Assembly: GCF_006345805.1 (NCBI RefSeq)
Contig: NC_043005.1
Location: forward strand, 5,642,001-5,706,000
Origin: Octopus sinensis
Lineage: Eukaryota
Length of the DNA: 64,000 bases
Direction: 5' to 3'
In this document: positions 1 through 64,000 of the stretch, piece after piece
Layout: each line of letters starts with the position of its first letter
How positions within the stretch are numbered: the stretch's first letter is position 1
Notes under the pieces: generated by a model
Told to the model about the DNA's origin: nothing
Database searches by the model: none
What the model saw: only the letters and a program-made list of their open reading frames with translations
Made by a program: the position numbers and the translations under genes

Positions 1-52
<52 letters not shown>
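1..52. repeat. (GAT)n microsatellite
   Basis: 17 perfect GAT units at the window start. Confidence 0.95.
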
Positions 53-1190
53 TAATCTGCCTTACATATTAGAAATAAAGATATTTATTCTCAAACCAGT
101 TTCTTACAGTGAACTGGAACTTTGTCACAATTTTAGTGTCCACCATGGTGATTGGATGAAATATAACTCCCTATCTGGATAATGGATACTCTGTGGCAGT
201 TATTACTTCTAGCTGTCATGCACCAATGAATGAACCTCTATGCTGCTACTTGAATTGAAAGAAATTGCAACAGAATCTGTCATCCTGTTGAAAACTAAGT
301 CAAAAGCCAAGTTCTGTAATGTTTCTTTAAAAGAACAGAAATGAATGATGGAGGAAGAGATTACAGTTTTTTCTCCTTTACAAATGAATGTAAACAAAGT
401 TAATACAATTCTTGTCATGTCTTGTATTTTAGAACTGGCTGATAGTCTCATGTGGTACTATGTCATACAGAAAGTTAAATTGCTCTCTAATGTATTAATT
501 TATTTAAAAAAAATAAGGAAACATTGGTTAACGTAGCAGAAGGTACCACCATATCTCCTAAAAAGACATCTTTTTTTGTGGTTGAAATATCTTTGATTAT
601 AAATCTGTTTGAGCAGGTAAGACATGAGATAATATATAACAATGCCAACAGCTTCTAGTTTTCTTATCACATTCCTAAACATCTATGGCAACATTAAACA
701 GGATTACAACAGCAAAACAATGGGCAATGAACCTAGTTACTCTCAGCTCTACTGTTATCAACTACACACTGGCCTTACGATGATGGTGATATATATATAT
801 AAATATATATAATATATTGAGTCATAAAATCACTTAACTAAGTGTCTTTCCTAATGATAAAGTGTAATACATGATATAGAGTTAATTGACTGAGTCTAAC
901 TCTGCATCTAAAAGAGGAAGAATCTGGGCTTTATGTTTTTATATATATTTTATTCTCTGTTATGTTTTTGATGATATTACTACTGGTAGATTTCATTGTT
1001 TCTCCACTATTCCAAAGGAGAATTTTATTGTAGTATTTGTGTATGTTACATAGCTTATGGTTTGCTTCTGGTTGTTAACTATGCCTCATGATGCTATCTG
1101 TGGCATGGGAAGGTTAATGATGAATGTTGTTGTTAGATATGCAGCTCAGTGTTTGAGACAGGAGTTGAATTGGATGAAAATGTGTTGGCT

Positions 1191-1252
1191 CATTTTCTGT
1201 CATCGTCAGGAGAAAGTCAGATATGACCTTCTCCTGACTATGACAGAAAATG
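1191..1252. repeat. Near-perfect inverted repeat / hairpin (29-bp arms, 4-nt loop)
   Basis: Arms 1191-1219 and 1224-1252 are reverse complements with 2 mismatches (1204/1239, 1215/1228); loop GATA. Confidence 0.9.
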
Positions 1253-2118
1253 TTTATGGGTAGTATCTGGATGTTTGTATAGTTATACATATATACATAT
1301 GTGTGTGTGTGTGTGTGTGTGTACAAAGTATATATATATTTATTTTTACATATATGTATATAAATGTATGGACACTGTTGATGAAGTGAAAGCATACAGA
1401 AGTCATGACCAAGCAGTTCCACTGCTGGTGCTGAACATTTTTGACCAAAACTGAGGTTTCTGTGCTTTTTTGCTCTATACCTATACAAGATGCTTTCTGA
1501 AGATGAATACTACAGTATTATGGCATTCTTAATGTACATCCACATTAAGTAGAATAGATTGCTATTTGATACTAATACTGCTCCCATCACTAATAACTAA
1601 TATACACACATACACACCAACACTTCCTGTCGGCTTAGGGCTAAATAGCAGTGGTGTGATTCCCTTTATGGGACTCATGTTAAGTTGACAGTATACAACT
1701 GCTCTGAAAAAACAAGATAATTTGACCTTATATCAAAAAGAAACAAGAACGCAGGAATGATTGTGTTAGAATAAATGTTATACAGAATTTTGGTTCCATT
1801 TTCCAGCCGATAGGATACAACTCTCTTCCTGGAGAGTGCATAGTCTACTTCAGTCTTTTCATTCTTATAAATGTAGTGATATAACAGAATCAGTTGAGTG
1901 TTGGACAAATATCTTATGACATTTCTTCCAACTCTATACATTTCTGAGTTCAAATCTTGTCATGGTCATCTTAGTCTTTCATCCTTCAGGGATCAATAAA
2001 ATAAGGTACCAGTCAAATACTAGTGTTGATGGCGCTAACTAGACCTCTCCCCTCAAAATTGTTGACCTTGTATCAAAACCAGAAACTATTATTACCTCTA
2101 GTAAAAATGGTTTCTCTA

Positions 2119-2325
2119 AAGGCAACAAGCTGGCAGAACTGTTAACATGCCTGACCAAATACTTAGCAGCATTTTGTCCGTTTTTAAGCTCTGAGTTCAA
2201 ATTCTGCCAAGGTTGACTTTGCCTTTCATCCTTTTGGGATTGATGATAAAAGTACCTGTCAAGTAGTGGGAATGATTTAATTGACTAATCCCTTCTCCAA
2301 AACTTTCGGGCCTTGTGCCTATAGT
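2119..2325 (+). mobile_element. Decayed tRNA-derived SINE (aaggcggcgagctggcagaa family)
   Basis: Head aaggcaacaagctggcagaac, B-box-like ctgagttcaaattc, body ttgcctttcatcc...gtacc; the same family recurs many times in the window. Confidence 0.7.
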
Positions 2326-2593
2326 TACCATCAGCAAATTAAAGATCCTCTTGCTCAACTTGCATAGCTTCATGTCCTCATATCACAATACACATTTGAA
2401 AAAAAAAGAGGGTCATAGTACATAATGTAGTCCTAAAAACACTATTTCTGAAATTACAAAAGCAAACCGAAAATAAGAAGAAAAGAAAGAAAAAGAAAAA
2501 GAACAGGATGGTCATAAATTATTTCTTTAATTATAGTCTGCACAATAAAACCTGACCTGGCACTTAACAACGAGAAATTAACAAAATACTTAC

Positions 2594-2672
2594 CCATGTT
2601 GGATCTTGATAAATTTAGATATTTAACATTTGATGTAGCTTCGTAGGTTTCTTCCATTGCTGTTTTACTCAT
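2594..2672 (-). CDS. Candidate first coding exon of an unidentified minus-strand gene (MSKTAMEETYEATSNVKYLNLSRSNM-)
   Basis: ATG at 2672, 26 codons plus 1 nt, then a consensus donor G|GTAAGT at 2593; local CpG retention and an X-box/FOX module about 100 bp upstream. No in-frame downstream exon found in the window. Confidence 0.3.
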
Positions 2673-2763
2673 ATTTGCAATAAAAATTTCTCAGAATGAA
2701 ACTATATTTGAAAATATGTTCTTTAATAGAACAACATTACTTGTCTGTAGCATTTGTTAAGTT

Positions 2764-2787
2764 GTTAACTTAGCAACGGCTGTTTAC
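2764..2787. promoter_or_regulatory. RFX X-box-like site plus adjacent forkhead site
   Basis: GTTAACTTAGCAAC (2764-2777; 1 mismatch to GTNRCCNNRGYAAC) followed 3 nt later by TGTTTAC (2781-2787). Confidence 0.35.
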
Positions 2788-2862
2788 TGACAGCTAAACT
2801 TACTGTGCATTATACTTAGTCTTTGTTTATAAGATTACACAAGAGTTCAAGTTACCCAGCAA

Positions 2863-2893
<31 letters not shown>

Positions 2894-2974
2894 GTAAAAC
2901 CTGTGCATGTGTGTGCTTGTGTTTGTGTGTGTGTGTGTGCGTGTGTGTGTTTGTGTGTGTGTGTGTGTGCATCT

Positions 2975-5290
2975 GGTTTGTCAGCAGTCGGAGGCCTGAA
3001 ATTTGCCAAAAGGGCATTTTTTTGGTGACAGCAATAGGATAAATCATATTTTTGTTGATGGATACTGCAGGAGGATATGCATTTTTTTGCGGAGGCAGAG
3101 CTGGCAGTTGGGGGTGGTGGGTGAATATGGTGGTGCTTTGTCAACAATAGTCCACTTGATACTGGGTATTTCATCTTGGAGATCATGGAATTTCCAGAGA
3201 AAACATGACAGGGAAGTAGAGTTCTCTATGTCCCTGGATCTGAACACGTGCATATGCTGGGAGTATCTTCCCTTGAAGTCATTAGCTGTCATACCCATAT
3301 AGTGTCTAGTAATGCTATCAGATTGTGTAAAGGTGCTTCTGTATACTATGGCCCTTGAGAGACAAGACTTTTCCAGAGGGCACATGGTGGAGTTACGGAA
3401 GTTGCAGGTTATGGTTGGGGTTGTTGTGGGTGCATTTTACGCCTATCGATGTGTGCGATGTTAGATGTTGTCTAAGTAGGAGTAGCCCACTTGACATTAT
3501 GGGGAGGGGGGGTTGAAGAGTTTGTTATACTTATGGCCTCTGGGGAAGTGTTTCTTAATTAACGATAGGAAGCCCCTAGCTATATTGGTGGAAACTTCTG
3601 GGTTGAAGCGGGGTATACCATATTATTTTCCATCTCCTAATCCTTTTGGGGTGAGGAGAGGGTGTTTGGGGGTTGTCCACATATGTGAGCTTCTCAGTAA
3701 GCCCACTCCTAGTTAAAGCATTGTTTTAGTGGTGGGGCTGTTAAAGGTCTCTCTATTGGCCGAGATATTAGATAGTTGTTTACTAATACCTGGAACCAGG
3801 TTTCTTATTACAGCAGGGGTATGGTTTGAGCTCTTGTGGATGTATACTGTATCCTCGTTAGGCTTCCTGTATGGGTAATACTTTCCTGTACTGAGGTCTA
3901 AGGTTACATTCAAGAAATTGACTGTAGTCAGGTTGGTGGTAACTGTTATGGACAAGCCAAACTCCTTAAATATTTTTATCAAGTCCTTCCTGAACCTGGC
4001 CATGGTGTGGTCATTCATATGACCTGAGATAGCCAGGCCGTCATCCCTGTAGAGGGCTGACCTATGTGGGTGGGTATGTCTTTTGAGGGTATCCAAGATG
4101 TATAACCTGATATATTTCAGCCCTGTCAAGATGTATTTCAGCCCCATCAAAGCTCCTCATAGAGATGTCAAACAATGGGTTGCCTTCTTTTTTCACCCAG
4201 AAGGAATCGTCATGTGCCAGAATTTACTTTCTGGCATTCGTGATAATTCTGATGTCAAGGTCACTAATGCTGGTGTATTGCTCAGCAAAAGTTAGGACCT
4301 TCAGAAAGAGGGGCTTAGATATGGAAGGGTAGAAGTCAACAAGGTCGAACTGGGTGAATCTACAGGTTGATTTATTCTCGATACAGTGGCACCAGTTGAC
4401 CACGACTGTGCTGGAATTCCATTGAGTCAACCCTGTAGATCTTCTGATATCAGAGTTGATAGTATTGAGAATACCTTTGCTAATAATACCTAACTCAGTT
4501 TTAGAGGGGTTGATCAGCCTGCATTTTGGATTGGAGTGGAAGTTAGGCTTATGGTCCTTAAGTGTAATATGGGGGCAGGGGCTGTGTGGCTAGGTAATCC
4601 ACGCAATTCTCTATATTAAGGTGGATGACAAGCTCCTTTGCACCTGTATTTGTCATTGTAAATGGAATTATGTGTTTTCTTGTATGTTTGGGTGATGGCA
4701 CTTGTAAGAAGTCTTAAGTGTGTGGAAGTGTTCATTTCATAAATGTTCTTTGTTTTGTCTACAAAATTGTTTAATGCTGGTCATATAGTTATTTAGGGGT
4801 TTAAGGAAGAGGTAAAAATAATGCCAAAATCTTACCTTCTTTACAATGTTCCATAGGTCAGTCTCAAAGTTCTCAAGGTCATTCATACGTGAGGGGCACT
4901 TTTGGCATTTGAAGCTGAATTTATCCGTAGATGTAGTAATAAATGGATTCTCGTAGCAGAAAGCCTTCCAGCACATGTGCTTGATGACACTTTCCATCTT
5001 CTCCATAAGTCAGGTAGATTTTCCTTGGAGGTATTTGGATATTCCTCAGCAAGTATGGTAGTGGTTGTCTCTCCATTGCAAAATGTTGGCCAGACATTCA
5101 TGAATGGTGCTCAACAGAGTCTGGAGCAATTGTACGAGCGAGTGGACAAACAAAAGAAGGGCACTCAACCAATTTATTGTGAGTTACATGTATGGATCAA
5201 AATAATTTTATTCCAAATTTGTTGGTACTCTTGAGTTTCAAGCATGATGCTAGTAGTCAGCTATTTTGAATTTGAATGACAAGTTGATGG
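2975..5290 (-). mobile_element. Degenerate near-full-length Penelope-like retroelement (RT + C-terminal GIY-YIG endonuclease)
   Basis: Broken ORFs: N-terminal ESVIKHMCWKA (4737-5006), RT FDLVDFYPSI (4224-4430) and YRDDGL...VNFLNVTLDL (3713-4150), linker CNFRNSTMCPLEKSCL, GIY-YIG IVYRST...HYMGMT...GRYSQH with C-terminal KAPPY...CQLC (3044-3385); 3' end abuts a (GT)n tract. Confidence 0.85.
5211..5277 (-). ncRNA. Decayed minimal type-I hammerhead ribozyme-like motif at the 5' end of the PLE
   Basis: Minus strand CTGACTA-CTAGCATCATGCTT-GAA-ACTC-AA-GAGT-A: core-like, stem II AGCA/TGCT, stem III ACTC/GAGT, GUA triplet; partial stem I. G8 is mutated, so probably inactive. Confidence 0.4.
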
Positions 5291-5407
5291 TTATTACTGT
5301 AAGGTGGGCTGTGATTGGTTGAGGAAGTTGATGCAGTATCGTAGTTTGATGTTAGTATATGGAAAATACCACATGGTGAATATCAATTTATATAATCTTT
5401 GAATAGA

Positions 5408-5690
5408 AGTAGGCATTGCTGTGCGGTTAACAATTTTATTTTCCAACTATGTGGTTTCAGGTTCTGTCCTACTGTGTGACATCTTGGACATGTGTCTTCT
5501 ACTGTAGCTTCAGATCAACAAAAACCTTGTGAGTGGATTTGATATATGGAAACTGGAATGGAAGAAGCCCACTCTCATTATATGTATGTGTATGTGTATT
5601 TGTTTGTAGCCTTGTCTTGACATCATGTGTTGGTTGTAAACAAGCATCACCATCATACAAGTGGTGTTGTTCATTTCCAATCTACCATGA
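5408..5690 (+). mobile_element. Decayed tRNA-derived SINE (second family)
   Basis: aggcattgctgtgcggttaa...ggtttcaggttctgtcc...tgtgtcttctactgtagc; reverse-complement relative of 7612-7782. Confidence 0.55.
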
Positions 5691-5699
5691 AAAACATGT

Positions 5700-6822
5700 C
5701 TGGCTGTGGGGAAATATTACCTTACTGCCAGTAAAGTGGGAGTTAACCACAAGTACAGCAAAGAATTTGGTGTAGTGGTAGGGGTTCATCAAGGCTCGGT
5801 CCTAAGTTCCCTCCTTTTCATCACTGTCCTCCAAGCCATAACAAAGGAATTCAAGACTGGCAGCCCCTGGGAACTATTATCTGTTGATGGTCTTGCCCTC
5901 ATAGCCAATCTATATCAGAACTAGATGAGAAATTCCAGGTGTGGAAGCAGAACCTGGAATCTAAGGGCCTTAAGGTTAACTTAGCAAAAATTAAGGTCCT
6001 AGGAAGCAAGAAAACTGACAGGATCCTACCCACCTCAAGTAGGTAGCCCTATTTGATTTGTAGGAAAGGTGCAGGCAGGAACTCCATACAATGTATCCAG
6101 TGTAAGCTATGGACACACAGGAGGTGCAGTGGTTTAATAAGGAGGTTATCAGAGAAGATAGTTTTCATATGTGGAAGATGTACAGGGTCCATAAAAACTT
6201 TAGAAACTCAGGGAATTGATTCTCTCAAATGCCCTGGTGGCTTATTAGAAATAGTAGATAATTTCTGCTACCTAGAGGACCAAATTCGTTGTAAAGGAGG
6301 ATGCACAGAGTGTGATAGCTAGAATAAGAATAGGGTGGAGGAAATTCAGAGTGCTGAATTTCCAAATTAGATGGAACATGTGGAAGTAGGAGATCCAGGA
6401 AGACATGGTATGAAGAACTGAAGAACAATCTCAAGATGCTGAACTTTTCAGGCGAGATGACAAAGGACAAAGATGCCTGGCGCCTTGCTGTACTTAAAAA
6501 GATTTGTACTCCACAGCAAAAGTGTTAAGACCAGTCCCTCTGATGGTGAAAGGCACTTATGGCAGTGCCATGTAAAAACATCCATGCAATGACACATAAA
6601 AACGCTCATACGGCACTACATAGAAGCACCTGTGCAGTGCCACATAAAAGCACCCAGCACACTTTGTAAAGTGATTGGTGTTAGAAAGGGTATCCAGCTG
6701 TAAAAACCATGATAAATCAGACTGGAGTCTGGTGCAGCTCCCCAGCTTGCCAGCTCTGGTCAAACTGTCCAGCTCATACCAGTATGAACAACAGAAATGA
6801 AATGATGATGATGATGATGATA
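5700..6822 (+). mobile_element. RTE-clade LINE fragment (RT remnant, 3' UTR, (GAT)n tail)
   Basis: VGVHQGSVLSSLLFITVLQAITKEFKTGSPWELL (RT motifs B/C; YADD decayed), internal deletions, and a 3' UTR shared with 12620-13424 and 36165-36460. Confidence 0.8.
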
Positions 6823-6833
6823 TACATTATATC

Positions 6834-7067
6834 ATATGAAGGGGTGCTGTAAAGTTCCTGGCTTTGAGTAAAAGAAGATACAGGAGGATTAGTTAATTAT
6901 GATTTCATACAAGCATATTCCTCTCCCAGATCCATACACTTATTACAGCAGCCTTTCAGTTTTTCTAAGCCATTTAAAAGAACTTGGAAGGTTGGGCCTC
7001 CAACCAGGCTTTTCATGATACCCCAAAAGCCAGGAACTTTCATATATAGCCAGGAACTTTCATATAT
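6834..7067. mobile_element. Mariner-like MITE remnant
   Basis: Left end atatgaaggggtgctgtaaagttcctggcttt; right end aaagccaggaacttt..catat (reverse complement, partly deleted), with a 20-bp tandem duplication at 7028-7067. Confidence 0.5.
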
Positions 7068-7611
7068 AGAAATAAACACACACACACACACACACATATA
7101 CATATGCAGCCGGCTGGCTTACCGGTTTTCAGTCAATCTGTCGGACCCATGCCAGCATGGAAAGTAGACATTAACTGATGATGATGATGATGAGGATGAT
7201 GAGGATGACGGTGACATATACATACAAACATACAATTAAATACATACATATATACATGATGCGGACAGTATTTGAGGACACATGTATTTTTAGTCATTAT
7301 TTTATTTGACTAACTTTTATTGAGCTTCTGTTTCAGAAAATAACAATGACTGACCCTATGCTTACTAATGAAATGAAAATATCACAAAAACTGTTACTCA
7401 GAGTTTCACGTTCCTGTTCATCGGACAATTTTGTTTAGAATATATATAAATCGACCCCAGGACTTATTCTTTGTTAGCCTAGTACTTATTCTAATGGTCT
7501 CTTCTGCCAAACCACTAAGTTACGGAGACATAAATACACCAACATCTATTGGAGGGACAGGCACAAACACACAAACACACATACACACACACACAGACAC
7601 ACACGCACGCA

Positions 7612-7782
7612 CATACACGATGGGCTTCTTTCAGTTTCCGTCTACCAAATCCACTCACATGGCTTTGGTCAGCCCAAGGCTATAGTAGAAGACACTTACC
7701 CAATGTGCCATGCAATGAGACTGAACCCAGAACCATGTGGTTGGTAAGCAAGCTACTTACCACACAGCCACTCCTGTGCCTA
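7612..7782 (-). mobile_element. tRNA-derived SINE (second family)
   Basis: gatgggcttctttcagtttccgtctaccaaatccactcac...gactgaacccagaacc...accacacagccac; B-box-like ggttctgggttcagtc on the minus strand. Confidence 0.65.
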
Positions 7783-9578
7783 TATATATATATAAAACCT
7801 ACATGTATATACACACACATATATACACACATGGTGGCTGCCCCCTCGTTATCGAGTATGGCTATTGCACAAAGCTTAATCAATGTTGTTATCATGCAAT
7901 GCCTGTGCAAGAAGATTTTTTTTAAAGTGAGGAAAGGCTGTGCACTGAGTCAATCCCACTCACTAAGCAACAGCAGTCATAATCCGAAAAGAAGAACAAG
8001 TCAACATCATCGGTAACCACTGAGCCGCATGTTTTATGTCGGAGTTATCCCAGTTACCTGAGTTACCTTCTCCTAGAAGGATGCCCTAACAAAGGCTAGG
8101 AGTCCTTCACTCCCAATGGTTTAACCGCACAATTGGGTATTCAGTCCGATTATTTCTATGTCTCCGCGCATGATACAGCCTTAAGACATTTATTGGATGG
8201 CCGTTCACTCTCAAGAGTTCCTCCGCCCTTTCACGGGTTTTGTTTTTCATCCCGCAGGATGTCCAATAAACACCCTCTTCACCAAGCAAGCTTGGTGGGG
8301 TTGCCGGTTTAGTCACCGACAACCCGACCATGCAACAGGTTGTACTGGATTACATGTTACCAGTAGCACTCGAAAGTGACCTGACATACACACATATACA
8401 TACCTACATACACATACATATGTATATACATACATACACATATATATACACACACACAAATACACACAGATATCCCCTCCGGCTCACATGGCCCTGCACC
8501 TCCCCCCCACTATCATCATCCTCACCACCCAATGTCCATTTTCCATGTGGATATTAAACAACAATGATGGATGCATACACAAAGATATGGGTGTCTTATA
8601 TAAGATAAACCTATCTGTATGTATTCACTTTTCACACAAAAACTGCTGCCCGAAATGCTTCCATACTTGGGATGAATGAATAATTGGACCTCAGATACAT
8701 ACTATGGTCATCATTTTTTTATTAAAAATAAATAATATTGCTTTACATATATGATTCACTTCTTTAAAAAGGTTTCTCAATGTCAACTTCCAGTATTGAC
8801 ATAGCAACAGCAAAATATTCAGTTTTCATTTGCAAAATCTCTCACTCTCTATTTTAATGTTTTCATTTCAAGTTTTAATTCACTATTTTCAAACAACTAC
8901 AATAAAATCCTGAAAGAAGTATTTTCAAAGTTCCCAAATTTAAATATTTGGTACAAAATAGTTTTTAACAAGCTTTTATTTATATGATTTTTTTCATTTC
9001 ATGTTTATTTCATTCATTGTTTGCAGTGTTCTCTCTCCTCCTCCTTTCTCTCTCTCATACACACTGTGTCTCTAATATAAACATACACACACACACAAAC
9101 ACAGTCTCTCTAATATAAACACACATACACACACTCCAGGTTTGATTTTGTTATTACACAAATATCACATTGGAATTTTGCTATTCAACATGGAGCATCC
9201 AAGAAAATATGAACATTCTTTAATTAATTTCTGTAAATTTTTTTTATTTATTTACTTTTTGTATGTCGTGTTCAGCTCTATATATTTATAATCAGTTACA
9301 CACACACGTGTGTGTTTTTGTGCGTATGTTTGTACACATTTACGTATGTGTGAGTGTGTGTGAGAGAGAAAAAGTGTGCTGTCTAAGTGGCACTCACTCT
9401 TTCTCTCTCACACACACCCACACACACATGCACACATACATACGAAAAAGATGTAGGCTTATTTATTTATGAATGTACATATACATGACAACACACTTTT
9501 TCACTTGCACTCTCTCTCTCTTACTCCTTCACACACACACATACACACATCCATTTCATCTGATGTTTGATATTGTAT

Positions 9579-9622
<44 letters not shown>

Positions 9623-9719
9623 CATTCCATAATTGCCATTTATTTCACTCACTTTTGGGAAGATGTTCATGTACCTCATTTTTTCATTTAATCCCCATTT
9701 AAATTCTCAAAAAAGTTTC

Positions 9720-12160
9720 TGAGAACAATGTTCTCACTCTCTAGAAGAGGAGTCAGGGTAGATGTAGATGATCAGTATTCAACAGTGAAGCAAAGACGAG
9801 TACAGGTAGCCAGAGTCAATGTTGGATTCTGCAACTCTGTTAACTCTATCAAGTATGTTTTCAAATATGTAAACAAATGTTTAGATGCTGCAACATACAC
9901 TCTAATGCAAGAATGGCAGTCAGCAGATAAATAAAAATGACAAAGTTACACAATATGACAGAGGAAGACACATCAGTACCAATGAGGCTTTTTGGTGCAT
10001 CTTCAATTTTCCCATTCATGACAGGCACCCAGCCATCATTCATCTGACTGTCCATCTAGAGAATGGCCACAGAGGTATCTTTACAAAAAAACAGCCTTAT
10101 AACAAGCACTTTCTCCAAAAGGAACTACCCTTACTGCCTTTTTTTAAAGTTGTATTGAGTAGATGAAGATGCAAGAAAACTCTTTTACACACAATTACCC
10201 AAGTATTAGAAACAATAAATGGCACAAGAGGAAAGGTGGGGCTGATGCACTTGCAAAAGTTTACAGTGTCCACCCAAGCCAAGCAGAATGCTACTGCTTA
10301 CGCCTCCTTTTGCTTGAAGTACGTGGTCCGAAATCATTCCAAGATTCAAGGAGGGTAAATGGTTATGTGTGTGAAATTTATAGGGAAGCATGCTATCAAC
10401 AAGATTTTTTAGAAAATGATAAGCATTGGGACCTTGCATTGACTGAAGCATCAGTATCAGATTCTCCAAGGAAATTCCATAACCTTTTTGCAATTATACT
10501 GAATATGTGTCAACCTGGCAGTCCCCTACAGCTTTGGATAAAACATCATGAGTACATGGCCGAGGACTTAAAGTATGCAGTTCAACAGGGAAACCCAGAT
10601 GTCAATATTCACTTATCTGAAACAATTTTTAATCAAGCACTGATTGAAACTGAGGATCAAGTTTTGGCCATGGGAGGCAAAAATTCACAAGTGTCTGGCT
10701 CTGGACTGCCAAAAACAGACTGTTAAATTAGTGACTTAACTTCAAGAGACATAGCAAGAGACAAATTATGACATCTCAGAGTTGGCTGCATTTGTAAATG
10801 AACATGAATCTAAACTTCTTCCAGAACAAAGCTGTGCATATGATAAAATTATTTTGTCAGTGAGAGTAAAAAGTGGAGGAATTTTCTTTCTTGATGCTCC
10901 TGGTGGCACAAAGACATTTGTAACTACACTGCTTCTCTCCAAGGTAAGGCAACAAAAGAGAATTGCAGTTGCTGCAGCACTGTCTGGCTTTGCTGCCACC
11001 ATTCTCCCGGGAGGACGAACAGCTCATTCTGCTTTTAAATTACTGCTAAACCTGGTCACAACCGACAGTCCAGTTTGTAACATAAGCAAAGGTTCAAGTT
11101 TAGCAGAAGTGTTGAGCCAATGCCTCCTGATCATTTGTGATGAATGCACCATGTCACATAGAGGTGCAATAGAAGCCCTTGATAAGACCTTACAGGACTT
11201 AAGAGGCAACAATAAATCTATGAGAGAAATTACATTAATTTTATCAGGAGACTTCAGGCAGACATTACCTGTCATTCCAAGATGGACAAGATCCGATGGA
11301 ATAGAAATATGCATTAAGTCTTCAGAGCTATGGAATAAAGTATAGAAATTCTCCTTCAATACTAAGATGTGAGCTTCATTACATGGGGACCAATGTGCAG
11401 CACACTTTTCAACCTGACTCCTCTAATTAAGAACTGGGAAAGTACCATTTGATGGGAATGGTGATATTAGTTTGGCTCATATTACTATCATGGTAAATTC
11501 TGAAACTGAATTGAAGAACAGGGTATCTCTAGACTTAAGTAATAATCATAATACACGTGAATGGTTTTGTGAAAGGGCAATTCTCACCCCCAAAAATGAG
11601 ACAGTAGCAAGGATTAACCATGACTTAATAAAAAAGATTCCAACAGTCATTAAGGATTACAAATCTGTTGATTCGGTCCTTGATGAAAATCGAGCTGTCC
11701 ATTACCCAACAGAGTTCCTTAATTCCCTTGAGCCACCCAGAACTCCTTCACATAAACTTTTTCTGAAGGTAGGAGTCCTAATAATTCTTCTAAAAGATCT
11801 AGATCCTCTTAAATTATACAATGGGGCAAGGTTGATTGTGAAAACATTATCACCTAATGTGATAGAAGCTACCATTCTCACTGGATGTGCCTCTGGGAAA
11901 TAGGTTTTCATTCCAAGAATTCTAATCAAACCAACAGATATGCCATTTGAGTTCAAATGAACACAATTTCCAGTGGGACTTTGTTCTGCAATGTCTATTA
12001 ATAAAGCTCAAGGTCAGACTTGGAAATCTACTTGCCTGCGCTTAATTGAGACTTGCTTTTCTCATGGTTGTTAAAGGGTTGGTAGTTTACAAGACTTATT
12101 TGTCTATGCTCCAAACTAGAGAAGAAAGACTGTTGTTTTCCCAGAAACTCTTACATAATT
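9720..12160 (+). mobile_element. Degenerate Helitron Rep-helicase (PIF1-type helicase) fragment
   Basis: ORF pieces KYVFKYVNK; YCLRLLLLEVRGPKSFQD; FFLDAPGGTKTF (Walker A), GGRTAHSAFKL, IICDECTM (Walker B), SGDFRQTLPVI; ERAILTPKN, YPTEFLNSLEPP, LYNGARL; multiple stops and frameshifts. Confidence 0.92.
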
Positions 12161-12253
12161 TCCTTCAACATATGTGATAGAATTTATCTCCTTTCATAAA
12201 GTGGTAAATTTTGTATTTTCATTTTATTATTATTATTATCATTATTGTGGTTG

Positions 12254-12287
<34 letters not shown>

Positions 12288-12462
12288 TATTATTTTGCAT
12301 TATGAACTCAGAATTGATTTCCCAATTAAAGAATAAATTGTACCCCAATTGAAGAATAAATTGAATTTAGAATAACAAATTTCTATACAACATATTTTGC
12401 TTTTTTTTCCCAATATATAAGAAACAATTTTATTCCCAGGCAGCACTGGATGCCCCTACTAG

Positions 12463-12464
<2 letters not shown>

Positions 12465-12547
<83 letters not shown>

Positions 12548-12550
12548 GAA

Positions 12551-12619
<69 letters not shown>
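12465..12619. repeat. Compound (TA)n + (TAT)n microsatellite
   Basis: Directly visible; it is the source of the poly-N/poly-I spurious ORF 12383-12622. Confidence 0.9.
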
Positions 12620-12621
<2 letters not shown>

Positions 12622-13424
12622 TCGTTTAACGTCCGTTCTCCATGCTAGCATGGGTTGGATGGTTCGACCAGGGATCTGGGAAGCCAGAAGGCTGCACCAG
12701 GCTCTGGTCTTATCTGGCAATGTTTCTACAGCTGGATGCCCTTCCTAACGCCAACCACTCCGTGAGTGTAGTGGGTGCTTTTTACGTGCCACCTGCACTG
12801 GTGCCAGGCGAGGCTTGCATCAGCCACGGTCGGATTGGTGCATTTTATGTGCCACCTGCACGGAAGCCAGTCGAGGCGGCACTGGCTTCAACCACGATTC
12901 GGATGGTGCTTTTTATGTGCCACCAACATGGAAACCAGTCGAGGCGGCGCTGGCATCGGCCACGATTCGGATAGTGCTTTTTACATATCTCCAGTCTGCT
13001 GGGTGCCAGTCATAGGATTGGTTCAATTTCGATTCTGATTTCACTTGCCCCAACAGGTCTTCGCAAGCAAAGGGGGGTAGGCATAGGTGCCTGTCGTCGG
13101 ATGAGGTTCGATATTGACTTCGCTTGCCTCAACAGGTCTTTGTGTGTCCAAGGGAGGAAAGGCATGCATAAGTGGGCTGGACTCACTTGTCCTGCCTGGT
13201 CTTTTCACGCACAGCATATTTCCAAAGGTCTCGGTCGCTGGTCATTTCCTCAGTGAGACCTAAAGTTCGAAGGTCGTGCTTCACCACCTCGTTCCAAGTT
13301 TTCCTGGGTCTACCTCTTCCACAGGTTCCCTCCACTGCTAGGGATTGGCACTTTTTCACACACCTATCTTCATCCATTCTTACCACATGACCATACCAGC
13401 GCAATCGTCTCTCTTGCACACCAA
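12620..13424 (-). mobile_element. Young 5'-truncated RTE-clade LINE 3' end
   Basis: VQERRLRWYGHVVRMDEDRCVKK...GRGRPRKTWNEVVKHDL...RDLWKYAV (RTE C-terminus); CpG-rich 3' UTR ending gttaaacgatg at the microsatellite. Confidence 0.9.
12774..12985. repeat. 63-68-bp tandem repeat inside the RTE 3' UTR
   Basis: Units start ggtgc.tttta at 12774, 12837, 12905 and 12973. Confidence 0.8.
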
Positions 13425-13599
13425 TATATGTATATATATTGACTACACTCCACCTGTGTTCACCATTCACTGTATTCACCTCTATCCCCCATTTGTAGCA
13501 CACCTGTTCCTGCCCTTCTATCTCTACCTCAATAATTAGCAAAAAGCTACCCACCTCACTACTAACCCTCACCATCACCAACTTTGTCAAGGGTATTGA

Positions 13600-13812
13600 T
13601 TTGTGAGTCACTTGCTGACCTCCTCACTAGTGTGAGTGCTGCAAAAAAAGCATCCAGTACACTCTGCAAGGCATTAGGAAGAACATCCAGCTGTAGAAAC
13701 CATGCCAAAGCAGACACTGGAGCACGATGGACTCCTCATTAGATCCTGTTGGACCATCCAACCCATGCCAGCATAGATGACAAACATTAAATGATGATTA
13801 TAGTGATGAATG
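13600..13812 (+). mobile_element. RTE-type 3' UTR / SINE tail copy
   Basis: ggcattaggaagaacatccagctgtagaaaccatgcc...ccatccaacccatgccagcat...aaatgatgat; same tail as 6660-6822. Confidence 0.6.
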
Positions 13813-13954
13813 ATGATGCATATATGTCTAGTGTATGTACATACATGTATATATATGTGTGTGTATACACACACACACACACACACACACACATAAAAAT
13901 AACTGTTTATCTTTTCTCTGACGTTTATCTTTATTTTCAAAAAAGTAAAAAGCT

Positions 13955-14097
13955 TATGATGTCAACAACGCAGTTGATAAGCATGGGAAATTACCCATCT
14001 GCTTTCTTCAATTACCCACTATATTCATTCTGAAGATATATTTAAAAGGACAGCACTACACATTTTGCTCCTGAATGCTTCACTAAACACAACCAAA
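13955..14097 (+). promoter_or_regulatory. Proximal promoter / 5' UTR of LPMO gene A
   Basis: TGATAA (13975-13980), GGGAAATTACCC (13985-13996), TATATTTAAAAG (14037-14048); the whole stretch is identical upstream of gene B. Confidence 0.6.
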
Positions 14098-14262
14098 ATG
14101 CTGTTGGTTTATTCTAGTTTGGTGTTTTACGCTGGTTTGTTTCTGGGTGTCGAAGGTCATGGTCGACTGATGGACCCTCCTTCCCGGTCTAGTATGTGGC
14201 GTTTGGGGTTCAAGACTCCAGTCAACTATGATGATATTGAGCTATATTGTGGAGGAATGGCG
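14098..14262 (+). CDS. LPMO gene A exon 1 (signal peptide + His1 region)
   Basis: caaaATG start; ends GCG|gtattt; 55 codons. Confidence 0.93.
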
Positions 14263-16602
14263 GTATTTATTTTCTATTTGTGTTTATCGTAAATCTTTTC
14301 TTTTATCAATAATTAATTAATGTATTCAGGAAAAAGCAAATAAACATTTTTTGTTTATTCCTAAATTTGTCTCATTTTAAATTGGTGTAGACTTTGATTT
14401 TGTTTATAATTTATTCTGCCTATTCATATTATTGATAATAATATGCATACATTTGTGTTATAATTGGATTCTGTGTCTAGAATTCTTTTTTTATAATGAT
14501 AGCCAATATAAATGTTGGTTTGATGCTTGTTTGCTTTCTCCAGTCATGTTTTTATATTATATATAGAGAGAGAAAGCAAGAAAGCAAAAGATAGAGAGTG
14601 AGTTAACATAAGTGAAGCAGGATGAGTGTGCATACTAGGCTTGTTAGCAAGCAATGAGTAAAAGAATGCTACAGAGAGAGAGAGAGAGGAGTGAGAGAGA
14701 ATGGTAGAGAGAGAAGAGAGTGTATGAGTAAATAACACTAGTTATGGGAGATGTTGCACAAATGAGAAATTAATTTTGTTTAATTTTATTTTAAGGTAAC
14801 AGATATTTTCCCTTTGAAAATTAATATTCATTTCATTATTTTGTACAAACGCAAAGAAATTTGGTAAAAGTTAGATTATAATTACTGTCTGTATGCCATA
14901 TTACCCACAGCAACAAAAGTTACCCATTACAGCACGTTTTATGATGATTAATGTCATCTTTTTTTTAATCATTTCAACAGCATCAATGGACATTTAATCA
15001 TGGAAAATGTGGAATATGTGGTGATCCTCATGAAGGCCCACGAGCGAATGAAGCAGGTGGTAAATATGCAACTGGAATCATCAGTCGTTATTATCATAAA
15101 GACCAAATCATTACAGTCGATGTTGACTTGACCACCAACCATTTAGGCTGGTTTGAGTTTCGCTTATGTCCAAACAACAATGTAAAGAAACCTGCTACCC
15201 ATGAATGCCTGAACAAATATCTTCTCCGACTGGCCAATGGCAATGGAACTAGACTTTATATTGGTCAAAAAAAGGGACATATTTTTACGAAACTAAAATT
15301 ACCAGCTGGTCTTACTTGCTCTCAGTGTGTTTTCCAATGGAAATACCATACAGGTGAGATGCTGTTTGATTAAAAGTTTTGTGTGTCTGACAGTTATTGC
15401 ATTATTACTTCATTCTTCAATTCTTTAAGTCCCTTAACTCTTGCTCTGTGATGCTCACTATTGCATAATATAAAAATGCTAGTAGCAGTACTTAACCATA
15501 CCTGGGTACAAAGAAAGTTGCACTGCCCACAACATTCTCTCTGAAAAAGACATGCCTGTCATCATCATTGTTTTAACATCCACTTTTCCATCCTTGCATG
15601 GATAAGATGGAATTCATGAAGGCAGATTTTCTATAGCTGGATGCTCTTCTTGTCACTTACCTTTGCCTGTTTCTAAGCAAGATGCTATTTTTCCATGACC
15701 AGATATGTTTTCATGGAAAATTAGAAATGAATGACATTGCTTGTATGATGGTGATTGTGACACTTGTTTACAACTCTCATGCAGTATTGAAAAAAAAAAA
15801 ATAGGGAGTAAACATGCACACACTCACACACATTATATAGCCATAGAAATCTTGCCAAAGCAGACACAGCTCTCAGTGTAGTTGGATCCTGTCTAACCTA
15901 TGTCACCATGGAACATAGACATTAAATGATGATAATGATAGCCTTCTCTCATCATCATCATCATCATCATCATCATCAGTGTTTAATATAAAAACACGGC
16001 TGAAGGTGTGTATGAGGGGGGCATACAACTTGGGACTCAGTACTGGATTGACGTTTCATTTATCTATCTTGTAAAGATGGAAGGTAAAGTTGGCCTCAGT
16101 GGATTTGCATTCAAAGTACCAGAATGACTACAGCAAAGCAATTTATTTGTTGCTTTAATAATGCAGCCAGTTTACCAACTTTGTATTTTACACTATTAAA
16201 CATTTAAAATTTTAAATAATTGATTGTGCTTTTCCTTATACTTTTTTATTAGGGAACACATGGGGTGAAGGTAATAAATGTGTTGGAATGGGATGTTCAG
16301 ATGCACAAGAAGAATTCTACGGCTGTGCTGATATAGCTATTTTGAACAAAGGTGCACCAATTCCATCAACAATACGACCACGAACTCGCAGACCTCATGT
16401 CAGCACTTCAAGATCAGGCCACATGAAACATTCCACAAGCCATCGAAGACCATCAACACAAAGTCCAAGACGTTCTACAAGTGTCCCTCAAAAGTTCAAG
16501 AATTGTCACGCTATTGGTGCCTGGGCTGGTATCTATGATAATTGGTGCAAAGACTTCTGCCCAAAAGGAAGCTGCCCCAAAAATATGTGTCGTTGTGCCT
16601 GA
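14098..16602 (+). CDS. Secreted AA15-family lytic polysaccharide monooxygenase, gene A; join(14098..14262,14981..15353,16253..16602), 295 aa
   Basis: 888 nt open after GT-AG splicing (phases 0,1). Signal peptide MLLVYSSLVFYAGLFLGVEG then His1 (HGRLMDPPSRSSMWR); CGICGDP, NEAGGKYATG, second His in LTTNHLGWFEFRLC (His89), QWKYHTGNTWG, QEEFYGCADI (Glu179-x-Phe181); basic linker; 6-Cys C-terminal module. Confidence 0.95.
14981..15353 (+). CDS. LPMO gene A exon 2
   Basis: tttcaacag|CATCAATGG ... CATACAG|gtgag; 373 nt; encodes HQWTFNHGKCGICGDP...QWKYHT. Confidence 0.95.
16253..16602 (+). CDS. LPMO gene A exon 3 (catalytic C-terminus, linker, 6-Cys module)
   Basis: cttttttattag|GGAACACATGG ... TGA at 16600-16602. 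Confidence 0.93.
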
Positions 16603-16610
16603 ATTTCATA

Positions 16611-16616
16611 AATAAA
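16611..16616 (+). terminator. Candidate polyadenylation signal of gene A
   Basis: AATAAA 8 nt after the stop; the same position is conserved in gene B. Confidence 0.55.
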
Positions 16617-17517
16617 ACTTATTTCTATATCCTGTGTTGATGTATAAAGATCATGAGTTATATCCTTGATATTTAAGAACTTGATTATTAACACATTGTT
16701 AAACTCAAGTATTTTAGTACAACACAATAAATATTGATGGAATAAACTTTCATGCATATACAGAATCAGCTAAAATGTTAGCTAAGAGTTACATATTTAC
16801 AATAGCAGAAAAGCATAAATTGTATATATTTAATTTTATTGTATATAAACTGTATATAATTTAATTTTATATTTATCATGATTTAATTTGATTATTATTT
16901 TTCTTAGAAGAATACTATCAATATTCTTAAAGTGTCATCAGAATTATTGTTAAATTGATGTCATTTATAACCCAGTGTTGTGTTTTGCACACACATTGTC
17001 TATAGGAATTTCTCTCCCAAGACATTTTCTACTGTGAAAGTCTTTCCACATTTGAGTGTACATAAATGTGTTAAATATAATTGTTTACACATATATGTAT
17101 ATTATCAAGTTATGAATAATATGTAAAAGTTAAGCTTTCCTGCTATCTTACTATGTTACTATTGTTATTTTAAGCCATAGTTAGCTCTTATCAAGCAGAA
17201 CTATTAACAAAAGCATTCCAGCCATGACTAAACCATTTTTAATTCAGTTTGTCTTGGATTATATTACCCAATACCTTCTCTTTTTCTTTTAATGAAAAAA
17301 AGACACATTAAGGTATGATTTGGAGGAGATTTAAACTACTATTTCTAGCAAGTCAGGCAACTGCATTAGGCTTTCTTGTTGGTGTTTAGCTGTTTGGATG
17401 TGATGGGTGAAATCTTTTGCAATGTTTTCTTCATATTTTGAAATTAATTCCACTATATTATTACCCTGAAAGACATGGTTATAGTTAAAACAAAGCTAGA
17501 CGGGGAATTAACAGTTA

Positions 17518-18770
17518 TTATGAGGAAAATGCATCATTGGAAGAACAGCCCAATGATAGGAGATTCACCATAAAATAAGCTTTCTCTTTCAAACTGGAAG
17601 AGTTAAATATCGAGTCACTTGTTTCATTTGAAGATTCTTGTGAAATTTCATTTTCATCAATACTTGGACTATGTTTTCCATTTTTTAAATGACCTAATAG
17701 CAAACCATCTATTGTTACATAACCTTATAAGGATAAATAAAAACTATTTTTAGGTGTCAGTTCCACATAGATTTCAACTTCATCTGCTACATCGTTTATG
17801 CATTTTCATGAAGACATCAATGTATGGGTGAAAATAAAGGCAAGCAGTAAAAATGATGCAGATTCAAATTTTCTAAGTCTCTCTAATAACATTTTCAAAT
17901 TATTCTATTTTCTTTTCCTTCATGTTACATTTTCTTAGATGTTTCAATGTATGTACTAGTTGGAGTGGTGTCTTCATCTTGGTTGTTGCTTTCACCAAAA
18001 TGAGGATCCCATTCCAACTAATACATAATATGAAATTCTTCATCTCAGAAATACAGAATTGTATGTTTTGATTTCTCCTTGTATGAAAAGGAATTGTCAT
18101 TGAAAATTTCACAGAATATAAAAGTTACAGTTTTCATAAAACGTTGAAAATTTAGCAAGATATCATAAAAACACTGCTTTTACCACATTTCACCAAACCT
18201 GGCAGAGTTGTTACTTTGTCTTTCTACTGCACATTGAAACATTTCTTACTTTTCACATTCTGAGTTCAAATCTTATCAAGGTTAACTTTACCTTTCATTT
18301 TTCAGGGTCAATAAAATAAAGTACCAGTTAAGAAGTACTGAGTCAATATAATTGACTTGCCTCTCTGCCTCAAAATTTCTGACCTTATTTCAAAATTAGA
18401 AAGAATTATTATCAGGAGTATTGATATTGAATAGCCAGTGATGTATTGAATGTAGTGAACTTGACTTAGAATATGTTCTGTTTGAATTCAGTTCCATTTC
18501 ACCTATGCCAGTAATGTCTTTCAGAAAAAGGCTTTGGTGAAGGTGACAATGCCTCCATTGGATATAGTATGTCTTTTGCATATAGAGAAGAAAACAATTT
18601 ATTTCTTTGTGTTAACGGAACAAGAGGTTGATACCAGTAAACCAATTTTGCATCAGGAACTCAATATTTTGATGAAGTCTCTTTGCTTCATTTATATTTC
18701 CATTTCTTTTGAGGTAAAATGTAAATCTCATTTCAATATCATTGCTCTCACAAAAAACTTTCTGATTTTG
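17518..18770 (-). pseudogene. Unidentified decayed intronless ORF relic (old TE or pseudogene), split by a SINE
   Basis: Minus-strand frames read as protein-like text (..LEWDPHFGESNNQDEDT.., ..INDVADEVEIYVELTPK..GYVTIDGLLLGHLKNG.., ..ESNDIEMRFTFYLKRNG..) interrupted by stops explicable by C-to-T change; no family recognised. Confidence 0.3.
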
Positions 18771-19490
18771 GACCTCAAAAAGAAATCATTAGGTCAAAAG
18801 TTTTTTATACACTAATGAATAACAAGCATAAGTATAAAATCAAAGACTTCATGGTGGATGAGGCGGATATTGTCAAATATATCAATATCAATATTTAACT
18901 GGTACCTTATTTTTTTGATCTCAGAAAGATGAAAGGCAAAATCAATTTCAATAGAACTTAAACCCAGAATGTAAAGATGCTTAATAGACATTTAGTCTGG
19001 CGATCTACCATCTAATACTCTGCTAATAATACTTGTTTCTGACTTAGTCATAAAGCCATAAATTGGGAGATATCACATCCAAAAAGATAAAAGACAAAGT
19101 TGACTTCAGTGGGATTAGAACTCAGAACATAAGGAGCTGGAAGAAATAATACAAGGCCTTTTTTACCTAGCCCTTTAACAATCCTACTAATAATGATAAT
19201 AATTGTTTCTATCATAGGCTCAAGGTCTGAAAATTGGGAAAAGTATTCAGTCAATACCATAAACCCCAGTACTTGGCTTGACAACAACAACAACCTTTTC
19301 TAGTATAGGCACAAGGACTGAAGTTGTGGTGGAAGGGGATAGTCGATTACATCGACCCCAGTACTCAACAGATACTTAGTTTATTGATCTTGAAAGGATG
19401 AAAGGCAAAGTCGACCTCAGAACATAGCGACAGGCAAAATACCACTATGCATTTTGCCCAGTGTACTGATTCTGCCAGCTTGCTGACTTA
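18190..19490. mobile_element. Cluster of about 5 decayed tRNA-derived SINE copies
   Basis: One + copy at about 18190-18400 and several - copies at 18880-19490 (gatgaaaggcaaagtcgacctc, ggcacaagg.ctgaa motifs). Confidence 0.7.
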
Positions 19491-21335
19491 TCAACAACAA
19501 CAAGAACAGTAATAATAATAAAGAGCAAAAGGGTCGTTAACAGATATGGAATTAGAAGAGATAAAAAGGAAAGTAGAAGATAGAAATAATACTTCACCAA
19601 CAGTCAATGTTCCCAGTGAGAACAGAAAAACAGAAGGCTGCACTGAAGACGTAGAACAAAGTGTAAGTGTAAATGTATTCTCAGCAAATGATGCAAAAGT
19701 AATAGGAAGAGTTATATCACAAGAATACGTTGATGACCAACAAGACATAGTGAGGACCCTGAGCTGATATATTAGAGAAGACCAGGATCAAGTACCCTCC
19801 AACCTAAGATACATTGATCAATGCAAGCTCAAAGTTGAAACTGAAAAGATAATTCGATCCTTGGAGTATTCCAGATGAGAAATATAACTGAAACTAAGAA
19901 GATTATTTGGGCAGCAGCTATGATTGCTGCAGATAGAGATGAATACAAAAGAATAGAACAAGCAGAGCATAAAGAACCATACTGGCATAGGCAAATTTGT
20001 GAGAAACAAAGTTAAAAAGACATTTAGGATTGAGAAGAGGGGAATTGCAGAAGGAAAGCATATGAATAATGTTAGAAAGAGCATATAGAATAAGCGATGA
20101 CTGTTATGATGTGATATTGGAAGAATTGAAACAAAGAGTAGTAGCAATCAAAGTAAAACTGGAAAAAAGACAGTTCAGGTAAAACAGATCACTTGAAACA
20201 AATCAGAAGAAAGTGTTACAGGAACTAGATGGGCAAGTACACGTCACAATGGTACCAGATGCAGAGGAAAGCACTGCATTTTGGAAAGGGATCTGGGGCC
20301 AACCTGTAGAGCATAATGATAAAGCAGAGTGGCTGCATGAAATACACGATAGGTTAAGAAATATAGAAGTCCAAGAAAACATAAAGACATAAAGTAAGGA
20401 AATCTTGCTTGTGACAGTTAGGAATGAGGGAGTATTTAAAGCAAAGAAAAAAGGGAAAACAAAGGAAGAAGTACAAAAAGGACATGAAGAAGAATTATGC
20501 AAGAAGAGACTACACAATCAATTCCATGTAGCCACAACAGAAGTTGCTGGAAAAAATAGGTGGGATTGGCTGATGAAAGGAACCCTAAAGAAAGAGACTG
20601 AGAGCACTATACTGGCAGTGCAAAACCAAGATTTGGCCACAAACTGGAGGGTCAACCTTAGAAATGAGCAAGTGTCTCTGCTGTGCCATCTGCAATAGAG
20701 TGGATGAAACCATTGCCCATATCATGAATGAATGTCCTAGACTTGCCCAAAACCACTACAAGGTATGATGACACGACCAGGTAGTGAAAGTGCTCCATTG
20801 GAAACTGCGAAAAGTGGGGGCTTGAGAGAGGCAAGATGTGGTATGAACACAGAGAGTGGTAGAGTCAGAGACTAGCAAAATCTTCTAGGATTTCCCATTT
20901 GAAATAGAGCAGGTGTTAAAGCATAACAGACTGGACTCGGTTGTGGTGGACAAAGTGCACAGTATATGCTATATAGTTGATGTTGCATGTCCCTTTGACC
21001 CATGAATAGTCAAGAAGGAAGAAAAGATAGATAGATACAACCCACTTACGTATGAAATAGCCTGGCTATGGAAAATGAAGGTGTAGATAGTGGCAATTAT
21101 TGTTGGGTCCTTAGTAACGGTATCAGGAGGCATCAAGAGGAATATAAAGGGAATTGGAATAGAGTGCCCAGTAGAACTGTTACAAAAGGTTTGCCTCCTT
21201 GGCACGGCCAGAATAAACAGGAAAGTATTAGATAGCTGAAAAGAACAAATAGCATGGTACTGTAGGCTGCAGGTATTAAGTCCACTATGCACGCAAGACT
21301 CCAGGAGTTCCAACAAAACCTGTGATAAAGAGAAA
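19491..21335 (+). mobile_element. R4/Dong-like non-LTR retrotransposon relic (restriction-like endonuclease)
   Basis: WDWLMKGTLKKETESTILAVQNQ; KVLHWKL; ILWDFPF..DSVVVDK..CYIVDVACPFD (PD..D RLE); LLQKVCLLGTARI; flanked by AAT/AAC-rich repeats. Confidence 0.85.
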
Positions 21336-21344
21336 ATAATAACA

Positions 21345-21765
21345 ATGCTTTCTACTAAAGGCACAAGGCCTGAAATTTGAGGGGAAGGGACTAGTTGATT
21401 ACATCGACCCCAGTATATCACTGGTATTTAATTTATTGACCTCCAAAAGGATGAAAGGAAAAAATTGATCTCAGTGGAATTTGAACTCAGAATGTGAAGA
21501 TTGATGAAATGCTGTTAAGCATTTTGCCCAGCAGGCTAACAATTTTACCAGCTCACCATCTTAATAATAATAATCCTTTCTACTATAGGCACAAGGCCTG
21601 AAATTTAGTGGGAGGGGACTAGTCAATTACATTGACCCCATTGTATCACTGGTTCTTAATTTATTAACCCCTAAAGGATGAAAGGCAAAGTTAGTGTAAA
21701 GATGGATGAAATACTGCCAAGCATTGTGTCTAGCATGCTAACGATTCTGCCAGCTTGCCACCTTA
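21345..21765 (-). mobile_element. Two adjacent SINE copies
   Basis: Twice ctttctacta.aggcacaaggcctgaaattt ... ctgccagct.gccacctt, each bordered by (AAT)n. Confidence 0.7.
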
Positions 21766-21781
21766 ATAATAATAATAATAA

Positions 21782-21812
<31 letters not shown>

Positions 21813-22544
21813 AAGAATATTGCTTTGTTTATTAACTACAAGGGTTGCCAAAAAGATCAAGGATGACAAAATGCAGTGTGAGTTACATAAAAAAAGACAG
21901 AAATAACAAAACAAAAGTAAAACAAAAATAAATTTGAACAAAGAAATTATTCCTCAAAAGAGAATGACCTCCAAAGGCTATTCATGTAAGCCTCACAAAA
22001 CTATGTTTATTCTGACCACTAAGGCAAGCAACTTCTTCCAATTATCTTTCTTGAAGAAGTTAATGAGGGTCTAACTAAAGAGGAAGGTATCTGTTTTCAA
22101 CCCTTCAACCTCATCCACCTTTTTGCTAAGGGCAGATGACAGATGAAATCTGCTTGCCCTTCTTGGCCAAAGAAAGCAATAGGGCAATCTTCACAATGCA
22201 CTCAGCTGCTAGCTGAAACTGTCTACATGTGATAGCAGCCGTTTGATATAACTCCACAAGTCAGCAATGTTTGGACGTTATATGAATACAAGCAGAATGG
22301 TTTCTGTGCACATCTCAAACGGGCCTGGTTGATGGCACTGTCTCTCAATGATTTTATCTTGAACTAAAAATGCCCCAAGTAGTACTGCCAGGTTAGGGAC
22401 TTTTGGCAATTATCCATGGGTCCCTGTCTGAAAATCCTCTAGAACAGACTAGCCACAATTTTCACAAAGATCCCGATTCCCTGAGAATGTGTTACTTTTT
22501 CATGCCAGCACTATTTGAACATCTTTCCAAAGGGTTGAGTTGAG

Positions 22545-22583
<39 letters not shown>

Positions 22584-23053
22584 TAAGTTGTTTGAGAAAC
22601 ATGTAGGTAAGATGATGGCAGCATATAAATACCTAAAAGTCTCTATTAAATATGGTGATAAGATTTATCTGTTGAATTTGATAGGTAAGAAATTTATGCC
22701 TTTGTTAGAGAAGCAAAGAAATTATGAGTAAGATGAGGGATCGTTGTGAAAGAAAATGACTCACAATCTAAGAGTACCCAAGATGACTTTTGTGAAAAAC
22801 AAAATTCAAGGTTTTTAAAGCCACACAAAGAACTTTAAGATTCTCTCAGGATTTTGGTGCTAGAATTAAGAAAGTTCATTTGATTTGTGCTGATATCACT
22901 CATATCCATCAACAAATGAAATTTTCTGGAATATAAGTCAGTAGACATGGTATCAGTTGCATGGGTTCACTAGCTGTGCCAAAGATTACCAAATATGGTA
23001 ATATTTATGAAATGTAGATTTTATCAGAACCAGGAATGCAATGAGATCAAATC

Positions 23054-23922
23054 CAAGCTGTACCTTGAAATCAAGAGGACAGATCCTGTTGTCTACAGCT
23101 CTTTCCTGCAATCAGACCTGGACACAATGCAGCAATGGATCACAGACTGGCAACTGAAACTGGCTGTGGACAAGTGTACCACCATGCATTTTGGGAGAAA
23201 AAACCCTGCGTCCACATACTCCCTCCACAACACTGATATCAAGAAATCCTTTTGCGAGCGTGACCTAGGCATCACTGTCAGCAGTGATTTGCGTTGGACA
23301 AAGCATATCTCTAAAATTGTCAAGAAGGCCAAGGGTGTCTTGGCATCACTCAGCAAGACTTTTGTTAGCCGCTCTCCAGCCATCTATTTAAAACTGTATA
23401 CAGCTATGGTACGACCACACTTGGAATTCGCATCATCAGTTTGGAACCCCTATCTTGCTCAGAACATTGACCTCCTGGAATCTGTTCAGAGACGTGCAAC
23501 CAAACGCATACCCTCCATCAGACACCTACCATATACTGAGCGCCTTGTTTCCCTGGGCATGGATTCACTGAAGCTCCGGCGTCTTGCGACGGACTTGGTA
23601 AGCGCCCACAAAGTTGTCAACCACCTCACCAATAACAACACTGAACACCTTTTTGATCTCCATGTGTCTAACACACGTGGACATGCCTACAAAATCAGAA
23701 AACAACACAGCTCCCATGACTTTCGGAAACATTTCTTCACGCTCAGAGTTGCTGAAGCATGGAATAAACTGCCTGCGTCAGTTGTTGACTGCCATGACAC
23801 TGCATCCTTTAAGGCCCTCATGCTTTCCGAAATCCGTCGAAACTACACCTGATTATATATGCACTTTAGATGAATTGTAGTGCACCTGAGCACTGTACAC
23901 AATGTTTATTATTATTATTATT
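23054..23922 (+). mobile_element. 5'-truncated CR1-like LINE (RT C-terminus, (ATT)n tail)
   Basis: LQSDLDTMQQW..KCTTMHFG..ERDLGI..LYTAMVRPHLEFASSVWNP..LESVQRRATK..RRLATDL..TRGHAYK..FFTLRVAEAWNKLP; frame intact to the stop at 23852; sibling of 49025-50664. Confidence 0.92.
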
Positions 23923-24636
23923 AAAATGTGATCTGTTACAGATATCATTATCAAGCGTATTACAAGTTAATCCTTAGACTCAGTTTTTAACAGCATAACA
24001 GTGCTAATAAGAATGATTATAACAATTAGTGAGCCACATAAAACTTACACATTTTAATCATCATTTTTAATCTGTTTTGATGCAAAATTTTACAAATTAT
24101 TATAACATTGGTTCATTATGCTACAAATTTCAAATATGTCTGCATTGTCATTCCATAGTTAAGGATGTCTAAAGTGTAACATTTGAACTTGTTTTATGTT
24201 AAAGATTTTGATTATGCTTTTTATTTCATTCCATGATTTAAGGTTGTGAAAGATGTTTCACTTGACCACACAAACGCTGTGAAAAGCAGAATTATAGTTT
24301 CTGATTTAGGCACAAGGCCAGCAGTTTTGAGAGGAGAGCTTTAGTCAATACCATGAGTCCCAATACTAGTTTGGTACTTTATTTTATCGACCCCAAAAGA
24401 ATGAATGGCAAATTTGATCTTGGCAGGATTTGAACTTGGAATGTAAAGTGCCAGAACAAATACCATAAATGATTTTTTTTCTGATGTTCTAACATGAGAA
24501 GCAAAATAATATATAGGTTAACAGTACCCATCAAGATTCAAGGTCCATTTTGTGCTACGATGTTAGTCATAAACACCCCATTCACTAATAATATCTAGTC
24601 ATTTCCTTTATGATTCTTTGATTAATTTCCAGGAAA

Positions 24637-24707
24637 TCTTACCTGTTCTCTTCAGTCATGTTCTCACCTGTTTTCCCCTTCAGGCTTGCACGAAATATTC
24701 TTACCTG
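24637..24707 (-). promoter_or_regulatory. Three clustered consensus 5' splice-site sequences on the minus strand
   Basis: CAG|GTAAGA (24699-24707), CAG|GTGAGA (24662-24670), CAG|GTAAGA (24637-24645). Confidence 0.35.
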
Positions 24708-25829
24708 TCATCATTGTTTCATCCTTGTTCATATTTTGCCTTTCTTGATTAACAATTCACATTTTCTCTACTATTAGTTTCAACTCTATTGGTCATTGTA
24801 CACATACTTACTCATACACATTTGAATGCTAATGGAATGCACACATATGCACATAGCACACACAACTCTCTTCCTCTCTCCCTCTCTCACACACATACAC
24901 ACACCTAAGTGTCATGTGTGTGTGTAGGTGCATGTGCACCAATAGCATTCATATATGTGTGAAAGTACATACGTGTGTATGTGCCAGTAGCCATCATTTG
25001 AATTACTCTTTGTTTCTATTTCACACACATTTTCACCATCTCCTTTCCACAATGTGACATGTATTTTTCTTATACCACAGGAATTTACCTTTAAAATAAG
25101 AGATACTATATCTGATTCAGCTGCAGGATCCTTATCTTTTTATTTGGGGACAGAATCTAAACTCTTTGATTGGGGTATGGACAAACTTAGATTTTGAAGT
25201 AAAATAGTTGGTGAAGTATTTTCTTTCATTCCTCTATATTCACAATTCAAATCCCATCAAGAAATGAAACATTCAATTTTGCCATTTTATCTCTCTTGAG
25301 ATGATAGAATATTTATCAGCTTTAATGGAGGGTATGATTTGAGGGAGATTTGGTTCCTGTTTCTAACAGATATAAATGGCAGTCAAACACTAGTGTCAGT
25401 CCAATGGGCTGTAACCTCTCTCACAACCCTCCGAGAGAACGCAGTGTGTCCATATTTAGATATTAATAATACAAGATATGCTAAGGCAGCAAAATGACAG
25501 AATCTTTAGCACACCAGACAAAATGCTTGGCAGCATTTCATCCATCTTTATATTCTGGGTTCAAATTCTGCCACGGTCAGCATTGCCTTTCATCCTTTTA
25601 AGATCAATAAAATAAGTTTCAGTTGAGTACTGTGCTCAATGTTAATTGACTTAATCTCATCTCCCAAAATTGCTGGGCCTGTGCCAAAATTTGAAGCCAT
25701 TATTACAAGATATGCTAAAACTGGTTAATATGCAGTTGATAAAAATTATATATATATATATCCATACATATATATATATATCCATATATATACACACACA
25801 CACACACATATATATATATATTATATATA

Positions 25830-26428
25830 CAGGAGTTGGACAAAATAATGGAAACTCCTAGCATCATAGCATTATAATTTTGAAATATCTATGAAACCAT
25901 CAAAAGCTTGTTTGTTTTTATGTTTTTTTATTTATTATTAGTGTTGCTTAATATGTTTTGCTAAAATTGCTGTTTCTTTTCAAATATCATCAGAAAAGGT
26001 ATTTAAAAATCATTAAAATGACAGATCTATCGGACTTTCAAAGAGGTCAAATTGTTGGTGCTTGTATGACAGGCACTAGTGTAACGAAAACAACCAAGCT
26101 GTTTGGTGTATCAAGAAGTACTGTCTCAAAAGTAATGGCAACCTTTGAGAAAGAAGGAAAAACCTCCTCGTCAAAACAAAATTCCGGAAGAAAACCAAAA
26201 CTTTCAAAACATGAATTGTTAGAAAGGATCACAAAAGTACAGCTCCCAAAATTACTGCTGAGCTTAATGACCACCTCAAGAACCCAGTTTCCACAAAATC
26301 TGTTTGCCGGGAGCTGCATGAAGCCAGATTTCACGGGCTGCATTCAGAAAATCATTATTTTCAAAAACAAACATTGCAAAGCATTTAGAGTGGAATAAAA
26401 ACCGACAGAATTGGTCCCTAGAGCAGTG
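25830..26428 (+). mobile_element. Tc1-family transposon 5' half (left TIR + N-terminal HTH of transposase, frameshifted)
   Basis: TA|caggagttggacaaaataatggaaac TIR; MTDLSDFQRGQIVGA..VSRSTVSKV..SGRKPKLS; ends at QNWSLEQWK before the DDE domain. Confidence 0.85.
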
Positions 26429-27144
26429 GAAGAGTGGATAGGGAATGGAGAAACACCAGCAATGAATCAATCAGATTTTTAAAAGAAGAGCTACCCATAG
26501 ATCGATTTCTGGCTTAGGGAAGCATTTCCCCCTGCTGTCTTCAGTATGGGATACCAAAAGAATATACATGTAGATATTTATACATATCATATGATCAAGT
26601 TATATCCACACCAATATGTTCATACATCTACACATATATACTATTTAAATCTAATTTCTTCACCACAAACCATGTGCATTTATGATCAAAATAAATACTG
26701 CAGTAAATATAAATTGATCAGGGGTACTTATACATATTTATTTATAATTAATTAATTAATGAAGGATAAAGCCATTTAATGATTCTATCAAGTGGCCAGC
26801 ATGTTAATTCCATTTAGGTTAATATTTATCCTGATGTATAATTATATAATTATAGCAAACAGGTGTGGATAAGCACACCAACATACTTGAAATAGATGCT
26901 AATAGCTCTATAAATCACATATTGTTTTAGCACAGGTTGAAAGCAGGCTAGTGAGTTCCTGTGGATATAACTTATTCATATGGTATGTATAAATCTCTAC
27001 ATGTATATTCTTTTGGCATCCCATACAGAAAACAGCAGGAGCAAATTGCTTCCCTAAGCCAGAAATCAATCTATGGGTAACCCTTCTTTTAAAAATCTGA
27101 TTGATTCACTGCTGGTGTTTCTTCTTTCCCTATCCACTGTCTTC
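26429..27144. mobile_element. Foldback/MITE-like element with about 180-bp inverted arms
   Basis: 26433-26610 is the reverse complement of 26960-27138 (scattered mismatches); about 350-bp AT-rich spacer. Confidence 0.8.
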
Positions 27145-28104
27145 AGCACTTAACATTTTTATAGAGAACCCATTTCTCATCACCAGTCGCTATTCAGTCC
27201 AAAAAAGGTTCATTTGTGAGACGTGACAGCAAAGAAACACACATTCATTCTCTGCACATGATTAGACTTGGAAAATTTGTATGGTTAAATTAAATTAAAT
27301 TTGCCAGAACAGACGAGAGAGGTGAGAGACTATCCATACAAGGGAAATGCAACATGACTTGCATAGACCTAAAAGAGTTCTACTTTAAATTGAATTTTCT
27401 CACCTTTAAATAACTGTTGGTCAAAAAGGTTCTAAAATTTGTTTGGTGGGAAAACTTGCATGCTTTCTATGAAGTTGCGGCCTTTGTCATAAATAAGTCA
27501 GCCAGTGCCGATAGTCAGACCATATTTTCTTGGTGCTAATTCTTTTTATGACAACTCTTTTCATTTCATGGAAAATACAGAGGTCTTGATTCTAGACAGG
27601 AAAAAACTGAGAACTATGGTTCAAATCTTGGCTTGGTTCCCACTACAAGTCCAGCATGTTTTTGTCATGGAAAAGTTAGCTGCTTCATTGAAGTATAATG
27701 CTTCAGAAGCAATTCTTTTACTAAATTTATCACAAATGGAACCAAACCAAAACAATTTTCTTCAATATTTCTCTTGTATTTCTTCATTTTCAGTTGATAT
27801 CCATCTTTGAAAATCTTAAATGTTTCAATCCATCCATTATCATGTTCTCAATTATTACATTTTGTTTCCCATTTAAAGCCATAAAATAAAACATTTGCTG
27901 ATCTCTTTTGTAAATGATCAATTAAAATTTGTTCAGCTGTGAAAGAAATCTGTAACTTTCTAACCAAGATTTTAGAAGACATTCTAAATAGAGTTATGTC
28001 AGAATGTTTCTTACAGTCTTTGGTGTGTTTCTTGCAGTCTATTCATATCATTACTTTAATTCTTTCCTTTTTTTTTCCTGTCACAGACCATTTATTTACT
28101 CATA

Positions 28105-28382
28105 TAAGATCTGCTGTTGTGCTACATTTTGATCTTAGCAAAAAAAGCTGAAGATCTGTATAAAAATATAGGATTGGTAGATAATAAGAAAATATGCAGC
28201 CCTATTACCCACTGCATTTCACCACTGCTACATTTTGATTTTTGTATAAACTAAAGTAAGGTTAAGATCTTTTTTATTTTGATCTTAACAAAAAAATAAA
28301 GAAAGAAAGAACTGCAGTAAAAATACAGGATTGGTAGACATCAAGAAAACATGCAGTACTATTATCCATTGCATTTCATCAG
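28105..28382. repeat. Degenerate tandem duplication, period about 156 bp
   Basis: aggattggtag at 28171 and 28327, with matching flanks (ttttgatctta.caaaaaaa, aagaaaa.atgcag..ctatta.cca.tgcatttca). Confidence 0.7.
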
Positions 28383-28974
28383 TCCCTACCAATGTTTCAG
28401 GGCTAGGAGATAAACAGCTGAAGGTCATTCATATTTCTCATGACCTGGTATGCATTCACAAGCATTTATAGCCATGTTTACAGCACAAACATTGTGTGAC
28501 ATACATCAATTCATCTTCTTCCACACAATATTAATGCTGGGTCTTTAACCAATATAAGAAACCATTATTATTATTCAGTATTTTCATTTTTATCACATGC
28601 TTTCACTGCACCACCAAGTGCAGTTCTGTGTGCCTTAGGTATGTGCTGTGGTTTGTTTTGGTGTTGTTATATTCACTGTATTGAAAGTGCTTTATGTAGA
28701 TGTGTGCAGTGCCTAGTAGTGATATATATATATATATATATATAAATTCAAGCTATTTTCTGTATGTTATATATATTAATTTATTTTCAAGATGTTATAT
28801 GTATTCATGAAGGTAGCAAGCTGGTAGAATCATTAGCATGCTGAACAGAAGGCTTACCAGTGTTTCAGCCATCTTCATGTTCTGAGTTCAAATTCTATGG
28901 AGGTCAACTTTGTCTTTCATCCTTTTGGGGTCAATAAAATAAATAAGTACTAGCTGAGATTTTTTCTGGGATAT

Positions 28975-30262
28975 GCCTGTCATCTCTTTTCTGTTATCAT
29001 TCCATAGCATTGGCATAGCTTCCAGCATATATAGGTCTCAACTCTGTTGTGTCTGTGGATATATTCCTTTTTAGCCAGGACTGGGAAAATATGATTTATT
29101 GCTTCTTCCCCATCACCACATATTCTGCAGTTACTTGTATTTTCCTTCATAATGTGTTTCGGTGGTTTCTGGTGGGGAGGCTTTGATCTTGTGCTATAAT
29201 TAAAAATCCTTATCTCTGCTTTGAGTCCTGAGTTTCTCAACCATTGTTGAGATTTCACTTATCTGTTTAACATATCCCATTATTTGCCATCTAAGGGTTT
29301 TTCTTGCTATCGTTTTACACGGTATTTTGTTGTTCCAGTTCTAGTTTAGATTTCAGTTGCTTCACAATTTTTGTTATTTCCTTTTTTTCTCCATAGTTGT
29401 CAGGTACAATGACTTCTTTCTTGTATTTTTCGGTTTTTTTAAAAACAAAAAACAGTTTCTCATTTTACTCATGTTTTGTGGCTATGTGTACCAGTTTTCC
29501 TTGCTTCTGAGTTAGATATTTCTGCAATCCTATGGTGGTTGTTTTATAGTAGTTTTCTCATTGTATAAGGCCTCTACTGCCTTCACCTTGAAAATCATCG
29601 CCCTTATTGCGGCCCCTATTTGTTCCATGTACTCCTTATTTCAGTCCCTATTTGTTCCATCATCATTATTATCATTATTTACTTTTAATTTGTATGTTTG
29701 TTACAATCACTTGCCGTGACACACCCAGCATCCTAGGGTGGGTGAAGGATAAGAGATGTTACAGTATTACTAAAAGCTTGGGGAGAAGAAGTGGCAGGGG
29801 CAGTAGTGAAATATTTTCATGTAATACAACACCGACATTTAAAATGGCTTTTCTAAGGATGTGGGCAGTACTTGTCAGCACAATCTTTTGAACTTCTCTG
29901 AGACATGGTTCTCCTGGGTTGTTATCTAGATGTTTCTGACATCTCTTTTTTATCATACCTAGGGCACCTACAATAACAGGAACAGTTCTCGTTTTAAGAT
30001 GCCACATCTTTTGTATTTCAATTTCCAGGTCCTTATATTTACTCAATTTGTCAAATTCCTTTACAGATATATTTTTATCAGTGGGAACACTTACATCTAT
30101 TAGTCGACAAGTATTTTCTTCTCTGTCTTGAAAAATTATATCTGGTCGATTAGCCTGGATCCTTCTGTTGGTGTTGACTATAAAAATTCCAGAGGAGAGT
30201 GACATTTTTACCTTCAATGACTGGTTCAGGATAATGCTCATACCAGTAAGCAGAAGTGCTAA
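28975..30262 (-). mobile_element. R4/Dong-like LINE fragments
   Basis: SQQWLRNSGLKAE, CRICGDGEEAINHI..YIHRHNRV; IQANRPDIIFQDREENTCRLIDVSVPTDKN..EFDKLSKYKDL..VPVIVGALG..QKIVLTSTAHILRK. Confidence 0.85.
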
Positions 30263-32566
30263 TTTTGTAGTGTTTATATATTTTCCAATGTGAATACTGT
30301 CATACTTTATCGTGGCAATTATTATTATTTCAAGATGGTGAGCTTATTTGCATTATTGCAAACTATTAAAACATTTTCTGGTGGTGGAACAGATTAGTTT
30401 CAACAAAAGAGGTATGGAGGTATGTCATAAAAGGCAGTGTGTCCTTGCTTGTGGAATTCATCAAGGCAAGGGCAAGGGATGAAGTGATATGCCTTTGTTT
30501 TTCAATAAACTGAGGGGATTTACATATGTTTCAAAGGAGTAGTTGAAAGAAATTATGGTGAATGTGTGAAATGATGCAAGCTCCATCAGCCAACAGGGCA
30601 TATGAAATTGTGTACTTTTTCAAGATTTTGAGAAGACACAGTGTCAGGCAAAGCAGGTGTCCCACATACACGTTGATGTCACAGTATATGGGGAGATGCA
30701 ACACAATGGATGTGGTCAGAGACATTCCTATGATTGTTGACCCACGAGTAAACTGTGAAAAGATATGGAAGCTTTGACAATCAGTGAAAACCATAAGTTA
30801 TCTAGGAGCTGTACTCAATTGTGTGAGTAGAAAGGAATGTAATCAAATGGGAAAGAAAGGGCAGAAAGTCCAGTTGCTTCTGGGAGTAAGAGCCACCAGA
30901 GGGATTTTTACCCAGAAAAGTAGGAAAAGTAGAAAAGGAAAGAAGTAGCAGCAGCAGTAGCTCTCAGAAATCTCTGCTCCAAGAGTACCACTGATAGCAA
31001 CTCCAATGTTTGCAGAAGAAATAATTTGATCCTTAGCATCAGGAGCCAAGAACTAGGTTGAGCACTGAGAAGCAGAAGGGTTCTCTCCTCCAGCATAGAG
31101 ACAACCAGTTGTATCACCATATCACCTTGAAACTTTGGGGATGAACTAGAGGCCTGGTTAAGGATGGAATGGTATCATGCCGAAAAGAAAACCTAGACAC
31201 AATAAAGATGGACAAATCCATTCCAAAATCAAGTAAAGTATGAGGAACCCACTCCCATCTTTTAGGAGAGTATGAGGTTCACAGTTCTTGAAATCACCAA
31301 CAAAGGTCATGGTTGACTCACTGATGTACACACATTTACAATTTACATACACACACACATGCATATACACACACACGTGCATATACACACACACATACAC
31401 AACACACATTGTGTTGATATCCATGCTATAAAAGTATAATCAAAGTCTTCTGTTTGTGACCATCTCACCCATTTCCTATGCACAGGAAACTCAGGTTCAT
31501 ATTATCCACATGTCCATTTCTAAGACAATAGGGTATGATTTGAAGGAAATATGGCTGCATGAAACAGCAGGGATGTTGGACAATATGTGTATTAATTTCT
31601 GTCACTTATATTCTGTGTTGTCAAACAGTCAACCAAAATCAAACTTAATAGCTATCTACATTTTAATTACTGTCTGTCTGTCTATCTATCTGTCTGTCTG
31701 TCTGTCTGTCTGTCTAGTTGCCTTTTTCTGCCTCTCTCTCTCATTTTCTCTCACAAATTTGGGACATAGAGACATATATAACACTTGTCAGATCTTTAAA
31801 AAGCTACAATATTAAGGAACTCATAATCAGGTTGCTTATGACCTTAAAGCTTATGAGGCAGAACAGATCTGTATAGTAATACGATTAACTGATTCTTACA
31901 ATTAATTCTGAGAGGAATAATCAGTGAGTCATTTTGCAGCATGTTTTTGATACTAGTGGTATCTATCTCTGTTTTTGTTTAGCTATCAAATCAGCTTTGC
32001 TCAAACAGACCTATGATCACAAAGCATTCCAGTCATGACACTCTTGTTTTTTCTTGTTTTTTTTTTTTGTAGATATAATGTATCCAACATACCTTTCTTA
32101 AGACATTATGGTACAATCTGAGGGAGATATAGTCACTAATTCAAGCAGATCAACTGATTATGTAGAGCTATCTTTGTTGACTCTTTAAGATCACAGGAGA
32201 ATTTAGTATTGCAAATTAATGAATTTTTCACTACCTTTGTGCTTTAAATTACATTTTCCAGTGGTGCATATTTGTAAATAGGCGAAGTGAATTAGCAAGA
32301 GCTTTCTCTCTGGCACAGAAACCATCATTTACATGAATTGTCACAATATAACATGTCTATCTTTTTGTCAGTAGGCCAAAACATCAATCAAATTTGCTTA
32401 GCATTCATTATATACTTTAGTGACAAAAATTTCCTTTACAAACAATAATAAATAACAAACATTGCTAAATTTTTGTTGATCTACTAATTTTTCTTTTTAT
32501 CTACTCAAAAATTATCTATCTATGCTTGCTTCATTTTTAATTAAAAAAAAGCAAAATAAAAGAAAA

Positions 32567-32709
32567 TATGATGTCAACAACGCAGTTGATAAGCATGGGA
32601 AATTACCCATCTGCTTTCTTCAATTACCCACTATATTCATTCTGAAGATATATTTAAAAGGACAGCACTACACATTTTGCTCCTGAATGCTTCACTAAAC
32701 ACAACCAAA
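32567..32709 (+). promoter_or_regulatory. Proximal promoter / 5' UTR of LPMO gene B
   Basis: Identical to 13955-14097 (offset 18612): TGATAA 32587-32592, GGGAAATTACCC 32597-32608, TATA-like element. Confidence 0.6.
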
Positions 32710-32874
32710 ATGCTGTTGGTTTATTCTAGTTTGGTGTTTTACGCTGGTTTGTTTCTGGGTGTCAAAGGTCATGGTCGACTGATGGACCCTCCTTCCCGGT
32801 CTAGTATGTGGCGTTTGGGGTTCAAGACTCCAGTCAACTATGATGATATTGAACTGTATTGTGGTGGAATATCG
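32710..32874 (+). CDS. LPMO gene B exon 1
   Basis: caaaATG; ends TCG|gtaaat; 55 codons. Confidence 0.93.
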
Positions 32875-33673
32875 GTAAATTATTTTCTATTTGTGTTAAT
32901 CTCAGTCCCAGTTCTTTCCTTTATGCTTAAATTTGTTTGTTTTACTAAATTCTAGACATCACAATATGCAACTGTATGGATGCAATTAACATTGGATAAG
33001 ATGAGTCTCTGTCATCAGGGTAGAGAAGATCTTACATTTCAGATCTTAATGCAGAGAAGTTCAAGATCCTGGTTCAAGCAAACAATATTAAATGATAGGG
33101 AACATAAAGATTTGTTTAAGATAAACAATTATACAACATTAAGATCTGAAATGTTAAGATCTCTTCTAGCCTGATGATGGAGGCTCATCTCGTCCAATGT
33201 TCATTGCTTTCATTATGGTTCATTGCTTCCATTACTACATCTACCAACATTATTATGGATTTCCAATCCCCCAGAAACAGCTGTTGGACTTATAACACTT
33301 TTCTTCCCTTCCTTTCATTTTCTTTGTCATTTGTACTTTATGTAAGTTGGATCTATTAATATAAATATATTTATACTTAAAAATTCATCATCAGAAAGTC
33401 TTCACCTTTTGCTTTCTCTTGTTATGCATGAATACATATATTTGTATTTTGTAGTTCATACCAAACTATTATATTTAATATATCTAATATATGTAATATG
33501 TCTAATTTGTTTATCTGTATAATTGCTTCTATACTTGCTCAACTTGATTCTTCTTATAGCCTTTCTTTATCTTAGGGAATCAATCTTCTGCAAACACATT
33601 AGAGTCTAAGTTTGAATCTTTTGAGCACTACTAAGTTTCATCTATACAGAGAATCTGTGGATCTCATCTGTGG

Positions 33674-33720
<47 letters not shown>

Positions 33721-36700
33721 ACATCCTCATCCTCCTCATCATCATCATTTAACATCTGTTTTCCATGCTGACATGGGTTGGATAATATTTTAATGATGTT
33801 CTAGTCCTTCACTAAAGTGAAGGTGCAATAAACATGTAAAATGCTTAAAAGTTCATTGGAGAAAAATGAAATTTTCATGATCTTGAGTATAACATACTAT
33901 CCTCATTTTTGTCAAAGTCCATTAAAACAAAGAATACAGAAAAGATTCTGAATATTAGATTTACAAAAGATTGAGCAACAGGTATCTTCTGAAGTTGATC
34001 TGGTTGACCACACCACTACCTAATCCAGGTATTAGCAAAGTGGTCTATGTTGACCCCTGGGAATCTGTGTGGCAGTCCATGAGTTCATAAACACCTGAAA
34101 CAATTTTGAACGTTAAGGGTACTGAATCATTATCAATATAATTTGACTGAACTTTTATTGTTCTTTATCAATTTCGCTAAGTATTTTCATTAAATTTCTT
34201 TAAATATTTCTTATTAAAAAGCAGTAATGGCACAAAAGAATGAAGGAATTATTGTTTTTAAATCAAGAAATTTTTTATTAATAATATTTGTTAATTTTGT
34301 TCTAGAAATTTAAACCATGGGGGTTAATAAGTTATTAATGATTCCATGAAGTGGTCAGTGGCATAAAAAGTTTGCCAACCTTTGGCATAATAAAAATAAT
34401 TAATTACCTGACTTTTTATATCTTTTTATTATTTATAGCGTCAATGGGAAAAGAATCATGGAAAATGTGGAATATGTGGTGACCCTTATGATGGCCCAAG
34501 AGAGAACGAAGCAGGTGGTAAATATGCAACTGGAATCATCAGTCGCTATTATCATAAAGACCAAATAATTACAGTTGATGTTGACCTCAAAAACAACCAC
34601 CTGGGTTGGTTTGAGTTCCGCTTGTGTCCAAACAACAATGTAAAGAAACCTGCCACACAAGAGTGCTTGGATAAATATCTTCTCCAACGTGCTGATGGTA
34701 GTGGTAGTCGTATTAAAATTGGCCGAAAGACTGGCCATATTTACACCAAGTTAAGGTTGCCAGCTGGTCTCACCTGTTCTCAGTGTGTCCTCCAGTGGAA
34801 GTATCATACAGGTGAGGTTTTTAACATAACTTTATTTCTCTTTCTCCAAGTCCCAACTAGCCATCAGTACTTAGTAATTGAGCTGGTTGGCAACCAACCA
34901 ATTTCCTAATATCAATAATCTGTGGCCAGTGTTTACCTCCAGTTTTCATAGCATTGAGCTACAAACGAGATGTTAATCATACCCTGGATTGAACACTGGT
35001 CTACAACTAATAGATTTACACACAGAAGGAACTGAACTCAGTATTGCTGCAAGCTAACTACTCGTTTGTATATTACCAGTAATGCTGCTACTTGTTCTTA
35101 GTCTACTGTACTCCTATTTACAGCTAGTATGACTGAACCATTTGAAAATTAAGTGTTTTGGTCACAGTTATAATGAAGGGTCTATGATAGGAAATGAAAG
35201 GACAACATATCAACTAGTTGTCTGCTGCCCTGTCTTCACAGCCATCTACACTCTCTTAGAATAACTGTCTTATTATTATAACTGTTTCTTAGGCAGTGAG
35301 CTGGCTGAAGAGTTAGAACCTTGGAAAAAATGCTTTCCAGTATTTGATCCAGCTCTTTCCATTCTATGTTCAAATACCATCAAAATTAATTTTAACTTTC
35401 ATCTTTTCAGGGTTGATAAAATAATGTACTAGTCTGTTCTGGGAGCAATGTAATCAACTAAACTCCACTACTTCCATTAAAATTGTTGGCCTTGTGTCTG
35501 AATCAGAAACCATTATTAAGGCAGCAATGTGGTAAAATCATTAGCAACATTTCTTTCAGCTCTTTACATTCTGAGTTCAAATTGCACTAAGGTTAACTTT
35601 GCCCATCATCCTCTCAGGTTGATAGAATAATGTATCAGTCTAGAAATGGAGTTGGTGTAACTGACTAACCAATGCTCCCCTTAAAATTGATAACTTTCAG
35701 AAGGAACTAAAAAGAATTATTGTAATTTTTGTTAAGCAAAATAATTAGTGCATCAGAGAAAATGCCTTGGGGAATTCTTTCCAGCTCCTTCTATTCTGAG
35801 TTCAAATCATACTGATGTCAACTTTGACTCTCATCCCTCCAGGGTCAACAGAATAAAATACCGGTCTAGCACTAGGGTCAATGATATCCGTTAACTCCCC
35901 TTTCCACAAAACTGCTAACCTTGTGCCTAAATTAGAAACAATTATTATTATTATTGTTTCAACTTTGAAGATGAGAGAGATGTATCTGATTGCATTTAGG
36001 ATTCAGTGGTTTATATTATATCATCTGTGCTGTGCTTACATTCTGTGTTAAGAGGCAAAATATTTCTATATCCAAAAGAGAGGACAAAGAATTGAGATAA
36101 GTGGTGCATTGCTGTACTCAAGAAAACCTGTCCACTACAACAAAACTGATATCCTAAATTCAAGGTGCTGCATAAAAAGCACTGGTGCTGGTACCACATA
36201 AAAAGCATTGGTGCTGATGCCACATAAAAAGAACTGGTGATGGTGCCATGTAAAAAACACTGGTGATGGTACCACATAAAAAGCACCTAGTATAGTGTTA
36301 AGTGGTTGGCATTAGGAAGGGTACCAAGCAGTAGAAACCAAGCCAAAAACAGACAATGGAACTTGGTGCCGCCCCTGGCCTTGCCAGCTCCTGTAAGCTG
36401 TCCAACCCATGCCAGCATGGAAAACAGATGATGGCAATGATGATGATGATGATGATGAGGAGGAGGAGGAGGAGAAGGAGGATGAATAACTGATATAAGT
36501 GTTGGTTGGTTGATTTCTCCAGTCAAGCTTCACATCATGTAGAATGAAAGTAAAAGAGGGGTACAAAGAGAGTCAACCTAAGAGATACAAGTAACAAAGG
36601 GCCTCTTGCTCAGAGTGAAAGGTAGACTGTATAATGCATGTGTGCAAACAGCCATGCTACATGGCAGTGAAACATAGGCTAGCATGAAAAACATATGTTA

Positions 36701-38915
36701 AACAATGATGATGATGATGAATATGATAAGCTTGGTGTATGTAAAGGAACACTATACATACACAGTAAGAAAGAAATAAACTTGGGGAGGAGGGGGAGAA
36801 GGAGGTGGAGAAGGGGGAAAAGGTGGAGGAGGGGGACTGAATTTTGTGTTTTTCTTACATGCTGTTTAACTAATTATTTAATTGTCAAATTATATCACAT
36901 GCATGATTAGAAAGTTGAGCCAGTTCAGTTTGGTCATAGTTTCCCCAAATGTAACAGTGAAATTCTATCAAACAGTAGTGAGAACAGAACCTTGTACCTT
37001 GGTGTTCATTCCTGCATTGTTGTTCATATAGTGGTTGTTTAGATAATTATTGCTAATTATTTAATTCTGTTTGTAGCATAATCAAGAGGATGATACAGAA
37101 ATGTGTGCTTTTAAAAGAGGTAGAATGTAGGAAGAAAGAAATAGAATTTTTCTTCCCCCATCAATGTCTTATGGTTGAAGACTGGTTTCTGTCATGCTAT
37201 AATTGGTTATTAAGATGAGATACATGAGACCTCAACATTGCTTCCTTCAAATAAGAACTTGAGCTTTACACTGCATGTTGACAAAATACTTTCTTAGGTA
37301 AACTTACAATATCTTCTGGTACAATTTTACAACCAAATGAACTAGGCTGCTAAGCAAGTATCTTGTTTATGGATACAATATAGTATAGCCTTAATGACAA
37401 AATGCAAACAGCTGATGTTTGACATCTCTGATGCTCTGACATCACATTCCATTCAGCAGTCATCTGAAGGTCCTCATTCAATAGAAAGTAACAAACAAAA
37501 TAGTACTTTACTTTAAAACATTAGTCACTGAAATATAGTTAAATAATACTCAATATTTGATATTAAAGTGTATAAGTGAAATAGAAAAATGTCTACATGT
37601 GTAGTAGACTGATGAAACTTGAACTACACTTTTATTACTAGACAAGTGACCATCAATTATACTACAGAGTATCTCTGATACTTGGCAGATGTTTTATTTT
37701 ATTGAGCTAGGAGAGATGAAAGGCAAAGTTGACTTCAGTGGGATTTAAACTTAGCTGAAATAATGGTTCCTGATTTAGGCACAAAGCCAACAATGTCGAG
37801 GGGAGGGTATTAGTCAATACCATCAATTCCAGTACATGACTGGTACTTTATTTTATTGACCTTGAAAGGATAAAAGTAAAGTCAACTTCAGTGAGATTTG
37901 AACTTAGAGTGTAAAGAGCTGGAAAAAAACAGCAAAGTATTTTTTCTGATACTCTTACAATGCTGTCAGCTTGATACCTTAACACCAGCTCAGTAATAAT
38001 AATTCTTACTAATTTTGGCACAAAGCCAGCAATTTTGAGGGAAAAGGGAAGTCAATTCTATCAACCTAAGCAATTGACTGGTACTTTATTTTATCTATCT
38101 CAAAATAGATGAAAAGCAAAGTCAGCCTCAACCAAATTTGAACTCAGAATATAATGAGTGGGAAGAAATGCTGCAAAGTATTTTCTTAACACTCTAACAA
38201 TTCTGTTGGCTTGCCTGATTAATCATTCTTAAATTAGTTATTGTCATTTGTTTCTGCTATTTTAACTGCAATAATTCATCTCCTCAAGATATGTCAGATA
38301 GTGCTAGCAAGATAGGTTATTCTTCTAATATGCAATGTAGTGAGTAGTTCCTACTTTGGTTTGATTTTACAAGAAAAATCTCATGAACTGGATAATGAAT
38401 AATGATTGATAACTGCTTTGAGAACCTGCCAGTGAGCCTGTTTGTCTTTGGTGTTTCCAGTCGGTACTTATTGTAATGTCAGATTAAAATATTAACATAC
38501 TGACTGAGAAAAACACGTAAAAAATATATAATCTTGTAAATGAATATAAAAATAAATTAAGAAAAACATAAAAATATATTTAAAGAACTGCCTTTTTTTA
38601 GGTAACACATGGGGTAAAGGCGATAACTGTGTTGGAATGGGATGTTCTGAAGCACAAGAAGAATTCTATGGTTGTGCAGACATAGGCATCTTGGACAAAG
38701 GTGCACCAATTCCGTCAACAATACGTCCACGAACTCGCAGACCTCATATCCGCATCACTACCAGCCATGTACGAAAACCATCACAGCCTACAAGACGCCC
38801 TGCAAGCTTCAAGAATTGCCATGCTATTGGTTCCTGGGTTGGTATCTATGATACCTGGTGCAAAGATTTCTGCCCAAAAGGTAGCTGTCCATCAAATATG
38901 TGTCGTTGTGACTGA
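32710..38915 (+). CDS. Secreted AA15-family lytic polysaccharide monooxygenase, gene B; join(32710..32874,34439..34811,38602..38915), 283 aa
   Basis: 852 nt open after GT-AG splicing, same exon phases and lengths as A except for a 12-codon-shorter linker. Signal ..GVKG|His1; LKNNHLGWFEFRLC (His89); QEEFYGCADI; C-terminal CHAIGSWVGIYDTWCKDFCPKGSCPSNMCRCD. Confidence 0.95.
32982..33207. repeat. Inverted repeat (about 70-bp arms) in gene B intron 1, MITE-like
   Basis: 32982-33051 versus 33137-33207 are reverse complements (agatgag.ct...tcatcagg.tag..agatctt.acatttcagatcttaatg), with an 85-bp spacer. Confidence 0.85.
34439..34811 (+). CDS. LPMO gene B exon 2
   Basis: tttattatttatag|CGTCAATGG ... 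CATACAG|gtgag; 373 nt. Confidence 0.95.
35290..35950 (+). mobile_element. Three head-to-tail decayed SINE copies in gene B intron 2
   Basis: Three repeats of ttct.a.gttcaaat...acttt...catc...gg.t.a.a.aataa..tac; junctions at short attatt tracts. Confidence 0.7.
36165..36460 (+). mobile_element. RTE-type 3' UTR copy with internal 26-bp tandem repeat
   Basis: cataaaaagcactggtgctggtacca-like unit x4.5 (36171-36287), then gtggttggcattaggaaggg...ccatgccagcatggaaaacagatgatg. Confidence 0.75.
37670..38215 (-). mobile_element. Cluster of about 3 decayed SINE copies in gene B intron 2
   Basis: Repeated gatgaaa.gcaaagt..acttcagtg.gattt.aact and ggcacaaagcca motifs. Confidence 0.65.
38602..38915 (+). 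CDS. LPMO gene B exon 3
   Basis: cttttttttag|GTAACACATGG ... TGA at 38913-38915. Confidence 0.93.
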
Positions 38916-38922
38916 ATTCTGG

Positions 38923-38928
38923 AATAAA
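38923..38928 (+). terminator. Candidate polyadenylation signal of gene B
   Basis: AATAAA 7 nt after the stop, positionally conserved with gene A. Confidence 0.55.
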
Positions 38929-38937
38929 ATGATTTCT

Positions 38938-38938
<1 letters not shown>

Positions 38939-38975
<37 letters not shown>

Positions 38976-39472
38976 GAGTGAGAGAGCAGTGCATGCCATC
39001 AAAGTGACACTGGGTAAAATATACGAAGCCTAGTATACCCATCTTGAGTACACGTCTGATAAGGGTACACCAGGCACATGCATCACAACCATGTGTGCGT
39101 GACATGGTGATCTCATATCAAGATAAACAGTGCATGACCTTGCAGGTGGGGCCATGTTAGAATTTTCTTCAGGTCAAGTAGTCCATCCTGCTCAAAAGGT
39201 CCCTGAATAAGGATTGTTTAAGGATGTTGAACGAACCACCCATGTTTCCAAAGGTGAATTATCCAAACCGCTAAGAATTCCTTTCAACACATGGCTCTGA
39301 TGCTCCTCCACTACTTCTGCTCGTGGTCAGAGATGCACATATCGTCAGCCAGTAAGGGACATGCTCAACTGGTTATGGTCAAACAACTGACAAGCAAATC
39401 TGTGGTATTGAGCAGAATATTTGCTGTAGCCCATCTTTTATACCAAGACAAAACAATTATTATTATTATTAC

Positions 39473-39519
<47 letters not shown>

Positions 39520-39520
39520 T
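38939..39520. repeat. (TAT)n tract + unclassified interspersed repeat + (TAT)n tract
   Basis: About 12 TAT units at 38939-38975, a higher-GC block at 38976-39450, and a second TAT tract at about 39457-39518. Confidence 0.55.
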
Positions 39521-39649
39521 ATGTTTGACTTTTGCTTTACATTTGCACAAGCTGGCTCCAAGTCTCACCCAGAGGCCTCAAGAGACGAGTTGGAAGTTCA
39601 TGTTGGTGTTATGCCTAGGGTGCCCATATATTTGGTTCTGTACTTAGTG

Positions 39650-40574
39650 TTGTACTAGTGAGTGTCTAAAAAACCATACAAAAATTATGTTTGTTTTAAA
39701 ACTTGAGATTACATGGAAAGTATTTTGTGTAGGATATGAACAGTTCCCATGAGCACTATCTTATGAATTTCTGCCATTTTGGGGTTTCCTGGTATCTGAG
39801 TTAGGTAGTAATCAGCCCCTTTTGCTATCATTCCCAGGGCACCTATGGCAACAGGTATTGTTTTAGTCTTCAGGTTCCACATTTTGCTGATTTCTATTTC
39901 CAAATATTTATATTTTCTCAGTTTCTGGTAGGTCTTGACAGATACGTTTATATCGATTGGGACAGTCATATCAATGAGGAGGCATGTTTTTTGTCTGAAG
40001 TCTTTTACTATGATGTCTGGCCTATTCGCATCTATCTTTCAGTCAGTTTGAATGGTGAAGTTCCAGAGGAGTGAGGTGTGGTCATTTTCAAGCACTGGAG
40101 GTGGTTTGTGTTCCCCCCAGTTTTTATCATGGGGCAAGTCCAGGCTTTTGCAAATTACCCAGGGAATATATTGCGCAGCTCTATCATGCCTGTTGAGATA
40201 CTCTGTAGGCACAAGAAGACTGCACTTGGAGACAACATGATCAATGGTTTCATTTTGTTGTTGACATACATGACATGTTGGGCTACTGCTGTTCTTTAAT
40301 ATGTTGGCCTGGTAGTTCCTTGCAGGTAGGCATTGATCTTGAGCTGCTATGATAAACCCTTCTGTTTCAGATTTTAAGCCAGAGGTCATTAGCCATTGAT
40401 GGGTCAGGGCTTTGTCAACATCTGCATTATTCGCTTTCTTTGGGTATTTGCCATTGAGAGGTTTTTCTTGCCATTTATCATTCAGAATATCTAAGGCAGC
40501 AGTTTTAGCACGGGTTTTCAGGCACTTAGCTTTTTCTGTGCTTGCTTCTTGTATGTCTAATTCTGATATTTGTT
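39650..40574 (-). mobile_element. R4/Dong-like LINE 3' fragment
   Basis: KWQEKPLNGKYP..QWLMTSGLKSETEGFIIAAQDQ..CHVCQQQNETIDHVVSKC..YLNRHDRAA..LLWNFTIQTD..DMTVPIDIN..KYKYLEIEI..IVLMGTVHILHKILS. Confidence 0.9.
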
Positions 40575-42635
40575 ATATTAGTTAGTTAGTTAGTTAAATT
40601 TTTGGCTCAAAAAGCAAAAAGCAACGCCATGTAGGGGGACATGGAGTTATGTACGGGGTGGTGTTCATGCAAAGAGTTCAGGCCATTTGTGGTCAAGGGA
40701 GACTTTGAACCGAGCGGTCGTCGGCATCTTCACTATCTCATCCGGCAGCTTATTCCACGGATCCGCAACCCGGACGGAGAAAGCCCCTCTCCTTCGATTG
40801 AGATGAAATCATCACAGATAGAGCTTTTGGGAGTGACCTCGCAGCCGACGCTCTGGAGCAGGAGTGAAGAACAGCTCTTTCGAGAGGTTACACTTTCCGC
40901 TTATGATGTTGTGAGCAAGAATGAGATCACCACAGCGTCGTCGTTTTTCTAAAGAATAAAGGTCGAGCGTCTTCAGCCTTTCTTCATAAGACAAATTATT
41001 GAGACCAAGAACCATGTGGCTAGCCAGCTTCTGGACTCTTTCGAGATGCTGTATGTCTTTGAGGAGATAAGTAGAAGAGGCTTGAATCCCATACTCCAAT
41101 ATGGGTCTCACCAGCATGACATAGAACGGTAGGAATATGGCTGCTGTGAGCATTCTGAATGACCGTCGAATCAAAAACAGAACTCTGCGTGCTTTGTTGG
41201 CAGCATGGATGCACTGGGCCGAAGGCGAAACAAAGAATCCACTAAGATACCCAGGTCCTTTACCTGGTCAGTTCTCTCCAGCAGCAGACTACCCGGCTCG
41301 AAATCAAGTTGAGTTGCAGGAGAAGAGCCAACAAGCAGATGACAGCACTTTGACACGTTCAGACACAGGTTCCATTCATTAGACCATCTCCAAACTTGGT
41401 AGAGGCATCGACGAAGATCCTCTATATCACAGCGAGGAGCGACCAGTTTGACATCATCGGCAAATAGAAGGGTGTGTTGCGTGAGGTCGTCGGGCAAGTC
41501 ATTTATGAAGACTAAGAACAATAAGGGCCCAAGCACTGAACCTTGAGGCTCGCACTGGAGACGTCGGACAGCGAGCCATTAACTTGGACTTGGAAGGAGC
41601 GATCTGAGAGGAAGGCACTAACCCATCGTACAATATCCGGATGGAAACTATATGCTTGAAGCTTGACAAGTAATAGGCGGTGGTTTACCGAGTCAAAAGC
41701 TTTGGCAAAGTCCAATAAAACGATGTCAACAGCATCACCATCATCGAGGATACGCGTCACCAATTCTTCCATTACCAGTAAGTTGGTCAAGCATGATCTC
41801 TTCGGCATGAAGCCGTGTTGGGAATCAGAGATAGAGGCTGTGTTTTGGAGGTGGAGCAACATACTTTTCTTAAGGATGGTTTCAAACATCTTGCTGATTA
41901 TTGAAGTAAGGGAAACCGGTCAGTAGTTAAGCGGGTCTTCGCGGCTCCCTTTCTTGAAAATTGGGCAGATTATCGCTGTTCTCCAGTCCGCAGGTATAAC
42001 GCCCGTCGCCAATGACATATTGAATAGAAGATGACCGGAGATGACCGGAGACAATGCTTTGATAACCTGTGGGTGTATGCCGTCAGGGCCGTGACCCTTG
42101 TTGACATCAAGGCCTTGAATAACACGTTTGACTTCGTCCCGCGTGATGACCAATCTAAGCATTGTAGGTACCGATCTATCAAATGGAGGGGGTTCACGAC
42201 CATCATCTTGTTTGAAAATAGTTGAAAAAGCCTCGGCAAATAACTGACTCTGTTGATAAAGGTCCTCAATCGATACACCTGTTGAGTCTACCAACGTTGC
42301 AATTTGGTTGTTCAAGCGGGAATTCCGTTGGACATGGGCAAAGAAGGTTTTTGGATTGCAACTGGCATTTGCCGCGATTCTGTATTCATATCTGAAGCGT
42401 TCTTCCTTTTCAATTTTCACGGCTCGGTCTCATTGAGTTTTGTACACCTCAAAAGCTGCAGTCGAATCTAGATTTTTGAATTCAGCCCAAGCAATATCTC
42501 TGTTCTCGTTTAACCTTCTTCATCACCCAGGGCTTGTGTTTCTTCTTCTTGGGAAGCCCAACGGGAACTGCTTGGTCAGTCAACCAGATTACATATGCTT
42601 TGAGGGACAACCATAGTTCGTCAACTGAGGACATC
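40575..42635 (-). mobile_element. CR1-clade LINE (third family), 5'-truncated, GC/CpG-rich, (CTAA)n tail
   Basis: KGHGPDGIHP..ADWRTAIICPIFKKGSREDPLNY*PVSLTS; QHGFMPKRSCLTNL..DFAKAFDSVNH; LGPLLFLVFINDL..LFADDVK; LVRPILEYG..LERVQK..LRGHSQKL; tail ttagttagttag at about 40574-40594. Confidence 0.92.
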
Positions 42636-42733
42636 GTTTATTTCAGATATTCTCATTTTAAAAATCATTTCTGGCCAATCTTTGAGAGTATGTTGGTGTT
42701 GCCTTAGAGGAGGTTTGCACATTCTGAGTGCTC

Positions 42734-42783
<50 letters not shown>

Positions 42784-42819
42784 ACCATTAACACTATTAC
42801 TAAAGAAATCATTATTTTT

Positions 42820-45545
42820 ACTATTATTTTAACTCAGGTTTTGTTGGAACTCCTGAGATCTTGCATGAGTAGCAGGTTTGCTACCTGCATCCTATGGTAC
42901 CATGCTATTTGTTCTCTTCAACTATCAAAAACTTTCCTTATTATTATTATTTCTTTTCTGTTTATTGAAACAAAGCTCAGATTTGGTCTTATTCTTGGTA
43001 GGAATTATGTGGGTAATGGGTTACTACCTGCAACCTTAGGTATCCACACGTTTTCAGCAGTTTTTCAAGTGCTTAGAACACTCCTGATAATCCTTGTTGT
43101 CCCTAACAGGTAAACTTTCTGTAGCAGCTCTACCAGGCATTCTATTTCAATCTCCTTCAGCCATTTATCTATGTTGTGATTTACTGTCCCCAATGCACCA
43201 ATGAAACAAAGCTCAGATTTGGTCTTATTCCTGGTAGGAATCTTACATTTCTCTGACTTTAGTTTTTTCTTCTTTTTTTTTACTTGATGATTTTACCATG
43301 TGTTTCCAGCTTCGAATCATGTGTTTCTGGTACAGTTTCCAGTGTAAAACTCTTATAACCTGGCCATGCCTCCATTTCTTATATTCTTCTCATGCTTACT
43401 CAGGGCATTCTTCCACAATTTGTGCCACTGTCTCATTCCAAGTTCCACAAACTCTACATTTTTCTGACACATTCTTTCCATATATATTTTTTCTCAAGCT
43501 GTTTTTATCACTTGATCTTGGGCTGCTACTTTTTTTTTAATTGTCCCTTTTTTAACCAACACCAGGATTTTGTTCCACCTACATCTTCAGTGACTCTCCA
43601 AAGTTGGCCATGCTGAGGTTTCTCTTCGATCTGTCTGATGTACTCTCTTTGTATTTCATTCTTATCCTTTTCTCCTATTATGCACTTCCTCACCTGTTCT
43701 TTCTTAACTGCCTTTAGGAGTTTTTTCTGTGCTGCTCTGCAAATACTCTACTAGACTTTTTCTTTCCATTAGTGGTAAACAGGTTATAGGTCGAAAATTT
43801 GATGCCAAATTCCCTTTCAAGGAATCCTTAAGGCATAGCAGCATTCATCCACTTGTCATCCAGGCAGAGATGTGACCTTGCTGCAGGCAGTCAACCAGTT
43901 GCACAGCAATCAATTCATGCAACTGTGTGAAGTTCTTCAGCCAATAGCTTTGTACTCCATCTGGGCCTGGTCCTTTCCAATTTGCTATTTTTCTAACTTC
44001 TGTCTCACTGCATATAGATTAATTCTAATGTCCTTTTGTGTTGGTACAGTTTCAAGTTGTCTTTCCACTTTTGTTAGCCACTCCGCACTTTCTTTATTCT
44101 TGCTGGTCTGTTCCACAGACTTCACCTTAATTCTTTACTTTCTCCTGCATCTGGAGTCAGTTCCTGGTGTTGGCCGCCCTCCATTTCCTCAAATAGACAC
44201 CTTCTATTTGATTGGAACAGTCTATTATGTTTGAAACCTTTACATCTAGCTTCATATCTTTTTAACATGGCCTTTAATGCTGTCACTTTTTGTATCAATT
44301 CCTCATGTACTGTTTGTTTTCCCCTTTCTTCTAAACTGTACTGTCCATTCAATTTTCTGATTACTAACTTATTCTTGAGCTCTCCTCTCATTATCCTATT
44401 CAATTGCCCCAGTTCTTTCTGTTTTTTATCTGTCTTTATTTGTATTTTCTTCCTCCAGTTTGGTTCTTTGTTTTCACTTGCTTTTATATCTTCAATTTTT
44501 TGCTTGTAGCCTACTATGTTAGCTACGACATTAGCAGCAGCTATGATCAGCTGGTTCATTTCACTGATGTTTTCTGCTTTGATCATGATTAAAATGTCAT
44601 TTACTTTGCCTGTGGTTTTCCTCATTTGTTTTCTGTCCATATATCTTATATTTGGTGGCATTTCATTGTTCCCATCAGTCATTTTACCTTGCAACATTTC
44701 TGAAATCTCCTTCTCTTCATCATTCAAGTCTTGTGCAGTACTTACTGTCACTTGTCCATCTAGATCGTCTTCATTAGTTACTTTACTGGTACTCTGCAGC
44801 TTCCATCTGTTTCGTATTCTCCATCTCTTATCCCTTCATTTCCACTTTCTGCTACTGCTGTTTCACTCTTTTTTTATTAAGCTTCTCTGAATTTCTTCAC
44901 TCTCTACTCCCATAATCCAGTCATTCCTATGGATTGCTTTAGCATGGTCTATTAGTCACTGGGCAGATGCTTCAAAACCTCATTTTTCATCCCATATTCT
45001 CTTCATTTGATTCATGAAGCTTCTTTTATTTGGCTCACTTCTCAGCCAGTATTGCATTAGTATTTTGTTTACTTCTTTTTCCCATTTCATTCTTTACCCA
45101 TTTCTTTTGCATTTTTGACTGTGATTTTGGTCCTGACCAATAGCTTGATGACGACCTGCTGGAATTGGATCAGATACTCCCTGCCTGCCATGTGCAACAC
45201 CTTCACTGTTAACAGTTCTGGTCCTGATGGCGCAGTTATGGTTATTATTTAATTTTGACATCACTCATTTACAGGTAGCATTTGTAAGGTTGTGCAATCA
45301 CCAGTATTTTTATTGTGACACCATCACAAGGTGGATTGCTAGCTAAGGCTCTGAGAGTCCACACCTACCCTCCTGTACACTATTTATAATGCCAGTCTTG
45401 TTCAATCCATTGTTTTATATCTTTGTATTTGACATTTTTACTCCTGAGAATTTTGGTATTTAGTGGCAAACCCATTAGTGTTTTTATTAAGTCACCTCTG
45501 CCCCCTTTTCCCATGAGACAGGCTTAACCCCACCAGATGCCAACA
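42820..45545 (-). mobile_element. R4/Dong-like LINE, internally deleted, with stacked 3' ends
   Basis: N-terminal region (EPNKRSF..LIDHAKAI), QLIIAAANVVA..EPNWRKKIQ..YEARCKGFKHNRLFQSNRR, RT NFRPITCLPL, C-terminal IGALGT..LLQKVYLLGTTRII; a 40-bp 3' UTR segment occurs twice (42966-43005, 43202-43241). Confidence 0.85.
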
Positions 45546-45561
45546 TGGTATTTCTAGATCT

Positions 45562-45792
45562 AAGGCGGCGAGCTGGCAGAAACGTTAGCATGCCGGCGAA
45601 ATGCTTAGCGGTATTTCGTCTGCGTTACGTTGTGAGTTCGAATTCCGCCGAGGTCGACTTTGCCTTTCATCCTTTCGGGGTCGATAAATTAAGTACCAGT
45701 TACGCACTGGGATCGATTTAATCGACTTAATACCTATGTCTGTCCTTGTTTGTCCCCTCTGTGTTTAGCCCCTTGTGGGTAATAAAGAAATA
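45562..45792 (+). mobile_element. Young full-length tRNA-derived SINE with 15-bp TSD
   Basis: aaggcggcgagctggcagaaacgttagc...gagttcgaattcc (B-box)...aataaagaaata; flanked by GGTATTTCTAGATCT at 45547-45561 and 45793-45807. Confidence 0.92.
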
Positions 45793-45849
45793 GGTATTTC
45801 TAGATCTCAGAGAGGGCTTACAGGTACTATACTTTGTCCAACGGTGACC

Positions 45850-47660
45850 TTATTATTATTATTATTACTTTTCTTCTTCTTTCAATTTTGTTCCCATTTC
45901 TTGCTGAGTGTTTTCATAACACCTAGGGCAAAGAAACTCGCTTATACATTGGTAGGCCATTAAAATAAACACACCAGATTGTTCATTTACAAAGTCAAGA
46001 TATGTGATAGAAAAATGGGAAAAAAAAGAAAGAAAAAAAGGAAAAAGGTAAACAAAAAATAAAAATAGAAAAATAAAAGAAGAAAACAAAGAAAAAAGTG
46101 GAAAAAAGGGAAAGAAAATTTGCAGTGACAATGCTCTTCTCAGTACATGTGACATACCAGCTAAAACAATCTTTTGACTTCATGCATAGATGGTAAGCCA
46201 GGGATCATTCTCAAATAATTTTTGAGTTCCTCTTTTTCGATCATTCCAAGTGTTCCTACAATCATTGTTATTGTAACTGTCTTGAGATGCCACATTCTTT
46301 TTTTATTTCAATCAGCAAATCTTTATATTTTCTGAGTTTGTCAAATTCTTTTGCCAAGATACCATGACCATGTCAATCAATAAAGAGACTTTATTGTTTT
46401 GTTCTTTCACAACAATATCTGGTTTATTAGCTTTCATGTCTGTCTGTATGTACTGGAAAGTCCCAAAGAATTGTTACATTTTCTCCCTTAGTTACAACTT
46501 CACAGTGGTGCTTATACCATTTATCAGCAGGTCTGATTTTATATACTAACCAGTGTAGATGTTGGCTAACACTGTCATGTCTTGATTTATACTCTACAGG
46601 TGCTAAAACTTTGCATCCAGAGGTTAGGTGGTTCATTGCTTCAATCTCATCATTGCAGTATCAGCACTTTGGGTCTACTCCATCTTTCATCACATTGGCT
46701 TGGAAGTTCCAGGTCAACAAGCTCTGATCTTGAGAAGCTAAGATGAAGCCTTTGCTCTCTGCCTTTAGCCCTGAGCTCTCCTTAGGGGTGTGTTTCTGGT
46801 TTACATCAGCTTGTTTGCTACAGGCCACATATTTGCCATGTAGAAGGTTTTGTTCCCACCTATCAGCCAATTATTCATACACTTTTTACTTTGCCATTAA
46901 TTTCAACTTTTTGCTGCACTTCCATCATTCTGTTCAATCTGCATATCATGCATGACCTCACCAGCACATCTTTTGCTCTCCTTTGTGAGAGAATGAAGCT
47001 TCTTATACCTCTTGAGATTTTCAATGAGTTTTAGCATCCAATCATTAGATGTTTCAAGATATTTGGCCAGTCCAATTGTGGTGGTTTAGTAAAAGATTTC
47101 AAATTGGATCAGGCCACAACCTTTTGTGTCTGCCTTATTGCAAGTCAGCAGCTTATGAATCTTCCTGTCAATTCTCTTTATTTTTGCTGATATTCCATTT
47201 CAACACACTGAAGCTATAAATAAAAACTGAAACTGCTAAGGAATTTATGGCTAACATCTTATGTGCATTTAGCTCAAATTTCAGGACTGCTTGAACTCTC
47301 CTGTAATACCCCTTCCTGATCTTCTCTTTCATGCTTGCATGCTGAATACCAGAGCCTTTATTTATTCTGAGGTATTTGTAAGTTTGTTCCCATTCAAGTT
47401 CTTTTATAACTGTGTCAATATCTAGCATGACTGAACTTAAGGTCTTCAATTTCCTTTTCTGAAAAGTTGCCTTGGCACATTTATCAAGACCAAATTCCAT
47501 CCCAATGTCATCACTGAATGCTTTCACAGTACATAATAGGCTTTCAGGCTCATTATTGTCTTTGCTATAGAGTTTTAAGTCATCCATATAAAATAGATGG
47601 CTTATTTTCTTATTGTCAATTTTATACCCATACACTGTTCTGTTAAGGAGTGGCTATGCA
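45850..47660 (-). mobile_element. R4/Dong-like LINE relic (RT + RLE)
   Basis: ISHLFYMDDLKLYSKD..DIGMEFGLDKCAK..YKYL; RWEQNLLHGKY..SGLKAESKGFILASQDQ; NHLTSGCKVLA..RHDSV; ILWDFPVHTDR. Confidence 0.88.
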
Positions 47661-48359
47661 ATATTATCTTATAATAATTCTGCTTGTCATTGAGTTACTT
47701 AGCCCATCAGTAATGCTTTCACGTGATTAGAGAAAAAGAGGGAGAAAGAAAAGAGGAAGAGAGAAAAAGAAGGGGGACGGAAAAGAAGGAGGGACAAAAA
47801 GTGGAAGAGAGAAGCATCCATGTTGTGAGGTAGAGGGAATGTAATTGTATCACTTTCATGTGATTAGTTGAAGGGAAAGGGAGGAGAAAGAAAAAGAAGA
47901 GCAAAAAGAGGATAAGGCAAAGAGTGAGACAGAAAGTGGGAGATTGAAAGAGAGAGAGAGAGAGAAAAAGAGGGAGAGAGAAGTGTCCATGATGTGAGGT
48001 AGGAGGAATGTAATAATTTTAGCAGAAGGGTGATGTTATGATGGTGAGGTTAAAGTAAGGCAGAGAAAAAGAGGGGAGAGAGAGAGGAGGGAGAGGGAGA
48101 GAGAGAGAGAGAGATGATGATGGTGATGAAGGTCGTGGTAGTGATGATTGGATAGTGAAAAGTATTTTTTTAATACTTGAACTAAGTTTTTTATATCACC
48201 TATAGCTTATCACATGTGCATTAGTGCAATTCCGTGAAATATTCATGTTTATTTATGCATCGGATATATGCAATTTAAATAAAGGTTGTATCAAAGTTTT
48301 CAGAAAAAACCCAATAGATTTACATCATAGAGAGAGCAGGGTATAAAGAGAAAAAGAGA

Positions 48360-48757
48360 GATAGAAAGAGAGTTAATAAATAAAAGGCACAGGAAGAGTC
48401 CACATACTAGGGCCAGTAGCATAAAATGAGTAAAGGAATGCTAGATACATGTGCACACAATCTCACAGTGAGAAAGAAAGGATCAAAGACGGAGGAGGAA
48501 GAGGATGAGGAAGAAGAGAAGGAAGAAGTGGAGGAAATGACAGAATAGTTATGGAAGGAGTTATACAAATGAGTAATTTGTTTTATGTAATTTTATTTTA
48601 AGGTAATAAATATTTTTCTTTAGAAAATTAGCATTCATTTCATAATTTTATATAAATACAAATAAATATGATAAAAGCTACATTATAATTATTGAATTTA
48701 AGCCACATTTCCTGATATTGCCTATAGTGTCAAAAGTATACTTTGAAAGTTACCCAT
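48360..48757 (+). pseudogene. Relic homologous to LPMO gene A intron 1 (possible remnant of a third paralog)
   Basis: 48546-48693 aligns ungapped to 14739-14886 (offset 33807; shared taattttattttaaggtaa); 48360-48443 aligns to about 14590-14671; aaagttacccat is shared at the 3' end. Confidence 0.6.
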
Positions 48758-49024
48758 CATATGAGAGGTAACACTCTAATCTGGTAATATTAGTGGTCAA
48801 AATGTTTTGTCATTACATTGCCTTATGTGTAAAACGCCCTTTGATGATGATCAACTTGGCAGCATTTTTTTTTTTTTGTAGTGTATTTAATTTTGTTGAA
48901 TTATAGTAAGGGAATATTGAGATAGTTTTAATAAAAGGAAGAGAACCATAGTTAAAAGCATTTGAGAAGATCTGTAATACTCTGTCTCACTTGGTACAGA
49001 AGTTCCATTGTAGATCTCACCAAA

Positions 49025-50664
49025 ATGTACCATCTTCACCATCACTAACAGCAAACTCCATAACAACTATGGAATTTACACCTGCAATGCTGCGACGTCA
49101 CCTTCAAAATAAGCGCAACTATGCCTCCCCTGGTCTCGATGGAGTTACATACCTGCTTCTCAAACGTGGCAGGCACTTCCTTTTACACCAGCTTTCTATT
49201 TTCTTCCAGTACTGTCTCAACAATGGTGCTACTCCGGAGCAGTGGAAAACTGCCAGTGTCATTCCTCTGTTCAAAGAGGGTGACCGCACATCACCTGTCA
49301 ACTATCGCCCAGTCAGTCTCACTAGCTGTATTGCAAAACTGATGGAATCGTGTGTCAGAGAAACACTCTGGAACTTCTGGAGCTCTCACAGTCTCATCTG
49401 ACCCTCACAATATGGATTTGTCCCTAACTCCAGCTGCAGTGACCAGCTTGTCGAGTTCCTTGAGGACATTACTCAGATCACTGACAGTGGCTCATGGGTG
49501 GATGTTGTCTACCTTGACTTTGCTAAGGCTTTCAACTCTGTGCCACACAAAAGGCTTATGGTGAAACTCTCTGCAATGGGTGTGGGGGATGACCTTTTTA
49601 ACTGGTTGAAATCCTTCATCCTCAGCCGAAAGGAGGTAGTCACAGTTCTAGGACAGCACTCTATACCATATGAGATGTCATCGGGTGTACCACAGGGATC
49701 TGTCCTTGGTCCCCTCCTGTTTGTGGCATACATTAATGACATAGATGCCAATTTAAAGAATGCCACAGTATTGAAATATGCAGACGACATCAAGCTGTAC
49801 CTTGAAATCAAGAGGACTGATCCTGATGTCTACAACTCTTTCCTGCAATCAGACCTAGACACAATGCAGCAATGGATCACAGACTGGCAACTGAAACTGG
49901 CTGTGGACAAGTGTACCACCATGCATTTTGGGAGAAAAAACCCTGCGTCCACATACTCCCTCCACAACACTGATATCAAGAAATCCTCTTGCGAGCGTGA
50001 CCTAGGCATCACTGTCAGCAGTGATTTGCGTTGGACAAAGCATATCTCTAAAATTGTCAAGAAGGCCGAGGGTGTCTTGGCATCACTCAGCAAGACTTTT
50101 GTTAGCCGCTCTCCAGCCATCTATTTAAAACTGTATACAGCTATGGTACGACCGCACTTGGAATTCGCATCATCAGTTTGGAATCCCTATCTTGCTCAGA
50201 ACATTGACCCCTGGAATCTGTCCAGAGACGTGCAACCAAACGCATACCCTCCATCAGATACCTACCATATTCTGAGCGCCTTGTTTCCCTGGGCATGGAT
50301 TCACTGAAGCTCCGGCGTCTGGCGACGGACTTGGTAAACACCCACAAGGTTATCAACCACCTCACCAACAACAACACTGAACACCTTTTTGATCTCCATG
50401 TGTCTAACACACGTGGACATGCCTACAAAGTCAGAAAACAGCACAGCTCCCATGACTTTCGGAAACATTTTTTCACGCTCAGGGTTGCTGAAGCGTGGAA
50501 TAAACTGCCTGCATCAGTTGTTGACTGCCATGACACTGCATCCTTTAAGGCCCTCATGCTTCCCGAAATCCCTCGAAACTACACCTGATTATATATACAC
50601 TTTATCTAAAGTGTAGTGCACCTGAGCACTGTACACAATTATTATTATTATTATTATTATTATT
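49025..50664 (+). mobile_element. CR1-like LINE, longer 5'-truncated sibling of 23054-23922
   Basis: ASPGLDGV..WKTASVIPLFKEG..NYRPVSLTS; in-frame TGA at 49399-49401; DFAKAFNSVPH..SGVPQGSVLGPLLF..YADDIKL; 1-bp deletion near 50208; (ATT)n tail to 50664. Confidence 0.93.
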
Positions 50665-52589
50665 AAAAGATAATGAATTTGCAGCATTGTTAGAGCTTTG
50701 GAAAAAAACTGCATTGCAGTATTTGTTCCAGCTCTTTCAATTCTGAGTCCAAATCCTACCCAAGTCAACTTTGTATTTCATCCTTTCAGAATTGATAAAA
50801 TAAAATACTAGTCAAGTACTTAGGGCAACTAATCAATTACCCACAAAATTGTTTGACTTGCGCTTTAATCAGAAATAATTTGTGGGTTGCACTTGAGGTT
50901 TGTTAACAGACAGCAGTTGTTTGTTTCTGAGGTATTATCTGAAAATTTTTCAATATAGCTTTTGCTATGTTATGGATACAAGATCACTAAGAGAGAAAGA
51001 TCATTAATGATTGTGAAGCCTAGCACTTGAAATTACTTTGAGGTATTTCATTAATGACTCGAGACAATGAGATGAAAGATTGTCTTCATTCACATGTGTA
51101 TTAACTGACTCTTTTATTGCTGTTGAATATGATAATGTAATCATGCGGTGGAATTGCAGTAATTTAGGGCATTTTTCAGGAAAGTTACATCATCTTATGT
51201 TATTTTTTCACTTAAACTAGCAGTCAACACATCTTTTCATATCTCCATGACTATGTTGTTAGATATATCCTTTCTCCTTTAAGTGGAAGAGTGCAATTTG
51301 AGGAGATGTAGCTGCAATTTCTAACAGGTTATGATGTCATAGGCACTGCCTCATTGGCCTTATAGTTCTAGTAGGTTGTTGGGATGGGTATTTAAGATGA
51401 TTATTTGTATTTCTTTAGGAATACCCACCACCAATAAATTACCTACTTCCAAATGATTGACAAACTCAGATTAAACAACTTCACTATGCTACAGTGAACC
51501 AGATTAAACTACACCAAAAAGGTTTTATTGAATTTAGTGTGAACAATGGATTAACAACTCATTACATTCATTAATTATTCCAAACTTACAGCCTAAGACT
51601 TCGGGTGTTTCCCTGCAGCATAAATTACAACTGCCTCCACCCCTTTATATGGAAATGCTGTCCATATAATTGACTACAAAATCTGACACTGTAGTACAGA
51701 AATAGCAGTATTCTTTATTGGGTGTTTGGTATTGGTAACTCAAAAGGTAATTACACATACTTGGTTCATTGGGTAATGAAGAATTATTGGTTATATTGTT
51801 ACTAAAGCTATTAGTAGGAAGAGGCACAGAATCAATTGTAATATTCATGTTAGATCAAGATGTATTATAAAAGATGAGTAAGAAATGGACAAGATATTAG
51901 ATAATCAGAATCCTGCATGTAATTTCTAATGTTGTTTAATAATTAGTTAATTATTAATAGTAGCTATATCATCCGCTACATTAGGAATGATAGGGTACTC
52001 ATGAAGATAAAAATACACTTCCTTAGTTACCCATCATCAGACCGAGGATGCCTGATAAGTTGGAACTTCAAAGTCATTGTCACCCTTTTTCCCTCGAAAA
52101 TTAATAATTATGTACCCTATTAAAAAGTATTGAGTAATCCTTACGATTAATGTTAAATTGTTTATATATATAACCTGATATAAAAACCAACATTAATGTG
52201 TGTGTGTCTGTGTGTATGTGTGTGTGTGTAAACGGAGATGCTTCACTGTCTGGGACGTGTATTAAAAAGATATGGTCACCATAGAAAATGAAGATGGTGC
52301 AAAAGAGAGAAAGATAATAATACATGAAGAAATCGAAAATAGTCATGATATAGAGGTGCGTGAAGGAGAAAAAGTCAATGAAAAAGATAGACTGTATGAA
52401 GATGGGGTGGAGCTGATAGTATTGGCAGTGGGAAGGATAAACAAGATAGAACCAAAAAAAAAAGGCAAGAAAAAATGAAACATGAATGAATCTGTGAGGA
52501 TAAAGAAGAAAGTTTGAGGAGAAAGGTGACGAGAGGGAAAAAGTAGGAGAAGCAAGATAGTATTAAGAAAGTTATAAAAATATACATGA

Positions 52590-53050
52590 AGAAGAAAATA
52601 AGATTATAGAAGAGTTAGGGAGCGGAGAGAAAGAAGAGAGATGGAGTTTGAGGAGACAGGTGAGAAAAAGGAGAACTAATGGAGAGTGGGAGACAGAATG
52701 AGTGAAGAGAGACAGAAGAGAATAGAATTAACAGAGAACTGGAAGAATAGGAGGAAAGAAAGAGTAAGTGATACTGAGAAGGATGTAGAGGAGAGGAAGG
52801 AGAGGTGGAAGAGGAAGGAGTGGTGGAAGAGGAAGGAGAGGTGGAAGAGGGAGCGAGAAAGACGGAGAAAACAGGATTCGTTCAGAAATGGGAGAATATG
52901 AGAAAATGAAAGAGAGAAGAGGAAGAAAAGGAGGAGTGAGAAAGATGGAAAAGAAAAGAAAGGAAAGAAACGAACGAGTAGAGAAAAGCTAGAAGAGAAT
53001 ATTAAGGAAGACGGACAGCGAAGATAGAAAGAGAGAAAGAAGTAGGCAAC
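52590..53050 (+). repeat. Purine-rich (GA/GAA) low-complexity tract
   Basis: Strongly purine-skewed sequence; the R/E/K-rich and F/L/S-rich ORFs here are artefacts. A similar tract lies at 47720-48130. Confidence 0.8.
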
Positions 53051-53436
53051 AGATTGAGACATGAAGAGTTGCTGTTTTGCTCCAAGTCGACCCAAACAGA
53101 GAAGACCTATAGTTAAAAGGGTATCAGCTGTAATCGTATCTTCCTTTATTTTTCTTCTTCTTCAATATGTTCTGTTTTTAAAACAGTAGAATTTCATTTG
53201 AGAGGGATTTGGCTATTACCTTTAGGAAATCGATCGACCATGTTGCGATTCCACTCCTTTGTCTCAGAGGAAGTTAAAAGTTTGTTGCTGTTTGTTTACT
53301 CTCCAAGTCGACCCTCATCGAAGATTCACTGGGCGTGCCTTCCTCGTCTTGGATTCCATATCATTCTTCCTTTACTCAAACAATAATGTGGTTCGAAGGA
53401 GATTTGGTTGTTATTTCTAGCAGGTGTCATCGACCG

Positions 53437-53484
53437 TATAGAAACCTACTTGTTGGCATATGTGCCAACAAGTAGGTTTCTATA
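53437..53484. repeat. Perfect 22-bp-arm palindrome (4-nt loop)
   Basis: TATAGAAACCTACTTGTTGGCA-TATG-TGCCAACAAGTAGGTTTCTATA. Confidence 0.95.
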
Positions 53485-53487
53485 AAG

Positions 53488-53690
53488 GGTAAATTTTTTG
53501 AGTAACACCTGCATGATTTTCACTAAGGAAAAAAAAACAAAACAACTCGGACTTTTTGCGTGGAATCAAGTACCCTGACCTCTTAATATGCTGTAAATCC
53601 CTTATTTTGGTTCGGAAAAGGGGGGGACATCCGAGTTTTTTTTTGGGGGGGGGGGTGAAAATCGTGCGGGTATTATTCAAAAAATTTACC
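53488..53690. mobile_element. 203-bp MITE with 36-bp TIRs
   Basis: ggtaaattttttgagtaacacctgcatgattttcac (53488-53523) versus the reverse complement of 53655-53690 (4 mismatches); subterminal aactcgga/tccgagtt. Confidence 0.85.
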
Positions 53691-54135
53691 GAAATAAGCA
53701 TTCAGTTGTTGCTTTAATTGTTTTTGTTTAGTACTGGGTCAACTCTAATCAATTCAAAGCTGTGACCATCCTCCCACGTTTTTTTTTGTTTTTAGGGAAT
53801 TTAGGGATACATTATTTAATATAACCCTTTTGAAGACGGTTGTGCTTTGAGGAAGATTGTGACTGCTATTTCCAAACCAATAGAACGGCCTCGGTGGTTC
53901 CTACGTGCACAAGATGCAGGGAAATGAATTAGGTGAGGGCGGGAGACGATGAAATATAAAAGAAACGACTGCAGGAACAGTGCGAGAAAGCAAGTTGACA
54001 TGTAAGAGGTATATTTATGAGCAGAAAAGCGAACGAAGAAACAATAAAACAGCAGCAGAAACGCTGTATGTGTGTCAGTATATCATGTCGAACAGCAGTT
54101 CTTGTTGAAGTTAGGAATTTAAAACAGCAACTTAC

Positions 54136-54669
54136 TTAAATTGCACACGTGGGTTTATAATATATGTACGAGTATCAATTATATACGATTTATATACGCA
54201 CTGGGAGAAAAGATAGGCCTGGATATGAAATAGTTCGTTAAAAAAATTCCGATTTAAACAAATAATGGTTAAAAATAATTCATCGGAAATAGTAAACATT
54301 TCTTCATTGTTTAAACTTCATTAACCAGGGAACAAACTCGGTACCTGGCAATATTCTAAAATCGCTTTATTTAAAAACACAGCTGGTTCTTGTGAAATAG
54401 TTTGCAATAATAATAGAGAAAAAGAAAAATACATATTTCGTTTAATAATGATTACGAAATTAATTTATCGGAAATATTAAAACATTCTGTTTAATCATTT
54501 ATAATTTGCACTTAATTACAAACTGGTTGTGTAAAACAAAAAAAAAAAAAAACTTGTGTCATCGACTTAAACTGGGAACGAACTCGGCACCTAGCAGCTA
54601 ACTAAATTCGCTTCATTACAACATATGGCTGGTTATCTTTAACGCTTTCATTTATCTGATTTTTGAACT
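54136..54669. promoter_or_regulatory. Candidate divergent promoter region
   Basis: CpG-retaining region bounded by a minus-strand donor TAA|GTAAGT (intron starts 54135) and a plus-strand donor ACT|GTGAGT (54670); lies just right of the CpG-depletion boundary. Confidence 0.25.
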
Positions 54670-56843
54670 GTGAGTATTTTTTTTATTTATATTATTTTAA
54701 AATTGTTTTCGATGGTTGCTGCTGCTTGTGTTTGATACTGAAGTCGTAGTGGTCGGTCACGTTTATTTGACAATGAGCTTTAAGAATAGGAAAGAAAGAA
54801 AAAGCTACTTGAAGTAGAGAGAAAAACAATTGGGTCCGAGTAAAATGTGTTTGTGATTATAAACTTAACTATACATTTTCTCTAACATATTTTTTCTACC
54901 ATATTGCGAACTTATACAATACGGATTAAACATTTCTCAGTGAAGGTATGGAATTTATTTAAATATATCTTCGTGTATTTATTTATCAAGAGATATTTGT
55001 TGGAGTTAGATGTTTACATTTAACGATTGATGGATTTTAAAACTGGTTGGGAGTACTGGAGGAGAAAGAGTTCACACATAATTGGACATTCTCAGTGGCA
55101 AGTACTTGTTACGTTTATCGTTTGCTCTTTCGTTCCCATCAAACTACTTTTCTCTTTCGTTTCTTGTATATGAAATCTCCCATTTAGATCCGCTTCAATT
55201 TCTTCGCAGCATTTTTTTTATCAACACATACAAATAAACAAACAGTTAATAAGTAGGAAGTGGTTATTTTGTGTTCGTTATAAAATGCTAGAAACACACC
55301 CACGAATAGAATGTGTGTGTGTATGTATGTACATGTTTTCACACACACACACTGGCACACGCATACTCCCGCTCAATTATACTGTGTACTGAAGCACTAT
55401 ATATATATATATATGTGTGTGAGCTTTTTTTTTATCTAGCAACTACAAAGTTATTTTAAAAGCAAAACACGCAGTATTAACCAGCCATTCTTTTGTAACA
55501 ACTTTTCGTTTGTCTATCTCGTAAACATCTAGTGTGTTACTAAGTTGAGAACACAGATTTAGTGGTATGACGGTTTGACGTCTATTTTTAGCATACAAGG
55601 GATCCATATAGTGATCTTTCATACGTTGTATCATATGGATATTGTGATATGTGTGTGTTAAGGAATTAGTGACTCGGGGATCTAGAGTTTCGCGCCAAGA
55701 TACCAAAGTCTTCAGAATTTAAAAAAAACTTTTCCTCGTTTGTAAAATCGAACTTGTGTATAATTTTACACTCAAATACACATAAATACGTGTACGTGCT
55801 CACACAATCGCACACATGCATACACGCGTACAAATACACACACACATATACGTACACACATGCACACAAATGCTCTCTTATACCTCTACATATACATAAC
55901 TTCAACAGTCAGCTGTGGGACAACTTTCGATACTGCACATCAAAGTGGGGAAGGGCAATCCTTCGGTATTGGTGGACACCTTTCACCCACACGACCTTTC
56001 TTCGTGACATAAAAAGACTCGGTGAGCCAATTGGTAACGGCATACGATTTTCTTTTAGGGGATGGGGTACTTACTCGGTGCCGCCCAAAAGCATGGGCAC
56101 ACTGAGTAGTTACTAGGGAGGAAGGGGAACGGGTCACAGAATCTTGTGCTAGTCTATGTTGTAATTTACTGCCAGTAAGTAAATACTATAGGCTACCTGC
56201 GCATTGCTTTGTCCGTTCGGTTACATTACAGTAGAAACGGTCCTGGGGTTGCTCACCAACTTCTTACAGACTCATACCATTCCACAGATCTCACTTTAAA
56301 GGTGAAATCCATGGTTTTCGTGAGGGTTTTTGATGTGTTTTTGAACAAATCTGATAATCAAAACCGTCAGAAATCTCTCGTTCTTTAAAAATTTACACAT
56401 ACGTCTACTAATTTGCTGTGTGTGTGTTGAGGGGTGGGGGAGGAAATAACAATAACAACTAAGGTTAATAATAGCAGTATCCCATCGTTCAGTCTAAATA
56501 TCGATTAGTTTAATTAATTATTCCCAAATTGAATGTAGCTAATTTAGTTTGAATTTAAATGAGCAGATGTCTTTTATTGAATTTCATTTTACTGTATCAC
56601 TTTATGAACTTAGGAATTAGTTAATTGTGTCAGGAATTGAACATAATGTATTTGCCGGCGTTTAAGAGGCACCCCTATTTTATATGTTTATGTTATTGAA
56701 AAAACAAACTTAGTATGTGTCATCATAGACTCACTATACCAAGTTGAATCAAAAGTTTTTTCGTATTTCAAGCTGTAATTAATAGTTCAGACAAATTTCA
56801 TACGAACAGCGTTTATTCATCAGAATATATCCCATCATATTCT

Positions 56844-57054
56844 TTTCTACTCTAGGCATAAGGCCCGAAATTTTTAGGGAGGGGGCAGTCGATTAGATCG
56901 ACTCCACTACGTAACTGGTACTTAATTCATCGACCTCGAAAGGATGAAAGGCAAAGTCGACATCGACGGAATTTGAACTCAGAACATAAAGACAGACGAA
57001 ATACTGCTAAGCCTTTCGCCCGGCATTCTAACGTTTTTGCCAGCTCGCCGCCTT
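56844..57054 (-). mobile_element. Young tRNA-derived SINE with 18-bp TSD
   Basis: CpG-rich copy flanked by tatatcccatcatattct (56826-56843) and tatatcccatcttattct (57055-57072). Confidence 0.9.
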
Positions 57055-58109
57055 TATATCCCATCTTATTCTATTGTTTATTGCCATCGTTGTGTCCGAA
57101 CAGAAACTCAATTCCAGGTTTAGAACCATTTTCTGGTTTAATGGCAAAAAACTCCCTACATCAATTTTGACCTCACCCACATTGTTGAACCTCTGTCCGG
57201 AGCCATGGCTCGGGAAAGATTGCAATCTGATGGTGTAAGCAGGGCGAGGCAGCACTTTCCAAGTGCTGCCTCAAGTTTGCGCTTGGTCTCATTTGTAGTG
57301 TGTGCTGAGGCACCTAACACCCAACATGACCTTCTGTTCAAACCGCCCTTGTTTGACAACAGGTTCTAAAGCCCGACCGAAACGAAGTCACTGATTTCTC
57401 TTATTAGGATTACGAAAATATTCATTTTCATCCCCAGTTACAATGTGACGTCCAAAAACGGGCGTCTCGTGAATTTGTCAGCACTTGCTAGCAAATGTTC
57501 ACACGTTGTTGAACATGTCATTGGTCAGTTCATGAGGAGTCTCGACAGCGTGTGTTTACCAGGCTAAGCTTATGGAGGTGTCGATTGATTGTGCTTTGTG
57601 AAGGACCAAGCTCTTTACGAGTGTTTGTGCTTGGCTGTTCAACTATTTCAACAAGACCTCGTCTTCCATAACACTATTCTCTGGCCTTGGTTTGGTTTCG
57701 AGGCTGGTGTCATACGTTTGCTGATAGTACTTGGGCCTTCCATATTAATTTCTTTTGCCACTACCCTTGCATTCAGTCCTTTTTTCCCTCAATTACAGCG
57801 TAAAATGGTTCTAATTGCAATTTCTTCACCACTCATTATCAAAGCTGCAAAATAAATAATGCTTATGTTTATATGAAAATAAAGAATAAACAATTCTGCA
57901 TCAATTGGATAAGTTATATCAAATTAATGAGATAACATGGAGATACAAGTTGCTAAAAATCATCAGTGAAAATTCGAAAAAAACTTTTGACTCAACCTGG
58001 TGAGATAATTTGAAGTGGATTTTCTTAGTGGGAATGCATGATCCTGTACATATAAATACACAGATTATTGTGATGGTATACTGGAATGATACCATAAATT
58101 TATAATAAA

Positions 58110-58416
58110 CTAGCAGTATCACCCGGCGTTGCTCGGGTTTGTAAGGGAAATAACTATATAAGCATTTTTGGAGAGTTACTTCCCTTATATAACCCGAGCA
58201 AAAATCATTAAAAATGCGGAAAAATGATGGTAATTTTTTTTTTTAATCGTAGACTCATCGTAGACGCGCGCTAATACTCAGAAGGGCTCGATATGAATGA
58301 CGACTATAAGATACCCGCTTTTGGTTAAACTGCACCGCAAAATGTGGGAGTAGTTAGGAATCTAAATCGGAGGAGACGGAGTCTCACACACACAACTTCA
58401 ATTTTATATATAAAGA
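58110..58416 (-). mobile_element. Complete 307-bp non-autonomous Helitron
   Basis: Minus strand: host A | 5'-TC (58416-58415) ... hairpin ACCCG-N8-CGGGT (58121-58138) ... CTAG-3' (58113-58110) | host T; no TSD. Confidence 0.85.
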
Positions 58417-58802
58417 TAAACTGCGTTACGGAAGTACCATATATTATTTCAGATGGAGTGTATAGTTCATATTTTGGTCAAGAGGATTGCTATCCTGTTA
58501 ATCTAAGGCTGTGATCTGGGTAACTGCGGTAGGCTGAGTGGCGTATCTCCGCACTTTTGCTGAAAATTTAACATGCCTTTGATCCTTCTAGAAGAATTGA
58601 TTTAAATAATTAAAAAAAAAATGTTTCTTAAAGATAACATAAGACATTTTAGTTGTGAATTATGTATGCTGAGGAGGGAGGTATAATTGAGATGATGACC
58701 CCCACCACCACTGTCACTGCCAACACACCGTTAGCAATTTTTCACAAGTTTGTGCAATCAGACTACGATAATTTGGTCTGTTTTCAATATTCTATTATTT
58801 GT

Positions 58803-59395
58803 AGGGTGGCGAGCTGGCAGAAACGTTAGCATGCTGGGCGAAATGCGTAGCCGTATTTCGTCTGCCGCTACGTTCTGAGTTCAAATTCTGCCGAGGTCAA
58901 CTTTGCCTTTCATCCTTTCGGGGTCGATAAATTAAGTACTAGTTACGCACTCGGATCGATGGAATCAACTTAATCCTTTTGTCCCCTCTGTGTTTAGCCT
59001 CTTGTGGGTAGTAAAGAAATAGGTATTTCGTCTGCTGCTACGTTCAGAGTTCAAATTCTGCCGAGGTCGACTTTGCCTTTCATCCTTTTGGGGTTGATTA
59101 AATAAGTACCAGTTACGCACTGGGGTCAATATAATCGACTTAATCCCTTTGTCCTTGTTTGTCTCCTTTATATTTAGCCCCCTGTGGGCAATAAAGAAAT
59201 GTTTTATTATTAGTAAGGTGGTGTGCTGGCAGTATCGTTAACGCGTTGGATAAAATGCTTAGCTGCATTTCTTCCAATTTTACGTTCTGAGTTGAAATGC
59301 TGCCGGAGTCGACTTTGCCTCCCGTAATTTTGGGGTCCATAAAATAAGTGCCAGTTGAGCACTGGGATCGATGTAATCAACTTGCCCCCCACTCT
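58803..59395 (+). mobile_element. SINE tandem array (full copy + headless copy + older copy)
   Basis: The first copy ends aaagaaata and runs directly into ggtatttcgtctg (SINE-internal sequence) of a second copy; a third, older copy starts at about 59215. Confidence 0.85.
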
Positions 59396-60585
59396 ATCCT
59401 ACGTCACTTGGTTTCCTGTCCACGACACAGGGCAGTTTTTGTACCCATATACAAATGTACCAATTGAAAAATAAATCATAAAGCGCCTTATATGCCGGGA
59501 AATGTAGCAGGCCAAAACTGAAAGTAGTTGTTTAACCCCATTAATACATTGATACAACTTTTCATGTAAAACATTGCAATGGGGGTGGGGAGAGCTAAAC
59601 TACAATACCTTATAAAAGGAGACACCCTATTGATCTCACGACTCTAGAGGTATGAAATAAAAAGAACCTGACATGATTTGAATTCAAAATTAATAAAGCA
59701 GCTACTATATGTGCCAGTTTTACTTTAGCCCTTTGGAATAAATTACAGTTTTTGCTTTTTATTTATTTTTTTTTAAGAGATCGGGGCTTTTCTTTTTCTT
59801 TTGCAGGAAATGACTAAAATAATTTGAAACAACCTAAATCTTAGATATATTTCAACCAAAATTGGCCCATGCTATGTCTTAGTCACACCACCTGACAGTC
59901 ATTTTTAAGCTAAGTTTTGTTGTAGCATAGTCCATCCAAGTAGGGATGTATCTAGATATAGGTGATTTGGTTGATATCCCTTAAAGAAATTTAGCTAGTC
60001 ATTGTTTACAATGAGGGCATGACTTTTGAGTTTTCACTGATGCATCTTGTGTTGAAAAGTTTCCCAGATGTATGAAACCGGATCCATATTCCATATGGAC
60101 ACTCACTAAAAGCCACTTATGCATGCGATTACTTTCATGCAGTTTACCTTGACCAAATCCCTTAACATGTCATTGGTTGGTTTGATTTTATTAATAGAGA
60201 ATGTACCTAAAGTATTGTGCAGCAGGACTGACACTAAAATCACGTGGCAAAGTAAACTTAATCCCATGGCCACACCTGCATCAGTATGTATGTATGTATG
60301 TATGTGTATACATTTGATTTTTTAATGTCTCTACCCCCATACTTCCTTGAGTTGAATTGAGCAAACACTATATGAGAGAGGTTTTCTTTAAGTGTTAGAA
60401 ATAGTTTTATAAAAAGTTTTTTTTAGCTGCTATTTCTAACGAGTTCAGTATGCGGCAAAGTAATTTATTTTACTAAGCCCTTTTATATAATGTAATAATT
60501 TGAATTCGCCTTAAATGGTCCCTTTGCATACTGAATACTTGGTGAAATTGATTAATTAATTAATTAATTTTACCCTCAATTGTTG

Positions 60586-60626
<41 letters not shown>

Positions 60627-60670
60627 AAAAAATGAAGTTCGAAAATGCTACTGTATTATACAATTTTTAA

Positions 60671-60741
60671 TTTTTATATATACATTATAACATGTTTCAG
60701 TTCCTGAAATGAACTTTATCAAAAAAAGTTATATATAAAAA
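60671..60741 (-). ncRNA. Decayed minimal type-I hammerhead ribozyme-like motif in the PLE 3' region
   Basis: Minus strand TTGATAA-AGTTC-atttcag-GAACT-GAA-ACATGT-T: perfect 5-bp stem II, palindromic stem III (ACATGT), GUU triplet, distal stem I tttttatatat/atatataaaaa; C3 and G8 are mutated. Confidence 0.5.
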
Positions 60742-61102
60742 AAGACAGCTCATGCCGTCAAACACAAGAAATTCATTTATAATACACAACGGAGTCAGAC
60801 ATCTTAGAGTTCATGTATAGTTGATATATAGTTCATGTATAGTTGATATATAGTTTGAAGTATATGTTCAAAGTGTTCAATGCAGTGGCCCACGGTGGCG
60901 ATACGTATTCAATACAAAAAACAGATCAAAGTGGTGGAAAGCGGTCAATACAGAAGATTGATGTTTCCGAAAGAGCGAGGAATTCATTTTTACCTTAAGC
61001 AAATGTGATGACCCATGGTGGATGTTCGCTGGGTGGTTCTAATGAGTTTTTGTGAAGTGCTCGGTTTTATAATGCTTGTTAGGTGGTCAATCCAGCGTAG
61101 CG

Positions 61103-61528
61103 TGACGTCATCAACGTTTTGACCAATCGTTTCGTTAGGTGGCTTTAGTCAAGTAGAACGGGACGTCATCATTATTTTGACCAATCGCTGCATTATAACT
61201 GCCTCTTGTTTGTTTCCTGTTTTGACCAGTCGCTTCGTTAGTCAAGTAGAACGGGACGTCATCATTATTTTGACCAATCGCTGCATTATAACTGCCTCTT
61301 GTTTGTTTCCTGTTTTGACCAGTCGCTTCGTTAGTCAAGCAGAACGGGACGTCATGCAGATTCTGCCCAATCACGACTTATAGCTACATTAGATCTGCCC
61401 CCTGTCTGTACTTGTTAGGTGACTATTCAAGCAGAAAAGGACGTCATCAATATTCTGACTAATGACTGTCCCCTGTTTGTATCCTGTCCATTCTAGCTGA
61501 GCTAGACGTCATCAACTTGTTGACCAAT
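61103..61528. promoter_or_regulatory. Six GACGTCA-N12-CCAAT (CRE-like + CCAAT box) modules
   Basis: GACGTCA at 61104, 61162, 61255, 61348, 61440 and 61505; CCAAT (CTAAT in the fifth) exactly 19 nt downstream of each start. Confidence 0.7.
61145..61355. repeat. 93-bp tandem repeat, about 2.3 copies
   Basis: The unit tcaagtagaacgggacgtcatc...cgcttcgttag starts at 61149, 61242 and 61335; the first two units are identical. Confidence 0.95.
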
Positions 61529-64000
61529 CAGAATCGGGTCTGAACCTTAGCTGTATCGTATGTATCAGGGTCAGATTTGCACGAAAGAATTTTTTTCCTT
61601 TTTTACTTAGGCATATTTCCGTCAGAGTGAGTGTCTGTTTGAAGTAGCGGCCGTGGTGGAATTTTGCTTCTCCTTTTCGGAGGACTTATCTTTTGTTTTA
61701 GTATTCCTGGCCCAGGGTGTTTAAACTTGGTCTAAATTTTTTTATGAAATATAGTTCTTTATTTTGGCGTTGTATGAAGGTTGCGTTGTCACTGAATTTA
61801 TAGAGCGGGTTAGTTGTAAATTTCGGATTTACATTTCCAGCACATCTATCTATGTGTCCGCTGACCGGTATTTTGCGGTAATCAGGGTTTCTAATTTGTG
61901 ATTTATGCACCGCCATCCTGTTACGTAAGCTATTTTTTGTATGGCCTATATACTGCCTATTGCAGCCTGCGCATGTTATGACATAAATTAAGTTTTCTGA
62001 TGCGCAGGTGAAGTTTGTTCTAATGGTGAACTGGTGGCCTTGTTCCAGTATAAATTCTGATCCTTCTTTCAAGATGACACAGATTCCGCAGTTGGGCCTT
62101 CCACATTTTCTAACTGCTGGTTTTGTGGTTGATGTTGAGTGCAGTGTAGCTTGGGTTAAAATCCTTTTCAAGGATTTTGGATATATATATATCCACTCAC
62201 ATACATGCATGTGCACGTGCACATACACCTCTCTCTCTCTCTCTTTCAAATATATATCATCTGTGGCTCATATATCCAAAAAAGAAGCCAGAGTTCTATA
62301 TAAATGGGAGCAGACAATGCAAGCTTTTTATAGCAGAGCGAGCAAGGATCCTTAAAAATTCATGGGACCTGGAATCTCTCTTGAACACAAGACATGAGAT
62401 CTATAGTTCCTGCCCCCATTTCAAACTCTACCTGCTGCAGGCTTGGGAGTCCCTGTTTGTCGATTAGAGCTGAAAAAAGTCCTTGCAGACCAGAAACGAG
62501 TGGTGATTCACTGTTAATCCTTTGGGTCCATACGATTTGTCATCCGGACTGGTCTAAGGGAGATAACTCAATCTGTTTAAAGCTCCATCAGTGTATATTA
62601 TTCTTGGTTTATAAATTAACTGACTGCAACGGTTTTCTACTTTCAGTTAGAAGAGAGATTATATGCCCTCTGTCATTAGAGTCTCACGAGTTGTCTATAA
62701 ATCTAAGCGCTTTATAGATGCAAAATCATTGGTCACTCTATGATCAGACATATGTTTAACTGCATGTGTGTGTATATATATATATATATATAGTTTCTGT
62801 ACATGTGGTTGCTCAAAAGACTTTGAACAGAATAAACCTAACCACACATGCCCACCCTCTCACTCACTCGAATAAATGTTAACAAAGCAATTTTGTATGT
62901 ATATTTCAATTTGCCCTATCTTAGTGGGTTTACAGCCAGCTTTGCACACATATCGTTCAACTTCCTTCCATACATGTGTATCCAGGGGAAAAAAATAATA
63001 ATTTTCATGTTTTGGGTCCGGTAATAAGTACAAACAAAAATAAATATTAATCCAAAATATGAACATATGATTTTAATCGTCAGAAGTTACAAAAGTAATT
63101 CAAGCACCAAGAGTTTCGTGCATGGCACTTATCAAACTTTAAGAAGTGCCCGTGTACGATACTCTCAATCCTTAAGTCACTTTGTAACTTCTGCCAATTT
63201 AAAATTTTGTTAAATGTTTGTAATATATATATATATATTATCCAAAGTGTACAGTATTATATATCCATCATGGATATGTACATTTCAAATAATATAGCCA
63301 CTCTATCGACAGATATATCAGTGCATCTTTTTCCTGATTTATGGACATGTAGATGACTTACCTGTGTATGTGTGTGTAATGAATATGCATTTTACCAACA
63401 AATGTATAAAACCATTTCATATGCTAAATAATAAAAAAATACCTATAGTTTTTGTTTTATTAGCTAACCATGTGTGTTACAATGATCATAAATCTATAGG
63501 CAACCTTCTTATTGCACATTATCTCACACACAAGCAATGTGTTTCACATGTTGCTCATGCTGGTAGATGGAAACTAAAACAATAAATGGAGTGAGTGAGA
63601 TGGTGAATTGCAGTGACAGGTTTTGCTCTGAACTCGCTGGTATTCAAAATGGACTATCTTTCGGAGATGGTACATGATACCATTCATCCACATGTAGCAA
63701 GAATATTCAGTAATCACAGATGTCGTGATTCTCTGGAATGTTGCCCACATGATCAATGAATATGACCAATTGCAACTTCACCAGGAAAGAATATTACCCA
63801 CATAATCAACAATATCCAGCCAATCATGAGTTCACATGGAATAGGCTCCAGTGACCCATATCAATTTCTGGTGCGCGCCTTTTGGAGTCTCTCAATTGGT
63901 ATAAAATGAAATACACATGCGACACCACCCAGAAAGTTTTGGAATGTAGCAGAAAGAGCATGAGACAAGGTACGTGGATGGTGAACAGAGACGGCAGAAC

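What the first reader, a model, noticed from the sequence alone, without database searches (positions are those of the whole stretch)
13955..14240. Promoter + exon 1 almost identical between otherwise diverged LPMO paralogs (gene-conversion tract)
Seen: 13955-14240 equals 32567-32852 with no indels and 1 mismatch in 286 bp (GAA/AAA, Glu/Lys in the signal peptide). It covers 143 bp of non-coding sequence, ends abruptly 22 nt before the exon-1 donor, and is followed by 5 differences in those last 22 nt. Exon 2 differs at 22 of 124 residues and the introns are largely unalignable. Inference: recent interlocus gene conversion has homogenised the regulatory and secretion module while the catalytic surfaces diverge, forcing co-expression of two enzyme variants.
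Basis: partly seen in the sequence, partly recalled or inferred. Interest (0 to 1): 0.7.

Follow-up and report, generated by a model that had tools for sequence, protein, structure and literature searches.

The report
Gene-conversion island in octopus LPMO pair
Two old, neighbouring chitin-oxidase (AA15 LPMO) genes of Octopus sinensis share an almost identical 286-bp stretch (proximal promoter, signal peptide, first 27 residues of the enzyme) because that stretch has been repeatedly copied from one gene to the other; this is a clean but ordinary case of gene conversion between tandem duplicates.

Summary
Window 13955-14240 equals 32567-32852 with one mismatch (14152 G / 32764 A). The other alignable parts of the two genes differ at 17.8% of sites (P about 3e-23).

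The window is Octopus sinensis. The genes are intact tandem AA15 LPMO paralogs, LOC115215838 (A) and LOC115215892 (B), with exon 2-3 dS of 0.67.

O. bimaculoides has both orthologs and the same tract with the same boundaries. Inside the tract, all informative sites (4 substitutions and one 3-bp indel) group the copies by species and none group them by ortholog. Outside it, 101 sites group by ortholog and 1 by species. Between species the tract diverges by 3.2%, against 4.5-5.1% for introns, so constraint cannot explain the identity.

At least two homogenising events are needed. One occurred at or before the sinensis/bimaculoides split. A recent one occurred in the sinensis lineage and covers at least 13961-14139.

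The non-coding part holds two blocks conserved in Argonauta: a 32-nt GATA/kappaB-like block and a TATA-like block. It therefore looks like a real promoter.

Co-expression of the two genes and divergence of their "catalytic surfaces" remain untested; omega is 0.12-0.30. This is a new member of a known kind and of modest interest.

The parts
13955..14240 (+). Converted tract, copy in gene A (143 nt of promoter/5'UTR plus codons 1-47 and 2 nt of codon 48)
   Evidence: 285/286 identical to 32567-32852. In the comparison with O. bimaculoides, informative sites group by species.
32567..32852 (+). Converted tract, copy in gene B
13961..14139 (+). Minimum extent of the most recent (sinensis-lineage) conversion. 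It is bracketed by the outermost sites at which both sinensis copies differ from both bimaculoides copies.
   Evidence: Species-grouping sites are 13961, 13968-13970 (3-bp indel), 13972, 14062 and 14139.
14152..14152 (+). The single A/B difference (G in A, A at 32764 in B; Glu19/Lys19). It is derived in B of O. sinensis, because A of O. vulgaris and both bimaculoides copies have G.
13974..14005 (+). 32-nt promoter block conserved in Argonauta hians (29/32). It contains TGATAAG (GATA-type motif, 13975-13981) and GGGAAATTAC (kappaB-like, 13985-13994). The same block in B lies at 32586-32617.
   Evidence: Local alignment score 49 versus shuffle mean 17.4, sd 2.3, maximum 26. Coordinates. The motif names rest on consensus recalled from memory.
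14040..14052 (+). TATA-like block ATTTAAAAGGACA at -58 from the ATG. It is identical in Argonauta, where it lies at -70. The same block in B lies at 32652-32664.
   Evidence: The transcription start about 25-30 nt downstream is inferred, not observed.
14098..14262 (+). Gene A (LOC115215838) exon 1: signal peptide codons 1-20 (14098-14157), His1 codon at 14158-14160, phase-0 donor GCG|GTATTT.
   Evidence: The spliced product is 100% identical to XP_029641028.1.
14241..14288 (+). 3' shoulder: the exon-1 tail (5/22 differences, all paralog-specific and shared with O. bimaculoides) plus the first 26 nt of intron 1 (14267-14288 is 21/22 identical to 32880-32901).
14981..15353 (+). Gene A exon 2
16253..16602 (+). 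Gene A exon 3, including the stop codon
32710..32874 (+). Gene B (LOC115215892) exon 1
   Evidence: The spliced product is an exact match to XP_029641103.1.
34439..34811 (+). Gene B exon 2
38602..38915 (+). Gene B exon 3, including the stop codon

Best explanation
A and B are old, intact, head-to-tail AA15 LPMO paralogs lying 18.6 kb apart in Octopus sinensis. A 286-bp island at their 5' ends evolves in concert through recurrent short-tract non-allelic (interlocus) gene conversion. The island holds the proximal promoter with GATA/kappaB-like and TATA-like blocks, the 5'UTR, the signal peptide, the copper-binding His1 and the next 26 residues.

The inferred mechanism is that a break in one copy is repaired using the paralogous copy as template. 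This overwrites non-coding, synonymous and non-synonymous sites alike.

A first event, at or before the O. sinensis / O. bimaculoides split, erased roughly 50 expected differences and set the boundaries. A second event, recent in the sinensis lineage, re-homogenised at least 13961-14139.

After the first event the island became the only stretch of near-identity between the loci: the longest identical run elsewhere is 38 nt. Later events are therefore confined to it, which keeps the edges sharp.

The consequence is that both genes carry the same proximal promoter and the same secretion/N-terminal module, while exons 2-3 keep paralog-specific sequence under purifying selection.

Shown: the tract, its significance, the phylogenetic discordance, the near-neutral between-species rate, and the promoter conservation. 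Inferred: the molecular repair pathway, homology-limited confinement, and co-regulation.
For: 1. The tract is 285/286 identical against 17.8% divergence elsewhere, with no permutation out of 20,000 reaching it.
2. Synonymous and non-coding sites are homogenised: 0 of 33 synonymous sites and 0 of 143 non-coding sites differ, while dS is 0.86 in exon 2 and 0.48 in exon 3.
3. Four-taxon site patterns against O. bimaculoides (L002 and L003):
   - Inside the tract: 4 substitutions plus a 3-bp indel group by species, 0 group by ortholog. Singletons are As 0, Bs 1, Ab 5, Bb 4.
   - Exon-1 tail, exon 2 and exon 3: 101 sites group by ortholog, 1 by species, 1 the third way.
4. The tract is not unusually constrained. 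Orthologs differ at 9 of 283 sites (3.2%) against 4.5-5.1% in intron 1. Tract dS between species is 0.13 (A) and 0.03 (B), against about 0.10 elsewhere.
5. d(Ab,Bb) = 9 while d(As,Bs) = 1. With a single old event the Poisson P(<=1 | 9) is about 0.001, so a second event is required.
6. Both flanks stay paralog-specific, which indicates a double exchange (conversion), not a crossover.
7. Both genes are intact and under purifying selection in two species.
8. The promoter blocks are conserved in Argonauta.
Against: - There is no read-level evidence that the two O. sinensis copies are assembled and polished correctly. The extreme figure of 1 difference could be slightly exaggerated by short-read polishing.
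- The B copy of O. vulgaris could not be retrieved, so the last event cannot be dated relative to the sinensis/vulgaris split.
- Only two species carry both copies in my data, so the count of events rests on 5 informative characters.
- The 5' edge abuts sequence with no significant A/B homology. That is awkward for a classical two-ended homologous repair model, and the first event could have been a non-homologous replacement.
- The direction of transfer is unknown.
Confidence: 0.85

Rival explanations
1. Ancient purifying selection (an ultra-conserved promoter and exon 1) keeps the two copies identical without any sequence exchange.
For: Parts of the tract are truly constrained. A 32-nt block and a 13-nt TATA-like block are conserved in Argonauta, and the encoded N-terminus with His1 is conserved across AA15.
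Against: The tract differs by 3.2% between O. sinensis and O. bimaculoides orthologs, which is close to the intron rate of 4.5-5.1%. The differences include synonymous and non-coding changes and a 3-bp indel. These changes are shared by both paralogs within a species. Constraint cannot produce species-specific shared changes.
Confidence: 0.02
2. The identity is an assembly or polishing artefact: cross-mapped reads homogenised two similar segments in the O. sinensis assembly.
For: No reads were available to me. A 286-bp near-identical segment is short enough for 150-nt reads to cross-map during polishing, which could erase a few true differences.
Against: The same tract with the same two boundaries is present in an independent assembly of another species, O. 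bimaculoides, with 9 differences between its copies. A of the independent O. vulgaris assembly matches A of O. sinensis at 283/286. The flanks on both sides are unique and paralog-specific, so long reads anchor each copy. An artefact could at most change 1 difference into a handful; it could not create the pattern.
Confidence: 0.04
3. The founding event was a one-off non-homologous replacement. In this reading a 286-bp promoter/exon-1 segment was re-duplicated from one gene into the other (template switching or a similar process), rather than copied by homology-driven conversion. Only the later event was conversion.
For: The 5' edge abuts sequence with no significant A/B similarity. The boundaries are identical in two species and therefore stem from a single old event.
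Against: The 3' shoulder (22 nt of exon plus 26 nt of intron) is still 80-85% similar and collinear. Before homogenisation the conserved promoter blocks would have offered homology within the tract. The second event is in any case homology-dependent. The two models predict the same present-day sequence.
Confidence: 0.1
4. Unequal crossing-over, that is, birth and death of hybrid genes in the tandem array, rather than conversion.
For: The genes are tandem and in direct orientation.
Against: A crossover would make everything on one side of the breakpoint identical. Here both the upstream flank and exons 2-3 remain paralog-specific and orthologous across species. The copy number is two in both species.
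Confidence: 0.02

Closest known systems
Concerted evolution of tandem duplicates by short-tract interlocus gene conversion. Classic cases recalled from memory: the 5' halves of the human fetal globin genes HBG1/HBG2, and the Drosophila Amy duplicates including their 5' flank. For the primate LHB/CGB cluster see PMC2478647 and PMC2954307, which were listed but not read.
   Same: The paralogs are tandem and in direct orientation. A bounded tract is far more similar than its flanks. Non-coding and synonymous sites are homogenised. The paralogs group by species inside the tract and by orthology outside it. The events recur.
   Different: The tract is very short (286 bp) and limited to the proximal promoter and most of exon 1, in genes that are otherwise as diverged as dS 0.67. 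The same edges are kept in two species. The organism and the gene family (cephalopod AA15 LPMO) are new for this phenomenon as far as my literature searches show.
Secreted-protein gene families with a conserved signal-peptide exon and a diverged mature region (conotoxins, amphibian antimicrobial peptides, mammalian beta-defensins; recalled from memory)
   Same: The 5' secretion module is nearly identical among paralogs, while the rest of the protein differs.
   Different: In those families the mature part is typically under diversifying selection. Here exons 2-3 are under purifying selection (omega 0.12-0.30). The identical segment also includes the catalytic His1 and the promoter.
AA15 lytic polysaccharide monooxygenases (Thermobia domestica TdAA15A, PDB 5MSZ; Sabbadin et al. 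2018, PMC5823890)
   Same: There is a signal peptide followed directly by His1. The second brace histidine and ten cysteines are present. Sequence E-value is 7e-52 and the model has a TM-score of 0.91 to 5MSZ.
   Different: The axial position is Phe (as in chitin-active TdAA15B and most AA10), not Tyr184. There is a C-terminal Ser/Thr/Pro/Arg-rich linker and a 6-Cys module. Activity is untested.

Membership tests
Interlocus (non-allelic) gene conversion / concerted evolution | A bounded tract is significantly more similar between paralogs than the rest of the alignable sequence | tested here: met
   The tract has 1 difference in 286 nt against 17.8% elsewhere. The longest run with at most 1 difference is 286 nt, against a maximum of 119 in 20,000 permutations.
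Interlocus (non-allelic) gene conversion / concerted evolution | Phylogenetic discordance: paralogs group by species inside the tract and by orthology outside it | tested here: met
   Inside the tract: 4 substitutions plus one 3-bp indel group by species, 0 by ortholog. Outside: 101 sites group by ortholog, 1 by species.
Interlocus (non-allelic) gene conversion / concerted evolution | Silent and non-coding sites are homogenised, and the tract is not unusually conserved between species (excludes constraint) | tested here: met
   0 of 33 synonymous sites and 0 of 143 non-coding sites differ between the paralogs. Orthologs differ by 3.2% in the tract against 4.5-5.1% in intron 1.
Interlocus (non-allelic) gene conversion / concerted evolution | Both flanks retain paralog-specific sequence (conversion, not crossover) | tested here: met
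   The upstream flank is unalignable between A and B but 90-96% identical between orthologs. The exon-1 tail has 5 of 22 paralog-specific sites shared across species.
Interlocus (non-allelic) gene conversion / concerted evolution | Both copies are physically verified by reads that span the tract and its unique flanks | not testable with these tools
   No read data were available. The only indirect support comes from the independent assemblies of O. bimaculoides and O. vulgaris.
AA15 LPMO | Signal peptide followed directly by an N-terminal histidine (His1 of the histidine brace) | tested here: met
   The sequence reads MLLVYSSLVFYAGLFLGVEG|HGRL. H21 is invariant in a 60-sequence alignment and aligns to His1 of 5MSZ. 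The feature is defined in PMC5823890.
AA15 LPMO | Second copper-binding histidine (His91 of TdAA15A) | tested here: met
   Precursor H109 (mature H89) aligns with His91 of 5MSZ and is invariant in alignment A1.
AA15 LPMO | Axial Tyr (Tyr184) or Phe | tested here: met
   F201 aligns with Tyr184 and is conserved in at least 90% of the homologs. PMC5823890 reports axial Phe in the chitin-specific TdAA15B type.
AA15 LPMO | Ten conserved cysteines in the catalytic domain, and the AA15 fold | tested here: met
   I counted ten Cys in mature residues 1-190 of the sequence. The AlphaFold model (mean pLDDT 83) matches 5MSZ with E = 1.3e-23, TM-score 0.91 (normalised to the target) and 47% identity. Pfam LPMO_10 matches at 7e-21 (A) and 2.5e-19 (B).
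AA15 LPMO | Copper-dependent oxidative cleavage of chitin or cellulose | not testable with these tools
   This needs expression and an activity assay.

The most novel reading that the evidence does not exclude
The island is not just a self-perpetuating by-product of homology. On this reading it is selectively maintained. Conversion events that keep an identical GATA/kappaB-like promoter, signal peptide and His1 N-terminus would be favoured because the two AA15 enzymes must be made and secreted together, for example as a complementary pair acting on different chitin forms in prey digestion or in immunity. Tracts that spread into exons 2-3 would be purged. The sharp edge shared by two species would then be a selection boundary.
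Probability: 0.12. Interest if true: 0.5.

Novelty: new member of a known kind. Interest (0 to 1): 0.3.

Why it matters
This is a tidy, well-delimited natural example of concerted evolution confined to a promoter plus signal-peptide and N-terminal module, in paralogs that are otherwise anciently diverged. It has a datable older event and a recent one.

Practical consequences:
- Exon-1 or promoter sequence cannot be used for orthology assignment or for paralog-specific expression assays of these octopus LPMO genes.
- Short reads in this stretch will multi-map.
- The tract pinpoints a compact 143-bp candidate promoter, with a block conserved from Octopus to Argonauta, for an animal LPMO whose biology in cephalopods is undescribed.

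It does not change what is known about gene conversion.

Tried and rejected
- **O. vulgaris B copy.** I tried to fetch its DNA to date the last event. The annotated gene is fused to MCT12 and spans more than 100 kb, so no DNA was returned. L004 ends about 6 kb short of it.
- **Independent read assemblies.** I searched the protein collection with the genomic ORF that contains exon 1, hoping for read-assembly contigs from octopus sequencing runs. There were only 3 distant hits. L005 and L006 come from unrelated invertebrates with short introns and gave nothing useful.
- **The second high-identity repeat.** I considered that 23054-23923 / 49791-50659 (96%) was another conversion tract. I rejected this: it carries a reverse-transcriptase-like ORF and is absent from the orthologous site in O. 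vulgaris and O. bimaculoides, so it is a lineage-specific LINE fragment.
- **A third LPMO copy or other copies of the tract in the window.** None were found.
- **Mapping A/B differences onto the substrate-binding surface.** Model coordinates are not exposed to scripts, so this was not done.
- **Literature.** I searched for the gene IDs, for cephalopod LPMOs and for octopus gene conversion in this family. Nothing was found.
- **Polarising the species-grouping sites with Argonauta.** They fall outside the alignable blocks, so the direction and lineage of each change remain unresolved.

Full report
**Observation**

An ungapped comparison shows that window 13955-14240 and 32567-32852 are identical at 285 of 286 positions. 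The one difference is 14152 G versus 32764 A, which is Glu19/Lys19 at position -2 of the signal peptide.

Identity stops dead upstream of 13955. The 500 nt upstream give a local alignment score of 26, against a shuffle mean of 21 and a maximum of 29. Downstream, identity changes at 14241. The last 22 nt of exon 1 carry 5 differences. Only the first ~26 nt of intron 1 still align.

A self-BLAST of the window finds homology between the two loci only at exon 1, exon 2 (81%) and exon 3 (77%). A tblastn search finds just these two LPMO copies.

Over 995 alignable sites with 127 differences, the longest run with at most one difference is 286 nt. The maximum in 20,000 permutations was 119. At the outside divergence of 17.8% the probability is about 3e-23.

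**What the genes are**

Splice sites and reading frames give two intact three-exon genes on the + strand:
- A: 14098-14262, 14981-15353, 16253-16602 (295 aa).
- B: 32710-32874, 34439-34811, 38602-38915 (283 aa).

A is 100% identical to Octopus sinensis XP_029641028.1 (LOC115215838). B is an exact match to XP_029641103.1 (LOC115215892).

Both proteins match Pfam LPMO_10. A matches the Thermobia AA15 structure 5MSZ at E = 7e-52, aligned from His1. An AlphaFold model (mean pLDDT 83) superposes on 5MSZ with a TM-score of 0.91.

The defining AA15 features are present:
- His1 follows the signal peptide directly.
- The His91 equivalent is H109.
- The axial position is Phe201, the chitin-type variant described in PMC5823890.
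- There are ten cysteines in the catalytic domain.

A basic Ser/Thr/Pro-rich linker and a 6-Cys C-terminal module follow the catalytic domain.

**Age of the duplication**

Between A and B, exons 2-3 have dS 0.67 and dN 0.12. By exon, dS is 0.86 in exon 2 and 0.48 in exon 3. Introns and flanks are unalignable.

O. bimaculoides has orthologs of both genes: P0121 at locus L002 and P0125 at locus L003.

The single Argonauta hians homolog is about as far from A (82% identity) and B (86%) as A is from B (83%). The duplication is therefore about as old as the octopod families, or older.

Both genes are under purifying selection between species, with omega 0.21 for A and 0.17 for B.

**The decisive test**

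I aligned the tract from A and B of O. sinensis, A of O. vulgaris (L004), and A and B of O. bimaculoides.

O. bimaculoides has the same tract with exactly the same two edges. Its copies differ at 9 of 283 sites.

Site patterns inside the tract:
- 4 substitutions (13961, 13972, 14062, 14139) and one 3-bp indel (13968-13970) unite the two sinensis copies against the two bimaculoides copies.
- No site unites A with A and B with B.
- Singletons are 0 (A sinensis), 1 (B sinensis), 5 (A bimaculoides) and 4 (B bimaculoides).

Site patterns immediately outside:
- All 5 differences of the exon-1 tail are paralog-specific and shared across species.
- In total, 101 sites in the tail, exon 2 and exon 3 group by ortholog, 1 groups by species and 1 groups the third way.

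This is the classical signature of concerted evolution.

**Constraint is excluded**

Orthologs differ by 3.2% in the tract. That compares with 4.5-5.1% in intron 1 and 4-10% in the upstream flanks. Synonymous divergence in the tract codons between species is 0.13 for A and 0.03 for B, similar to the ~0.10 of the rest of the gene. The tract therefore changes at close to the neutral rate over time, yet its two copies stay alike within a species.

**Number and timing of events**

- A single event before the species split cannot give species-specific changes shared by both copies. It would also predict about 9 differences in O. sinensis, where 1 is seen (Poisson P about 0.001).
- A single recent event in O. 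sinensis cannot explain why the bimaculoides copies differ by only 3.2%.

The most economical history has two events:
1. The first occurred at or shortly before the split. It explains why no ortholog-grouping sites survive and why d(Ab,Bb) is about equal to the ortholog distance.
2. The second was recent, in the sinensis lineage. It spread the donor copy's ~5 accumulated changes to the other copy. It demonstrably covers 13961-14139. Its 3' end lies anywhere between 14139 and 14240.

The G/A at 14152 is derived in B of O. sinensis. It is either a mutation that arose after the conversion or a site lying just outside the second tract.

A of O. vulgaris differs from A of O. sinensis at 3 tract sites, all derived in O. 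vulgaris. Without the O. vulgaris B copy, which was not retrievable, the last event cannot be placed before or after that split.

**What the tract contains**

The 143 non-coding nt hold two blocks that are conserved in Argonauta hians at the equivalent place upstream of its ATG:
- A 32-nt block at 13974-14005, 29/32 identical. Its alignment score is 49 against a shuffle mean of 17.4 (sd 2.3, maximum 26).
- ATTTAAAAGGACA at 14040-14052, which is -58 from the ATG in Octopus and -70 in Argonauta.

The first block contains TGATAAG, which fits the GATA-factor consensus. Four nt further on it contains GGGAAATTAC, one base away from a kappaB-type decamer. These motif names rest on consensus recalled from memory and are leads, not tests.

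The sequence upstream of the tract in A or B shows no similarity to Argonauta. The tract starts 19 nt upstream of the first conserved element, so it spans what looks like the proximal promoter.

The coding part gives the 20-residue signal peptide, His1 (14158-14160) and mature residues 2-27. It is therefore not purely a "regulatory and secretion module", because it includes half of the copper site.

**Mechanism**

The best explanation is recurrent non-allelic gene conversion between tandem direct repeats. Two-sided boundaries with paralog-specific flanks exclude unequal crossover.

After the first event the island became the only long stretch of identity between the loci. The longest identical runs elsewhere are 38 nt in exon 2 and 21 nt in exon 3. 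Later homology-dependent events are thus naturally confined to the island. This explains stable, sharp edges without invoking selection.

The 3' shoulder (14241-14288, about 80-85% similar, all differences paralog-specific) may be the remains of original or still older homology.

One unresolved point is that the 5' edge abuts sequence without detectable A/B homology. The founding event could therefore have been a non-homologous replacement. Present-day sequence cannot discriminate between the two.

**Artefact**

I had no reads. However, the same tract in an independent assembly of another species, and the near-identical A copy in the independent O. vulgaris assembly, rule out an artefactual origin of the pattern. 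Polishing could at most have removed a few true differences in O. sinensis.

**What is not supported**

- "Catalytic surfaces diverge": exons 2-3 show ordinary purifying selection, and I could not do a surface mapping.
- "Forcing co-expression": sharing a proximal promoter makes similar expression plausible. No expression data were found, and distal elements differ completely.

**Novelty and interest**

Short-tract conversion that homogenises the 5' end of tandem duplicates is a well-known phenomenon. I found no description of it for cephalopod LPMOs. This is a new, clean member of a known kind, useful mainly as an annotation and orthology caveat and as a pointer to a compact candidate promoter. 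Interest is about 0.3.

Noticed in passing
window 23054-23923 and 49791-50659: These two 870-bp segments are 96% identical and carry a 265-aa ORF that looks like the C-terminal part of a LINE reverse transcriptase. The copy at 23054-23923 is absent from the orthologous site in O. vulgaris (L004) and O. bimaculoides (L002). It is therefore a lineage-specific retroelement insertion, not part of the LPMO duplication.
   Followed up: partly
window 61087-61529: Six copies of a ~93-bp unit are present; two of them, at 61145-61355, are 99% identical. Each unit carries GACGTCAT (CRE-like) and TTGACCAATC (a CCAAT box). This may be the promoter region of the downstream monocarboxylate-transporter gene. 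None of that gene's coding exons lie in the window.
   Followed up: no
window 13868-13893: A (CA)13 microsatellite lies about 60 bp upstream of the tract in gene A only. It is present in the A orthologs of O. vulgaris and O. bimaculoides and absent upstream of B. Simple repeats next to conversion tracts have been discussed as recombination-prone (from memory). No test was made.
   Followed up: no
window 14267-14288 vs 32880-32901: The first part of intron 1 is 21/22 identical between the paralogs, although the exon tail just before it has 5/22 differences and the rest of the intron is unalignable. The one difference is paralog-specific in both species. This could be a remnant of an older, longer homogenised tract, or an intronic splicing element.
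   Followed up: partly
L001 (Argonauta hians) 8854-9062 vs 11607-11815: A 209-bp piece of the Argonauta LPMO exon 2 is duplicated about 1 kb upstream of the gene's ATG at 97.6% identity. It is an isolated partial-exon copy.
   Followed up: partly
O. vulgaris annotation (P0122, P0127; L004): The O. vulgaris gene models look wrong here. The A model starts at Met32 inside exon 1 (263 aa). The B model is fused to monocarboxylate transporter 12 (722 aa, range over 100 kb) with a doubtful first exon. As a result, the 90% protein cluster that holds B is represented by a transporter, and B does not appear in homology searches.
   Followed up: partly
window 13975-13994 (and 32587-32606): A GATA-type motif (TGATAAG) and a kappaB-like decamer (GGGAAATTAC) lie 4 nt apart. 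Both are conserved in Argonauta. Paired GATA and Rel sites are typical of insect immune and gut gene promoters (from memory). This hints at how cephalopod AA15 genes might be regulated.
   Followed up: partly
L005 1777-2771 and 3510-4351: A read-assembly contig (SRR23967709) from an unidentified invertebrate carries two tandem AA15 genes with very short introns. This suggests that tandem AA15 pairs are common outside cephalopods.
   Followed up: no

Follow-up and report, generated by a model that had tools for sequence, protein, structure and literature searches.

Two genes arranged in tandem within the 64,000-nucleotide stretch of DNA analyzed here (the window) encode intact, apparently secreted LPMOs of CAZy family AA15, an assignment that was fully supported. 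Gene 1 (LOC115215838) occupies positions 14098–16602 and gene 2 (LOC115215892) positions 32710–38915. Both lie on the plus strand and consist of three exons; the ATG of gene 1 starts at 14098, and 38915 is the final base of the gene 2 stop codon. In gene 1, exon 1 (14098–14262) ends at a GT donor in phase 0, exon 2 (14981–15353) carries the AA15 catalytic core between an AG acceptor and a GT donor in phase 1, and exon 3 (16253–16602) includes the stop codon. The corresponding exons of gene 2 are 32710–32874, 34439–34811 (catalytic core), and 38602–38915 (including the stop codon). All introns of both genes are of the GT-AG type, with phases 0 and 1 in each gene, and internal stops were absent. 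A TATA-like box (TATATTTAAAA, plus strand, 14037–14047) starts 61 nt 5' of the gene 1 ATG, and the same sequence is present 61 nt 5' of the gene 2 ATG (plus strand, 32649–32659); both boxes may have a promoter role. Putative AATAAA polyadenylation signals, assigned by motif, follow the stop codons after 9 nt in gene 1 (plus strand, 16611–16616) and 8 nt in gene 2 (plus strand, 38923–38928).

The 295-aa product of gene 1 was 100% identical to Octopus sinensis RefSeq protein XP_029641028.1, the locus of which lies on chromosome CM016867.1 of assembly GCA_006345805.1, and the 283-aa product of gene 2 exactly matched XP_029641103.1 of the same species. A preliminary description of this DNA had proposed a pair of complete three-exon genes from a probable octopus genome; this held to the base, and the identity of both products to O. 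sinensis proteins confirmed the origin. The pair is already present in RefSeq as uncharacterized proteins and is not a new discovery. As judged by tblastn, the window holds exactly two copies and neither a third copy nor a fragment of one. Annotated orthologues of both copies are present in Octopus bimaculoides and Octopus vulgaris.

Catalytic domain and C-terminal module

Both proteins matched the Pfam family LPMO_10 over its full length (profile positions 1–183 of 183) with E values of 7e-21 and 2.5e-19. The match to TdAA15A (PDB 5MSZ), the founding structure of family AA15 (PMC5823890), had an E value of 8e-52 and paired query residues 21–209 with chain residues 1–192. An AlphaFold2 model reached a mean pLDDT of 84.9, mostly above 90 in the catalytic domain. 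When the predicted fold was submitted to Foldseek, 5MSZ was again the top match (E 2.4e-23, TM 0.90), followed by an AA10. The model thus has the LPMO fold, a beta-sandwich with a flat binding face.

Residues are numbered here for the mature protein, i.e. after a 20-residue leader. This hydrophobic leader (…GLFLGVEG/HGRL; 14098–14157 and 32710–32769, exon 1) stops directly before His1 (precursor His21) in both proteins. It was called a signal peptide by eye, from the TdAA15A alignment and from a predicted N-terminal helix. The partner of His1 (codons 14158–14160 and 32770–32772) in that alignment was the first residue of mature TdAA15A. His89 in exon 2 (15140–15142 and 34598–34600) paired with TdAA15A His91, and Glu179-Glu180-Phe181 with Glu182-Glu183-Tyr184 (Glu179, 16309–16311 and 38658–38660; Phe181, 16315–16317 and 38664–38666; exon 3). 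His1, His89, Glu179, and Phe181 are found in both octopus proteins. Tyr24 (14227–14229 in exon 1 of gene 1) and Trp163 (16261–16263 and 38610–38612, exon 3) were located as well. Among 124 aligned relatives, His1 was conserved in 123, His89 in all, Glu179 in 123, Phe181 in 120, and Trp163 in 95, so that the octopus residues represent the majority state at each of these positions. Ten cysteines, the number reported as conserved for AA15 (Sabbadin et al. 2018, PMC5823890), are present in the catalytic domain of both proteins (31, 45, 48, 98, 111, 148, 151, 169, 174, and 184). Leader, His1/His89 brace, Glu179-x-Phe181, cysteine pattern, and C-terminal module were all located where the preliminary description had placed them, and its assignment to AA15 was borne out by the Pfam, 5MSZ, and fold matches together with the complete histidine brace and axial Phe.

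Position 87, two residues before His89, is Thr in gene 1 (codon 15134–15136) and Asn in gene 2 (34592–34594). The 124 relatives have Ala in 90 cases, Thr in 14, Val in 11, and Asn in 3, and an Argonauta protein also has Thr. The octopus pair thus carries a minority state where TdAA15A and insect LPMO15-1 have an active-centre Ala, an observation that runs against the reading favoured below.

The catalytic domain of gene 1 ends at 16341 and is followed in exon 3 by a linker (16342–16503) and a 6-Cys module (16504–16596); in gene 2, linker and module occupy 38691–38816 and 38817–38909. The linker is disordered, Arg/Ser/Pro-rich, and highly basic (pI about 12). The module has the spacing C-x13-C-x3-C-x4-C-x4-C-x-C in both proteins. 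It corresponded to no described CBM, Pfam domain, or solved fold: Pfam domains beyond LPMO_10 were not found in either protein at E values up to 1, and Foldseek, when given the module model, retrieved nothing from PDB at E values up to 10. A profile was built from the best protein-search matches, mostly from molluscs and other lophotrochozoans. It matched both repeats of TcLPMO15-1, LmLPMO15-1, and OfLPMO15-1 at full length (31–34 and about 22 bits), so profile comparison shows homology of the octopus module to each of the two 6-Cys repeats of these insect proteins. Qu et al. (2022, PMC9156745) describe the repeats as unrelated to CBM14. The module, in one to five copies, was carried by 62 of the 121 top relatives, mostly lophotrochozoan. 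Among the 87 matches of at least 280 aa out of the best 150, it accompanied LPMO_10 in 17 proteins and GH18 chitinase domains in 2, and a cellulase domain in none. Of the points left over from the analysis, this unclassified module is the one of greatest interest.

Duplication and selection

The two copies have diverged to a dS of about 0.85. The dN/dS ratios of 0.12 for the catalytic domain and 0.14 for the module, against 0.86 for the linker, indicate that both copies are under purifying selection. Synonymous divergence differed by exon, with a dS of 0.08 in exon 1 versus 0.86 in exon 2. By blastn, a block comprising 5' flank, exon 1, and the start of intron 1 (plus strand, 13955–14288 in gene 1 and 32567–32901 in gene 2) was 97.3% identical over 335 columns. 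Because exon 1 and the 143 bp upstream of it are about 97% identical between the copies, gene conversion is suggested to have homogenized the 5' ends. The octopod clade was supported by a bootstrap value of 99%, and the pair is best explained as an old octopod duplication in which both copies were kept functional.

Proposed reaction and biological role

After removal of the leader, His1 would be exposed. A histidine brace, formed by His89 and by the side chain and amino group of His1, would grip one copper ion; Glu179 would occupy the second shell, and Phe181 would lie beneath the metal. The domain's flat face, including Tyr24 and Trp163, would rest on crystalline chitin. The reduced Cu(I) would then react with O2 or H2O2 and oxidize a glycosidic carbon, presumably C1, as with those AA15 enzymes that have been assayed to date. 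Each chain break would provide fresh ends for GH18 chitinases, and the small, folded 6-Cys module would probably provide an anchor on chitin or its matrix. That the genes encode active, secreted, chitin-oxidizing AA15 enzymes appears quite likely. The whole reading, which adds that the octopus uses them to turn over or remodel chitinous structures of its own, is tentative and somewhat short of an even chance; this role would be the most likely one and is the least certain part of the reading. In the octopus, the foregut and stomach have a lining of cuticle, and chitin is secreted by the tract's epithelium; the linings of oesophagus, crop, and stomach would be candidate sites. Sucker lining, beak, radula, and stylets are further candidate sites in the octopus.

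Three alternatives concern the molecular part. That either gene, or the pair, is a silent relic of intact appearance is very improbable. Transcript-like contigs were not found in Logan assemblies for either full protein or for members of their 90%-identity clusters, as would suit relics, but a transcript-like contig without introns represents a close cephalopod-like homologue, and 61 contigs carry one protein from this homologue's cluster. Moreover, the frames are open, the splice sites canonical, and a TATA-like box and AATAAA motif accompany each copy; omega stays at 0.12–0.2 over the dS of about 0.85, and O. bimaculoides keeps both copies intact. The proteins might instead be non-catalytic and LPMO-like, acting as chitin-binding lectins or immune recognition molecules, structural matrix proteins, or copper carriers. 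Some histidine-brace proteins, namely X325/Bim1-type proteins, are indeed not enzymes, a structural role could explain why LPMO_10 figures in the list of domains of oyster shell-matrix proteins, and the UniProt name of the orthologues goes no further than 'Chitin-binding type-4 domain-containing protein'. However, apart from the Ala at −2, all residues known to matter for AA15 catalysis are kept in both copies and their orthologues, the closest match in sequence and structure is a demonstrated enzyme, and selection on the catalytic domain is strongly purifying; we consider this alternative improbable. Only slightly less so is the proposal that the LPMOs are active mainly on something other than chitin, i.e. 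cellulose or another polysaccharide of ingested algae or tunicates, or another matrix glycan. TdAA15A cleaves both cellulose and chitin (PMC5823890), the activities listed for octopus digestive gland include a cellulase, and the change from Ala to Thr or Asn near His89 could alter reactivity. On the other side, chitin-specific TdAA15B and LPMO15-1 show the same states as the octopus pair, axial Phe and Trp163, Thermobia isoforms active on cellulose typically have Tyr, and in the 87-protein sample the module kept company with chitinase and not with cellulase domains.

The remaining alternative, the first of the two roles raised in the preliminary description, retains the chitin-oxidizing enzymes but has them secreted into saliva or digestive juice, where they would aid GH18 chitinases on crustacean exoskeleton. 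Octopuses eat crustaceans, crabs among them, and secrete chitinases in saliva and digestive gland; chitinase activity and transcripts are reported from stomach, digestive gland, and posterior salivary gland. A digestive role would thus be equally natural, and the presence of the module in about half of the top relatives means that architecture cannot tell the roles apart. Gut enzymes are known among AA15 proteins of Thermobia (PMC5823890) and in insect group III (PMC9156745), the catalytic domain resembles that of digestive TdAA15A, and a duplicate pair fits a dosage gain or specialization of a digestive enzyme. Against this, the main text of a paper on salivary and digestive glands lists chitinases but nowhere contains 'LPMO', 'monooxygenase', or 'chitin-binding'. 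Gut-specific group III proteins lack the C-terminal Cys module (PMC9156745) that the octopus pair possesses, and the window holds only two copies compared with the expansion to more than 20 isoforms in Thermobia (PMC5823890). In the one mollusc examined, the shipworm, digestive organs have very little endogenous AA15. For oyster, the list of shell-matrix protein domains found in mantle-transcriptome products includes LPMO_10. Prey digestion is possible but rather unlikely, and we lean to remodelling on the basis of these oyster and shipworm data and of an architecture like that of moulting LPMO15-1 and unlike that of gut-specific group III. Insect group I LPMO15-1, with its part in the turnover of cuticle, would be a parallel to such remodelling by the octopus enzymes.

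Comparison with known AA15 proteins

TdAA15A, a gut enzyme, and the octopus pair are 47–50% identical across the whole catalytic domain and have in common the histidine brace, a Glu two residues before the axial residue, the ten cysteines, and Tyr24. They differ in the axial residue (Phe181 instead of Tyr184), in Trp163 replacing Tyr166, and in Thr87 or Asn87 replacing Ala89. In addition, TdAA15A consists of the catalytic domain alone, whereas the octopus proteins carry the basic linker and 6-Cys module. According to its published description, chitin-specific TdAA15B of Thermobia domestica shares the axial Phe, which was linked to chitin specificity (PMC5823890), but it also consists of the catalytic domain alone.

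AA15 in molluscs has been in print since 2018 (PMC5823890). AA15 or 'Chitin-binding type-4 domain' proteins of oyster, scallop, abalone, limpet, and Lingula are 42–60% identical to the octopus pair and have the same catalytic residues. Most often they have a mucin-like linker rich in Pro and Thr, in contrast to the strongly basic octopus linker, and functional characterization was found for none of these relatives. Among the top matches, bivalves and gastropods each appeared several times, and Octopus was represented by this pair only. Functional work on cephalopod AA15 proteins did not turn up in a literature search, in agreement with the preliminary description, which knew of none. The pair is a sound but rather unremarkable addition to a known family, which is not known to have been studied in cephalopods.

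The insect group I proteins TcLPMO15-1, LmLPMO15-1, and OfLPMO15-1 are needed for cuticle turnover at the moult (PMC9156745). They share with the octopus pair the layout of signal peptide (putative in octopus), AA15 domain, and C-terminal Cys-rich region, as well as axial Phe, the Glu-x-Phe motif, and Trp at the position of TdAA15A Tyr166. Overall identity is about 40%; by identity, the octopus catalytic domain is closer to digestive TdAA15A than to group I. The insect proteins have two repeats (C-X15-C-X3-C-X6-9-C-X4-C-X1-C) and the octopus proteins one; the 'NPYLLYYKDF'-type spacer is missing from the latter, which have the disordered linker instead; the Ala at −2 from the second His is not kept; and a tandem pair stands against a single-copy insect orthologue. 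Nevertheless, axial Phe, Trp163, and a module homologous to that of LPMO15-1 point to a chitin-type, "group I-like" architecture of the octopus enzymes, as judged by residues and module in comparison with TdAA15A and group I.

Gene models, public records, and assignment to AA15

Models for the tandem AA15 LPMO genes LOC115215838 (gene 1) and LOC115215892 (gene 2) were built from six-frame translation and inspection of the junctions. On the forward strand, gene 1 comprises exons at 14098-14262, 14981-15353, and 16253-16602, and gene 2 comprises exons at 32710-32874, 34439-34811, and 38602-38915. Exon 1 (165 nt) and exon 2 (373 nt) are of the same length in both genes, all four introns are bounded by GT-AG, and the intron phases are 0 and then 1 in gene 1 and gene 2 alike. 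The products of 295 (gene 1) and 283 amino acids (gene 2) contain no internal stop. Junctions and open frames thus bear out the two complete three-exon genes of the preliminary description, whose span of 14098-38915 opens precisely with the start codon of gene 1 and closes with the stop codon of gene 2. On the same strand, a TATA-like motif, TATATTTAAAA, begins 61 nt 5' of the ATG, and AATAAA begins 8-9 nt 3' of the stop codon in both genes. The six exons account for all tblastn matches of both proteins in the 64-kb window; no further copy or fragment was found there with either query.

Gene 1 encodes a protein with 100% identity to XP_029641028.1 (LOC115215838, Octopus sinensis), and the gene maps to chromosome CM016867.1 of GCA_006345805.1 at ~5.656 Mb. 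XP_029641103.1 (LOC115215892) is an exact match of the gene 2 protein. Orthologues of both genes lie on one scaffold in O. bimaculoides (XP_014785156.1 and XP_014785145.1) and have consecutive entry numbers on one chromosome in O. vulgaris (CAI9728616.1 and CAI9728617.1), and Argonauta hians carries at least one copy. These matches bear out the octopus origin that the preliminary description called probable. The genes are already public and annotated and are not new; their public names are "uncharacterized protein" or "Chitin-binding type-4 domain-containing protein". Contamination and horizontal transfer were rejected in view of the spliceosomal introns, the chromosome-scale scaffold, the surrounding animal transposon remnants, and the orthologues in three Octopus species and Argonauta.

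The O. vulgaris model CAI9728617.1 (722 amino acids) runs the orthologue of gene 2 and monocarboxylate transporter 12 together in one protein and opens with a 19-residue exon, matching intergenic positions 22756-22812 (+), that replaces signal-peptide residues. The fusion is probably an annotation artefact. Because this model fuses both proteins, gene 2 falls into a protein cluster represented by a transporter. The neighbouring monocarboxylate transporter 12 lies outside the window and shares a cluster with gene 2 through the fused model alone.

Both proteins carry His1, His89, Glu179, and Phe181 (numbering of the mature protein). Their catalytic domains hold ten cysteines each and their C termini another six, in agreement with what had been described. 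The signal peptide proposed earlier corresponds to a 20-residue leader directly before His1, ending in GLFLGVEG ahead of HGRLMDPP; we infer the cleavage site itself. Residues 21-207 matched Pfam LPMO_10 along the full length of the profile, at 7e-21 and 2.5e-19 for the two proteins. The sole solved relative found by sequence was TdAA15A of Thermobia domestica (PDB 5MSZ; E 8e-52; residues 21-209 against chain positions 1-192), with 47% identity to gene 1 and 50% to gene 2. The alignment pairs His1 with His1, His89 with His91, and Phe181 with Tyr184, and these TdAA15A residues form the brace and the axial position in the structure paper (PMC5823890). An AlphaFold2 model computed with 110 homologues reached a mean pLDDT of 84.9, mostly above 90 in the catalytic domain, below 50 in the linker, and ~92 in the C-terminal module. 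Its best PDB match was again 5MSZ (E 2.4e-23; TM on the target, 0.90), and an AA10 came a weak second. Among 124 aligned relatives, His1 was kept in 123, His89 in 124, Glu179 in 123, Phe181 in 120, Tyr24 in 107, and Trp163 in 95. An NCBIfam search returned only noise below threshold. By profile, alignment, modelled fold, and residue conservation, both proteins were filed as AA15 members, which upholds the LPMO assignment made before; copper binding and activity are predicted.

The residue two positions before His89 (residue 87, the -2 position) is Thr in gene 1 (ACC, 15134-15136, +) and Argonauta, and Asn in gene 2 (AAC, 34592-34594, +) and its O. bimaculoides orthologue. Since the 124 relatives have Ala in 90 cases, Thr in 14, Val in 11, and Asn in 3, the octopod state is a minority one.

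Duplication, selection, and surroundings of the pair

Tandem duplicates of secreted enzymes are common. The two proteins are 83% identical. According to Nei-Gojobori counting between gene 1 and gene 2, omega was 0.20 overall. It was 0.12 for the catalytic part that exons 2 and 3 encode (dS 0.85) and 0.14 for the module, and it reached 0.86 for the linker. These values indicate that both genes have long been kept under selection, with drift in the linker only. The low omega and the intactness of the genes in several species argue strongly against pseudogenes.

Divergence was distributed unevenly along the genes. Whereas dS was 0.86 in exon 2, it was 0.08 in exon 1, and blastn aligned 13955-14288 with 32567-32901 at 97.3% identity over 335 columns. 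This block takes in 143 bp of 5' flank, in which the TATA-like box lies, together with all of exon 1 and the start of intron 1. Identity drops to 81% in exon 2 and 77% in exon 3, and blastn aligned nothing in the introns but shared repeats. Gene conversion of the 5' end looks like the simplest reading of the near-identical block. As the promoter and leader region were apparently converted, the two copies may share regulation.

Exon 1 was left out of a neighbour-joining tree. All octopod sequences formed one group (99% bootstrap), within which each O. sinensis copy paired with its O. bimaculoides orthologue. Argonauta fell weakly with gene 2 (65% of bootstraps) and outside both copies in 33%. 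This topology places the duplication before the split of O. sinensis and O. bimaculoides, and it may also predate the split from Argonauta.

Several mobile-element remnants surround the genes. Upstream of gene 1, three consecutive ORFs broken by frame changes (10163-11903, +) include matches to a PIF1-like helicase in the second (7e-45) and to a Pif1 2B domain in the third (4e-11), probably a decayed Helitron-type transposon. Fragments of non-LTR retrotransposon reverse transcriptases lie at 22995-23852 (+), 49498-50307 (+), 41171-42420 (-), and 47168-47635 (-). The first, located between the LPMO genes, shares long, nearly identical protein stretches with the second, which suggests two relatively recent copies within a single element family. 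An ORF at 25958-26398 (+), also between the genes, encodes a helix-turn-helix of transposase type, with matches to HTH_28 and HTH_23 and a weak one to the Sleeping Beauty HTH; it may be what is left of a Tc1/mariner element. Near the window end, the ORF at 61698-62249 (-) encodes a nuclease domain of the GIY-YIG type and may derive from a Penelope-like element. An ATT/TAT trinucleotide run (~38940-38975) directly follows the poly(A) signal of gene 2, similar runs occur at ~39450-39520, and a CA/TG-rich stretch (~13760-13860) lies upstream of gene 1. These simple repeats are the source of the ORFs of poly-Ile, poly-Leu, and Cys-Val composition that mechanical ORF calling listed.

The six-cysteine C-terminal module

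The small C-terminal domain, joined to the catalytic domain by a basic linker, follows the consensus C-x-A-x-G-x-W-x-G-x(4)-D-x-W-C-x(2)-N-C-x(2)-G-x-C-P-x(3)-C-x-C. It had no match in Pfam. Modelled alone (pLDDT 80), it adopted a short strand, a helix, and a strand, and a structure search of the PDB with this model found no neighbour up to an E of 10. Cysteine-rich AA15 tails were treated as conditionally disordered regions in an earlier bioinformatic survey. A review of LPMO modules gives CBM14 as the CBM found on AA15s, and CBM1 fusions were also reported in the founding paper (PMC5823890).

Of the 121 top homologues, 62 have the module, with one to five copies per protein. A profile was made from 44 copies in the top matches, mostly from molluscs and other lophotrochozoans. 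This profile was scored against the three sequences of the insect group I AA15 LPMO15-1 (Tc, Lm, and Of) printed in the supplement of Qu et al. (PMC9156745). In each of the three, it aligned along its full length with both repeats (31-34 and ~22 bits), and by this alignment the octopus module is homologous to the insect 6-Cys repeats.

A profile search of 1.84 billion cluster representatives yielded 803 proteins with the module at E up to 0.001, one of them from the haptophyte Phaeocystis cordata, so that the range extends from a haptophyte to molluscs and insects. The highest count, 22 copies, was seen in a 1459-residue protein from an environmental assembly. Among the best 150 matches, the 87 of at least 280 residues were scanned with Pfam at E up to 1e-5: LPMO_10 was detected in 17, a GH18 chitinase domain in 2, and Ig domains in 1, and no Pfam family was detected in the rest at this threshold. 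The profile matches P0135, P0147, and P0199 are proteins outside the window; P0147 has three module copies ahead of a GH18 chitinase motif. From the company that the module keeps, we reasonably infer a putative chitin- or matrix-binding role. Widespread, attached to chitin-active enzymes, and lacking both a Pfam model and a solved relative, it is a candidate for a new binding-module family.

Expression, role, and comparison with insect LPMO15-1

Records of the exact gene 1 protein come from the genome assembly only. The 90%-identity clusters of gene 1 and gene 2 had no Logan members, and no transcript evidence for either octopus gene was found in the assemblies queried. A transcript-like, intronless Logan contig of 1744 bp (L002, from SRR25158141; CDS 50-958), perhaps from a squid or cuttlefish, encodes a protein of 302 amino acids with a leader, an AA15 domain, a basic linker, and one 6-Cys module. 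With 60% identity to gene 1, this homologue is the closest relative outside octopods, and one protein of its cluster was seen on 61 contigs. The contig shows transcription of this type of gene in at least one related animal.

Octopuses eat crustaceans and have chitin in the beak, radula, stylets, and shed sucker lining. A digestive role would suit this diet and the chitinase known from octopus saliva, stomach, and digestive gland. However, the architecture resembles that of the moulting enzyme LPMO15-1, the oesophagus, crop, and stomach of the octopus are lined with cuticle, oyster LPMO_10 is among the shell-matrix protein domains in mantle-transcriptome products, and the endogenous AA15 of shipworm is very low in digestive organs, all of which counted for remodelling of the animal's own chitinous structures. 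Against digestion also stands the absence of the terms "LPMO", "monooxygenase", and "chitin-binding" from the main text of a gland transcriptome paper. According to a review, the epithelium of the octopus tract secretes chitin. Taken together, these points would make remodelling the role with a probability slightly short of even, and digestion is possible but rather doubtful; another substrate, a non-catalytic role, or silence share what is left. The two copies could also divide remodelling and digestion between them. A wider reading, which we consider unlikely, is that the module represents an ancient unclassified chitin-binding family that would tether the octopod pair, with its unusual -2 Thr/Asn in place of Ala beside the copper site, to chitin linings that the octopus itself makes, amounting to moult-like oxidative shedding in a soft-bodied mollusc.

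To our knowledge, functional tests of animal LPMOs have been confined to a few arthropods, in which the enzymes serve moulting, peritrophic-matrix turnover, and, in firebrats, cellulose digestion. No characterised mollusc AA15 was found, though molluscs carry many AA15 genes, and their occurrence there, also pointed out earlier, was published with the founding of the family (PMC5823890). Neither a functional nor an expression study of a cephalopod AA15 turned up in searches on LPMOs and cephalopods and on AA15 since 2019, which agrees with the earlier supposition on functional work, and no literature was found on these locus and accession identifiers. The pair thus adds so far uncharacterised members to a known family, and the unclassified 6-Cys module, the octopod -2 Thr/Asn, and the 5' gene conversion are of some interest in themselves. 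The octopus is a useful case, as its prey is armoured with chitin and several structures of its own are chitinous, and with apparently only a small pair of genes, expression mapping and knock-down would be simple. The site and substrate of both enzymes would tell whether oxidative chitin turnover, as in the arthropod moult, is older and shared with lophotrochozoans. This would fill a gap and not overturn current views.

Cellulose-active Thermobia isoforms typically have an axial Tyr, and the chitin-specific TdAA15B has an axial Phe (Sabbadin et al., PMC5823890). Insect LPMO15-1, which is required for thinning of the old cuticle at moult, differs from TdAA15A in having an axial Phe and a Trp at the Tyr166 position, and its C-terminal region holds two 6-Cys repeats, whereas the gut-specific group III proteins consist of the catalytic domain only (Qu et al., PMC9156745). 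The octopus pair shares with LPMO15-1 the axial Phe (Phe181) and the Trp (Trp163). The -2 Ala of both TdAA15A and LPMO15-1 is replaced in octopods. Unlike LPMO15-1, the octopus proteins have one 6-Cys repeat (C-x13-C-x3-C-x4-C-x4-C-x-C) instead of two, lack the conserved spacer, and have a linker of 42-54 residues that is basic (pI ~12) and disordered. An RTRR stretch in this linker was dropped as a furin site; it is not kept in the O. bimaculoides orthologue of gene 1. With these likenesses and differences, the octopus architecture may be termed group I-like, which is not an assignment to insect group I.
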